Shown: positions 1 through 64,000 of the stretch, piece after piece | Numbering within the stretch: the stretch's first letter is position 1 | How the letters are laid out: the number at the start of each line of letters is the position of its first letter | From: Eledone cirrhosa | Lineage: Eukaryota | Assembly: GCA_964016885.1 (NCBI GenBank) | Contig: OZ024753.1 | Coordinates: 13,516,001-13,580,000 of the forward strand | Direction: 5' to 3' | Length of the DNA: 64,000 nucleotides | Position numbers and translations under genes: made by a program | Notes under the pieces: model-generated | The model's input: the letters and a program-made list of their open reading frames with translations, nothing else | What the model was told of the DNA's origin: nothing | Databases searched by the model: none

Positions 1-547
1 AGGATAGGGGAGGTGTTGAGTGGAAGGTAGAGTGGGCTGTAGGATAGGGGAGGTGTTGGGTGGAAGGTAGAGCAGGCTGTAGGATAGGGGAGGTGTTGGG
101 TGGAAGGTAGAGTGGGCTGTAGGATAGGGGAGGTGTTGGGTGGAAGGTAGAGTGGGCTGTAGGATAGGGGAGGTGTTGGGTGGAAGGTAGAGCAGGCTGT
201 AGGATAGGGGAGGTGTTGGGTGGAAGGTAGAGCAGGCTGTAGGATAGGGGAGGTGTTGGGTGGAAGGTAGAGTGGGCTGTAGGATAGGGGAGGCGTTCGG
301 TGGATGGTAGAGCAGGCTGTAGGATAGGGGAGGTGTTGGGTGGAAGGTAGAGTGGGCTGTAGGATAGGGGAGGTGTTTTGGTGGAGGTAGAGTGGGCTGT
401 AGGATAGGGTAGACGTTGGGTGGATGTTAGAGTGGGCTGTAGGGTAGGGGAGGTGTTGGGTGGATGGTAGCGCAGGCTGTAGGATAGGGGAGGCGTTGGG
501 TGCAAGCTAGAGTGGGCTGTAGGATACGGGAGGCGTTGAGTGGAAGG
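1..547 (-). repeat. 40-bp tandem minisatellite (~13 copies, continues off the window edge) derived from the Tigger transposase motif LYLPPNTSPILQP
   Basis: Unit aggataggggaggtgttgggtggaaggtagagtgggctgt; its reverse complement ctc tac ctt cca ccc aac acc tcc cct atc cta cag ccc reads LYLPPNTSPILQP and directly follows LLLYNAPVHPPNLEDDIL of the adjacent transposase. Confidence 0.9.
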
Positions 548-1632
548 ATGTCATCTTCAAGGTTAGGTGGATGAACAGGTGCATTGTACAGGAGAAGAAG
601 GGCTTGCAGGGTAGGTTATTTTCCTGGAGATATTTCTTAACATCAAGACCAAAGACCAAATTCACCAACTCCACAAAGGATTGCCTGGGAAGCCACGCCC
701 TCGGGTTTGCCCTCCACACAACCTGCAGTTTTTTTCTTTCAGAATCTTATGTGACTTAAAAGCTCTGAGGTTTCCTGAGTGATAAACGAGCAGCGGCTTA
801 ATCTTGCAGTCGCCGCTCGTATTAGCACACAGTGTGAAGGTTAACCTGTCCTTCATGGGTTTGTGGCCAGGCATCCTCTTCTCGTCTGCCGTTATATAAG
901 TCCTCCTTGGCATCTTCTTCCAAAAAAGTCCTGTCTCATCACAGTTGAAGACTTGCTGAGGGATGCATCCTTTGGCTGCTATAATTCCTGCAAAAGTTTT
1001 GAGCTAATCCTCATCTGCCTTCATATCCACACTCGCTGCCTCACCATGTCTGAAAACGGAGTGAATGCTGGTCTTCTTTTTAAAATTCTTGAACCAGCCC
1101 CGACTGGCTTTAAACGGCTCGCCCGATGCCTTGTCCGTCGAAGTACCTGGGGTCTGCTGCAGCAAATCAGCGTAAGTAGCTCCTGCTTTCTCGCAGATTA
1201 TAGCCTCCGTCGCGGTATCTCCTGCGAGCTGCTTCTCCATCAACCACACTATCAGTAGCTTTTCCATATTTTCATGGATAGATGTCCGCTGTTTAGAAAT
1301 TATTTTAAGTCCCTTAGCTGGGGTTATAGCCTTTATCTACTCTTCCTGCTTCAGTATGGTGCAAATTGTAGAAATGCTACGCTCGTACTGCTTCGCCAAG
1401 TCGACTACATGCATACCATGGTCGTTTGTCGATAATTTCTTTCTTTAATTCAATGCACATCATCCGCTTCTTCTTCTCAGCCCTGCCCTTCGTGCTCACT
1501 TTCTTCGGACTATTTCAATATATATATTCGTGTACAGATATATTTGCATACACAAAAACAAAAACCTATTTATTTCACGAAAGCACAGACGGCCTATCGT
1601 CATTGTTACTGTTCGAGGTTAGAGGACCACAG
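541..1632 (-). mobile_element. Decayed Tigger/pogo (Tc1/mariner superfamily) DNA transposon; transposase pseudogene with psq-HTH, CENP-B HTH and DDE regions
   Basis: ORF fragments MEKLLIVW..FKASRGWFKNFKK..HGEAAS (1004-1267) and MPRRTYIT..KPMKDRLT..CANTSGDCKIKPLLVYHS (662-913); FNCDETGLFWKK upstream; stops and frameshifts; TIR-like actgtggtcctctaacctcgaac near 1612-1632. Confidence 0.9.
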
Positions 1633-2132
1633 TCTTTCCAAGATAGGCCCCCATAACCATATATATTCTGAAACTACATTGCCCAGGGTACTTGGATAAG
1701 TATATTTCATTTTAATCAAAGGGTTCCCTGGGGGCACAAACCCCTGCTCAAAATTGTTTCCCTTCGATTTATATGAAATTTAAACCATAGGTAAATGACA
1801 AGATATAATGCCTATTCACAAAATTTCAGCAAATTTCAATAATATTAATACACCCTAATGGTGAAAATTTTGGAAGCCCAAATAAAATAATGCTTTACAC
1901 AAAAATGAAATGATCAAGTTTTGAATTGATATTTTGAAAAAAATGATTTACAAGAAGCAAAATAAGAATAAGATTTAATAATGTAATTTTGATTTGATAT
2001 ATTACAAAAAATAATGTTTCCCAATTTTTCATGCATTACATTTTACATTGAGTAATATTGAAATGCAGAGCTTTTCTCCATAAATTATATCACTGATTTA
2101 AAATCAATCATCATTTTCTTATTAAAAAAATG

Positions 2133-2168
2133 TGTGAAACGCAGCAAAGCGCGAGTAATTCGGCTAGT
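2133..2168 (+). mobile_element. Helitron-like 3' terminus (short GC hairpin followed by CTAG-T)
   Basis: cgcagcaaagcgcg..taattcggCTAGt after an AT-rich body; the 5' end was not located. Confidence 0.4.
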
Positions 2169-2504
2169 ATAATATATATTAACGAATACTTCTTAACTTA
2201 ATGAAAACTGCTAACAGAATGAAAATATAGATACATATATGTAATATATATAAGATATTCCTTTCTATATAGAAGATGAAAATTTTATTATTAGTTGTAT
2301 AAATTTAATGATTATACAAAATTTATTAGTTATATATTAAATAACGTTACAAATGGGAGTGAAAATATAAACACATGATATATACAAAGCATATAAATAA
2401 ATTTACAGTCGAATAACATAACAAATATGTTTTAAATATATACATAAATAACATTACAAATGCTTCAATAACATTATAGATTGCTCGCGATTCTTTCAGA
2501 AGGA

Positions 2505-2700
2505 TATATTCCTTTAATGTTGCAATATTAAAGAAAATGTAAAGAAAGGGGTGGACAACCGAGCCATCACCGGAGCAAAAGACAGCAGCGGGGAGTACTG
2601 GGCAATTTCTCTAATGATTTTTTAGGCAAGCCAGCACACTCGCAGCATTGTCTCGGGTGATGGCGAGGCTGATGTGCTGGAACAACCAAGCGCCCTCGCT
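2505..2700 (-). mobile_element. 3' end fragment of a CRE-clade (restriction-like endonuclease) non-LTR retrotransposon
   Basis: Reverse complement reads EGAWLFQHISLAITRDNAASVLAC, followed by a 3' UTR nearly matching 46433-46620. Confidence 0.7.
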
Positions 2701-3011
2701 AACATTGCAAATATGCTTTAAATATATTCACAAATAGCATCTTCATTAGGCTGGGGGAGTAAACTGGTGATTAAATAGTAGCATTGGCCTTGGATTTTAA
2801 ATGTTGTGAAATATGGATAAAAGCTGAAGGGTAGATTAATTTCAAATAGTAGCAATTTTTCTTTGTTCAGTAAAATCAAAGATTGTAAAACTACTTTATA
2901 AAAGCTAACGCAATATAATAGTCTATCTCTCTCTTTCTGTCTCTCACTCTCTCTCTTTAGATGTGTGTGTATGTATTTGTGTGTGTGTGTGTGTGTGGTT
3001 TTCGCGTTATT

Positions 3012-3239
3012 CAACCAACCAACCAATAAACATCTCTCTTTTATATATATAGATTTCTTCAAAGTTACATTTTAAACTTAGTTCCGTTTAATGATTATTT
3101 ATCTAGTTAATTTCTATGGACTAATTAATTACTTAATTCATTCAATCATCGAGCCACACTGTTGACGGCAGCCAACACTGATATATGAATCTGTGCCAAC
3201 CAACCAACCAATAAACATCTCTCTTTTATATATATAGAT
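3012..3239 (-). repeat. Two 43-bp direct copies (3012-3054, 3197-3239) beginning TCTATATATATAAAAG on the minus strand; Helitron-like 5' terminus
   Basis: caaccaaccaaccaataaacatctctcttttatatatatagat occurs twice; TC-TATATATATAAAA starts are typical of non-autonomous Helitrons. Confidence 0.45.
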
Positions 3240-3478
3240 AAGATATAACAAAAGTCATAGAGGACATAAAAATAATAATAAAATGATTGTGGGCAGTGCT
3301 CAGGTGCGCCACAACACACCAAAGGTGCATGTATAGTGCATAGAATAATGCACAAAGGTCAGGAAAATGGACAGTGTATGAGTCATGATATACATGTGTG
3401 TATGGAGGTATCGAGGGGGGATATCAGGTACAGTGTTGGCGAATTTCAGGAAGCAAAGAGGTTTGAAAGGATGAAAAG

Positions 3479-6400
3479 ATGCAGTGTCTTGGCAGCTAAC
3501 AACTGATGCAGGGAGTTTGTTCCATGGAGGTTTTAAAGGATGCAGTGTCTTGGCAGCTAACAACTGATGCAGGTAGTTTGTTCCATGGAGGTTTTAAAGG
3601 ATGCAGTGTCTCGACAGCTAACAACTGATGCAGGGAGTTTGTTCCACAGAGGTTTTAAAGGATGCAGTGTCTCGGCAGCTAACAACTGATGCAGGGAGTT
3701 TGTTCAATGGAGGTTTTAAAGGATGCAGTGTCTCAACGGCTAACAACTGATGCAGGTAGTTTGTTCCATAGAGGTTTTAAAGGATGCAGTGTCTCGACAG
3801 CTAACAACTGATGCAGGGAGTTTGTTCCATGGAGGTTTTAAAGGATGCAGTGTCTCGGAGGCTAACAACTGATGCAGGGAGTTTGTTCCATGGAGGTTTT
3901 AAAGGATGCAGTGTCTCGACAGCTAACAACTGATGCAGGGAGTTTGTTCCATGGAGGTTTTAAAGGATGCAGTGTCTCGACAGCTAACAACTGATGCAGG
4001 GAGTTTGTTCCATGGAGGTTTTAAAGGATGCAGTGTCTCGGCAGCTAACAACTGATGCAGGGAGTTTGTTTCATGGAGGTTTTAAAGGATGCAGTGTCTC
4101 GACAGCTAACAACTGATGCAGGGAGTTTGTTCCACAGAGGTTTTAAAGGATGCAGTGTCTCGGCAGCTAACAACTGATGCAGGTAGTTTGTTCCATGGAG
4201 GTTTTAAAGGATGCAGTGTCTTAGCAGCTAACAACTGATGCAGGGAGTTTGTTCCATGGAGGTTTTAAAGGATGCAGTGTCTCGGCAGCTAACAACTGAT
4301 GCAGGGAGTTTGTTTAATGGAGGTTTTAAAGGATGCAGTGTCTCGACAGCTAACAACTGATGCAGGGAGTTTGTTCCACAGAGGTTTTAAAGGATGCAGT
4401 GTCTCGGCAGCTAACAACTGATGCAGGTAGTTTGTTCCATGGAGGTTTTAAAGGATGCAGTGTCTCAACAGCTAACAACTGATGCAGGGAGTTTGTTCCA
4501 TGGAGGTTTTAAACGATGCAGTGTCTTGACAGCTAACAACTGATGCTGGTAGTTTGTTCCATGGAGGTTTTAAAGGATGCAGTGTCTCGATAGCTAACAA
4601 CTGATGCAGGTAGTTTGTTCCATGGAGGTTTTAAAGGATGCAGTGTCTTGACAGCTAACAACTGATGCAGGTATTTTGTTCCATGGAGGTTTTAAAGGAT
4701 GCAGTGTCTCGACAGCTAACAACTGATGCAGGGAGTTTGTTCCATGGAGGTTTTAAAGGATGCAGTGTCTTGGGAGCTAACAACTGATGCAGGTAGTTTG
4801 TTCCATGGAGGTTTTAAAGGATGCAGTGTCTTGGCAGCTAACAACTGATGCAGGGAGTTTGTTCCATGGAGGTTTTAAAGGATGCAGTGTCTTGGCAGCT
4901 AACAACTGATGCAGGGAGTTTGTTCCATGAAGGTTTTAAAGGATGCAGTGTCTTGACAGCTAACAACTGATGCAGGTAGTTTGTTCCATGGAGGTTTTAA
5001 AGGATGCAGTGTCTTAGCAGCTAACAACTGATGCAGGGAGTTTGTTCCATGGGGGTTTTAAAGGATGCAGTGTCTTGACAGCTAACAACTGATGCTGTTA
5101 GTTTGTTCCATGGAGGTTTTAAAGGATGCAGTGTCTCGATAGCTAACAACTGATGCAGGTAGTTTGTTCCATGGAGGTTTTAAAGGATGCAGTGTCTTGA
5201 CAGCTAACAACTGATGCAGGTATTTTGTTCCATGGAGGTTTTAAAGGATGCAGTGTCTCGACAGCTAACAACTGATGCAGGGAGTTTGTTCCATGGAGGT
5301 TTTAAAGGATGCAGTGTCTTGGGAGCTAACAACTGATGCAGGTAGTTTGTTCCATGGAGGTTTTAAAGGATGCAGTGTCTTGACAGCTAACAACTGATGC
5401 AGGGAGTTTGTTCCACGGAGGTTTTAAAGGATGCAGGTCTTGACAGCTAACAACTGATGCAGGGAGTTTGTTCCATGGAGGTTTTAAAGGATGCAGTGTC
5501 TCGGCAGCTAACAACTGATGCAGGTAGTTTGTTCCATGGAGGTTTTAAAGGATGCAGTGTCTTAGCAGCTAACAACTGATGCAGGGAGTTTGTTCCATGG
5601 AGGTTTTAAAGGATGCAGTGTCTCGACAGCTAACAACTAATGCAGGGAGTTTGTTCCATGGAGGTTTTAAAGGATGCAGTGTCTTGACAGCTAACAACTG
5701 ATGCTGGTAGTTTGTTCCATGGAGGTTTTAAAGGATGCAGTGTCTCGATAGCTAACAACTGATGCAGGTAGTTTGTTCCATGGAGGTTTTAAAGGATGCA
5801 GTGTCTTGACAGCTAACAACTGATGCAGGTATTTTGTTCCATGGAGGTTTTAAAGGATGCAGTGTCTCGACAGCTAACAACTGATGCAGGGAGTTTGTTC
5901 CATGGAGGTTTTAAAGAATGCAGTGTCTCGACAGCTAACAACTGATGCAGGGAGTTTGTTCCATGGAGGTTTTAAAGGATGCAGTGTCTCGGCAGCTAAC
6001 AACTGATGCAGGGAGTTTGTTCCATGGAGGTTTTAAAGGATGCAGTGTCTCGGAGGCTAACAACTGATGCAGGGAGTTTGTTCCATGGAGGTTTTAAAGG
6101 ATGCAGTGTCTCGACAGCTAACAACTGATGCAGGGAGTTTGTTCCATGGAGGTTTTAAAGGATGCAGTGTCTCGACAGCTAACAACTGATGCAGGGAGTT
6201 TGTTCCATGGAGGTTTTAAAGGATGCAGTGTCTCGGCAGCTAACAACTGATGCAGGGGGTTTGTTTCATGGAGGTTTTAAAGGATGCAGTGTCTCGACAG
6301 CTAACAACTGATGCAGGGAGTTTGTTCCACAGAGGTTTTAAAGGATGCAGTGTCTCGGCAGCTAACAACTGATGCAGGTAGTTTGTTCCATGGAGGTTTT

Positions 6401-9400
6401 AAAGGATGCAGTGTCTTAGCAGCTAACAACTGATGCAGGGAGTTTGTTCCATGGAGGTTTTAAAGGATGCAGTGTCTCGGCAGCTAACAACTGATGCAGG
6501 GAGTTTGTTTCATGGAGGTTTTAAAGGATGCAGTGTCTTGACAGCTAACAACTGATGCAGGGAGTTTGTTCCACAGAGGTTTTAAAGGATGCAGTGTCTC
6601 GGCAGCTAACAACTGATGCAGGTAGTTTGTTCCATGGAGGTTTTAAAGGATGCAGTGTCTCAACAGCTAACAACTGATGCAGGGAGTTTGTTCCATGGAG
6701 GTTTTAAACGATGCAGTGTCTTGACAGCTAACAACTGATGCTGGTAGTTTGTTCCATGGAGGTTTTAAAGGATGCAGTGTCTCGATAGCTAACAACTGAT
6801 GCAGGTAGTTTGTTCCATGGAGGTTTTAAAGGATGCAGTGTCTTGACAGCTAACAACTGATGCAGGTATTTTGTTCCATGGAGGTTTTAAAGGATGCAGT
6901 GTCTCGACAGCTAACAACTGATGCAGGGAGTTTGTTCCATGGAGGTTTTAAAGGATGCAGTGTCTTGGGAGCTAACAACTGATGCAGGTAGTTTGTTCCA
7001 TGGAGGTTTTAAAGGATGCAGTGTCTTGGCAGCTAACAACTGATGCAGGGAGTTTGTTCCATGGAGGTTTTAAAGGATGCAGTGTCTTGGCAGCTAACAA
7101 CTGATGCAGGGAGTTTGTTCCATGAAGGTTTTAAAGTATGCAGTGTCTTGACAGCTAACAACTGATGCAGGTAGATTGTTCCATGGAGGTTTTAAAGGAT
7201 GCAGTGTCTTAGCAGCTAACAGCTGATGCAGGGAGTTTGTTCCATGGGGGTTTTAAAGGATGCAGTGTCTTGACAGCTAACAACTGATGCTGTTAGTTTG
7301 TTCCATGGAGGTTTTAAAGGATGCAGTGTCTCGATAGCTAACAACTGATGCAGGTAGTTTGTTCCATGGAGGTTTTAAAGGATGCAGTGTCTTGACAGCT
7401 AACAACTGATGCAGGTATTTTGTTCCATGGAGGTTTTAAAGGATGCAGTGTCTCGACAGCTAACAACTGATGCAGGGAGTTTGTTCCATGGAGGTTTTAA
7501 AGGATGCAGTGTCTTGGGAGCTAACAACTGATGCAGGTAGTTTGTTCCATGGAGGTTTTAAAGGATGCAGTGTCTTGACAGCTAACAACTGATGCAGGGA
7601 GTTTGTTCCACGGAGGTTTTAAAGGATGCAGGTCTTGACAGCTAACAACTGATGCAGGGAGTTTGTTCCATGGAGGTTTTAAAGGATGCAGTGTCTCGGC
7701 AGCTAACAACTGATGCAGGTAGTTTGTTCCATGGAGGTTTTAAAGGATGCAGTGTCTTAGCAGCTAACAACTGATGCAGGGAGTTTGTTCCATGGAGGTT
7801 TTAAAGGATGCAGTGTCTCGACAGCTAACAACTAATGCAGGGAGTTTGTTCCATGGAGGTTTTAAAGGATGCAGTGTCTTGACAGCTAACAACTGATGCA
7901 GGTATTTTGTTCCATGGAGGTTTTAAAGGATGCAGTGTCTCGACAGCTAACAACTGATGCAGGGAGTTTGTTCCATGGAGGTTTTAAAGAATGCAGTGTC
8001 TCGACAGCTAACAACTGATGCAGGGAGTTTGTTCCACGGAGGTTTTAAAGGATGCAGTGTCTTGACAGCTAACAACTGATGCAGGGAGTTTGTTCCACGG
8101 AGGTTTTCAAGGATGCAGGTCTTGACAGCTAACAACTGATGCAGGGAGTTTGTTCCATGGAGGTTTTAAAGGATGCAGTGTCTCGACAGCTAACAACTGA
8201 TGCAGGGAGTTTGTTCCACAGAGGTTTTAAAGGATGCAGTGTCTCGACAGCTAACAACTGATGCAGGGAGTTTGTTCCACGGAGGTTTTAAAGGATGCAG
8301 TGTCTCGACAGCTAACAACTGATGCAGGGAGTTTGTTCCACGGAGGTTTTAAAGGATGCTGTGTCTCGACGGCTAACAACTGATGCAGGGAGTTTGTTCC
8401 TCGGAGGTTTTAAAGGATGCAGTGTCTCGACAGCTAACAACTGATGCAGGGAGTTTGTTCCACGGAGGTTTTAAAGGATGCTGTGTCTCGACGGCTAACA
8501 ACTGATGCAGGGAGTTTGTTCCACGGAGGTTTTAAAGGATGCAGTGTCTCGACAGCTAACAACTGATGCAGGGAGTTTGTTCCACAGAGGTTTTAAAGGA
8601 TGCAGTGTCTCGGCAGCTAACAACTGATGCAGGTAGTTTGTTCCATGGAGGTTTTAAAGGATGCAGTGTCTTAGCAGCTAACAACTGATGCAGGGAGTTT
8701 GTTCCATGGAGGTTTTAAAGGATGCAGTGTCTCGACAGCTAACAACTAATGCAGGGAGTTTGTTCCATGGAGGTTTTAAAGGATGCAGTGTCTTGACAGC
8801 TAACAACTGATGCTGGTAGTTTGTTCCATGGAGGTTTTAAAGGATGCAGTGTCTCGATAGCTAACAACTGATGCAGGTATTTTGTTCCATGGAGGTTTTA
8901 AAGGATGCAGTGTCTCGACAGCTAACAACTGATGCAGGGAGTTTGTTCCATGGAGGTTTTAAAGGATGCAGTGTCTTAGCAGCTAACAACTGATGCAGGG
9001 AGTTTGTTCCATGGAGGTTTTAAAGGATGCAGTTTCTCGACAGCTAACAACTAATGCAGGGAGTTTGTTCCATGGAGGTTTTAAAGGATGCAGTGTCTTG
9101 ACAGCTAACAACTGATGCTGGTAGTTTGTTCCATGGAGGTTTTAAAGGATGCAGTGTCTTGACAGCTAACAACTGATGCAGGTAGTTTGTTCCATGGAGG
9201 TTTTAAAGGATGCAGTGTCTTGACAGCTAACAACTGATGCAGGGAGTTTGTTCCACGGAGGTTTTCAAGGATGCAGGTCTTGACAGCTAACAACTGATGC
9301 AGGGAGTTTGTTCCATGGAGGTTTTAAAGGATGCAGTGTCTCGACGGCTAACAACTGATGCAGGGAGTTTGTTCCACGGAGGTTTTAAAGGATGCAGTGT

Positions 9401-12400
9401 CTTGGGAGCTAACAACTGATGCAGGGAGTTTGTTCAATGGAGGTTTTAAAGGATGCAGTGTCTCAACGGCTAACAACTGATGCAGGTAGTTTGTTCCATA
9501 GAGGTTTTAAAGGATGCAGTGTCTCAACAGCTAACAACTGATGCAGGGAGTTTGTTCCATGGAGGTTTTAAAGGATGCAGTGTCTCGACAGCTAACAACT
9601 GATGCAGGGAGTTTGTTCCACGGAGGTTTTAAAGGATGCAGTGTCTCGGCAGCTAACAACTGATGCAGGGAGTTTGTTCCACGGAGGTTTTAAAGGATGC
9701 AGTGTCTTGACAGCTAACAACTGATGTAGGGTGTTTGTTCCATGGAGGTTTTAAAGGATGCAGTGTCTTGGGAGCTAACAACTGCTGCAGGTAGTTTGTT
9801 CCATGGAGGTTTTAAAGGATGCAGTGTCTTGACAGCTAACAACTGATGCTGGGAGTTTGTTCCATGGAGGTTTTAAAGCATGCAGTGTTTCGACAGCTAA
9901 CAACTGATGCAGGGAGTTTGTTCCACGGAGGTTTTAAAGGATGCTGTGTCTCGACGGCTAACAACTGATGCAGGGAGTTTGTTCCTCGGAGGTTTTAAAG
10001 GATGCAGTGTCTCGACAGCTAACAACTGATGCAGGGAGTTTGTTCCACGGAGGTTTTAAAGGATGCTGTGTCTCGACGGCTAACAACTGATGCAGGGAGT
10101 TTGTTCCACGGAGGTTTTAAAGGATGCAGTGTCTCGACAGCTAACAACTGATGCAGGGAGTTTGTTCCACAGAGGTTTTAGTGGATGCAGTGTCTCGGCA
10201 GCTAACAACTGATGCAGGTAGTTTGTTCCATGGAGGTTTTAAAGGATGCAGTGTCTTAGCAGCTAACAACTGATGCAGGGAGTTTGTTCCATGGAGGTTT
10301 TAAAGGATGCAGTGTCTCGACAGCTAACAACTAATGCAGGGAGTTTGTTCCATGGAGGTTTTAAAGGATGCAGTGTCTTGACAGCTAACAACTGATGCTG
10401 GTAGTTTGTTCCATGGAGGTTTTAAAGGATGCAGTGTCTCGATAGCTAACAACTGATGCAGGTATTTTGTTCCATGGAGGTTTTAAAGGATGCAGTGTCT
10501 CGACAGCTAACAACTGATGCAGGGAGTTTGTTCCATGGAGGTTTTAAAGGATGCAGTGTCTTAGCAGCTAACAACTGATGCAGGGAGTTTGTTCCATGGA
10601 GGTTTTAAAGGATGCAGTTTCTCGACAGCTAACAACTAATGCAGGGAGTTTGTTCCATGGAGGTTTTAAAGGATGCAGTGTCTTGACAGCTAACAACTGA
10701 TGCTGGTAGTTTGTTCCATGGAGGTTTTAAAGGATGCAGTGTCTTGACAGCTAACAACTGATGCAGGTAGTTTGTTCCATGGAGGTTTTAAAGGATGCAG
10801 TGTCTTGACAGCTAACAACTGATGCAGGGAGTTTGTTCCACGGAGGTTTTCAAGGATGCAGGTCTTGACAGCTAACAACTGATGCAGGGAGTTTGTTCCA
10901 TGGAGGTTTTAAAGGATGCAGTGTCTCGACGGCTAACAACTGATGCAGGGAGTTTGTTCCACGGAGGTTTTAAAGGATGCAGTGTCTTGGGAGCTAACAA
11001 CTGATGCAGGGAGTTTGTTCAATGGAGGTTTTAAAGGATGCAGTGTCTCAACGGCTAACAACTGATGCAGGTAGTTTGTTCCATAGAGGTTTTAAAGGAT
11101 GCAGTGTCTCAACAGCTAACAACTGATGCAGGGAGTTTGTTCCATGGAGGTTTTAAAGGATGCAGTGTCTCGACAGCTAACAACTGATGCAGGGAGTTTG
11201 TTCCACGGAGGTTTTAAAGGATGCAGTGTCTCGGCAGCTAACAACTGATGCAGGGAGTTTGTTCCACGGAGGTTTTAAAGGATGCAGTGTCTTGACAGCT
11301 AACAACTGATGTAGGGTGTTTGTTCCATGGAGGTTTTAAAGGATGCAGTGTCTTGGGAGCTAACAACTGCTGCAGGTAGTTTGTTCCATGGAGGTTTTAA
11401 AGGATGCAGTGTCTTGACAGCTAACAACTGATGCTGGGAGTTTGTTCCATGGAGGTTTTAAAGCATGCAGTGTTTCGACAGCTAACAACTGATGCAGGGA
11501 GTTTGTTCCATCGAGGTTTTAAAGGATGCAGTGTCTCGACGGCTCACAACTGATGCAGGTAGTTTGTTCCATGGTTTTAAAGGATGCAGTGTCTTGGCAG
11601 CTAACAACTGATGCAGTGAGTTTGTTCCATCGAGGTTTTAAAGGATGCAGTGTCTCGACGGCTAACAACTGATGCAGGTAGTTTGTTCCATGGAAGTTTT
11701 AAAGGATGCAGTGTCTTGGCACCTAACAACTGATGCAGGGAGTTTGTTCCATGGAAGTTTTAAAGGATGCAGTGTCTCGACAGCTAACAACTGATGCAGG
11801 GAGTTTGTTCCACAGAGGTTTTAAAGGATGCAGTGTCTCGGCAGCTAACAACTGATGCAGGTAGTTTGTTCCATGGAGGTTTTAAAGGATGCAGTGTCTC
11901 AACAGCTAACAACTGATGCAGGGAGTTTGTTCCATGGAGGTTTTAAACGATGCAGTGTCTTGACAGCTAACAACTGATGCTGGTAGTTTGTTCCATGGAG
12001 GTTTTAAAGGATGCAGTGTCTCGATAGCTAACAACTGATGCAGGTAGTTTGTTCCATGGAGGTTTTAAAGGATGCAGTGTCTTGACAGCTCACAACTGAT
12101 GCAGGTATTTTGTTCCATGGAGGTTTTAAAGGATGCAGTGTCTCGACAGCTAACAACTGATGCAGGGAGTTTGTTCCATGGAGGTTTTAAAGGATGCAGT
12201 GTCTTGGGAGCTAACAACTGATGCAGGTAGTTTGTTCCATGGAGGTTTTAAAGGATGCAGTGTCTTGGCAGCTAACAACTGATGCAGGGAGTTTGTTCCA
12301 TGGAGGTTTTAAAGGATGCAGTGTCTTGGCAGCTAACAACTGATGCAGGGAGTTTGTTCCATGAAGGTTTTAAAGGATGCAGTGTCTTGACAGCTAACAA

Positions 12401-15400
12401 CTGATGCAGGTAGTTTGTTCCATGGAGGTTTTAAAGGATGCAGTGTCTTAGCAGCTAACAACTGATGCAGGGAGTTTGTTCCATGGGGGTTTTAAAGGAT
12501 GCAGTGTCTTGACAGCTAACAACTGATGCTGTTAGTTTGTTCCATGGAGGTTTTAAAGGATGCAGTGTCTCGATAGCTAACGACTGATGCAGGTAGTTTG
12601 TTCCATGGAGGTTTTAAAGGATGCAGTGTCTTGACAGCTAACAACTGATGCAGGTATTTTGTTCCATGGAGGTTTTAAAGGATGCAGTGTCTCGACAGCT
12701 AACAACTGATGCAGGGAGTTTGTTCCATGGAGGTTTTAAAGGATGCAGTGTCTTGGGAGCTAACAACTGATGCAGGTAGTTTGTTCCATGGAGGTTTTAA
12801 AGGATGCAGTGTCTTGACAGCTAACAACTGATGCAGGGAGTTTGTTCCACGGAGGTTTTAAAGGATGCAGGTCTTGACAGCTAACAACTGATGCAAGGAG
12901 TTTGTTCCATGGAGGTTTTAAAGGATGCAGTGTCTCGGCAGCTAACAACTGATGCAGGTAGTTTGTTCCATGGAGGTTTTAAAGGATGCAGTGTCTTAGC
13001 AGCTAACAACTGATGCAGGGAGTTTGTTCCATGGAGGTTTTAAAGGATGCAGTGTCTCGACAGCTAACAACTAATGCAGGGAGTTTGTTCCATGGAGGTT
13101 TTAAAGGATGCAGTGTCTTGACAGCTAACAACTGATGCTGGTAGTTTGTTCCATGGAGGTTTTAAAGGATGCAGTGTCTCGATAGCTAACAACTGATGCA
13201 GGTAGTTTGTTCCATGGAGGTTTTAAAGGATGCAGTGTCTTGACAGCTAACAACTGATGCAGGTATTTTGTTCCATGGAGGTTTTAAAGGATGCAGTGTC
13301 TCGACAGCTAACAACTGATGCAGGGAGTTTGTTCCATGGAGGTTTTAAAGAATGCAGTGTCTCGACAGCTAACAACTGATGCAGGGAGTTTGTTCCATGG
13401 AGGTTTTAAAGGATGCAGTGTCTCGGCAGCTAACAACTGATGCAGGGAGTTTGTTCCATGGAGGTTTTAAAGGATGCAGTGTCTCGGAGGCTAACAACTG
13501 ATGCAGGGAGTTTGTTCCATGGAGGTTTTAAAGGATGCAGTGTCTCGACAGCTAACAACTGATGCAGGGAGTTTGTTCCATGGAGGTTTTAAAGGATGCT
13601 GTGTCTCGACAGCTAACAACTGATGCAGGGAGTTTGTTCCATGGAGGTTTTAAAGGATGCAGTGTCTCGGCAGCTAACAACTGATGCAGGGAGTTTGTTT
13701 CATGGAGGTTTTAAAGGATGCAGTGTCTCGACAGCTAACAACTGATGCAGGGAGTTTGTTCCACAGAGGTTTTAAAGGATGCAGTGTCTCGGCAGCTAAC
13801 AACTGATGCAGGTAGTTTGTTCCATGGAGGTTTTAAAGGATGCAGTGTCTTAGCAGCTAACAACTGATGCAGGGAGTTTGTTCCATGGAGGTTTTAAAGG
13901 ATGCAGTGTCTCGGCAGCTAACAACTGATGCAGGGAGTTTGTTTCATGGAGGTTTTAAAGGATGCAGTGTCTCGACAGCTAACAACTGATGCAGGGAGTT
14001 TGTTCCACAGAGGTTTTAAAGGATGCAGTGTCTCGGCAGCTAACAACTGATGCAGGTAGTTTGTTCCATGGAGGTTTTAAAGGATGCAGTGTCTCAACAG
14101 CTAACAACTGATGCAGGGAGTTTGTTCCATGGAGGTTTTAAACGATGCAGTGTCTTGACAGCTAACAACTGATGCTGGTAGTTTGTTCCATGGAGGTTTT
14201 AAAGGATGCAGTGTCTCGATAGCTAACAACTGATGCAGGTAGTTTGTACCATGGAGGTTTTAAAGGATGCAGTGTCTTGACAGCTAACAACTGATGCAGG
14301 TATTTTGTTCCATGGAGGTTTTAAAGGATGCAGTGTCTCGACAGCTAACAACTGATGCAGGGAGTTTGTTCCATGGAGGTTTTAAAGGATGCAGTGTCTT
14401 GGGAGCTAACAACTGATGCAGGTAGTTTGTTCCATGGAGGTTTTAAAGGATGCAGTGTCTTGGCAGCTAACAACTGATGCAGGGAGTTTGTTCCATGGAG
14501 GTTTTAAAGGATGCAGTGTCTTGGCAGCTAACAACTGATGCAGGGAGTTTGTTCCATGAAGGTTTTAAAGGATGCAGTGTCTTGACAGCTAACAACTGAT
14601 GCAGGTAGTTTGTTCCATGGAGGTTTTAAAGGATGCAGTGTCTTAGCAGCTAACAACTGATGCAGGGAGTTTGTTCCATGGGGGTTTTAAAGGATGCAGT
14701 GTCTTGACAGCTAACAACTGATGCTGTTAGTTTGTTCCATGGAGGTTTTAAAGGATGCAGTGTCTCGATAGCTAACAACTGATGCAGGTAGTTTGTTCCA
14801 TGGAGGTTTTAAAGGATGCAGTGTCTTGACAGCTAACAACTGATGCAGGTATTTTGTTCCATGGAGGTTTTAAAGGATGCAGTGTCTCGACAGCTAACAA
14901 CTGATGCAGGGAGTTTGTTCCATGGAGGTTTTAAAGGATGCAGTGTCTTGGGAGCTAACAACTGATGCAGGTAGTTTGTTCCATGGAGGTTTTAAAGGAT
15001 GCAGTGTCTTGACAGCTAACAACTAATGCAGGGAGTTTGTTCCATGGAGGTTTTAAAGGATGCAGTGTCTTGACAGCTAACAACTGATGCTGGTAGTTTG
15101 TTCCATGGAGGTTTTAAAGGATGCAGTGTCTCGATAGCTAACAACTGATGCAGGTAGTTTGTTCCATGGAGGTTTTAAAGGATGCAGTGTCTTGACAGCT
15201 AACAACTGATGCAGGTATTTTGTTCCATGGAGGTTTTAAAGGATGCAGTGTCTCGACAGCTAACAACTGATGCAGGGAGTTTGTTCCATGGAGGTTTTAA
15301 AGAATGCAGTGTCTCGACAGCTAACAACTGATGCAGGGAGTTTGTTCCATGGAGGTTTTAAAGGATGCAGTGTCTCGGCAGCTAACAACTGATGCAGGGA

Positions 15401-18400
15401 GTTTGTTCCATGGAGGTTTTAAAGGATGCAGTGTCTCGGAGGCTAACAACTGATGCAGGGAGTTTGTTCCATGGAGGTTTTAAAGGATGCAGTGTCTCGA
15501 CAGCTAACAACTGATGCAGGGAGTTTGTTCCATGGAGGTTTTAAAGGATGCTGTGTCTCGACAGCTAACAACTGATGCAGGGAGTTTGTTCCATGGAGGT
15601 TTTAAAGGATGCAGTGTCTCGGCAGCTAACAACTGATGCAGGGAGTTTGTTTCATGGAGGTTTTAAAGGATGCAGTGTCTCGACAGCTAACAACTGATGC
15701 AGGGAGTTTGTTCCACAGAGGTTTTAAAGGATGCAGTGTCTCGGCAGCTAACAACTGATGCAGGTAGTTTGTTCCATGGAGGTTTTAAAGGATGCAGTGT
15801 CTTAGCAGCTAACAACTGATGCAGGGAGTTTGTTCCATGGAGGTTTTAAAGGATGCAGTGTCTCGGCAGCTAACAACTGATGCAGGGAGTTTGTTTCATG
15901 GAGGTTTTAAAGGATGCAGTGTCTCGACAGCTAACAACTGATGCAGGGAGTTTGTTCCACAGAGGTTTTAAAGGATGCAGTGTCTCGGCAGCTAACAACT
16001 GATGCAGGTAGTTTGTTCCATGGAGGTTTTAAAGGATGCAGTGTCTCAACAGCTAACAACTGATGCAGGGAGTTTGTTCCATGGAGGTTTTAAACGATGC
16101 AGTGTCTTGACAGCTAACAACTGATGCTGGTAGTTTGTTCCATGGAGGTTTTAAAGGATGCAGTGTCTCGATAGCTAACAACTGATGCAGGTAGTTTGTA
16201 CCATGGAGGTTTTAAAGGATGCAGTGTCTTGACAGCTAACAACTGATGCAGGTATTTTGTTCCATGGAGGTTTTAAAGGATGCAGTGTCTCGACAGCTAA
16301 CAACTGATGCAGGGAGTTTGTTCCATGGAGGTTTTAAAGGATGCAGTGTCTTGGGAGCTAACAACTGATGCAGGTAGTTTGTTCCATGGAGGTTTTAAAG
16401 GATGCAGTGTCTTGGCAGCTAACAACTGATGCAGGGAGTTTGTTCCATGGAGGTTTTAAAGGATGCAGTGTCTTGGCAGCTAACAACTGATGCAGGGAGT
16501 TTGTTCCATGAAGGTTTTAAAGGATGCAGTGTCTTGACAGCTAACAACTGATGCAGGTAGTTTGTTCCATGGAGGTTTTAAAGGATGCAGTGTCTTAGCA
16601 GCTAACAACTGATGCAGGGAGTTTGTTCCATGGGGGTTTTAAAGGATGCAGTGTCTTGACAGCTAACAACTGATGCTGTTAGTTTGTTCCATGGAGGTTT
16701 TAAAGGATGCAGTGTCTCGATAGCTAACAACTGATGCAGGTAGTTTGTTCCATGGAGGTTTTAAAGGATGCAGTGTCTTGACAGCTAACAACTGATGCAG
16801 GTATTTTGTTCCATGGAGGTTTTAAAGGATGCAGTGTCTCGACAGCTAACAACTGATGCAGGGAGTTTGTTCCATGGAGGTTTTAAAGGATGCAGTGTCT
16901 TGGGAGCTAACAACTGATGCAGGTAGTTTGTTCCATGGAGGTTTTAAAGGATGCAGTGTCATGACAGCTAACAACTGATGCAGGGAGTTTGTTCCACGGA
17001 GGTTTTAAAGGATGCAGGTCTTGACAGCTAACAACTGATGCAGGGAGTTTGTTCCATGGAGGTTTTAAAGGATGCAGTGTCTCGGCAGCTAACAACTGAT
17101 GCAGGTAGTTTGTTCCATGGAGGTTTTAAAGGATGCAGTGTCTTAGCAGCTAACAACTGATGCAGGGAGTTTGTTCCATGGAGGTTTTAAAGGATGCAGT
17201 GTCTCGACAGCTAACAACTAATGCAGGGAGTTTGTTCCATGGAGGTTTTAAAGGATGCAGTGTCTTGACAGCTAACAACTGATGCTGGTAGTTTGTTCCA
17301 TGGAGGTTTTAAAGGATGCAGTGTCTCGATAGCTAACAACTGATGCAGGTAGTTTGTTCCATGGAGGTTTTAAAGGATGCAGTGTCTTGACAGCTAACAA
17401 CTGATGCAGGTATTTTGTTCCATGGAGGTTTTAAAGGATGCAGTGTCTCGACAGCTAACAACTGATGCAGGGAGTTTGTTCCATGGAGGTTTTAAAGAAT
17501 GCAGTGTCTTGACAGCTAACAACTGATGCTGGTAGTTTGTTCCATGGAGGTTTTAAAGGATGCAGTGTCTTGACAGCTAACAACTAATGCAGGGAGTTTG
17601 TTCCATGGAGGTTTTAAAGGATGCAGTGTCTTGACAGCTAACAACTGATGCTGGTAGTTTGTTCCATGGAGGTTTTAAAGGATGCAGTGTCTTGACAGCT
17701 AACAACTGATGCAGGTAGTTTGTTCCATGGAGGTTTTAAAGGATGCAGTGTCTTGACAGCTAACAACTGATGCAGGGAGTTTGTTCCACGGAGGTTTTCA
17801 AGGATGCAGGTCTTGACAGCTAACAACTGATGCAGGGAGTTTGTTCCATGGAGGTTTTAAAGGATGCAGTGTCTCGACGGCTAACAACTGATGCAGGGAG
17901 TTTGTTCCACGGAGGTTTTAAAGGATGCAGTGTCTTGGGAGCTAACAACTGATGCAGGGAGTTTGTTCAATGGAGGTTTTAAAGGATGCAGTGTCTCAAC
18001 GGCTAACAACTGATGCAGGTAGTTTGTTCCATAGAGGTTTTAAAGGATGCAGTGTCTCGACAGCTAACAACTGATGCAGGGAGTTTGTTCCATGGAGGTT
18101 TTAAACGATGCAGTGTCTTGACAGCTAACAACTGATGCTGGTAGTTTGTTCCATGGAGGTTTTAAAGGATGCAGTGTCTCGATAGCTAACAACTGATGCA
18201 GGTAGTTTGTACCATGGAGGTTTTAAAGGATGCAGTGTCTTGACAGCTAACAACTGATGCAGGTATTTTGTTCCATGGAGGTTTTAAAGGATGCAGTGTC
18301 TCGACAGCTAACAACTGATGCAGGGAGTTTGTTCCATGGAGGTTTTAAAGGATGCAGTGTCTTGGGAGCTAACAACTGATGCAGGTAGTTTGTTCCATGG

Positions 18401-21400
18401 AGGTTTTAAAGGATGCAGTGTCTTGGCAGCTAACAACTGATGCAGGGAGTTTGTTCCATGGAGGTTTTAAAGGATGCAGTGTCTTGGCAGCTAACAACTG
18501 ATGCAGGGAGTTTGTTCCATGAAGGTTTTAAAGGATGCAGTGTCTTGACAGCTAACAACTGATGCAGGTAGTTTGTTCCATGGAGGTTTTAAAGGATGCA
18601 GTGTCTTAGCAGCTAACAACTGATGCAGGGAGTTTGTTCCATGGGGGTTTTAAAGGATGCAGTGTCTTGACAGCTAACAACTGATGCTGTTAGTTTGTTC
18701 CATGGAGGTTTTAAAGGATGCAGTGTCTCGATAGCTAACAACTGATGCAGGTAGTTTGTTCCATGGAGGTTTTAAAGGATGCAGTGTCTTGACAGCTAAC
18801 AACTGATGCAGGTATTTTGTTCCATGGAGGTTTTAAAGGATGCAGTGTCTCGACAGCTAACAACTGATGCAGGGAGTTTGTTCCATGGAGGTTTTAAAGG
18901 ATGCAGTGTCTTGGGAGCTAACAACTGATGCAGGTAGTTTGTTCCATGGAGGTTTTAAAGGATGCAGTGTCTTGACAGCTAACAACTGATGCAGGGAGTT
19001 TGTTCCACGGAGGTTTTAAAGGATGCAGGTCTTGACAGCTAACAACTGATGCAGGGAGTTTGTTCCATGGAGGTTTTAAAGGATGCAGTGTCTCGGCAGC
19101 TAACAACTGATGCAGGTAGTTTGTTCCATGGAGGTTTTAAAGGATGCAGTGTCTTAGCAGCTAACAACTGATGCAGGGAGTTTGTTCCATGGAGGTTTTA
19201 AAGGATGCAGTGTCTCGACAGCTAACAACTAATGCAGGGAGTTTGTTCCATGGAGGTTTTAAAGGATGCAGTGTCTCGACAGCTAACAACTGATGCAGGG
19301 AGTTTGTTCCATGGAGGTTTTAAAGGATGCAGTGTCTCGGCAGCTAACAACTGATGCAGGGAGTTTGTTTCATGGAGGTTTTAAAGGATGCAGTGTCTCG
19401 ACAGCTAACAACTGATGCAGGGAGTTTGTTCCACAGAGGTTTTAAAGGATGCAGTGTCTCGGCAGCTAACAACTGATGCAGGTAGTTTGTTCCATGGAGG
19501 TTTTAAAGGATGCAGTGTCTTAGCAGCTAACAACTGATGCAGGGAGTTTGTTCCATGGAGGTTTTAAAGGATGCAGTGTCTCGGCAGCTAACAACTGATG
19601 CAGGGAGTTTGTTTCATGGAGGTTTTAAAGGATGCAGTGTCTCGACAGCTAACAACTGATGCAGGGAGTTTGTTCCACAGAGGTTTTAAAGGATGCAGTG
19701 TCTCGGCAGCTAACAACTGATGCAGGTAGTTTGTTCCATGGAGGTTTTAAAGGATGCAGTGTCTCAACAGCTAACAACTGATGCAGGGAGTTTGTTCCAT
19801 GGAGGTTTTAAACGATGCAGTGTCTTGACAGCTAACAACTGATGCTGGTAGTTTGTTCCATGGAGGTTTTAAAGGATGCAGTGTCTCGATAGCTAACAAC
19901 TGATGCAGGTAGTTTGTACCATGGAGGTTTTAAAGGATGCAGTGTCTTGACAGCTAACAACTGATGCAGGTATTTTGTTCCATGGAGGTTTTAAAGGATG
20001 CAGTGTCTCGACAGCTAACAACTGATGCAGGGAGTTTGTTCCATGGAGGTTTTAAAGGATGCAGTGTCTTGGGAGCTAACAACTGATGCAGGTAGTTTGT
20101 TCCATGGAGGTTTTAAAGGATGCAGTGTCTTGGCAGCTAACAACTGATGCAGGGAGTTTGTTCCATGGAGGTTTTAAAGGATGCAGTGTCTTGGCAGCTA
20201 ACAACTGATGCAGGGAGTTTGTTCCATGAAGGTTTTAAAGGATGCAGTGTCTTGACAGCTAACAACTGATGCAGGTAGTTTGTTCCATGGAGGTTTTAAA
20301 GGATGCAGTGTCTTAGCAGCTAACAACTGATGCAGGGAGTTTGTTCCATGGGGGTTTTAAAGGATGCAGTGTCTTGACAGCTAACAACTGATGCTGTTAG
20401 TTTGTTCCATGGAGGTTTTAAAGGATGCAGTGTCTCGATAGCTAACAACTGATGCAGGTAGTTTGTTCCATGGAGGTTTTAAAGGATGCAGTGTCTTGAC
20501 AGCTAACAACTGATGCAGGTATTTTGTTCCATGGAGGTTTTAAAGGATGCAGTGTCTCGACAGCTAACAACTGATGCAGGGAGTTTGTTCCATGGAGGTT
20601 TTAAAGGATGCAGTGTCTTGGGAGCTAACAACTGATGCAGGTAGTTTGTTCCATGGAGGTTTTAAAGGATGCAGTGTCATGACAGCTAACAACTGATGCA
20701 GGGAGTTTGTTCCACGGAGGTTTTAAAGGATGCAGGTCTTGACAGCTAACAACTGATGCAGGGAGTTTGTTCCATGGAGGTTTTAAAGGATGCAGTGTCT
20801 CGGCAGCTAACAACTGATGCAGGTAGTTTGTTCCATGGAGGTTTTAAAGGATGCAGTGTCTTAGCAGCTAACAACTGATGCAGGGAGTTTGTTCCATGGA
20901 GGTTTTAAAGGATGCAGTGTCTCGACAGCTAACAACTAATGCAGGGAGTTTGTTCCATGGAGGTTTTAAAGGATGCAGTGTCTTGACAGCTAACAACTGA
21001 TGCTGGTAGTTTGTTCCATGGAGGTTTTAAAGGATGCAGTGTCTCGATAGCTAACAACTGATGCAGGTAGTTTGTTCCATGGAGGTTTTAAAGGATGCAG
21101 TGTCTTGACAGCTAACAACTGATGCAGGTATTTTGTTCCATGGAGGTTTTAAAGGATGCAGTGTCTCGACAGCTAACAACTGATGCAGGGAGTTTGTTCC
21201 ATGGAGGTTTTAAAGAATGCAGTGTCTCGACAGCTAACAACTGATGCAGGGAGTTTGTTCCACGGAGGTTTTAAAGGATGCAGTGTCTTGACAGCTAACA
21301 ACTGATGCAGGGAGTTTGTTCCATGGAGGTTTTCAAGGATGCAGGTCTTGACAGCTAACAACTGATGCAGGGAGTTTGTTCCATGGAGGTTTTAAAGGAT

Positions 21401-24400
21401 GCAGTGTCTCGACGGCTAACAACTGATGCAGGGAGTTTGTTCCACGGAGGTTTTAAAGGATGCAGTGTCTCGACAGCTAACAACTGATGCAGGGAGTTTG
21501 TTCCACAGAGGTTTTAAAGGATGCAGTGTCTCGGCAGCTAACAACTGATGCAGGTAGTTTGTTCCATGGAGGTTTTAAAGGATGCAGTGTCTTAGCAGCT
21601 AACAACTGATGCAGGGAGTTTGTTCCATGGAGGTTTTAAAGGATGCAGCGTCTCGACAGCTAACAACTAATGCAGGGAGTTTGTTCCATGGAGGTTTTAA
21701 AGGATGCAGTGTCTTGACAGCTAACAACTGATGCTGGTAGTTTGTTCCATGGAGGTTTTAAAGGATGCAGTGTCTCGATAGCTAACAACTGATGCAGGTA
21801 TTTTGTTCCATGGAGGTTTTAAAGGATGCAGTGTCTCGACAGCTAACAACTGATGCAGGGAGTTTGTTCCATGGAGGTTTTAAAGGATGCAGTGTCTTAG
21901 CAGCTAACAACTGATGCAGGGAGTTTGTTCCATGGAGGTTTTAAAGGATGCAGTTTCTCGACAGCTAACAACTAATGCAGGGAGTTTGTTCCATGGAGGT
22001 TTTAAAGGATGCAGTGTCTTGACAGCTAACAACTGATGCTGGTAGTTTGTTCCATGGAGGTTTTAAAGGATGCAGTGTCTTGACAGCTAACAACTGATGC
22101 AGGTAGTTTGTTCCATGGAGGTTTTAAAGGATGCAGTGTCTTGACAGCTAACAACTGATGCAGGGAGTTTGTTCCACGGAGGTTTTCAAGGATGCAGGTC
22201 TTGACAGCTAACAACTGATGCAGGGAGTTTGTTCCATGGAGGTTTTAAAGGATGCAGTGTCTCGACGGCTAACAACTGATGCAGGGAGTTTGTTCCACGG
22301 AGGTTTTAAAGGATGCAGTGTCTTGGGAGCTAACAACTGATGCAGGGAGTTTGTTCAATGGAGGTTTTAAAGGATGCAGTGTCTCAACGGCTAACAACTG
22401 ATGCAGGTAGTTTGTTCCATAGAGGTTTTAAAGGATGCAGTGTCTCGACAGCTAACAACTGATGCAGGGAGTTTGTTCCATGGAGGTTTTAAACGATGCA
22501 GTGTCTTGACAGCTAACAACTGATGCTGGTAGTTTGTTCCATGGAGGTTTTAAAGGATGCAGTGTCTCGATAGCTAACAACTGATGCAGGTAGTTTGTAC
22601 CATGGAGGTTTTAAAGGATGCAGTGTCTTGACAGCTAACAACTGATGCAGGTATTTTGTTCCATGGAGGTTTTAAAGGATGCAGTGTCTCGACAGCTAAC
22701 AACTGATGCAGGGAGTTTGTTCCATGGAGGTTTTAAAGGATGCAGTGTCTTGGGAGCTAACAACTGATGCAGGTAGTTTGTTCCATGGAGGTTTTAAAGG
22801 ATGCAGTGTCTTGGCAGCTAACAACTGATGCAGGGAGTTTGTTCCATGGAGGTTTTAAAGGATGCAGTGTCTTGGCAGCTAACAACTGATGCAGGGAGTT
22901 TGTTCCATGAAGGTTTTAAAGGATGCAGTGTCTTGACAGCTAACAACTGATGCAGGTAGTTTGTTCCATGGAGGTTTTAAAGGATGCAGTGTCTTAGCAG
23001 CTAACAACTGATGCAGGGAGTTTGTTCCATGGGGGTTTTAAAGGATGCAGTGTCTTGACAGCTAACAACTGATGCTGTTAGTTTGTTCCATGGAGGTTTT
23101 AAAGGATGCAGTGTCTCGATAGCTAACAACTGATGCAGGTAGTTTGTTCCATGGAGGTTTTAAAGGATGCAGTGTCTTGACAGCTAACAACTGATGCAGG
23201 TATTTTGTTCCATGGAGGTTTTAAAGGATGCAGTGTCTCGACAGCTAACAACTGATGCAGGGAGTTTGTTCCATGGAGGTTTTAAAGGATGCAGTGTCTT
23301 GGGAGCTAACAACTGATGCAGGTAGTTTGTTCCATGGAGGTTTTAAAGGATGCAGTGTCTTGACAGCTAACAACTGATGCAGGGAGTTTGTTCCACGGAG
23401 GTTTTAAAGGATGCAGGTCTTGACAGCTAACAACTGATGCAGGGAGTTTGTTCCATGGAGGTTTTAAAGGATGCAGTGTCTCGGCAGCTAACAACTGATG
23501 CAGGTAGTTTGTTCCATGGAGGTTTTAAAGGATGCAGTGTCTTAGCAGCTAACAACTGATGCAGGGAGTTTGTTCCATGGAGGTTTTAAAGGATGCAGTG
23601 TCTCGACAGCTAACAACTAATGCAGGGAGTTTGTTCCATGGAGGTTTTAAAGGATGCAGTGTCTTGACAGCTAACAACTGATGCTGGTAGTTTGTTCCAT
23701 GGAGGTTTTAAAGGATGCAGTGTCTCGATAGCTAACAACTGATGCAGGTAGTTTGTTCCATGGAGGTTTTAAAGGATGCAGTGTCTTGACAGCTAACAAC
23801 TGATGCAGGTATTTTGTTCCATGGAGGTTTTAAAGGATGCAGTGTCTCGACAGCTAACAACTGATGCAGGGAGTTTGTTCCATGGAGGTTTTAAAGAATG
23901 CAGTGTCTCGACAGCTAACAACTGATGCAGGGAGTTTGTTCCACGGAGGTTTTAAAGGATGCAGTGTCTTGACAGCTAACAACTGATGCAGGGAGTTTGT
24001 TCCATGGAGGTTTTCAAGGATGCAGGTCTTGACAGCTAACAACTGATGCAGGGAGTTTGTTCCATGGAGGTTTTAAAGGATGCAGTGTCTCGACGGCTAA
24101 CAACTGATGCAGGGAGTTTGTTCCACGGAGGTTTTAAAGGATGCAGTGTCTCGACAGCTAACAACTGATGCAGGGAGTTTGTTCCACAGAGGTTTTAAAG
24201 GATGCAGTGTCTCGGCAGCTAACAACTGATGCAGGTAGTTTGTTCCATGGAGGTTTTAAAGGATGCAGTGTCTTAGCAGCTAACAACTGATGCAGGGAGT
24301 TTGTTCCATGGAGGTTTTAAAGGATGCAGTGTCTCGACAGCTAACAACTAATGCAGGGAGTTTGTTCCATGGAGGTTTTAAAGGATGCAGTGTCTTGACA

Positions 24401-25770
24401 GCTAACAACTGATGCTGGTAGTTTGTTCCATGGAGGTTTTAAAGGATGCAGTGTCTCGATAGCTAACAACTGATGCAGGTATTTTGTTCCATGGAGGTTT
24501 TAAAGGATGCAGTGTCTCGACAGCTAACAACTGATGCAGGGAGTTTGTTCCATGGAGGTTTTAAAGGATGCAGTGTCTTAGCAGCTAACAACTGATGCAG
24601 GGAGTTTGTTCCATGGAGGTTTTAAAGGATGCAGTTTCTCGACAGCTAACAACTAATGCAGGGAGTTTGTTCCATGGAGGTTTTAAAGGATGCAGTGTCT
24701 TGACAGCTAACAACTGATGCTGGTAGTTTGTTCCATGGAGGTTTTAAAGGATGCAGTGTCTTGACAGCTAACAACTGATGCAGGTAGTTTGTTCCATGGA
24801 GGTTTTAAAGGATGCAGTGTCTTGACAGCTAACAACTGATGCAGGGAGTTTGTTCCACGGAGGTTTTCAAGGATGCAGGTCTTGACAGCTAACAACTGAT
24901 GCAGGGAGTTTGTTCCATGGAGGTTTTAAAGGATGCAGTGTCTCGACGGCTAACAACTGATGCAGGGAGTTTGTTCCACGGAGGTTTTAAAGGATGCAGT
25001 GTCTTGGGAGCTAACAACTGATGCAGGGAGTTTGTTCAATGGAGGTTTTAAAGGATGCAGTGTCTCAACGGCTAACAACTGATGCAGGTAGTTTGTTCCA
25101 TAGAGGTTTTAAAGGATGCAGTGTCTCGACAGCTAACAACTGATGCAGGGAGTTTGTTCCATGGAGGTTTTAAAGGATGCAGTGTCTCGACAGCTAACAA
25201 CTGATGCAGGGAGTTTGTTCCACGGAGGTTTTAAAGGATGCAGTGTCTCGGCAGCTAACAACTGATGCAGGGAGTTTGTTCCACGGAGGTTTTAAAGGAT
25301 GCAGTGTCTTGACAGCTAACAACTGATGTAGGGTGTTTGTTCCATGGAGGTTTTAAAGGATGCAGTGTCTTGGGAGCTAACAACTGCTGCAGGTAGTTTG
25401 TTCCATGGAGGTTTTAAAGGATGCAGTGTCTTGACAGCTAACAACTGATGCTGGGAGTTTGTTCCATGGAGGTTTTAAAGCATGCAGTGTTTCGACAGCT
25501 AACAACTGATGCAGGGAGTTTGTTCCATCGAGGTTTTAAAGGATGCAGTGTCTCGACGGCTCACAACTGATGCAGGTAGTTTGTTCCATGGTTTTAAAGG
25601 ATGCAGTGTCTTGGCAGCTAACAACTGATGCAGTAAGTTTGTTCCATCGAGGTTTTAAAGGATGCAGTGTCTCGACGGCTAACAACTGATGCAGGTAGTT
25701 TGTTCCATGGAAGTTTTAAAGGATGCAGTGTCTTGGCACCTAACAACTGATGCAGGGAGTTTGTTCCATG
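3479..25770 (-). repeat. 61-bp satellite, ~365 units, with higher-order repeats; unit encodes WNKLPASVVSCQDTASFKTSM
   Basis: Consensus (+) ccatggaggttttaaaggatgcagtgtctYgRcagctaacaactgatgcaggKagtttgtt; in frame with upstream FFMLRIAEAWNKLP; marker variants recur at 2195, 1585, 1952, 2681 and 4388 bp spacings. Confidence 0.97.
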
Positions 25771-27540
25771 CTTCAGCAATTCTGAGCATGAAAAAATATT
25801 TCCGAAAATTATGGGAGCTGTGCTGTTTTCTGACTTTGTAGGCATGCCCACGGGTGTTAGACACATGGAAATCAAAAAGGAGCTCAGAGTTGTTGTTGCA
25901 AGATGGTTAATAATTTTGTGGGTGTTTACCAAGTCAGTTGCCAGATGTCGGAGCTTCAATGTATCCTTACCCAGGGAAGCAAGACGTTCAGATTATGGTA
26001 GATGTCTGATGGAGGGTATTCGCTTGGTTGCACGTCCCTGAACAGTTTCCAGGAGGTCAATGTTCGAAGCAAGATAGGGGTTCCAGACAGGTGATGCAAA
26101 TTCTAAGTGTGGCTGCACCATAGCTATATAGAGTTTTAAATAGATAGCTGGAGACCGGTTGACAAAGGTCTTGCTGAGTGATGCCAAAGCACTCTCAGAC
26201 TTCTTGACAATTTTAGAGATGTGCTTTGTCCAACGCAAATCGCATTGACAGTAATGCCCAGAAGACTTCTTGATATTAGTGTTGTGGAGGAAGTATGTGG
26301 ATGCTGGGTTTTTCCTCCTAAAATGCATGGTGGTACACTTGTCCACAGCTAGCTTGAGTTGCCAGTCCGTGATCCATTGTTGCATTGTGTCCAGGTCTAT
26401 TACAGGAAATATCTATAGTGTTCAGGATTTGTCCTTTTTATCTCAAGCTACAGCTTGATGTCATCTGCATATTTCAGTACTGTGACATTCTTTAAGTTGG
26501 CATCTATGTCATTAATATATGCAACTAACAAAAGCAGACCAAGAACAGGTCCCTGTGGTACACCAGATAACATCTTAGATGGTGAGGAATGCTGTCCTAG
26601 AACCGCGACTACCTCTCTTCGACTGAGAATGAAGAACTTCAACCAGTTAAAAAGATCATCCTTCACACCCATTGCAGAGAGTTTTGCCAAAAGTCTGTTG
26701 TGTGGCACAGAATTAAAAGCTTTAGCAAAGTCAAGGTAAACAACATCCACCCATGAACCGCTAGCAGTGATCCGGGTGATGTCTTCAAGAAATACGCTAA
26801 GTTGATCACAGCAACTAGTAAGACTGACTGAACGATAGTTGACAGGCGACGTGAGGTCATCCTTTTTGAACAGAGGAATGACACTGGCAGTTTTCCACTG
26901 CTCCGGAGTAGCACCGTTGTTAAGACAGAATTGAAAGAAGAGTGAATGCTGGTGCAGAAGGAAGTACCCTCAATGTTTGAGAAGCAGGTATGTAACACCA
27001 TCAAGACCATGAGAGGCATGGTTGCATTTATTCTTAAGGTGACGTCGCAGCATGGCAGGTGTAACTTCCATAGTTGTAATAGAATTTGATGACAGAGGTG
27101 GTGGAGATGGTATGTTTTGGTTTTCAACAGTGAAAATGCCTGCATAGCATTCAGCAATGAGTTCTGCACATTCCTTGGGGTCGTCAGTAACCTGGCTTGT
27201 GTGGGGATTGCGAAGAGGGCCAAATGAAGAGTGAGGTCTCTGCTTTGAATGTACATAATTCCAGAACACCTTACTGTCAGGGCTGGTTGCTATACGCTGT
27301 TCAAATTCAAGCACTGCCTTTTTTGTCACCTTCTTGAGATGGTTGGATGATTTATTTCGCTTTTTTCTATTGATATCTGATTTATGCAGTTTGTATGACG
27401 TTCTTTCCTGGCAAGTCGGAACGCTGCAGTCTTCCAAATTGCAGTTTCGGATGTTTTTTTCTGAACATGTGGCACTGATGCTGCACATGCTGTTCATATT
27501 GAGTTCAGGATGTTCTGAAGTATAATGTTCACATATCCAG
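25771..27540 (-). pseudogene. Frameshifted reverse transcriptase ORF2 of the CR1/L2-group LINE
   Basis: Fragments [65 protein letters not shown] in different frames. Confidence 0.9.
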
Positions 27541-27831
27541 AGACGTAAAATTCAAGCCAGTCCTGACTATCGATAGTTTCGCTTGTACTTTGTGGAAATG
27601 TCTAATCATTGCATTATCCGTGAGGCTTTGAGTTTTTCAAGAGACTCCCTCGGTTAGAACCGAAATTTCCAAAACGTTTCACGTAAATCGAAGCACGGGT
27701 TCCCAAGATATGGGGTTTCCTGGGTATCTTCATAAACAGAGAGAGAGAGAAAGATACATAGAAAGAGATAGTGGTTGAGAGAGTAGATTGAAAGAGAGAC
27801 TTAGAGAGAGGGAGGAGTGACAGAGAAGGAG

Positions 27832-27863
<32 letters not shown>

Positions 27864-27961
27864 CTGGTGGTGTTGTGTATATATATATATATATATATGT
27901 GTGTGTCTATGACCAGTGTATATAGATCACAGACACACACACACGCACACACATATATATA

Positions 27962-28200
27962 TCATTATCATCATCATCATCGTTTAATGTCTATCTTCCA
28001 CGCTAGCATGGGTTTAGACAGGAATTGTCCCACTTGAGGTAAGATTGGTCATCTCACTCGTATAGGACTGTCTGGCAGGTTTTCTATGGCTGGATGCCCT
28101 TCCTAACACCAACCACGTTTACAGTGTGGACTGGGAGCCTTTTTACCGTGTTACCTACACAGCCACATTATAGCGTGGACTGTGTGTTTTTTGTCGTGTG
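27962..28200 (-). mobile_element. RTE LINE 3'-UTR fragment with (GAT)n tail
   Basis: (cat)n, then gctagcatgggtttagac..ggatgcccttcctaacaccaaccac; homologous to 34773-35010. Confidence 0.8.
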
Positions 28201-28310
28201 TGTGTATACATAGAGATGTCAACATGAATGGACCTGTTATTTTTATCTAAAGACATTTTTTTCCAATTCCATCCTGCCCGCCCCCTCAATCTATTTTATT
28301 TCTCATTCTT

Positions 28311-28346
28311 TCTTCTGATGAAGGACTAGCGTCCGAAACGTGAAGA
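28311..28346 (+). ncRNA. Minimal hammerhead ribozyme-like motif, probably inactive (GUG at the cleavage triplet)
   Basis: tctt-CTGATGA-a-ggac-tagc-gtcc-GAAA-cgTG-aaga: stems I and II pair, stem III is reduced as in Penelope-type minimal HHRs. Confidence 0.55.
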
Positions 28347-28454
28347 CCCTGTTCCTGCTATTTCAAGCGTTAACCTAATATATACCTTCCATATACTGTA
28401 CCGATTGTGTTGTTATTTCTGTTTACCTTTTACATATATATATATATATATATT

Positions 28455-28703
28455 CATCATCATCATCATCATTTTACGTCCGCTTTTCCCTGCTTGCAAG
28501 GGTGGGACGGGAACTGATTCTGGCTTGATTTCTACAGCTGGATGCCCTTCCTAACACCAACTTCATTTACAGTGAGTGCTGGGTGCTTTTTTGCCGTGGC
28601 ACCTCCACGACCACTTTGCAGTGGAATGATATGGACCCCAGTCCTATCATCTCATTTCTACAGCTGAGTAAACTGGAGCAACGTGAAATAAAGTCTCTTG
28701 CTC
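28455..28703 (-). mobile_element. 5'-truncated CORE-type SINE with RTE-like tail
   Basis: Matches 30851-31105 (ctcatttctacagctgagtaaactggagcaa..ataaagt..cttgctca). Confidence 0.75.
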
Positions 28704-28764
28704 ATATATATATATATATGTATACACACACATTTATATATACATACATACATACACACACATA

Positions 28765-28902
28765 TATATATGGGCCTTCCAGTTTCATTTCACATTATAT
28801 ACTGCATATATTTTAATAATTTAAAAATTATTTTTAAATGAACATAATTCTTTTTTTATATTTTGAAGTGAACATGACCTAATGGGTGACGGGGGGTCTA
28901 GT
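28765..28902 (+). repeat. Dispersed repeat (second copy ~47700-47810) ending in hairpin + CTAG-T; Helitron-like 3' end
   Basis: Both copies share ccttccagtttcatttcacattatata..gtgaacatga..ggg..CTAGtatcttat. Confidence 0.5.
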
Positions 28903-29089
28903 ATCTTATATAAATGTTGATAGTTATACTTATCTAGCCTCTCATATTATGATCCGCCTAATGTTCTTGTGATAAAGTTTTGATATCTACTTCGATGATT
29001 CCGGTATAGAGCTAGGATGAAGCGTAAGTGATTAAATGTTTAAACACTCATTGATTGTCATTTACATTGTATTTATATTGTCTATTGTA

Positions 29090-29104
29090 TTATATATATA
29101 CATA

Positions 29105-29194
<90 letters not shown>

Positions 29195-29195
29195 A

Positions 29196-29265
<70 letters not shown>
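29090..29265. repeat. (TA)n microsatellite
   Basis: Direct inspection. Confidence 0.95.
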
Positions 29266-29268
<3 letters not shown>

Positions 29269-29446
29269 TAAAATAACAGATTAAAGTTCAAGCAAAGAAT
29301 CGCTGCTTTCACCCTTAACGGGATCTTCTGAAACTAAAAAAATCAACGCAGAAGTAAATATTTCAAAAAACGTTGAAATCGAAGGAAGACAATATATATT
29401 TATTAAAATTACAACTTTAATCTGATATTTTAATAAATATTTGCTC

Positions 29447-29909
29447 GAAGGCTAGAATTTACTTAATGATTATAGTTCTGTGGTGGTCCGTGCAGTATTG
29501 TGGATATCATATGTTGAAAGATAAGTTATGTCGGTTTGATTCACGGAGGCTTAAATCTTGTGTATTTAGTGGCAATCCTGTGTCTGCAGAAAATTGATCT
29601 TTCTATCTTGTTGTTGAGTAGCCTTTTTACATTCCTAAGGATATATAATAATTCAAGATCACAGAGCCTACAGTGGGACATACCGGTACTGTAAGCCCTT
29701 GCGGCCCACAACTTCGACCAGTTGATATTGTAGTTGGTGTTATTGTCCTTAAGTTCCCAGACTTTTTTGGCGACACAGGATCACCACTAAATTCACAAGA
29801 TTTAAGCCTCCGTGAATTGAACCGACGTAACTTAGCTTTCAACATATAATATCCACAATATTGCACGGACCACCACAGAACTATAATCATTAAGTAAATT
29901 CTAGCCTTC
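29447..29909. repeat. Inverted repeat, ~138-bp arms (29447-29584 / 29772-29909), ~190-bp spacer
   Basis: gaaggctagaatttacttaatgattatagttctgtggtggtccgtgca.. is the reverse complement of ..tgcacggaccaccacagaactataatcattaagtaaattctagccttc. Confidence 0.85.
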
Positions 29910-30469
29910 CTAATTCTATTCCACAGTAATGTCTGCAAGTATCTTATCAACCCATAAATATATCCCTTCTCAGCTGCTGTCAACACAACTTCCTCACCCT
30001 TGACTCTCAACATATGAACCTAAATCCAAGAACATTTCAGAATACTACTACAGTAAAATATCACCTTCCTCCTGTTATAACTGTAGTCAGCATGTTTTCT
30101 CTTTATATATATATATACAGAGGTTAAGGAGGCAATATATATATATATATATATTGCCTCCTTAACCTCTGTATTAACTTACCTATTATATTGCTACTCT
30201 GCTAATGTTATCTTATACATGTATGTTATTGATGATGTGAAAGCTAAACAACCCCATGATTCGAACTAACAACCCCTTCATCTAATATAGACCACATAAA
30301 TATTGAACCCACCTCACACCACAAATATTACTATCCTCACTACAATGATAAATATTTCATCTGTCAGATAATAAATAATTCTTACGGTCACCAGACCTAC
30401 AGTAAAGGAAACGGTACATTGTTTAAAACCACTGGCTTATCCCTACACTATATATAATACACCGCATGA

Positions 30470-30840
30470 CAGCTTTTACATGTCAATTTCATACATCTCC
30501 CTCATATCAGCTAGTTTTACACGCTGCTAAAGTCGTAGATATACTATATTTCTTACCTAGATTGATGTTGTGATTATTTCAAATAATTTATTGCTAGCAT
30601 TGTTAGTATTGTTGTTATTGTTCTCATTGAATGCCATTACTATATATAGAAGCCATGCCTGTATATTCTCTTCATTCTCACAAGCTCTGATGAATTGACT
30701 GGTTACAACTAAGTATTGGTGATCGAATGACGTGAAAACAAGCGGGTAGTGATCTCTAGACCTACCAGTTCAGAGAAACAAATGAGATTAAAAACCTTTT
30801 TTGTATAGCAAACCGTGTCACTCTTCTTTCCTGATTTATA
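30470..30840 (+). repeat. ~370-bp dispersed repeat carrying a long-stem-II hammerhead motif (30677-30786, stem III deleted); inverted copy at ~40463-40830
   Basis: gctCTGATGAattgactggt..accagttcagaGAAACa; homology to the reverse complement of 40463-40830. Confidence 0.75.
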
Positions 30841-30850
30841 TATATATATA

Positions 30851-32032
<1,182 letters not shown>

Positions 32033-32034
<2 letters not shown>

Positions 32035-34557
32035 CTCTTTTACTCTTTTACTCTTTTACCTGTTTCAGCCATCCGGCTGAGGCCATGCTGGGGCACCGCC
32101 CTTGCTCCTACACACTTTATCTCCAGCCTGTATAGGTTGGCCACTGGTGTAGGAGGGAGTTTGTTGCTGCTGCCCTTAGGTTTCCCTCGTGTCTTGCTGT
32201 GGGCTCATCCGGGATCCTGGATAACAAGGTGTCGAGATGATTCTTAAAGACATCCACCTCCACGTCATGCAAGTCTCGCAGATGCCTCGACAGCCTGTTG
32301 AAGAGTTGAGGGCCCTTGAATCCCAGGCTATTGCAATACCTGCTCCTTATTCTAGATGTGGAAGACGGGACCTTTGGCACCACACAGTGACGTCCTGTTC
32401 GACGGTTGGTCCAGCTCCCAATGCCAAAGTTTGGTGCTAGTCCCTCCAGGATTTTCCACATGTAGATCACTGCGTATCTCTCCCGTCTTCGCTCCAAGGA
32501 GTAGAGGTTCAGTTCCTTCAGCCTCTCCCAGTAGCTTGTCTCCCTCATCTTGGCAATCCTCTTGGTGTAGCTTCGCTGGATTGCCTCAAGCTCTGTGGTT
32601 AGTTTGACACTATGGGGTGACCACAGCTGGGAGCAGTAGTCCAGGCGGCTTAGGACAAAAGTCCTCCACAGTGTCAACATGGTGTCTCGATCTCTTGTAA
32701 GGAAAGTCCTCAAGATCCAGCCAGCGAATCGTCTACATGCTGTCGCCACCTTCATGATGTGTGAAGAAAAAGATGCATCATCGCTCATGTCTATGCCCAG
32801 GTCTCGTATCGATTTTGACACGGGGATATCGGTCCCTCCTGGTCCTGTGTAGCTGTGTTCCGCTATATTTGTGTTTGTGTTTGCAGGTTTGTATTGTAGG
32901 GCTTGGAATTTGCCAGCATTAAACTGCATGTTGTTTTCTTCCGCCCATCTGTATATGGCATCCAGATCCTGCTGTAAGAGGGCAGTGTCAGCCGGGTTTT
33001 TGATTGCCTGTGCTACCTTAGTGTCATCAGCATAGCTAGTGAGGGATGTTGTTGCATGCACCACAGAGGGCATGTCCGAGAGAGCCACCAAAAACAGTAG
33101 TGGTCCCAGGACTGTCCCCTGAGGCACCCCACTTGTTATCGGTGTTTCTCTCGAGAGGGCCCCATTTGCTGCGACTGCCTGGCTTCTGTCCCTCAGGAAG
33201 CCATGCAGCCACTCACCTACTTTTCCAGTTATGCCGAGTCCGTGTAGTTTGTGACATATCATTCCGTGGTCGACCTTGTCAAAGGCCTTCGCAAAGTCAA
33301 GATATATCACGTCTACATGTGAGCTGTCTAGTAGCTGTCTCAGTACCCAGTCGTAGTGATGTAGCAGCTGTGTAAGGCAGCTTCTTCCTGGGCGGAAGCC
33401 ATGTTGCGTGCTAGTCAGGCGGTCATTTTCTTCGAGGAAAGTGATTAGTTTCTTTCTGACGACTCGCTCCATGACCTTACTGATATGCGACGTCAGGGAG
33501 ACTGGCCTATAGTTCTTGGCCTCCGCTCTACTACCTCCTTTATGGATAGGGCATATTGTGCCTTCTTTCAGCTCCCTGGGTAGTACACCGCTAGCCAAGG
33601 AGCTTCTGAAGAGCATCTTCAGTGGAGTTGCTAAGGCCCGCTTACATATTTTTAGGAGAACTGCTGGGAATCCATCAGGTCCAGCAGCCGAGTCTGTTCT
33701 AATTTCATCAATGGCGTACACCACATCCTCCTCCGTTATGTCTATGTGGTTGATGGTTGCCATTTCTTGATGTAGTGTTGTGGCATCAAAGAACTCCTCT
33801 GGCTTCGTTATTTGCATGTGCCTCAGTGGACATGTGAAGACACTTTTGTACTGTTCGTTCAGTATTTCACATATCTCTTGGGGATTTTCGGTTAATGAAC
33901 CGTCCGTGTGGAAGAGTGGTCCAATCTTGCAGTGTACTGAGGCAGTTTCTTTTGCAAATTTAAAGAAGGCCTTAGGGTTTGTTTTAATGTTTTCTATGGC
34001 CCTGTTCTCTTTCCTTGCCCTCTCATTCTCATGTGAAAGCTTGAGTGCAATCTCGGTGTCAAGTAGTGCACGTTTCAAATAGGATTCCTTCTTGTTTTGG
34101 TTTTGTTGATTATTCAACTGGTTTGAGAGTTTAGTTCTACGCCTCATATGGATTTTCCTATCTCTGGGAATAAGATTTTTGTGTCTGTTTGCCTCTTTCT
34201 CCGGGACACACTTTTTGCATATGGTGTGTATCGTTGTCATGAAGTGTTGAAATTGTGTGTTAGTGTCTTGTGTGGCGATGTTTGCACTCCATGTTTGCTT
34301 CCGGATTTCACTCTTAATCTTCTTCCAGTCAGCCCCGTAGAAGTTAAGGCTGGATAGCGTCCCGGAGCTTCTTGGTGGTTTTGTCTCTGTTGGTTCTCTT
34401 GGACCACATATCATTAGCTCTACCAAGTTATGATCCGAGAGAATTGTTGGTGTCACCTTTACATTGTGGATGAGCACTTCGTTGTTTGTAAAACAGAGGT
34501 CCAGGACATTTTCGCCTCTTGTTGGGAGGAGTATTGCTTGCTCCATGAACAGCCTGT
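32033..34557 (-). mobile_element. 5'-truncated CR1/L2-group LINE inserted in a TA microsatellite, with (GAGTAAAA)n tail
   Basis: Open ORF2, short 3' UTR ggcggtgccccagcatggcc..gaaacaggtaaaagagtaaaagag, TA repeats on both sides. Confidence 0.9.
32117..34546 (-). CDS. LINE ORF2 (end of APE endonuclease + reverse transcriptase), 809 aa uninterrupted, N-terminally truncated
   Basis: [69 protein letters not shown] motifs. Confidence 0.92.
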
Positions 34558-34558
34558 G

Positions 34559-34609
<51 letters not shown>

Positions 34610-34634
34610 GTATGTATATATATATATATGTATG

Positions 34635-34667
<33 letters not shown>

Positions 34668-34772
34668 AAATATGTATATATGTATATATATAAATATGTA
34701 TATATGTATATATATATATATGTATATATATATATGTATGTATAAATATATATATATATGTATATGTATATA

Positions 34773-37022
34773 TCATCATCATCATCATCATCATCAACGT
34801 TTAACGTCCGTGTTCCACGCTTGCATGGGTTTGGACGGGGGTAGTCCCACTTGAGGCAAGAGTGATTGTCTTGCTCGCATAGGACTGTCTGGCAGGTTTT
34901 CTACAGTTGGATGCCCTTCCTAACACCAACCACATTTACAGTGTGGGTCTGGGAGGTTTTTACCGTGTTGCCTACACGGCCACATTACAGCGTGGACTGT
35001 GTGTTTTTTTTGTCGTGACACCTACACGATCTCATTTGTTTCGGCCTATGGCGCGGCACCAACATAACTTTACATAGAACGGGGTGGTGTGGATGGGGTG
35101 GGGGTGGTGGTGGTGGGACGGGGTGTATTTTGTTAGAGATGCCTAATGGTTGGAGTAGGTTTTACTATATATTTAGGTAAGGCGGGTCTTCTCTGTTACT
35201 GAGTACCGCCAAAGGTCTCGGTCCAGTGACATTGTCTTGGAGAGGTGTAAGTGTGTGATGTCGGAGTTTATCAGCTCGTCCCAGGTTTTTCTAGGTCTGC
35301 CTATTCCGTGACTACCGTCTATCTTTATTGCCCTGCACTTTGTTATACAGCTATCGACTTTCATGCGCATCACGTGTCCATACCAACGTAGCCTTCTCTC
35401 GAGTAAACAACATCTGATCCCTCTTATCTCTAATTTTTTCCTTAGTTCGTTTATGCTTTGCCGTTCACGTATATTACTGTTACACATCCAGCGGAGCATG
35501 CAAGCTTCGTTCCTCTCTAGTCTGCGTATATCCTCTGCACACAATGCCCAGGTCTCACTGCCATGCAGCATTGCTGTTCGTATGCAGGCATCGTACAACC
35601 TGCCTTTCATTTTTAGGGAGAACCCTTTAGCAGCTAATAGTGGTATAAGCTCTCTGAACTTTTTCCAACCAGTTCTGACTCTAGCTACAGTACTTTCAGA
35701 GCACCCTCCCCCACTGCTGATTTTATCGCCCAGGTAACGGAAGCTGTCCACTATTTCTATAGAACCCTCTGCGCAATTGAAAGAGCTAGTATTTTGTGGG
35801 CACTTGCTGCTACTTATTGCACCAGAACACCGGCCACATGTAAAATCTATGTTCTTAGTTAGCTTACCTGTGATCCCACTACATCTTTTATGCACCCATA
35901 CTTTGCATTTAGGACATAAAATGGAGTTTCTACCTACGCCTTTCCTACACACCGAGCACGACCATTTCCCAGAAGGGACCGCCGCCTTGTTTTCTTTCCT
36001 ACAAACTAGAACTTTGGTCTTAGCCAGGTTAATTTTAAGTCCTTTTGACTCTAGGCCGTGCTTCCATGTTTGTAATTTCTTCTCTAGCTCGGCCATTGAT
36101 TCCGCTATGAGTGTCAGGTCGTCTGCGTATAGGAGTTCCCATGGGCAGCCTGTCTTGAACTCCTCTGTTATAGCCTGAAGGGCAATAATAAATAGTAGGG
36201 GGCTGAGAACGGAGCCCTGATGGACGCCAACTTTTACGCTAAACTCTTCACTATATTCGTTGTTAATTCTAACCTTGCTGACTGTTTCTTTATACATGGC
36301 TTGTATAGCCCTCACAAGCCATTCGTCAACGCCTAGTTTTCTAAGAGCCCACCAGATAATGGAGCGGGGGACTCTGTCGAAGGCTTTCTCCAAGTCGAGA
36401 AAAGCTAAGTAGAGGGGTTTACCTTTAGCTAGGTACTTCTGCTGTAGTTGTCGTACTATGAAAAGAGCGTCTGTGGTACTTTTGCCTGACACAAACCCGA
36501 ACTGCATTTCATCTAGGTCGATTCTCTCTCTGATTAGTTGCGCTATTACTTTTTCCGTGACCTTCATGACCTGGTCGATTAATTTAATGCCTCTATAGTT
36601 ACTCCTATCTAGGGCGTCTCCTTTACCCTTATAACAGTTAACGATGATGCTGCTATGCCAGTCCTTCGGAACAACCCCATTCTGTACGACTTGGTTAACT
36701 ATGCGGGTGACCATGGTGTGTCCCACCGTGCCAGATGCCTTCAGCATCTCAGCAACTATTTCCGAAGGCCCAGCCGCCTTACCCGTCTTCATATCCTTGA
36801 TTGCCTTACTTATTATACTCCCCTCGACTAACACTGCTGGTCCCTCTATTGGGTCGATATGGGGGAGACTGTCTTTCTCCCATTTATTCTCCTCATTTAG
36901 TAGCCTTTCGTAGTGACACTTCCAAGCTACCTTCTTATCAGCGTCGGTGATGGCAAGTGTGCCATCGTCGTTTAGTACACACTTCTCCCCGACAATATCA
37001 CGGTTTTCCTTGACGCATTGCC
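34773..37022 (-). mobile_element. 5'-truncated RTE-clade LINE with 3' UTR and (GAT)n tail
   Basis: RT ORF 35173-36834 plus a GT-rich 3' UTR ending ..ggacgttaaacgttgatgatgat. Confidence 0.92.
35173..36834 (-). CDS. RTE reverse transcriptase (553 aa, truncated) containing a PHD-like C4HC3 finger
   Basis: NYRGIKL, QFGF, DLEKAFDRV, GVHQGSVLSP, YADD, CSVC..CPKC..WVHKRC..CGRC, FRYLG, RRLRWYGHV, GRPRKTW. Confidence 0.92.
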   Translation of the reverse strand: MLVEGSIISKAIKDMKTGKAAGPSEIVAEMLKASGTVGHTMVTRIVNQVVQNGVVPKDWHSSIIVNCYKGKGDALDRSNYRGIKLIDQVMKVTEKVIAQLIRERIDLDEMQFGFVSGKSTTDALFIVRQLQQKYLAKGKPLYLAFLDLEKAFDRVPRSIIWWALRKLGVDEWLVRAIQAMYKETVSKVRINNEYSEEFSVKVGVHQGSVLSPLLFIIALQAITEEFKTGCPWELLYADDLTLIAESMAELEKKLQTWKHGLESKGLKINLAKTKVLVCRKENKAAVPSGKWSCSVCRKGVGRNSILCPKCKVWVHKRCSGITGKLTKNIDFTCGRCSGAISSSKCPQNTSSFNCAEGSIEIVDSFRYLGDKISSGGGCSESTVARVRTGWKKFRELIPLLAAKGFSLKMKGRLYDACIRTAMLHGSETWALCAEDIRRLERNEACMLRWMCNSNIRERQSINELRKKLEIRGIRCCLLERRLRWYGHVMRMKVDSCITKCRAIKIDGSHGIGRPRKTWDELINSDITHLHLSKTMSLDRDLWRYSVTEKTRLT

Positions 37023-37239
37023 TTGTATATATATATATGTCTGTATGTGTGTGTGTGTGTGTGTGTAGATATGCTTGCGTGTGTGTGTATATATATATAT
37101 GAATATGTATATTATTATTGTTGTTGTCGTTATTATTATTATTGCTATTATTATTATTATTATTATTATTATTTTTATTTTTATTTTATTTTTTTTTCTT
37201 CTCGTGCAATGGCCATACTCGATAACGAGGGGGCAGGTG

Positions 37240-38291
37240 GTCGGTGTTCTGGGGCAATAAGTAGCAGCAAGTGCCCAAAAAATACTAGCTCTTTCAACTG
37301 CGCAGAGGGTTCTATAGAAATAGTGGACAGCTTCCGTTACCTGGGTGACAAAATCAGCAGTGGGGGAGGGTGCTCTGAAAGTACTGTAGCTAGAGTCAGA
37401 ACTGGGTGGAAAAAGTTCAGAGAGCTTATACCACTATTAGCCGCTAAAGGGTTCTCCCTAAAAACGAAAGGCAGGTTGTACGATGCCTGCATACGAACAG
37501 CAATGTTGCATGGCAGTGAGACCTGGGCATTGTGTGCAGAGGATATACGCAGACTAGAGAGAAACGAAGCTTGCATGCTCCGCTGGATGTGTAATAGTAA
37601 TATACGTGAACGACAAAGCATAAACGAACTAAGGAAAAAATTAGAAATAAGAGGGATCAGATGTTGTTTACTCGAGAGAAGACTACGTTGGTATGGTCAC
37701 GTGATGCGCATGAAGGACGATAGTTGTATAACAAAGTGCAGGGCAATAAAGATAGACGGTAGCCACGGAATAGGCAGACCCAGAAAAACCTGGGACGAGC
37801 TGATAAACTCCGACCTCACACATTTACACCTCACCAAGACAATGTCACTGGACCGAGACCTTTGGCGGTACTCAGTAATAGAGAAGACCCGCCTTACCTA
37901 AATACAAAGTAAAACCTACTACAGTCAGTAGGCATCTCTAACAAAATACACCCCGTCCCACCACCCCCACCCCATCCACACCGCCCCCTTCTATGTAAAG
38001 TTATGTTGGTGCCACACCATCCAGGCCGAAACAAATGAGATCGTGTAGGTGTCATGACAAAAAAACACACAGTCCACGCTGTAATGTGGCCGTGTAGGCA
38101 ACACGGTAAAAACCTCCCAGACCCACACTGTAAATGTGGTTGGTGTTAGGAAGGGCATCCAACTGTAGAAAACCTGCCAGACAGTCCTATGCGAGCAAGA
38201 CAATCACTCTTGCCTCAAGTGGGAAAACCCCCGTCCAAACCCATGCAAGCGTGGAACACGGACGTTAAACGTTGATGATGATGATGATGAT
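37240..38291 (+). mobile_element. Second 5'-truncated copy of the same RTE family, inverted relative to 34773-35834
   Basis: Translation GRCSGAISSSKCP..EKTRLT is nearly identical to the 35173 ORF C-terminus; same 3' UTR and (GAT)n tail. Confidence 0.92.
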
Positions 38292-38320
38292 GTATGTATA
38301 TATATATATATATATGTATG

Positions 38321-38351
<31 letters not shown>

Positions 38352-38375
38352 ATATATATGTACGTGCATATATAT

Positions 38376-38429
<54 letters not shown>

Positions 38430-38731
38430 ACATATATGTATGTGTATATATGTATATGTATGTGTATATATGTATATATATATGTACGTGTATATATGTA
38501 TATATATATATATGTGTATATATATATGTGTATATATATATGTGTGTGTATATATATATATATATGTATGTGTATATATATATATATGTGTGTGTGTATT
38601 GAAGTGAAAACCAACAGGTGCATGTGTTTTTATTGACAACATGACCCTCCCAAAGTATAACAATATCTGTTTTAACAGACGTTTTCAGAAATCTTGCAAA
38701 ACAAATTCAAAGACGAAGTATATATATATAT

Positions 38732-39906
38732 ATGGCCTTGCTCAGTATGTAGGAAAGGTGTAGGTAGGAACTCCTTTCTCTGCCCCAAATGCAAACAATG
38801 GGTACACAAGAGATGGACAGCATGCAGCAAACAGCCACAGGAAACAAGTACTACCAATCTCTGGGAGGGCCCTGTAGAAACAGTAGACAGCTTCTGCTAC
38901 CTAGGTGACCGAATTAGCAGCGGAGGTGGGTGTTCAGAAAGTACAATAACTAGGGTAAGAACGGGATGGAAGAAGTTTAGGGAACTACTACCACTGCTAG
39001 CTGCAAAAGGCTTCTCCCTCAGAATGAAAGGCAGACTGTATGATGCGTGTATCCGAACAGCGATGTTGCATGGTAGTGAGACCTGGGCGCTGAAGGTGGA
39101 AGACTTACGGAGATTAGAGAGAAACGAAGCCTGCATGCTCCGATGGATGTGTAACAGTAATATACGTGAACGACAAAGCATAAATGAATTGAGAGAGAGA
39201 CTGAGCATAAGAGGAATCAAATGATGTGTGCAGGAGAGGCGGTTGCGCTGGTATGGACATGTGATGCGTATGAAGGATGACAGCTGCATAAAAAGGTGCA
39301 GAGCACTAAAACTCAATAGAAATCGCGGAGTGGGGAGACCCAAGATGACCTGGGATGAGGTGATAAAAGCCGACCTTACCCAATTACACCTCTCAAAGAC
39401 AATGACACACGACCGTGACTTCTGGCGTCACGCAGTAATACAGAGTACCCGACCTCCCATGGGTACAAGCTGAAGCATATAGACAATATGCCCCCCCCCC
39501 CCCCCACCGCAAGGTGGTCGTGGAGGTGCCACGGCAAAAAAAGCACCCCACCCACACTGTAAAGTGGACGTGTAGGCGCCACGAAAAAGCACCCAGCACT
39601 CACTGTAAATGAGGTTGGTGTTAGGAAGGGCATCCAGCTGTAGAAATCAAGCCAAATCAGTTCCTGTATGAGCAAGGCATGGTCAGCCGACCAGACACTG
39701 CTCACAACAGGACAACCCGTCTAACCCATGCTAGCGTGGAAGAACGGACGTAAAACGGTGATGATGATGATGATGATGATAATCAGTTCCTGTATGAGCA
39801 AAACAAGGTCAACCGACCGGACACTGCCTACAACAGGACAACCCGTCTAACCTATGCCAGCGTGGAAGAACGGACGTAAAATGGTGATGATGATGATGAT
39901 GATGAT
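38732..39906 (+). mobile_element. Related RTE subfamily copy (5'-truncated, internal deletion, premature stop at ~39222) with a duplicated 3' tail (39781-39906)
   Basis: WPCSVCRKGVGRNS..FCYLG..RRLRWYGHV; two successive aatcagttcctgtatgagcaa..gcgtggaagaacggacgtaaaa..(gat)n tails. Confidence 0.88.
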
Positions 39907-40514
39907 ATATATATGGTGGCTGCCAACTCGTTTTCGAGTACAGCTACTACTTTATATCCATGTAGGAGAACTCCTACCGATGCGCTGAACGAGTGTGACT
40001 TTTTAGTCCAGCCAGCGACTTGAAAACTCTGGTACAAACACTACACCTGTGACAATTATTGACACATAGTGCTGGGCCCATGGCACCATGTGACGACAAG
40101 TGCAGAGAGATCTCCAGATATAAAGCAATGCCTGTGCTGTGAAGCTTTTATAGTGAGCAAAGGCACTGCACAAAGCCAGTCCCACTCTCTTAACCAAGAT
40201 GATATTTACCAAAAAGAAGAACAAGTCAACATCATTGGATACCATCAGGGTTGCAGGTGTTATATCAGAGTTTTCCTTCTCCTAGAATTCTGCCTTGACA
40301 AAGGCTAAGGGCTCATCTCTCCTGGATATATATATATAGTTACATACATACATACACATATATACATAGTGGCTGCCAACGCATTTTCGAGTACGGCCAC
40401 TACTTTATATCCATGTAGGAGAACCCCTACCGATGCGCTATATATATAGATATATATATATATAAATCAGGAAAGAAGAGTGATACGGTTTGCTATACAA
40501 AAATCGTTTTTAAT

Positions 40515-40633
40515 CTAATTGCTGACAATTGTTTCTCTGAACTGGTAGGTCTATAGATCGCTACCCGCTTGTTTTCACGTCATTCGATCACCAATACAAA
40601 GTTATAACCAGTCAATTCATCGGAGCTTGTGAG
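40515..40633 (-). ncRNA. Type I hammerhead motif with 81-nt stem II, palindromic stem III (ACAATTGT) and GUC site; core variant CCGATGA
   Basis: Minus strand: gct-CCGATGA-att-gactggt...accagtt-cag-a-GAAAC-AATT-GTC-agc. Confidence 0.6.
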
Positions 40634-40877
40634 AATGAAAGGAATATACAGGCATGGCTTCTATATATAGTAATGGCATTCAATCAGAACAATAACAACA
40701 ATACTAACAATGCTAGCAATAAATTATTTGAAATAATCACATCAATCTAGGTAAGAAATATAGTATATCTACGACTTTAGCATGTAAAACTTGGTGACAT
40801 GAGGGAGATGTATGAAATTGACATATAAATATATAAAATGTATAAAATTGACATGTAAATATATATATATATATATA

Positions 40878-41239
40878 TCATCATCATCATCATTATCACA
40901 TTTTATTATTACATTGACATGTAAATATATAAATGTATTATTACATTGACATGTAAATATATAAATGTATCATCATCATCATCATCATTATCACATTTTA
41001 TTATTACATTGACATGTAAATATATAAATGTATTATTACATTGACATGTAAATATATAAATGTATCATCATCATCATCATCATTATCACATTTTATTATT
41101 ACATTGACATGTAAATATATAAATGTATTATTACATTGACATGTAAATATATAAATGTATCATCATCATCATCATCATTATCACATTTTATTATTACATT
41201 GACATGTAAATATATAAATGTATTATTACATTGACATGT
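40878..41239. repeat. 95-bp tandem repeat (~4 copies) with an internal ~32-bp subrepeat and (CAT)n
   Basis: cattatcaca recurs at 40891, 40986, 41081, 41176. Confidence 0.9.
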
Positions 41240-41526
41240 CTTAACAACTCGGCCATCGCAGCATCATATATATATATATATAGGGGGAGGGCGTTAAGAA
41301 GGGCATCCAGCCGTAGAATACCAGCCAGAAGCAGTCCTATAAGAGTGAGACACGGTCAGCCGACCCTACCTCCTTCTAAATGGGACAAACCCGTCTAACC
41401 CATGCTAGAGTGGAAGATGGATTTTAAACGATGATATATATATTTATATATTTGTCACAAACAGTCTTGACCGGCATGGGCTGAGGTTTGGATTCTGTCG
41501 ATCGATTGGTTATTGATTAGGGGATA

Positions 41527-41637
41527 CCCGCTGATGAAGCCGCATAAGCCGATTATGCATTGTTGCAGAAGATATGCAGACGGAGGGTGCAGTGTACCTT
41601 ACTGCTGCATTAAGTGCGGCCGAAACTCGAGTCCGGG
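41527..41637 (+). ncRNA. Type I hammerhead ribozyme with intact core, 84-nt branched stem II and palindromic stem III; predicted cleavage after C41633
   Basis: cccg-CTGATGA-a-gccgca...tgcggc-c-GAAAC-TCGA-GTC-cggg; all conserved core nucleotides present. Confidence 0.75.
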
Positions 41638-41795
41638 AACTATTAAAAGCACTCGTTTTACGTGTGTTGTATTGAAGCGAATAACTATGTGTATACTCTG
41701 GGAATGTATCTTACATTACCTATTGAGTACGCTGAGATACAACTGGTCCTGGCATTGATAAATATGCTGGGTCCGTCAACTCCTTATTATATATA

Positions 41796-41983
41796 GGGTG
41801 GTGGATTGGCAGTATCGGTAGAGGGTCAGACGCCATGCTTTCCATCATAGTTACGTCCCTTTACGATCTGAGTTCAAATCCCGTTGAGGTTGACTTTACC
41901 TTTCATCCTTACGGGGTCGATAAAATAAAGTACCAGTAATGCACTGGGTAATTGCTGGCCTTGTGCCTAAAGTAGAAACAATT
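41796..41983 (+). mobile_element. tRNA-derived SINE with a Meta/Sauria-type central domain
   Basis: tggcagtatcggtag (A box), gagttcaaatcc (B box), cctttcatccttacggggtcgataaaataaagtaccag, tail gctggccttgtgcctaaagtagaaa. Confidence 0.65.
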
Positions 41984-42036
41984 ATATATATATATCAATG
42001 ATATTAATAAATGGAAACTATTTATAAAACCATATT

Positions 42037-42097
42037 TATTTTATTATATATATTTCAAGGGTAGCAAAATTTTGGTTTGCTCTCATCAGATAAAATA
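42037..42097 (-). ncRNA. Type I hammerhead ribozyme with intact core, 8-bp stem I, (AT)-palindromic stem III and AUA site
   Basis: Minus strand: tattttat-CTGATGA-gag...ctt-GAAA-T-ATAT-A-TA-ataaaata. Confidence 0.65.
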
Positions 42098-42259
42098 CAA
42101 AATTTGTTTTATAAATGGTGACATACCCAAGAAACCAGACCTTATCAGGTCAGGTTCAGTTTGGATATCATTGATATTATACTCCAGAAAACTTGTAGAG
42201 TGCTTCGAATATGTTATAAATAAATTTGTTGAATAACCAATAAACTAAATATCTCTTTG

Positions 42260-42308
<49 letters not shown>

Positions 42309-42656
42309 AAATAGTAGAGAAGAAAAGGATTTTTCAGTAGAAAATGCTGAAGATATTCCTTCAGTATTTCCGCATTTAATAATGGTACCAGTTTCAGCAT
42401 TATACGCTTTTTCAACTGCGGATATGCATAATGTAGTTATGTTGCATATTTATACGAATAATAAAAAGGGGAAGAAAAATTATTAGTTTTTACATACATA
42501 TTTAGAGAGGAGAGTTCATATCTCTGTCTGTGGTTGTCCTTCGTTGTCTGTTAGTTGGCTGACAGAAGTATATATAAGTATATATATATATATATCCACA
42601 ATACAGAGCACTCACAACCTCTAACTGGATTACCTAAAATGATAATTTGTTATCCC

Positions 42657-42684
<28 letters not shown>

Positions 42685-42687
<3 letters not shown>

Positions 42688-42840
42688 CATCATCATCATC
42701 AACATTATCATCATTTTACGTCCGCTTTTACCTGCTTGCAAGGGTGGGACGGGAACTGATTCTGGCTTGATTTCTACAGCTGGATGCCTTTCCTAACACC
42801 AACCTCATTTACAGTGAGTCCTGGGTGCGTTTTTGCTGTG
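42685..42840 (-). mobile_element. SINE/RTE 3'-tail fragment
   Basis: Matches 30870-31000. Confidence 0.75.
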
Positions 42841-42842
42841 CT

Positions 42843-43524
42843 ATTAGGACTGGTGCTCTGAAATAGCGATATATACATGAATGTATGTATAGTATATTTG
42901 GCAATATACCATATGTTTAATTAAAAACATTTTGAAGACCTTACGCTATCATTTTTAAAGTAGTGACTATGTCACTTACTTCTTTTCAGCGAAAGAAGGG
43001 AGCGAAGCTAACAGTCTGTTTCATGCTGTTGGCAATCATCAGAGCTACGTACTGCCCTCTTCTGCCGAAAATTATAGAAGCTGGATTCTTATAGAATTCC
43101 AGTAATAATCAGGAGCTGATTATACAGAGCGATTGCCAGTCCAGCAAAAATTAGGTATTAGGATTGGTGCTCTGAAATAGCGGCATATACATGAATGTAT
43201 GTATAGTATATTTGGCAATATACCGTATGTTTAATTAAAAACATTTTGAAGACCTTGCGTTATCATTTTTAAAGTAGTGACCATGTCACTTACTTCTTTT
43301 CGGTGAAAGAAGGCAGAGAAGCTAACAGTCTGTTTCTCTGCCGGAAGAGGGCAGTACGTAGCTCTGATGATTGCCAACAGCATGAAACAGACTGTTAGCT
43401 TCTCTTCCTTCTTTTGCCGAAAAGAAGTAAGTGACATAGTCACTACTTTAAAAATGATAGCGTAAGGTCTTCAAAATGTTTTTAATTAAACATACGGTAT
43501 ATTGCCAAATATACTATGCATACA

Positions 43525-43530
<6 letters not shown>
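42843..43530. repeat. Direct-plus-inverted repeat unit (pLTR-like architecture) with hammerhead motifs at 43006-43046 (-) and 43360-43400 (+)
   Basis: 42843-43022 repeats directly at 43157-43336; 43340-43530 is the inverted copy; agct-CTGATGA-t-tgc-caaca-gca-t-GAAA-CA-GAC-TG-TT-agct. Confidence 0.75.
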
Positions 43531-43574
<44 letters not shown>

Positions 43575-43576
<2 letters not shown>

Positions 43577-43691
43577 GCAGAGTGGTTAGAGATTAGAGAA
43601 TTGAATTTACAATCTTGAGGTTGTCAGTTCGATTCCTGGACCGGGCGATACTTTATGTTCTTGAGCGAGACACTTTATTTCCCGTTGCTCC
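43575..43691 (+). mobile_element. tRNA/CORE SINE 5' half
   Basis: ggcagagtggttagag, gttcgattcc, ttcttgagcgagacactttatttcccgttgctcc; homologous to the head of the 30851-31197 SINE. Confidence 0.7.
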
Positions 43692-43811
43692 TTCTACCTG
43701 GAGTTGCAACCGATAGATAGTACTAGCAACTGGAAAGACCGATGAAAACATTGTTTCCTCGGTCCGATTTGCCGAAGTCGATCGATCCTTCATGTCTATA
43801 TATATATATAT

Positions 43812-45038
43812 AGACCCGCCTTACCTAAATACAAAGTAAAACCTACTACAGTCAGTAGGCATCTCTAACAAAATACACCCCCGTCCCACCACCCCCACCC
43901 CATCCACACCGCCCCTTTCAATGTAAAGTTATGTTGGTGCCACAAAATCCAGGCCGAAACAAATGAGATCGTGTAGGTGTCACGACAAAAAAACAGACAG
44001 TCCACGCTGTAATGTGGCCGTGTAGGCAACACGGTAAAAACCTCCCAGTCCCACACTGTAAATGTGGTTGGTGTTAGGAAGGGCATCCAGCTGTAGAAAA
44101 CCCACCAGACAGTCCACGCTGTAATGTGCCCGTGTAGGCAACACGGTAAAAACCTCCCAGCCCCACACTGTAAATGTAAATGTGGTTGGTGTTAGGAAGG
44201 GCATCCAACTGTAGAAAACCCGCCAGACAGTCCACGCTGTAATGTGGCCGTGTAGGCAACATGGTAAAAACCTCCCAGCCCCACACTGTAAATGTAAATG
44301 TGGTTGGTGTTAGGAAGGGCATCCAACTGTAGAAAACCCGCCAGACAGTCCACGCTGTAATGTGGCCGTGTAGGCAACACGGTAAAAACCTCCCAGCCCC
44401 ACACTGTAAATGTAAATGTGGTTGGTGTTAGGAAGGGCATCCAACTGTAGAAAACCCGCCAGACAGTCCACGCTGTAATGTGGCCGTGTAGGCAACATGG
44501 TAAAAACCTCCCAGCCCCACACTGTAAATGTAAATGTGGTTGGTGTTAGGAAGGGCATCCAACTGTAGAAAACCCGCCAGACAGTCCACGCTGTAATGTG
44601 GCCGTGTAGGCAACATGGTAAAAACCTCCCAGCCCCACACTGTAAATGTAAATGTGGTTGGTGTTAGGAAGGGCATCCAACTGTAGAAAACCCGCCAGAC
44701 AGTCCACGCTGTAATGTGGCCGTGTAGGCAACACGGTAAAAACCTCCCAGTCCCACACTGTAAATGTGGTTGGTGTTAGGAAGGGCATCCAGCTGTAGAA
44801 AACCCGCCAGACAGTCCACGCTGTAATGTGGGCGTGTAGGCAACACGGTAAAAACCTCCCAGCCCCACACTGTAAATGTAAATGTGGTTGGTGTTAGGAA
44901 GGGCATCCAACTGTAGAAAACCCGCCAGACAGTCGTATGCGAGCAAGACAATCACTCTTGCCTCAAGTGGAAAACTCCCGTCCAAACCCATGCAAGCGTG
45001 GGACATGGACGTTAAACGATGATGATGATGATGATGAT
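43812..45038 (+). mobile_element. RTE 3' UTR copy containing a 112/118-bp tandem array (~8 units, ~43995-44933)
   Basis: Colinear with 37885-38291 except that the segment between two ACAGTCC motifs is repeated; ORF-track starts are spaced exactly 118 bp apart. Confidence 0.92.
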
Positions 45039-45135
45039 ATATCCAGGGAGTGTAACTTGGAGTTACTGTAGGTTCACCCGGGTGTGCACTCGATGTTTAG
45101 GTTCACTTCAGTGTAGAGCGAGACACAGTGTATTA

Positions 45136-45248
45136 TAGTGAAAAGATAACAATGACGATTGGTTATTCTTTCATTACATTTATTGGTTGGTGACGCGCAT
45201 CACCAACCAATAAATGTAATGAATAACGTCCTTGTTATCTTTTCACTA
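45136..45248. other. Fold-back palindrome: perfect 24-bp inner stem, 6-nt loop, extended outer arms
   Basis: ttcattacatttattggttggtga-cgcgca-tcaccaaccaataaatgtaatgaa, flanked by tagtgaaaagataacaa / ttgttatctttttcacta. Confidence 0.9.
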
Positions 45249-46269
45249 CATATATATATGATCTATTTAATGTCTCTATGCTAGTGTGTTTTCTTGTCCT
45301 TTAACTTAGCGGCTGAACAAAAAGAGATCGATAAAAAGTACCAAAATAATAATTGGTGTCGATATGATCAACTATATTAAGGTGGTGCCCCAGTTTGACT
45401 GCAGTAGGCCTAAAAGACATATAAACCATTCTGGAGTTATCTGCCCTTGTATTTAATGGTGAAGTCGAAAATTAATCGAAGTATATTATTACTTGTATAG
45501 AAAGAAATACTTATTTATATACAAAGCAGGTGAAATAGGACCCGAAAATATCTTCACATTTATGTCTTCTTCTTAGGTAAATTTCATATGTACATATTTA
45601 ATATTTGACTTCTAATAAGTTTTTATTTCTCTTTCTCTCGCTTTGATGTGTTATATTTGTGAGTTTCCTAGAAACAATTAATTGTATTTATTATATGTGT
45701 TTATATTTTTATCCTATATAATGCTATTTATGTATATATTCAAAACGTAATAAACACTGTATTTGCTACTAATAGGTTTTTAAATGATTCGAAATTATTC
45801 TTACGTTGACGAAATACGATTTGTTTTCATGAAGTTGTTTTGATATTCCAACGTAATTATATTATCATATAACAAATGTATGAAATTAAATAGAAAGACA
45901 ATTATAATAATAATGAAATTATTGTGTACAGTGCTCAGGTGCACTACAACTCATCAATTATTATAATTAATTATTGCTAGGAACCTTATAAATATAATAC
46001 ACAAAAATATATAATCAAAGCGATAGAAAAACCCCACCAATTCTGTGAAAGTAGGAAATTAGTGTGCGTGTTTGTGATAAACTTGATTATAATACAGCCG
46101 GTGCTGGATTTTGACCTTGAGTATCCTCTCATGCACAACAAATTAGAATACACAGCAAAACCACCAATTTTACACATCAAAATTAGCTTGGTGCATGTAA
46201 TCGAAATTGAAAAGTTATACAGACAGCTATTAAATAAAAAAAATTGTAGCCATCCTAAAACTAAAAACC

Positions 46270-46620
46270 CCAGCTGAGTGCACAAGGAGTAAGATCCTCA
46301 AATACTGTGATCTGTCGGCCAGTTACATTTTTCAGCCTGTGACTTTCGAGACGTTTGGGGGAGTCAGGCCGCTGACTGCGAGGTTTCTCTCTTCACTGGC
46401 GGCTCACCTAATAGAGGTAACTGGCGAATCTCGCGAGGGCGCTTGGCTGTTTCAGCGCATTAGCCTCGCCATCACCCACCCGACGCAAGGCTGCCAGTGT
46501 GCTGGCTTGCCTCAGAAATCATTAGAGAGGTTCGCCGGTACGCCTTGCGATGCTGGTGTTGGCTCCGTTGTTCACCGCTTCCTTTACATTTTCTTTAATA
46601 TTGCAACATTAAAAGAATAG
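46270..46620 (+). mobile_element. CRE-clade non-LTR retrotransposon 3' fragment (restriction-like endonuclease C-terminus)
   Basis: KILKY..FQPVTFETFGG..FLSSLAAHLIEVTGESREGAWLFQRISLAI fits the CRE RLE C-terminal consensus; second copy at 2505-2700. Confidence 0.72.
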
Positions 46621-47189
46621 GCATACGTCAAAATGGACGGTCTCAAAAGGGAAACAAATTTTTGATAGTTACGTACGTCATTATTTTCAATTTGAATTGT
46701 GAATACGTGATATTTTTTTATACACATCCACAAACTTATAGATGTATATACACATGTACAACATATATATGTGTGTATATGTACACATATACACACATAT
46801 ATATATACAAACACATATATATATATATACAAACACATATATATATATACAAACACACACACATATATATATATATATACATACACACACACATATATAT
46901 ACACATATATACACACCCACACATATATATATATATTAAGAAATCCATACAATTGCGTGTGTCTGCATTATAGTCATCTCGAAGTTAAATCTAGCCCTGA
47001 CTACACCCCCTACTTCTCAGTTGTCCTATGCAGTGGTCCGCCCCAACCTCTTTTTTATTTAAAGAAATTTATCTACAGATCCCTCTGTCCCTATAGTTAC
47101 GCCCCTTCCACATTGTTATACGACAACAATAATTGTTTCTACTTTTGGCACAAGGCCAACAAATTACACCAGTGTATTACTGGTATTTT

Positions 47190-47352
47190 ACTGTAAATGT
47201 GGTTGGTGTTAGGAAGGGCATCCAGCCATAGAAAACCCGCCAGACAGTCCTATGCGAGCAAGTCAACCACTCTTGCCTCAAGTGGGAAAACTCCCGTCCA
47301 AACCCATGCAAGCGTGGAATATGGACGTTAAACGATGATGATGATGATGATG
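47190..47352 (+). mobile_element. RTE 3' tail fragment
   Basis: Matches 38128-38291. Confidence 0.8.
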
Positions 47353-47586
47353 ACTCATTCTGAGAAATGATTAAATATATTTTGGAAAGGAAGTTGCTAT
47401 TTGAAAGATAACTTATTTGTTGCTAATGTAAAAGTGAAACACCTGGAAGTTGCTCATTATCAATAAGATATGCTATGCTAGAGTTAGGTCATCGCAATAA
47501 GGGTTTTTTGGGGTGGTGATGGGGTGTTTAATTTCTAGCAATTGCTTATTATTTTAAAAATCGACCATAATGGTATATCGTGTGTG

Positions 47587-47634
<48 letters not shown>

Positions 47635-48811
47635 AGATACCCACATATATATATATATACACACACACACATTTATATAATACATACACATATATATATA
47701 TATGGACCTTCCAGTTTCATTTCACATTATATACATGTCTGTGTATATTTTAATTATTAAAAACATTTTTGTAAGTGAACATGATTTAACGGGTCATGGG
47801 TGGGCTAGTATCTTATCATATCTTCTTCATTGTTTTTCAACCTGTTTTTCTATGCTTGCATGGATTAGACGACTCCTCTGCAGCTCAACATCTCTTCACT
47901 TCTCTCATCCTTTCTTGTCTTCTTTGTCAGTTGCTGTTCAAAGTCAACTTTGCACACCTCTGTCCACATCTGTCTTGGTCTTCCTCTTCTACAACTTCCT
48001 TCCACTTAAAACTCTTTGCATTTTGTTCACCAACTGTAGCAATCATCATCTATCTACTTTCAGTGTCGATACCAGCATAATCTTCTCCTGCAAGCAACAT
48101 CTGATTCCTTTTTATGCACAATATTTTTATCTGGCTTTCTACCAGGTTGTATCTCATAGAAAGTTCCTTGGTTGACTTAATAATAGGGGCCACATTCCTA
48201 TCATGTTGTTACTACAGCTCACAACTGTATAGGTTTATCCGGCTTGTTACCAGGTTGTATCTCATAGGGTTTTTTTTTAAAAAGGACCTCAGTCCTATCA
48301 TGTTATAACAGCTCACATCCAACAGAGCAGGCTCAATTCAGTTCTCTCCAGCCTTTGTATATCCCTCCCGCCTGAAGAAGGAGTTCAGTGGGGTGAAATG
48401 GCTGTCCCAATTCTTATGACATTTTATCTGCAGGGCACAGTTGAGTTGTATTGCCCAGCGCCAAGTGTCCCCTCCTCCTTTGTATTTATTTATTTTTCTT
48501 TTTTTTTTTTTCTCTTCCTGTTGGTAAACACAGTGGAACCCTGGTTTATAAAAATCAGTTCACAAACAATTCTTCCGAACATAAAATGTCTTGGTTCATG
48601 AACAATGTCTCAAGTAATGAACACACAAGTTGGCAACAATGGTTGGCAACAAACAACATTGAGGGATGAATTAACCCTTTAGCATTTAAACCGGCCATAT
48701 CTGGCCAGAACTCTCTCAGCTCTTTGTGTTCAAACCGGCTGTAACCGGCCTCTCACACTGATGTTAAGCTACTGTTCTCAAAATAAATAATATCAAAATC
48801 TCATAGATTTG

Positions 48812-49138
48812 ATATTATGTGAGGTAAAGCCTTTACTGTGAAAATACAATAGTATATATAGAGTAATGTAAATGTTATGTGAGGTAAAGCCTTTATTGTG
48901 AAAATACAATAGTATATATAGAGTAATGTAAATGTTATGTGAGATATTATGTGAGGTAAAGCCTTTACTGTGAAAATACAATAGTATATATAGAGTAATG
49001 TAAATGTTATGAGATATTATGTGAGGTAAAGCCTTTACTGTGAAAATACAATAGTATATATAGAGTAATGTAAATGTTATGTGAGATATTATGTGAGGTA
49101 AAGCCTTTACTGTGAAAATACAATAGTATATATAGAGT
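48812..49138. repeat. 60/72-bp tandem array, left part (~5 units)
   Basis: ttatgtgag(atattatgtgag)gtaaagcctttactgtgaaaatacaatagtatatatagagtaatgtaaatg. Confidence 0.93.
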
Positions 49139-49375
49139 GGTTTCTTTATTTGCCACTAGGGCACAAAAGGTAGGGACAGATACAAGGGGGGAAGTTTACA
49201 TATAATTAACGAGTACAAAAATATAACAATGAAATAACAACAACAAACGAAGTCCTCAATAGGGAGGGGGCATTAACATGGGTCGCACACACCCCGGAAA
49301 AAATGTGTAACCCTTCTCCTCAGGAGCACAAAGAGTAGGTGCTTCCCTCGTCTCCGCTTTTTCCTCTTCTTTCAC

Positions 49376-52300
49376 CTACAGGCCGATATAGAGAGAAGAC
49401 CCATTCACTCTGGCCATTCTCCCTACTTTCACCCACCTTTCATAAAACTTGCTGGGGTAGAGCACCTCTCTCTCCATTCTGATCCTTCTTTTAAAATGGT
49501 ATTTGAAAAAGGGGACCAGTTGTTGGCCGGAGAGAAAGGTGTCTGACCTCAGCCCTTTCAGCCTCGTCCACCATACAACTTCTTTAGCCATGGCTACCAC
49601 ACAGAGAAAAACCGCCTCTCCTTCGTTTTTGAAAGGGGGAGGCGGTTTGATCGTGACAATGGACTCGGTGGTCAACCGGATTGGTCCCACCCTCGACAGT
49701 AGTCGTTCCACATAGCCCCACAGGTCAGCAATGCCTGGGCAGTGTACGAATGCGTGCGCAACGGTTTCGTCATCATGCACGCATCTCGGACAGATCTTAT
49801 TCAAAGGATCTCTACCCAGGCTCCCATGCCTGTGGAGCTTGTCTCGAACGGGTAGAGCCCCTCGGTAGCACTGCCAAGCCAGGGACTTTTGGAAGTTGTC
49901 CATCGGTCCAGGGCCAAACGTCCTACCGAACAGACTGGCCAGTTCATCTTCCTCCATGCCTAGAGCTTCTCCGAGAGCATCGTCGCACCTGCTGCGTACC
50001 AACCCTCTATAGAATGTCGAGGTGGAGTCTCCACTGATTGCCGGGTCCGCTTTCCAGAGGGCCGTGAGCGCCTGGGCACATTCAATGTGCCAGTCGCCCA
50101 CTTTTCTCGGTCTTTGCTTGACCCAGGATTGCAGCTCGGTGAGCGAGACGAGTCTGGGAAAGGCTCGCCTCACAAACGGGGCCCACACCGGTTGACCGGT
50201 GAGGAATACCTGGAGGTGCCGTAGCCTTAATGCGTGTTTACGCATCTGTAGCCACGGCATCCCCAGCCCTCCTTTCGAAGGGTGTTGACAGCAGATGGAT
50301 CTCCTCACCAAAGGGGTCCGCTTGTTCCAAAGAAATTGGAACAGCGCGCACTCCATTTTGGCGAGTCTTTTCACTGGGCAAGGCACGACGGTCAAGCGGT
50401 AGTAGATGACGGATGCTATATAAGTATTCGCCACCTCCGCTCGACCTTTCAGGGATAGTTTGCACTGGGCCCACTTCTGGGTGAGTGCAAACACCCTGGC
50501 CGTTACCTCGTTCCAGTTTTTCTCCACCTGGAGGTCTGGTCCGAACCAGACCCCAAGCAGCTTCACCGGGCCCTCCGTCCAGCGTCCGACGACGTCGTTG
50601 GAGGGCATCGGTTTGCCTCTCCATGTTCCGAGTTGCAAACCGACGGACTTGTCCCGGTTCAGCTTGGCTCCTGTAAACCTTTCATATTCCTCCAGTAAGG
50701 TGCCGATCTCACCGATTTGCGAGGTTTTCGACACCATTACTGTCACGTCATCGGCGTAGGCCGACGTCGCTTTCTAAAATCCCGGTTCCAAAGGGATGCC
50801 CTGCAACCGCTCCAACTTCCGCAGTAGTGGCTCAAGAGCCAGCACATACAGTAGGGAGGAGAGAGGGCATCCCTGTCGGATGGATCGCATGATTTGGAAC
50901 GGCTCCGAGAGGTGGCCGTTCACCTTGACCCTTGAGCAGACGTTGCTGCTGTGCATCGCAGCAATCCAACCCCTGAAAACGGGTCCGAAGCCTGCCGCCG
51001 CGAGCACCGCATCCAGGTAACGATGGTCAACCCTATCGAAAGCTTTAGATTGATCCAAGTTGATCAGGGCCCCACCAAAGCCGGGTTCATTCCCTACCCT
51101 CTCTATGATGTATCGCATAAGGTGGAGATTGTCGTGAATGGACCTGGACGGGATTGCGCATGTCTGCGCTTCTCCCACCAGGTTTCCAACGACAAGCGCC
51201 AACCTCTTCGCTAACACCTTGGCCAAAATCTTTAACTCTGTATTTAGCAGAGTTATGGGCCTGAAGTTACTTATGTCATCCCCCTTGTTCTCATCCTTCC
51301 TCACCAGCGTAACTACGCCCTTGGTCACAGAACTGGGAATTCTCCCGTTCTGCTGCCAGTTGCAGTAGACCGCTTCGAGGATATCGGAGAACAAGTCCGG
51401 CATCGCTACATATAGCTCGTATGGTAGACCATCGAGACCCGGGGATTTGTGTTTGCCGCATTGGCTCAGCGCCGCCCCTATCTCAGCAGCTGAAATCGTC
51501 CTTTCGCAGGACTTCGCCTCCGCGTCCGAGAGGCGCGGCAGACCGTCGAGGTATGGATTGAAATCCATAGTCTCACCCGGCGCGGCGCCCCTCTCGAACA
51601 GTCGTGCAAAGTGCCGCTGAAAGGCCGCACACATCTGCCCAGGTTCAAGGATCACACGCCCATCCTGGTCCTTCAAAGACCGAATCGTGGACTTGTTCCC
51701 ACTTTTTGCCTCTGTCACTCGGGCCCAGCTTACAGCTTTGGCTCCCTCATTACCCAGAGCACGTATTTTACTCCTGACAACGCAGCCTTCATGCTTCACC
51801 TCAAAGAACTGGTCTAAGGCCATTCTTGATGCCAGCACGCCGGCTACATTGCCACTCCTAATCGCCTCTTCTACTCTATCTACTAATTCCCTTTCCGTCT
51901 TGTTCCTATCCCTTGCTAATTCCTGACTAAAACCTATCGATTCTATTCTAATTGCTCTCTTAAGAGAGCTCCACCACCTGTTGTTGACAATTGCCCCTGT
52001 CAAATTCTGCTTAACTAACGTGCTAATCCGTTTACTGTAAGCTTTGCTTCTCGGTAAGGACAAGTTCAGCTTCCAGTAACCGGGTCCCTGTCTATGGGTT
52101 CTATCAAGGTTGGCTATGCAGGTCACTAACTTGTGATCCGAATAGTCAACCATGAACATTTTTGGACAGCTAAATGTGTCCCTATCGTTCTCTCTAACTA
52201 GGACCCTATCTAGGTACGACCTAGATGTTCCACTGCGATTGGTCCACGTCCATAGTGGTACAGTCGGAAAATCTAGTCGATATCTATCGGCCAGGTCAAA

Positions 52301-52813
52301 TCGGCCGATTAACCTTTTGAGGCTTTTACACCCCCCTCTATTGGCACATGCCCCTACATAGTCCCAACGTGCATCCAGGATACCATTCCAGTCCCCCACT
52401 AAAAGCAAGGAGCGGGACGTTCCCAGAAAAGTTTCCAGACGTTGGAAGTATTCCGGCCGCGCTGCCCAAAAAGGGGCGTACACAGCTATTAGTCTAAGGG
52501 CTCCACTTTCACTACTGCCGACGTCTAAAACCACCAGTCGACCCTCCGGGTCCAGGTGCACCTTCTGTATGGCGAGGCCCAGGTGTTTTCGCAGCAGAAC
52601 GACAACTCCACCCCCACCCCCCGGTTGACAGAGAGATGCGAAGATCTCAAAGTCGTCGAAGAGGGGCGCCAGTTGGTGCTCGCTGCTGATCCTGGACTCG
52701 CAAATAGCCATTACATCCATTCTATGTGACCTGAGATCGTTTAAAAGTTTGCCTTGTTTCCAAGACAGTCCCAGGCCACGTACATTCAGAAACCCAACTC
52801 TTATATCAGCCAT
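49376..52813 (-). CDS. Tx1 ORF2 (APE endonuclease, RT, zf-RVT) split by one in-frame TAG at 50774-50776
   Basis: LNVRG, GDWN, SDH, KSPGLDG, FRPITLLN, DQSKAFDRV, RQGCPLS, then PGF*KATSAYADDV in the same frame, GGLG, CPRC..ETVAHAFVHC. Confidence 0.9.
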
Positions 52814-52834
52814 GTTGGTTAAAAGAGGAAGGAC

Positions 52835-54577
52835 CTACCTGTTCGGCTCCTGAGGAGCAGGTTGCACAATATCCATGGGCGTATTGGAGGGGTTGTTTGG
52901 TGGGGTGTTGTTCTGTGGTGGAGTGGGGGTGTTTGGTGAGGTGTGGGTGGGGAAACGTTTCAAGAGGACGCGGTTATAGGGTCGAGTACATGTTTTCCCC
53001 ACGTCCTCAGGAAAGTTCTCTCTTAGTTTTGCATAGGTGTCCATTGGGAGTCTTATCATTTTTAAATGCGGTTTGTTGGCCGCGCTTGCAAAGAATTGCC
53101 CTTCAGTTTCCACCAAAGGGTCTTTGTGTATTGTTTTTACTAGTTCTTTGTTATTTGTGTTAATGTATGTATACTGTTTTATTTGTGTTGTGTTTGTTTG
53201 TTGTTCTTGTGTGTGCTTACGTTTTGTTGTATGTGTTATGTTTTGGGGTGGGGCGGATTTTGTTTGTTCTGTTTGTTTTGTTTTTGTTGGTGGTTGTGTG
53301 TTTGTTTCGTTTATGTTCGAGTGGTGCTTTCTTTTTTTCCTTTTTACAGGTTGGAAGGGTTCCCCCTCTTCGTCACTAGGTGCCGTTTCCGCTGGGTCCT
53401 CGTCCGTGCTGTCGGGTAGTGGTGTATTTTGGGGTTTTGTTGTATTTGTGTGTGTTTTGGGAGTTGTTTTGGGTGGGGCCGTGTCTTGTGTTATTTTTCC
53501 CTGTTGTTTTTGTTGTTGTTGTGGTGGTGGTGGTGGAGGTGGTGGTGGTGGTGGTGGTGGCGGTGGTGGTGTGTGGGGTGTAGGCAAAAGAGCCTTTTTT
53601 TTTGTCAATTGAGGACAAGCAGCCCTTAGATGACCCCTGCTTGAACAGTAGTAACATATGGGCCTCCTACCCTTGGCTGAAATATATATAAATGTTTCTC
53701 CATCGAGGGACACCCTCTGTGGTATTCTAGCGATTCGTTCTGGTCTCATTTGGACCAGAACCTCCACGCTCAAACCGCCGAAAACGTCTGTGGTGACTTC
53801 TCCTACTGAGAGGATTCCGTCCTCGTCTTCTAAAAATCCTGTTAGTACCCAGGAAATGCATGCATTTGGCCGGATTCCGGAGACCCTTATCTTCTGCGTT
53901 CTTTTCCCTAAATATGTGGGGAAAAATGTATATATCTTGGAAACAATTGGTGCCACAGAGTATTTCCTGGCCGTCAATTGATCCTTCATTAGGACCGTTA
54001 TATTCCCATAGAGTGGCCCTTTTTGTATGAACGATATATCACTCCACACATTTTTTAGGACCAGCTCAATCTCTTTTTGGGATAATTGAGTTGGTTTCCT
54101 TGTTATGTTGGAAATTGTTCTGAAAGATATCGTTCTTAGCGTCGTGTCTCTTTTGATTTCTTGTGGGGAGGTGATTGTGAAGTCTCCTCCTTCTTTGAAA
54201 GTTACATACTGTTTCGCTTCCTTCATCTTTTCTCTCAGAGTTGTAATGTCCAGTTGCTTGCAGGTTTGTGTTTTCCGGACCGCCTGTGCAAAGGAGGTAC
54301 CAGTAGTGGGTTCACTTTGTTTGGTGTTATCGTTATTTTTTCCTTGGTTGGTGTTGTGACTATTGCTGTTATTGTCGTTGATGTTTTTGTCTGCGTTTAT
54401 GTGACTTTCTGGGTTTTCACCCATTTCTACAAATTTTTCTTTTAATTCCGTGTTCCATGTTTCTTTTGCAGAAGTGAGGAGGGAAGACTTAGAGCCTTGT
54501 GCTTCTAGCTTCTCTGTATCACCTTTCTTAGGGGGCGTGGCTTTCACGTTAGGATGAGATGTGAAAATTCCGTCCAT
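52835..54577 (-). CDS. Tx1 ORF1 (gag-like, CCHC zinc knuckle, poly-Pro/low-complexity tail)
   Basis: First ATG at 54577 (MDGIFTSHP); SFAQAV motif; CYYCSSRGHLRAAC knuckle; uninterrupted. Confidence 0.85.
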   Translation of the reverse strand: MDGIFTSHPNVKATPPKKGDTEKLEAQGSKSSLLTSAKETWNTELKEKFVEMGENPESHINADKNINDNNSNSHNTNQGKNNDNTKQSEPTTGTSFAQAVRKTQTCKQLDITTLREKMKEAKQYVTFKEGGDFTITSPQEIKRDTTLRTISFRTISNITRKPTQLSQKEIELVLKNVWSDISFIQKGPLYGNITVLMKDQLTARKYSVAPIVSKIYTFFPTYLGKRTQKIRVSGIRPNACISWVLTGFLEDEDGILSVGEVTTDVFGGLSVEVLVQMRPERIARIPQRVSLDGETFIYISAKGRRPICYYCSSRGHLRAACPQLTKKKALLPTPHTPPPPPPPPPPPPPPPPQQQQKQQGKITQDTAPPKTTPKTHTNTTKPQNTPLPDSTDEDPAETAPSDEEGEPFQPVKRKKRKHHSNINETNTQPPTKTKQTEQTKSAPPQNITHTTKRKHTQEQQTNTTQIKQYTYINTNNKELVKTIHKDPLVETEGQFFASAANKPHLKMIRLPMDTYAKLRENFPEDVGKTCTRPYNRVLLKRFPTHTSPNTPTPPQNNTPPNNPSNTPMDIVQPAPQEPNR

Positions 54578-54765
54578 TTCTATTAGTTTGCCGTAATAAA
54601 TTTTTAACTGGAAAATAAATAAACTCAAAGTTTGACGACCAAGGCAAGGGGTTAACGTATATTACAGTATAAAAAAATTAATCAAAACTCACTTTTTGAG
54701 TAAGTAAATCCGACTCGGTAGCCGAGCTTGTTCACACACGTCAACACACGTCTCTCGTATACGAG

Positions 54766-56160
54766 ATGTTATGTGAGATATTATGTGAGGTAAAGCCTTT
54801 ACTGTGAAAATACAATAGTATATATAGAGTAATGTAAATGTTATGTGAGGTAAAGCCTTTATTGTGAAAATACAATAGTATATATAGAGTAATGTAAATG
54901 TTATGTGAGATATTATGTGAGGTAAAGCCTTTACTGTGAAAATACAATAGTATATATAGAGTAATGTAAATGTTATGTGAGATATTATGTGAGGTAAAGC
55001 CTTTACTGTGAAAATACAATAGTATATATAGAGTAATGTAAATGTTATGTGAGATATTATGTGAGGTAAAGCCTTTACTGTGAAAATACAATAGTATATA
55101 TAGAGTAATGTAAATGTTATGTGAGGTAAAGCCTTTATTGTGAAAATACAATAGTATATATAGAGTAATGTAAATGTTATGTGAGATATTATGTGAGGTA
55201 AAGCCTTTACTGTGAAAATACAATAGTATATATAGAGTAATGTAAATGTTATGTGAGATATTATGTGAGGTAAAGCCTTTACTGTGAAAATACAATAGTA
55301 TATATAGAGTAATGTAAATGTTATGTGAGATATTATGTGAGGTGAAGCCTTTACTGTGAAAATACAATAGTATATATAGAGAAATGTAAATGTTATGTGA
55401 GATATTATGTGAGGTAAAGCCTTTACTGTGAAAATACAATAGTATATATAGAGTAATGTAAATGTTATGTGAGATATTATGTGAGGTAAAGCCTTTACTG
55501 TGAAAATACAATAGTATATATAGAGTAATGTAAATGTTATGTGAGATATTATGTGAGGTAAAGCCTTTACTGTGAAAATACAATAGTATATATAGAGTAA
55601 TGTAAATGTTATGTGAGGTAAAGCCTTTATTGTGAAAATACAATAGTATATATAGAGTAATGTAAATGTTATGTGAGATATTATGTGAGGTAAAGCCTTT
55701 ACTGTGAAAATACAATAGTATATATAGAGTAATGTAAATGTTATGTGAGATATGTGAGGTAAAGCCTTTACTGTGAAAATACAATAGTATATATAGAGTA
55801 ATGTAAATGTTATGTGAGATATTATGTGAGGTAAAGCCTTTACTGGGAAAATACAATAGTATATATAGAGTAATGTAAATGTTATGTGAGGTAAAGCCTT
55901 TATTGTGAAAATACAATAGTATATATAGAGTAATGTAAATGTTATGTGAGATATTATGTGAGGTAAAGCCTTTACTGTGAAAATACAACAGTATATATAT
56001 AGAGTAATGTAAATGTTATGTGAGATATTATATGATGTAAAGCCTTTACTGTGAAAATACAATAGTATATGTAGAGTAATGTAAATGTTATGTGAGATAT
56101 TATGTGAGGTAAAGCCTTTACAGTGAAAATATAATAGTTAATATAGAGTAATGTAAATGG
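54766..56160. repeat. 60/72-bp tandem array, right part (~20 units)
   Basis: Same unit as 48812-49138, highly homogeneous. Confidence 0.95.
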
Positions 56161-56529
56161 TAAAGACAGCTTTGGAACCTTCTATGAGATACAACCTGGT
56201 AGCAAAGGGTTAAGTTTGTAAACCGAGGTTCCACTGTTTATATAACTGAATATAAAATTTTTGAATTTATAAAACTTTGCTTCTTTCCTTTTTGTTCATT
56301 ACTATGGAGAATGGTCCATAGAGTATATATTATTCCTCATTTGAAATTCAACAAGTTGTAGCAGAGTTGCTACAATGTCAGAAAAACTATCTTAAGGTAT
56401 TTAGTAACAGCACTTAACATTCTGAACTGAAATCTCACTGGGATTCTTACACTAAGTACAAATCATGCTCTAATAGAAATAATAAAATGCAATGAAATTT
56501 GTAGCTCACACATAAACAGGTTTAGCTGG

Positions 56530-56776
56530 CTTGCTACCAGGTTGTATCTCATAGAAGGTTCCATAGCTGTCTTTATCATTTACATTACTCTATATATACT
56601 ATTATATTTTCACAGTAAAGGCTTTACCTCACATAATATTGAATCTACGAGATTTTGATATTATTTATTTTGAGAACAATATGTTAACATCAGTATGAGT
56701 GGCCGGTTACAGCCGGTTTGGACAGAAAGAGGTGAGAGAATTCTGGCCAGATATGACCAGTTTAAATGCTGAAGGG
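56530..56776 (-). mobile_element. Unexpanded copy of the piggyBac-like MITE (single repeat unit)
   Basis: Reverse complement of 48675-48870 joined to 56160-56205; ends tttaaatgctgaaggg-TTAA. Confidence 0.8.
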
Positions 56777-57263
56777 TTAATGATAGGGGCCATATTCCTA
56801 TCATGTTACTACAGTTCACACCCATATAGGTTTAGCTGGCTTGCTACCAGGTTGTATCTCATAGGGTTTTTGTTGTAAGTGTTTGAATGATAAGGACCCC
56901 AGTCCTATCATGTTGTAACAGCTCACACCTATGAAGGTTTAGCTTCATTTCATAGGTTTCTTGGGTACTTTAAATTATGTTACAAACATCAAATAAATAA
57001 ATCTTTCTAACACCAGCACAGATTGCAATTTGGGGGAGGAGGAAAGTTGATTATTTTGGCCCCAGTATAAAGCGATTATTTGTTGATCGATGTTGGTAGT
57101 GGATTGTGCTGTCTTCATTTGTTTGTTGCATGCATGCTCACTTGTAGTTTGCTGTGTGGTGTGGTCATTGTGGTGTGACCAGAGGTTGTATATGTGCAGG
57201 TAAGTAAGTGTTCAATAAGATGATGATGATATGATAGTTCCTTGATCGCGCAGAAAAGGAATA

Positions 57264-57427
57264 CTGTATTTCACCTCGCCGAAGACACTTCGTCCTCGAC
57301 GATGCACCCCAATTTTGACAACCAAAAATTTGAAAAAAAATTAATACGTTCGGCCCCCAGAACGCATGATAGATTTTTGAGACTTATTTCAGGAAGAAAG
57401 TAGCGTCTTCGATGCCGGGAAATACGG
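57264..57427. mobile_element. Tc1/mariner (Tc2-like) MITE
   Basis: TA-ctgtatttcacc..cgaagacact / agcgtcttcg..gggaaatacgg-TA imperfect TIRs. Confidence 0.6.
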
Positions 57428-57514
57428 TATATATAAATGAACCACGATGACACCAAACCGCTCTATTATTAATTTATTGAAAATAGCTCCTGCGACTTCT
57501 TCACCCATCGGTCA

Positions 57515-57670
57515 TCCTCCATGCGCATTACATGTCCATACCACCGCAGTCTCCTCTCTCGCACACTACATTCTATCCCTCTCAGACACAGTTTCTCTCT
57601 CAACACATCCATGCTGGGTCGTTCACGCACATCAACACATCCATGCTGGGTCGTTCATGCACAGTATATC
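57515..57670 (-). mobile_element. RTE ORF C-terminal fragment
   Basis: Reverse complement encodes ERRLRWYGHVMRMEDDR. Confidence 0.7.
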
Positions 57671-57804
57671 AATAAAAATCTGAGACCATATTTATTTGCT
57701 CCAGCTGTCACTTTTATACAGGTCATTGAGCACTTTTGTTCATCTACTTCACTACCGACAGACGTTATGTGGACCGCACATCCTTGTTCAGTTCTTGGTT
57801 GTCC

Positions 57805-58132
57805 ATCCTAAATGATGATGTTATCTTTTTTATTTTAGTTCCCGTCTGCCGTGGGCACAAAGGTGACTGTGGAGGCCGATCCTTGACTTGCAGGTCCAGG
57901 GACAGTGGGGGCGGGGGAAGAGACCGGAGTTACTTGAGGTAGCTGTTGATACCTTTCTCCTCCTTTCACGGGCCTCAGTGATCTCTGCCCGTCTCTTCTC
58001 TTCAAAAGAGTCTTTGGCGCGTCTGGTTAGGGCTCCCCATTCAGTCCTGTCCTGAGCATGGGACTCGAGTTGTTTTGGGAGCGATTCCAGTATTGTTGAT
58101 GCTGGACTTCACGCAGTCTTTGAACCTCTTGT
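57805..58132 (-). mobile_element. RTE/BovB-like C-terminal fragment with a C2H2-type finger
   Basis: KRFKDCVK..AQDRTEW..FEEKRR..PHCPWTCKSRIGLHSHLCAH (one frameshift). Confidence 0.7.
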
Positions 58133-58384
58133 TAATCCCTTACTGTATATATGTGTGTGTATCATTATGGCATATCAATCCTGGACTACAAAAATAAAAT
58201 ACATTCAATGCCATTGATGTCACAGGTACTATACTAGTATGTATAAGAATCTACACAAATGAGCCACCAGTCAATTATTTTTATGTTTATTTTAGGAACA
58301 GAATGCTGAAGATTAATCAGAAAAATCATGAATAGAAAAAATATTTTGTCAGTTGGTATCAGTGGGTAAGATCTTTGTTTTTTT

Positions 58385-58630
58385 GTGGGGATAGGTTGTT
58401 GTTGTTGTTTGTGGGGAGGGGTTGTTGCTTGTGGGGATAGGTTGTTGTTATGATGAGGGGTTGTTGTTTGTGGGGATAGGTTGTTGTTGTTTATGAGGAG
58501 GGGTTGTTGTTTGTGGGGATAGGTTGTTGTTGTTTATGATGAGGGGTTGTTGTTTGTGGGGATAGGTTGTTGTTGTTTATGAGGAGGGGTTGTTGTTGTT
58601 ATTTGTGGGGAGAGGTTGATGTTGTTTGTG
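58385..58630. repeat. ~40-bp GT-rich tandem repeat (~6 copies)
   Basis: gttgttgtttgtggggataggttgttgttgtttatgaggagggg repeated. Confidence 0.85.
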
Positions 58631-58827
58631 GAGAAAACAGCAGTCCAGGTCATGAGACAAGAAGTCTCAATGGGGACCAGCACAAATAGAATTGAAGCTC
58701 AGTGAAATCTTGGTATTTGGTTGGCATCCAATCCTTGATTTGCCATCGAGGAGCGGGACAAGAACCTTGGAGATCTCAGTAACAAACAGCACGAAAAAAA
58801 GAGAAAAAAGGGAAAAAAAGGGTCAAC

Positions 58828-59706
58828 CATCATCATCATCATCATCATCACCGTTTTACGTCCGTTCTTCCACGCTAGCATGAGTTAGACAAGTTGTCCT
58901 GTTGTGACAGTGTCCAGTCGGCTGACCTTGTCTTGCTCATACGGGAACTGATTCTGGCTTGATTTCTACAGCTGGATGCCCTTCCTAACACCAACCTCAT
59001 TTACAGTGAGTGCTGGGTGCTTTTTCGTGGCGCCTACACGTCCACTTTACAGTGTGGGCTGGGTGCTTTTTTCCCGTGGCACCTACACGATCACTTTACA
59101 GTGTGGGCTGAGTGCTTTTTTCCCGTGGCACCTACATGACCACTTTACAGTGTGGGCTAGGTGCTATTTTTCCCGTGGCACCTACACGACCACTTTACAG
59201 TGTGAGCTGGGTGCTATTTTTCCCGTGGCACCTACATGACCACTTTACAGTGTGGGCGAGGTGCTTTTTTGCCGTGGCACCTACATGACCACTTTACAGT
59301 GTGGGCTGGGTGCTTTTTTCCCGTGGCACCTACATGACCACTTTACAGTGGGAGGGTGTGGGGGCATATTGTCTATATGCTTCAGCTTCGGCTTGTACCC
59401 GTGTGGGGGGGGGGGGGGCTCAGGTCTTCTGTATTACTGCGTGACGCCAGAGGTCACGATCGTGTGTCATCGCCTTTGAGAGGTGTAATTGGGCATGGTC
59501 GGCTTTTATCACCTCATCCCAGGTCTTCTTGGGGTCTTCCCACTCCGCGGTTTCCATCGACTTCTAGTGCTCTGCACCTTTTTATGCAGCTGTCATCTTT
59601 CATACGCATCACATGTCCATACCAACGCAACCACCTCTCCTGCACACAGCATTTGATTCCTCTTATGCTCAGTCTCTCTCTCAATTCATTTATGCTTTGC
59701 CGTTCG
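58828..59706 (-). mobile_element. RTE 3' portion (same subfamily as 38732) with a 49/50-bp tandem expansion (~7 units, ~58995-59350) in the 3' UTR
   Basis: cctac recurs at 59033, 59082, 59131, 59181, 59231, 59280, 59329; the copy at 39510-39610 has about two units. Confidence 0.88.
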
Positions 59707-59831
59707 CTTCGTAGTATTTAAATAGAGCAGGAGATAATGAACAAAAATTGAAGTAAAATAAGGATGAGGTGAAAGGAAAGTAGAGAAAGATAATGAAATG
59801 AAAAGAATCTTAATCCTTTCATTTGAACAGA

Positions 59832-60162
59832 CGATGGTCGGCTGAAAAGTTGATAGGCTGACTAAGATACTCTCATGGAATGACCAAATGAGGTTTATTG
59901 TTCAAAATAGAAATAAACAATGCAGTTATTAATAAGAAGAGTTGAAATTAATACATCAAGATTTCACAGCTCTAGCATCAATCCTTCATAGGCTGGCCAA
60001 GATACTCTCATGGAATGACCAAATGAGGTTTATTTTTCAACAGTCCCTGGAAAGAAACAATACAGTTATTGATAAGAAGAATTGAAATTAATGCATGCAA
60101 GATTTCACAGCTCTAGCATCTCTCCTTCATAATCAGCCTATGAACTTTTCAGCCGACCCTCC
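59832..60162. mobile_element. mariner-type MITE with ~30-bp TIRs and an internal ~134-bp direct repeat
   Basis: cgatggtcggctgaaaagttgataggctga / tcagcctatgaacttttcagccgaccctcc. Confidence 0.75.
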
Positions 60163-60237
60163 TGATAAAATATTTCAATTGTTTTGAAACAACAATTTTT
60201 TTGTGATTATTAAACTAGTATTTGGAGGATAACTTAG

Positions 60238-60468
60238 CCCTTTAGCATTTAAACCGGTTGTACATACATATATATATATGTATATATATGTATGTATTCT
60301 CTCACCTCTCTCTGTTCAAACCAGCTGTAACTGGCTACTCATACTGATGTTAATCTATTGTTCTCAAAATAAATGATATCAAAATCTCATAGATTCAATA
60401 TTATGTGAGTCAAAGCTTTTACCATGAAAATACAATAGTATATATAGCGTAATGTAAATGCTAAAGGG
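60238..60468 (+). mobile_element. Short piggyBac-like MITE copy with perfect 14-bp TIRs
   Basis: TTAG-CCCTTTAGCATTTA...TAAATGCTAAAGGG-TTAA; single repeat unit. Confidence 0.8.
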
Positions 60469-61081
60469 TTAAAAGTTCTTATATAAGATTATGATGAAGG
60501 GTTTTTAAATAAATATGAACAAATTAAAGTACGCAGCTTGATATTTAGGAAGCAATAGTGATTTCAGATGTGTTTATAGGCAAAGGTTTAAGATGGTATT
60601 GGGTAACATAGCTTAACAAAAGTGTCTTACAATAAGTTATGATGGAAGTTTTTAAAATGGTTGCTTTAGTTTAATAGAACAAGAGCAGCTTTTAGCTATG
60701 TTGCTATCAAAACAGTTAAATTCTCAGTCTGGAGATGAATTCTTTGTTTAGCAAACTTAAAATACCTTATTTGTGCAATATTTTCTGATATTTTATCAGA
60801 TTTAGGGTAATGTAATTAGTTTTTAAAGTGTGTGTGTGTAAGAGTATATACTTGAGAAGTATGTGCATGTGAAGAGTGTGTGTGTGTGAGTTTATGCATG
60901 AGAAGAATGTTTGTGTATGTGAGGTGTGTTTGTGAGGAGTGACTGTGTGTGAGTGTGTGTATGTGAGGTGTATGTATGTCACATATCTGGGGTATTAAAA
61001 GAAAAATGATTACAAAGAAGACTGCTTCACAACATATTCTAAACTACAATTGTTATATGTAGGTTAATACCTCAGAAAGAC

Positions 61082-61130
<49 letters not shown>

Positions 61131-64000: not shown

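What the first reader, a model, noticed from the sequence alone, without database searches (positions are those of the whole stretch)
3268..27540. 22-kb satellite born inside one LINE copy from the last ~20 codons of ORF2
Seen: the LINE reads ...FFMLRIAEA-[WNKLPASVVSCQDTASFKTSM]x~365, then after a slightly rearranged last unit LPEIRQHCT*, 3' UTR and tail, so both original flanks survive around the array. Unit joins fall on a CATG overlap, and the flanks form a short inverted pair (GAAGCA..TGCTTC). The LINE body is heavily frameshifted while the units are nearly identical. Inference: expansion happened long after insertion, by DNA-level amplification rather than RT stuttering. This is an unusually complete record of de novo satellite birth. 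Three units make 183 bp, about one nucleosome repeat, so a nascent heterochromatic or centromere-like role is conceivable but unproven.
Basis: partly seen in the sequence, partly recalled or inferred. Interest (0 to 1): 0.75.

Follow-up and report, generated by a model that had tools for sequence, protein, structure and literature searches.

The report
LINE site breeds and trades satellites
A 22-kb block of 366 short repeats sits inside one dead jumping gene, and the same 61 bases are repeated at the same spot inside many other copies of that gene (one block reaches 174 kb), where young copies hold repeat units of the older type that were likely swapped in from other places in the genome.

Summary
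The array is real: 366 units of 61 bp lie between the ORF2 end and the 3' UTR of one CR1-like LINE copy. It is not a one-off. Ten of 85 copies sampled without regard to units carry 2 or more units at the same site. About 29,000 junctions exist genome-wide (estimate). Arrays avoid the four big chromosomes (2 of 36, 2 of 37), and one reaches 174 kb with both flanks intact. Array copies are not one clade. A young subfamily is single-unit in 23 of 24 copies, so arrays arise copy by copy. Twelve of its 16 arrays mix their own marked unit with older-type units, which likely reflects unit exchange between loci. The window's bulk came from recent block duplications; there is no 3-unit or nucleosome period. 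The closest known case is the snake SINE satellite sSat3. The scan earlier noted the same pattern for another LINE in this genome, and probably one other array of this family. The length of this array and the mixed units rest on the assembly; long reads are needed.

The parts
3268..3284 (-). ATT-type simple-repeat tail of the LINE
   Evidence: same tail in paralogs
3285..3423 (-). LINE 3' UTR, older (B-type) subfamily marks
   Evidence: the 188-nt end piece matches 19 of 19 paralogs at 78-87%, two only in part; marks
3424..3453 (-). last 9 codons and stop of ORF2 (LPEIRQHCT*), now cut off from the rest of ORF2
   Evidence: unnamed homologs end in the same way
3454..3526 (-). degenerate last unit: 8-nt internal duplication, right arm of the inverted repeat damaged
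3474..25770 (-). tandem array of 366 x 61 bp; 62 unit types; irregular recent block duplications up to 31 units; no fixed higher-order repeat
25765..25774 (-). left arm of the 10-bp inverted repeat that brackets the single unit in paralogs; holds the 4-base overlap (25767-25770) on which every unit join falls
25771..27555 (-). 5'-truncated, broken ORF2 remnant of a CR1-like LINE; RT domain at 26451-26969

Best explanation
The array is one large member of a family-wide series in which a 61-bp piece at the end of ORF2 is tandemly repeated inside separate copies of one CR1-like LINE, likely started after insertion by slippage or repair between the two 4-base overlaps of a 10-bp inverted repeat, likely mixed by recombination with units from other loci, and then grown in place by block duplication. 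Step 1 (shown): source elements carry one unit and insert across the genome. Step 2 (shown as a pattern, mechanism inferred): individual copies duplicate their own unit, always in the same register. Step 3 (shown in the assembly, mechanism inferred): arrays take in units of another subfamily type between their own first and last units, most simply by non-allelic gene conversion or template-switch repair. Step 4 (shown): runs of units are copied in blocks, giving 2 to about 2,800 units. Steps 2-4 happen mostly on small chromosomes and near chromosome ends (shown), likely because recombination is higher there (inferred; no map available). No function is needed or shown.
For: SAME SITE, MANY LOCI: 15,072 exact junction matches, control 0; 505 of 983 stored junctions match that pattern, giving about 29,000; 10 of 85 unit-blind copies are multi-unit; 810 of 822 unit steps are 61 bp. 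COPY-BY-COPY ORIGIN: a flank-only tree needs 23 changes and one clade is rejected, AU p=0.0006; ORF-side and UTR subfamily marks stay linked across arrays; the young UTR-deletion subfamily is single-unit in 23 of 24 copies and all 24 carry GG at unit columns 56-57; 4 of its 16 arrays, plus the unit-blind L260, are pure GG. EXCHANGE: in those 16 arrays the last unit is GG in 16, the first in 12, and 12 hold older AA units; 10 older-type arrays hold a few GG units; L223 joins an old-subfamily UTR to common-type and chimeric units; inherited unit marks are fixed in 1 case among 62 arrays against about 43 expected, and in 1 of 12 and 0 of 7 arrays not selected on those columns (p=0.003, 0.03); 7 of about 81 arrays begin inside a unit, which a truncated single unit cannot produce alone. 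LOCAL GROWTH. POSITION: 2 of 36 and 2 of 37 arrays on C1-C4, which hold 54% of the genome; unit-blind distance to an end p=0.026.
Against: All unit patterns come from one assembly; short-read polishing could pull internal units toward the majority type. Against that, 4 of 16 loci repeat private variants on their AA units, several patterns look periodic, and a pure 28-unit GG array exists. Fifteen of the 16 young arrays were found with a query holding both unit types, so 12 of 16 overstates how common mixing is. Linked variant pairs shared between loci do not exceed permutations (p=0.06; p=0.13). In the window itself exchange is not shown: units are 1.1 differences from the family majority where 3.5 are expected, which is suggestive only. 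The stem is not unusually stable (z -0.2 to -0.9), and three other inverted repeats of 9-11 bp in the same 1.3 kb are not known to seed arrays (not checked). Arrays keep shorter ORF2 remnants than singles (29 of 81 against 11 of 74 at 60 nt or less, p=0.003; against distal singles p=0.22), which this model does not predict. Flanks show no GC-biased conversion (0.43 against 0.44). Young against old multi-unit share (1 of 24, 10 of 85) is not significant (p=0.45).
Confidence: 0.68

Rival explanations
1. The first units are made during reverse transcription: the RT slips back, or jumps between RNA molecules, from the left overlap to the right overlap of the stem, so copies insert with 2 or a few units, sometimes of mixed type; DNA-level growth follows.
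For: Short ORF2 remnants upstream of arrays, three ending at the same base at the foot of the outer stem; 5' ends inside a unit in 7 of about 81 arrays; old dimers whose two units differ by 4-5 bases (L013, L070, L124); L196 has full resident-type units at both ends and foreign ones between; small duplications and deletions between short repeats occur in the UTR.
Against: Arrays avoid the big chromosomes while single copies do not; 23 of 24 young copies are single; no excess of A-to-G change once the GG mark is set aside (126 less about 66, against 57).
Confidence: 0.17
2. Array-bearing source elements spread ready-made arrays through RNA, as SVA or Ogre elements carry their repeats.
For: L196 is a full-length copy with open ORF1 (424 aa) and ORF2 (944 aa) and 10 units; ORF2 reads into unit 2 and stops, so the array changes only the last 9 residues. 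Sixteen arrays share a derived UTR.
Against: The direct test failed: that same UTR type is single-unit in 23 of 24 unit-blind copies. Array copies are not one clade. Only 7 of about 81 arrays are cut inside the array, too few if long arrays were reverse-transcribed.
Confidence: 0.05
3. The array length and the mixed units are products of assembly or polishing.
For: No long reads were laid on the window array; the stored patterns come from one assembly.
Against: The junction stands in raw reads of a second study; the window array has 62 types in perfect duplicated blocks and no N; private variants repeat on AA units in 4 of 16 loci.
Confidence: 0.07
4. One reading: a single de novo birth in this copy, possibly a nascent heterochromatic or centromeric satellite with a 3-unit nucleosome period.
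For: Both flanks survive; the bulk of the array is recent.
Against: Many loci share the site; no 3-unit period here or in the 174-kb array.
Confidence: 0.03

Closest known systems
SINE-derived satellites of snakes, sSat3 (Vassetzky, Kosushkin and Ryskov 2023, PMC10702118; parts 1-4 of 5 of the text read, supplements not seen)
   Same: One fixed internal piece (67 nt there) of a retroelement is repeated at up to thousands of loci, from a few to hundreds of units, with subtelomeric bias and units more alike than the parent elements.
   Different: Here the parent is a LINE ORF2, not a SINE. Both flanks survive in 26 of 39 arrays of one sample, whereas that paper calls two-flank loci minor variants. 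Subfamily marks here separate resident from foreign units; I saw no such test in the parts read.
Maize CRM1TR and CRM4TR (Sharma et al. 2013, PMC3648361; abstract parts and passages read)
   Same: Tandem repeats made wholly from a retrotransposon, begun at short homologies, with non-allelic gene conversion proposed and monomers recombinant between subfamilies.
   Different: LTR elements, units of about 700-800 bp, two CRM1TR loci near one centromere; not a dispersed series of thousands.
Chicken HinfI (SCR1) repeat from CR1 ORF2 and 3' UTR; Phodopus PROsat and seal Pvc20 from L1 ORF2 (seen only as passages and table rows of the reviews PMC9659126 and PMC6947457)
   Same: Satellites holding LINE ORF2 sequence, one of them from a CR1 3' end.
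   Different: As listed in the reviews they are finished satellites; no in-place series from 1 to about 2,800 units is described in the passages I saw.
Minisatellite origin between short flanking repeats (Haber and Louis 1998; Jurka and Gentles 2006, as summarised in passages of PMC6947457)
   Same: First duplication by slippage or unequal exchange between short repeats, then growth by conversion and unequal exchange.
   Different: The direct repeat here is only 4 bp but lies inside a 10-bp inverted repeat; arrays reach satellite size.

Membership tests
CR1-group LINE (parent element) | RT domain with an N-terminal APE endonuclease in ORF2, behind an ORF1 | tested here: met
   RVT_1 in the window; Exo_endo_phos + RVT_1 and a 424-aa upstream ORF in full-length L196
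CR1-group LINE (parent element) | Tail of short tandem repeats rather than poly(A); frequent 5' truncation | tested here: met
   ATT-type tails and varied 5' ends; target duplications of 8 bp or more in only 4 of 41 arrays and 2 of 25 singles
CR1-group LINE (parent element) | Placement in the CR1 clade rather than L2 or a sister clade on an RT tree | tested here: inconclusive
   No named references held. Best named relatives of homolog P0002 are bird proteins at 35-40%; that bird LINEs are CR1 is recalled. L1 and R2 structures match only at E 1e-5 to 1e-12
Retroelement-derived satellite of the sSat3 kind | Unit is one fixed internal piece of a dispersed retroelement, repeated at many loci | tested here: met
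Retroelement-derived satellite of the sSat3 kind | Bias toward chromosome ends | tested here: met
   median 8.8-10.7 Mb from an end against 51-60 Mb for singles; telomeres themselves not located
Retroelement-derived satellite of the sSat3 kind | Units more alike than the parent copies | tested here: met
   unit below flank divergence in 7 of 9, 26 of 32 and 28 of 33 arrays; most arrays were found by unit similarity, and UTR-found arrays are mixed
Retroelement-derived satellite of the sSat3 kind | Parent is a SINE | tested here: not met
   parent is LINE ORF2; it works like sSat3 but is not a member
Mobile VNTR carrier (SVA or Ogre type) | Source element itself carries the array | tested here: not met
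   23 of 24 copies of the young subfamily are single-unit
Retrozyme | Hammerhead or other ribozyme in each unit | tested here: not met
   no ribozyme family among 28 Rfam matches at E up to 1 in L018, L022, L033; none reached its gathering score
Centromeric higher-order satellite | Regular higher-order or nucleosome-length period | tested here: not met
   irregular lags in the window and in the 174-kb array (best lag identity 5%)
Centromeric higher-order satellite | CENP-A binding | not testable with these tools
   no chromatin data

The most novel reading that the evidence does not exclude
The LINE seeds and homogenises its own satellite: its copies, intact ones included, form a network in which units pass between chromosomes through LINE RNA and RT (template jumps or RNA-templated repair at the stem), at no cost to the element because ORF2 stays open through the array.
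Probability: 0.15. Interest if true: 0.82.

Novelty: new variant of a known kind. Interest (0 to 1): 0.6.

Why it matters
How a satellite starts, and how arrays on different chromosomes come to resemble each other, are old questions that are usually studied after the starting point is lost. Here each array keeps its parent copy on both sides, sizes run from 1 to about 2,800 units, and subfamily marks tell resident units from foreign ones. Rates of first duplication, of exchange between loci and of growth can therefore be measured against copy age and chromosome position, probably over a few thousand loci (rough estimate). The general route from transposon to satellite is well known, so the window's array alone is ordinary; the marked, replicated series is what adds value.

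Tried and rejected
(1) Array-bearing young master: suggested, refuted. (2) Mosaic UTR haplotypes beside arrays: the count scored deletion gaps as mixed; without them it is 9 of 26 against 3 of 22, so dropped. (3) GC-biased conversion beside arrays: none overall. (4) RNA-editing marks: the A-to-G excess is explained by the GG subfamily mark. (5) Ribozyme or retrozyme: no match. (6) Three-unit period: absent. (7) Shared linked variants beyond chance: not significant. (8) Target-site duplications: mostly absent, including at L196. (9) Relatives: the 61-base back-joint stands in contigs of organism B (9 contigs, plus 10 with a variant right arm). It was not listed for organisms C, D, E and G, but contigs show presence, not absence. 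(10) No RNA holder was listed for the LINE; this is no evidence on expression. (11) An exact genome-wide count of single against multi-unit copies was not obtained; the share rests on samples. (12) Sample caveats: two single copies were mis-scored as lacking a unit and one pair of neighbours was merged, so the denominator is 85 to 87. One search dropped 3 arrays on unplaced contigs, and 6 of its 36 were judged from the match length only. One search used 89 of 97 rows. (13) Literature: searches listed no paper on this repeat, judged from titles and abstract starts; two searches returned nothing; an Octopus vulgaris repeat paper (PMC13282606, three passages) has no hit for 'satellite'; one recalled paper on multilocus tandem repeats is not held. 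Subscription papers and the sSat supplements were not seen and may bear on novelty.
Full report
OBSERVATION. The window is G000:C13:13,516,001-13,580,000, in a 3.0-Gb genome, 13.5 Mb from the start of a 47-Mb chromosome. It is probably an octopus; that is my impression plus earlier AI notes, not tested. TRF finds 365.9 copies of a 61-bp unit at 3474-25770. On the minus strand a broken ORF2 (RVT_1) runs into unit 1, and after a damaged last unit come the last 9 codons, the 3' UTR and an ATT-type tail. Eighteen of 19 paralogs found with the ORF2 body read ORF2 end, one unit, the same UTR and tail; one has two units. Unnamed homologous proteins end like the single-unit form, so one unit is the ancestral state. 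The element is CR1-like: endonuclease plus RT, repeat tail, nearest named relatives in birds; the exact clade was not placed.

THE WINDOW ARRAY. Its 365 full units fall into 62 types with 5.8% mean pairwise difference. Perfect blocks of 31, 31, 27, 22, 22 and 21 units recur at irregular lags, units 0-9 recur nearly unchanged at 230-239, and only 10 singleton variants exist in 22.3 kb. The LINE body is 6.3% from the family majority, with four frameshifting deletions. So most of the length is very recent and DNA-made, while the unit types are older. There is no 3-unit period and no open frame through the array.

NOT ONE COPY BUT A FAMILY-WIDE SITE. All 19 other loci fetched with a 4-unit plus UTR query carry 4 to at least 29 units at the same site. 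The exact unit-to-unit junction has 15,072 matches, control 0, with 10 arrays in the first 6.5 Mb of C1. About half of stored junctions match that pattern (505 of 983), giving roughly 29,000 junctions or 1.8 Mb; this is probably low, since young GG units do not match it. Four searches with UTR only gave 106 distinct copies; 85 span the site and 10 of them are multi-unit (denominator 85-87). One of the ten proved to be 174 kb long, with ORF2 on one side and the UTR on the other. The register is fixed: 810 of 822 steps are 61 bp. Raw Illumina reads of a second study with the species label of the best holder show the back-joint in 1,339 reads; contigs of organism B show it too.

WHERE. Arrays found with two different unit queries lie on C1-C4 in 2 of 36 and 2 of 37 cases, although these chromosomes hold 54% of the genome; single copies lie there in 48 of 74. 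In the unit-blind sample multi-unit copies are nearer to ends (p=0.026), but the split at 25 Mb is not significant (6 of 30 against 4 of 54, p=0.16). Tie-breaking in the search may inflate C1-C2 among singles; the test against genome share does not depend on them.

HOW ARRAYS START. A tree of flanks only (89 of 97 rows) needs 23 changes between single and multi-unit, and one clade is rejected (AU p=0.0006). ORF-side and UTR marks stay linked in arrays, so both flanks come from the resident copy. A double change at unit columns 56-57 (GG) first looked like the mark of an array-carrying master, because 16 arrays share it with a derived UTR. The unit-blind test refuted that: 23 of 24 copies of that UTR type are single, and all carry GG. 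GG therefore marks a young single-unit subfamily, and its pure-GG arrays (4 of 16, plus L260) are most simply duplications of the resident unit. In single copies the unit sits between the arms of a 10-bp inverted repeat whose 4-base core is also the only direct repeat at the join. That this stem promotes the slip is inferred; its folding energy is not unusual.

UNITS MOVE BETWEEN LOCI. In the 16 young arrays, on 7 chromosomes, the last unit is GG in all 16 and the first in 12, yet 12 arrays hold older AA units; repeated double reversion is not credible. L196, a full-length copy with open frames, has resident-type units at both ends and five AA units inside. Conversely, 10 older-type arrays hold a few GG units, and L223 joins an old-subfamily UTR to common-type and chimeric units. 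Other inherited marks are fixed in 1 case among 62 arrays where about 43 are expected, also in arrays not selected on those columns (1 of 12, 0 of 7). Seven of about 81 arrays begin inside a unit, though two have lost the UTR side, so deletion can explain some. Limits: 15 of the 16 were found with a mixed query; shared variant pairs do not beat permutations; everything rests on the assembly. Private variants repeated on AA units in 4 of 16 loci argue against polishing. For the window itself exchange is only suggested: first and last units carry the column-35 mark linked to its UTR type, 68% of units lack it, and units lie 1.1 rather than 3.5 differences from the family majority.

RIVALS. An RT-stage seed remains open: arrays keep shorter ORF2 remnants than singles (29 of 81 against 11 of 74 at 60 nt or less, p=0.003; p=0.22 against distal singles), and some dimers are old. 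The position bias and the single-unit young subfamily favour events after insertion. Array-carrying masters, a retrozyme and a centromeric repeat were tested and not met.

COMPARISON. It works like the snake satellite sSat3 (PMC10702118, parts 1-4 of 5 read) but derives from LINE ORF2 and usually keeps both flanks. Non-allelic conversion between subfamilies was proposed for maize CRM1TR at two loci (PMC3648361, passages). LINE ORF2 satellites are listed in two reviews (passages). Eight searches listed no paper on this repeat. The scan has noted the same series for an RTE element in this genome (e1-9855995; unchecked).

VERDICT. Real; a new variant of a known kind. Interest 0.6.

Noticed in passing
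G000:C2:3801571-3975565 (L194, L233-L244, L250-L254): A 174-kb array of the same 61-bp unit, about 2,820 units, with the UTR on one side, at least 1,070 bp of ORF2 on the other, and one unidentified 2.1-kb insert at 3953267-3955379.
   Followed up: partly
L196:3161-7769 (G000:C26, 2.96 Mb): Full-length copy of this LINE with open ORF1 and ORF2 and a 10-unit array; ORF2 runs into unit 2 and ends EQTTCISC* in place of its native last 9 residues.
   Followed up: yes
window 48814-56159: The same 72-bp unit forms arrays on both sides (48814-49138, 54841-56159) of a LINE with three long open frames (608, 686, 465 aa); it looks like an L1/Tx1-type element (recalled) inserted into a tandem repeat, perhaps a specific target.
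   Followed up: no
window 39655-39907, 43994-44934, 59000-59350: Three more tandem arrays (126, 118-124 and 49-52 bp) are made from pieces of a dispersed SINE-like repeat that also matches 44, 56 and 30 of 130 other loci.
   Followed up: partly
window 3285-3453: The 3' end shows 12 AT-to-GC against 4 GC-to-AT changes, while the ORF2 side shows 14 against 41; other arrays show no such bias. Post hoc and unexplained.
   Followed up: partly
unit column 14, in arrays and single copies: A non-CpG site that varies as much as the CpG: 12 of 49 singles and 25 of 48 multi-unit copies differ there, and one array shows all four bases.
   Followed up: partly
L025, L032, L075: Three arrays on different chromosomes lose their upstream LINE at the same base, 15 nt before unit 1, at the foot of the predicted outer stem; 8 more end 39-43 nt before it.
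   Followed up: partly
window 32117-34900 and 35173-39427: A long open endonuclease-RT frame of another LINE (927 aa from stop to stop, starting in a microsatellite) and several RTE-like fragments (family names recalled).
   Followed up: no
window 1-547 and 550-1500: A G-rich 40-bp minisatellite running off the window start, followed by what looks like a decayed pogo/Tigger transposase (recalled, not tested).
   Followed up: no
window 61082-64000: A 2.9-kb compound TA/TATG microsatellite running off the window end.
   Followed up: no
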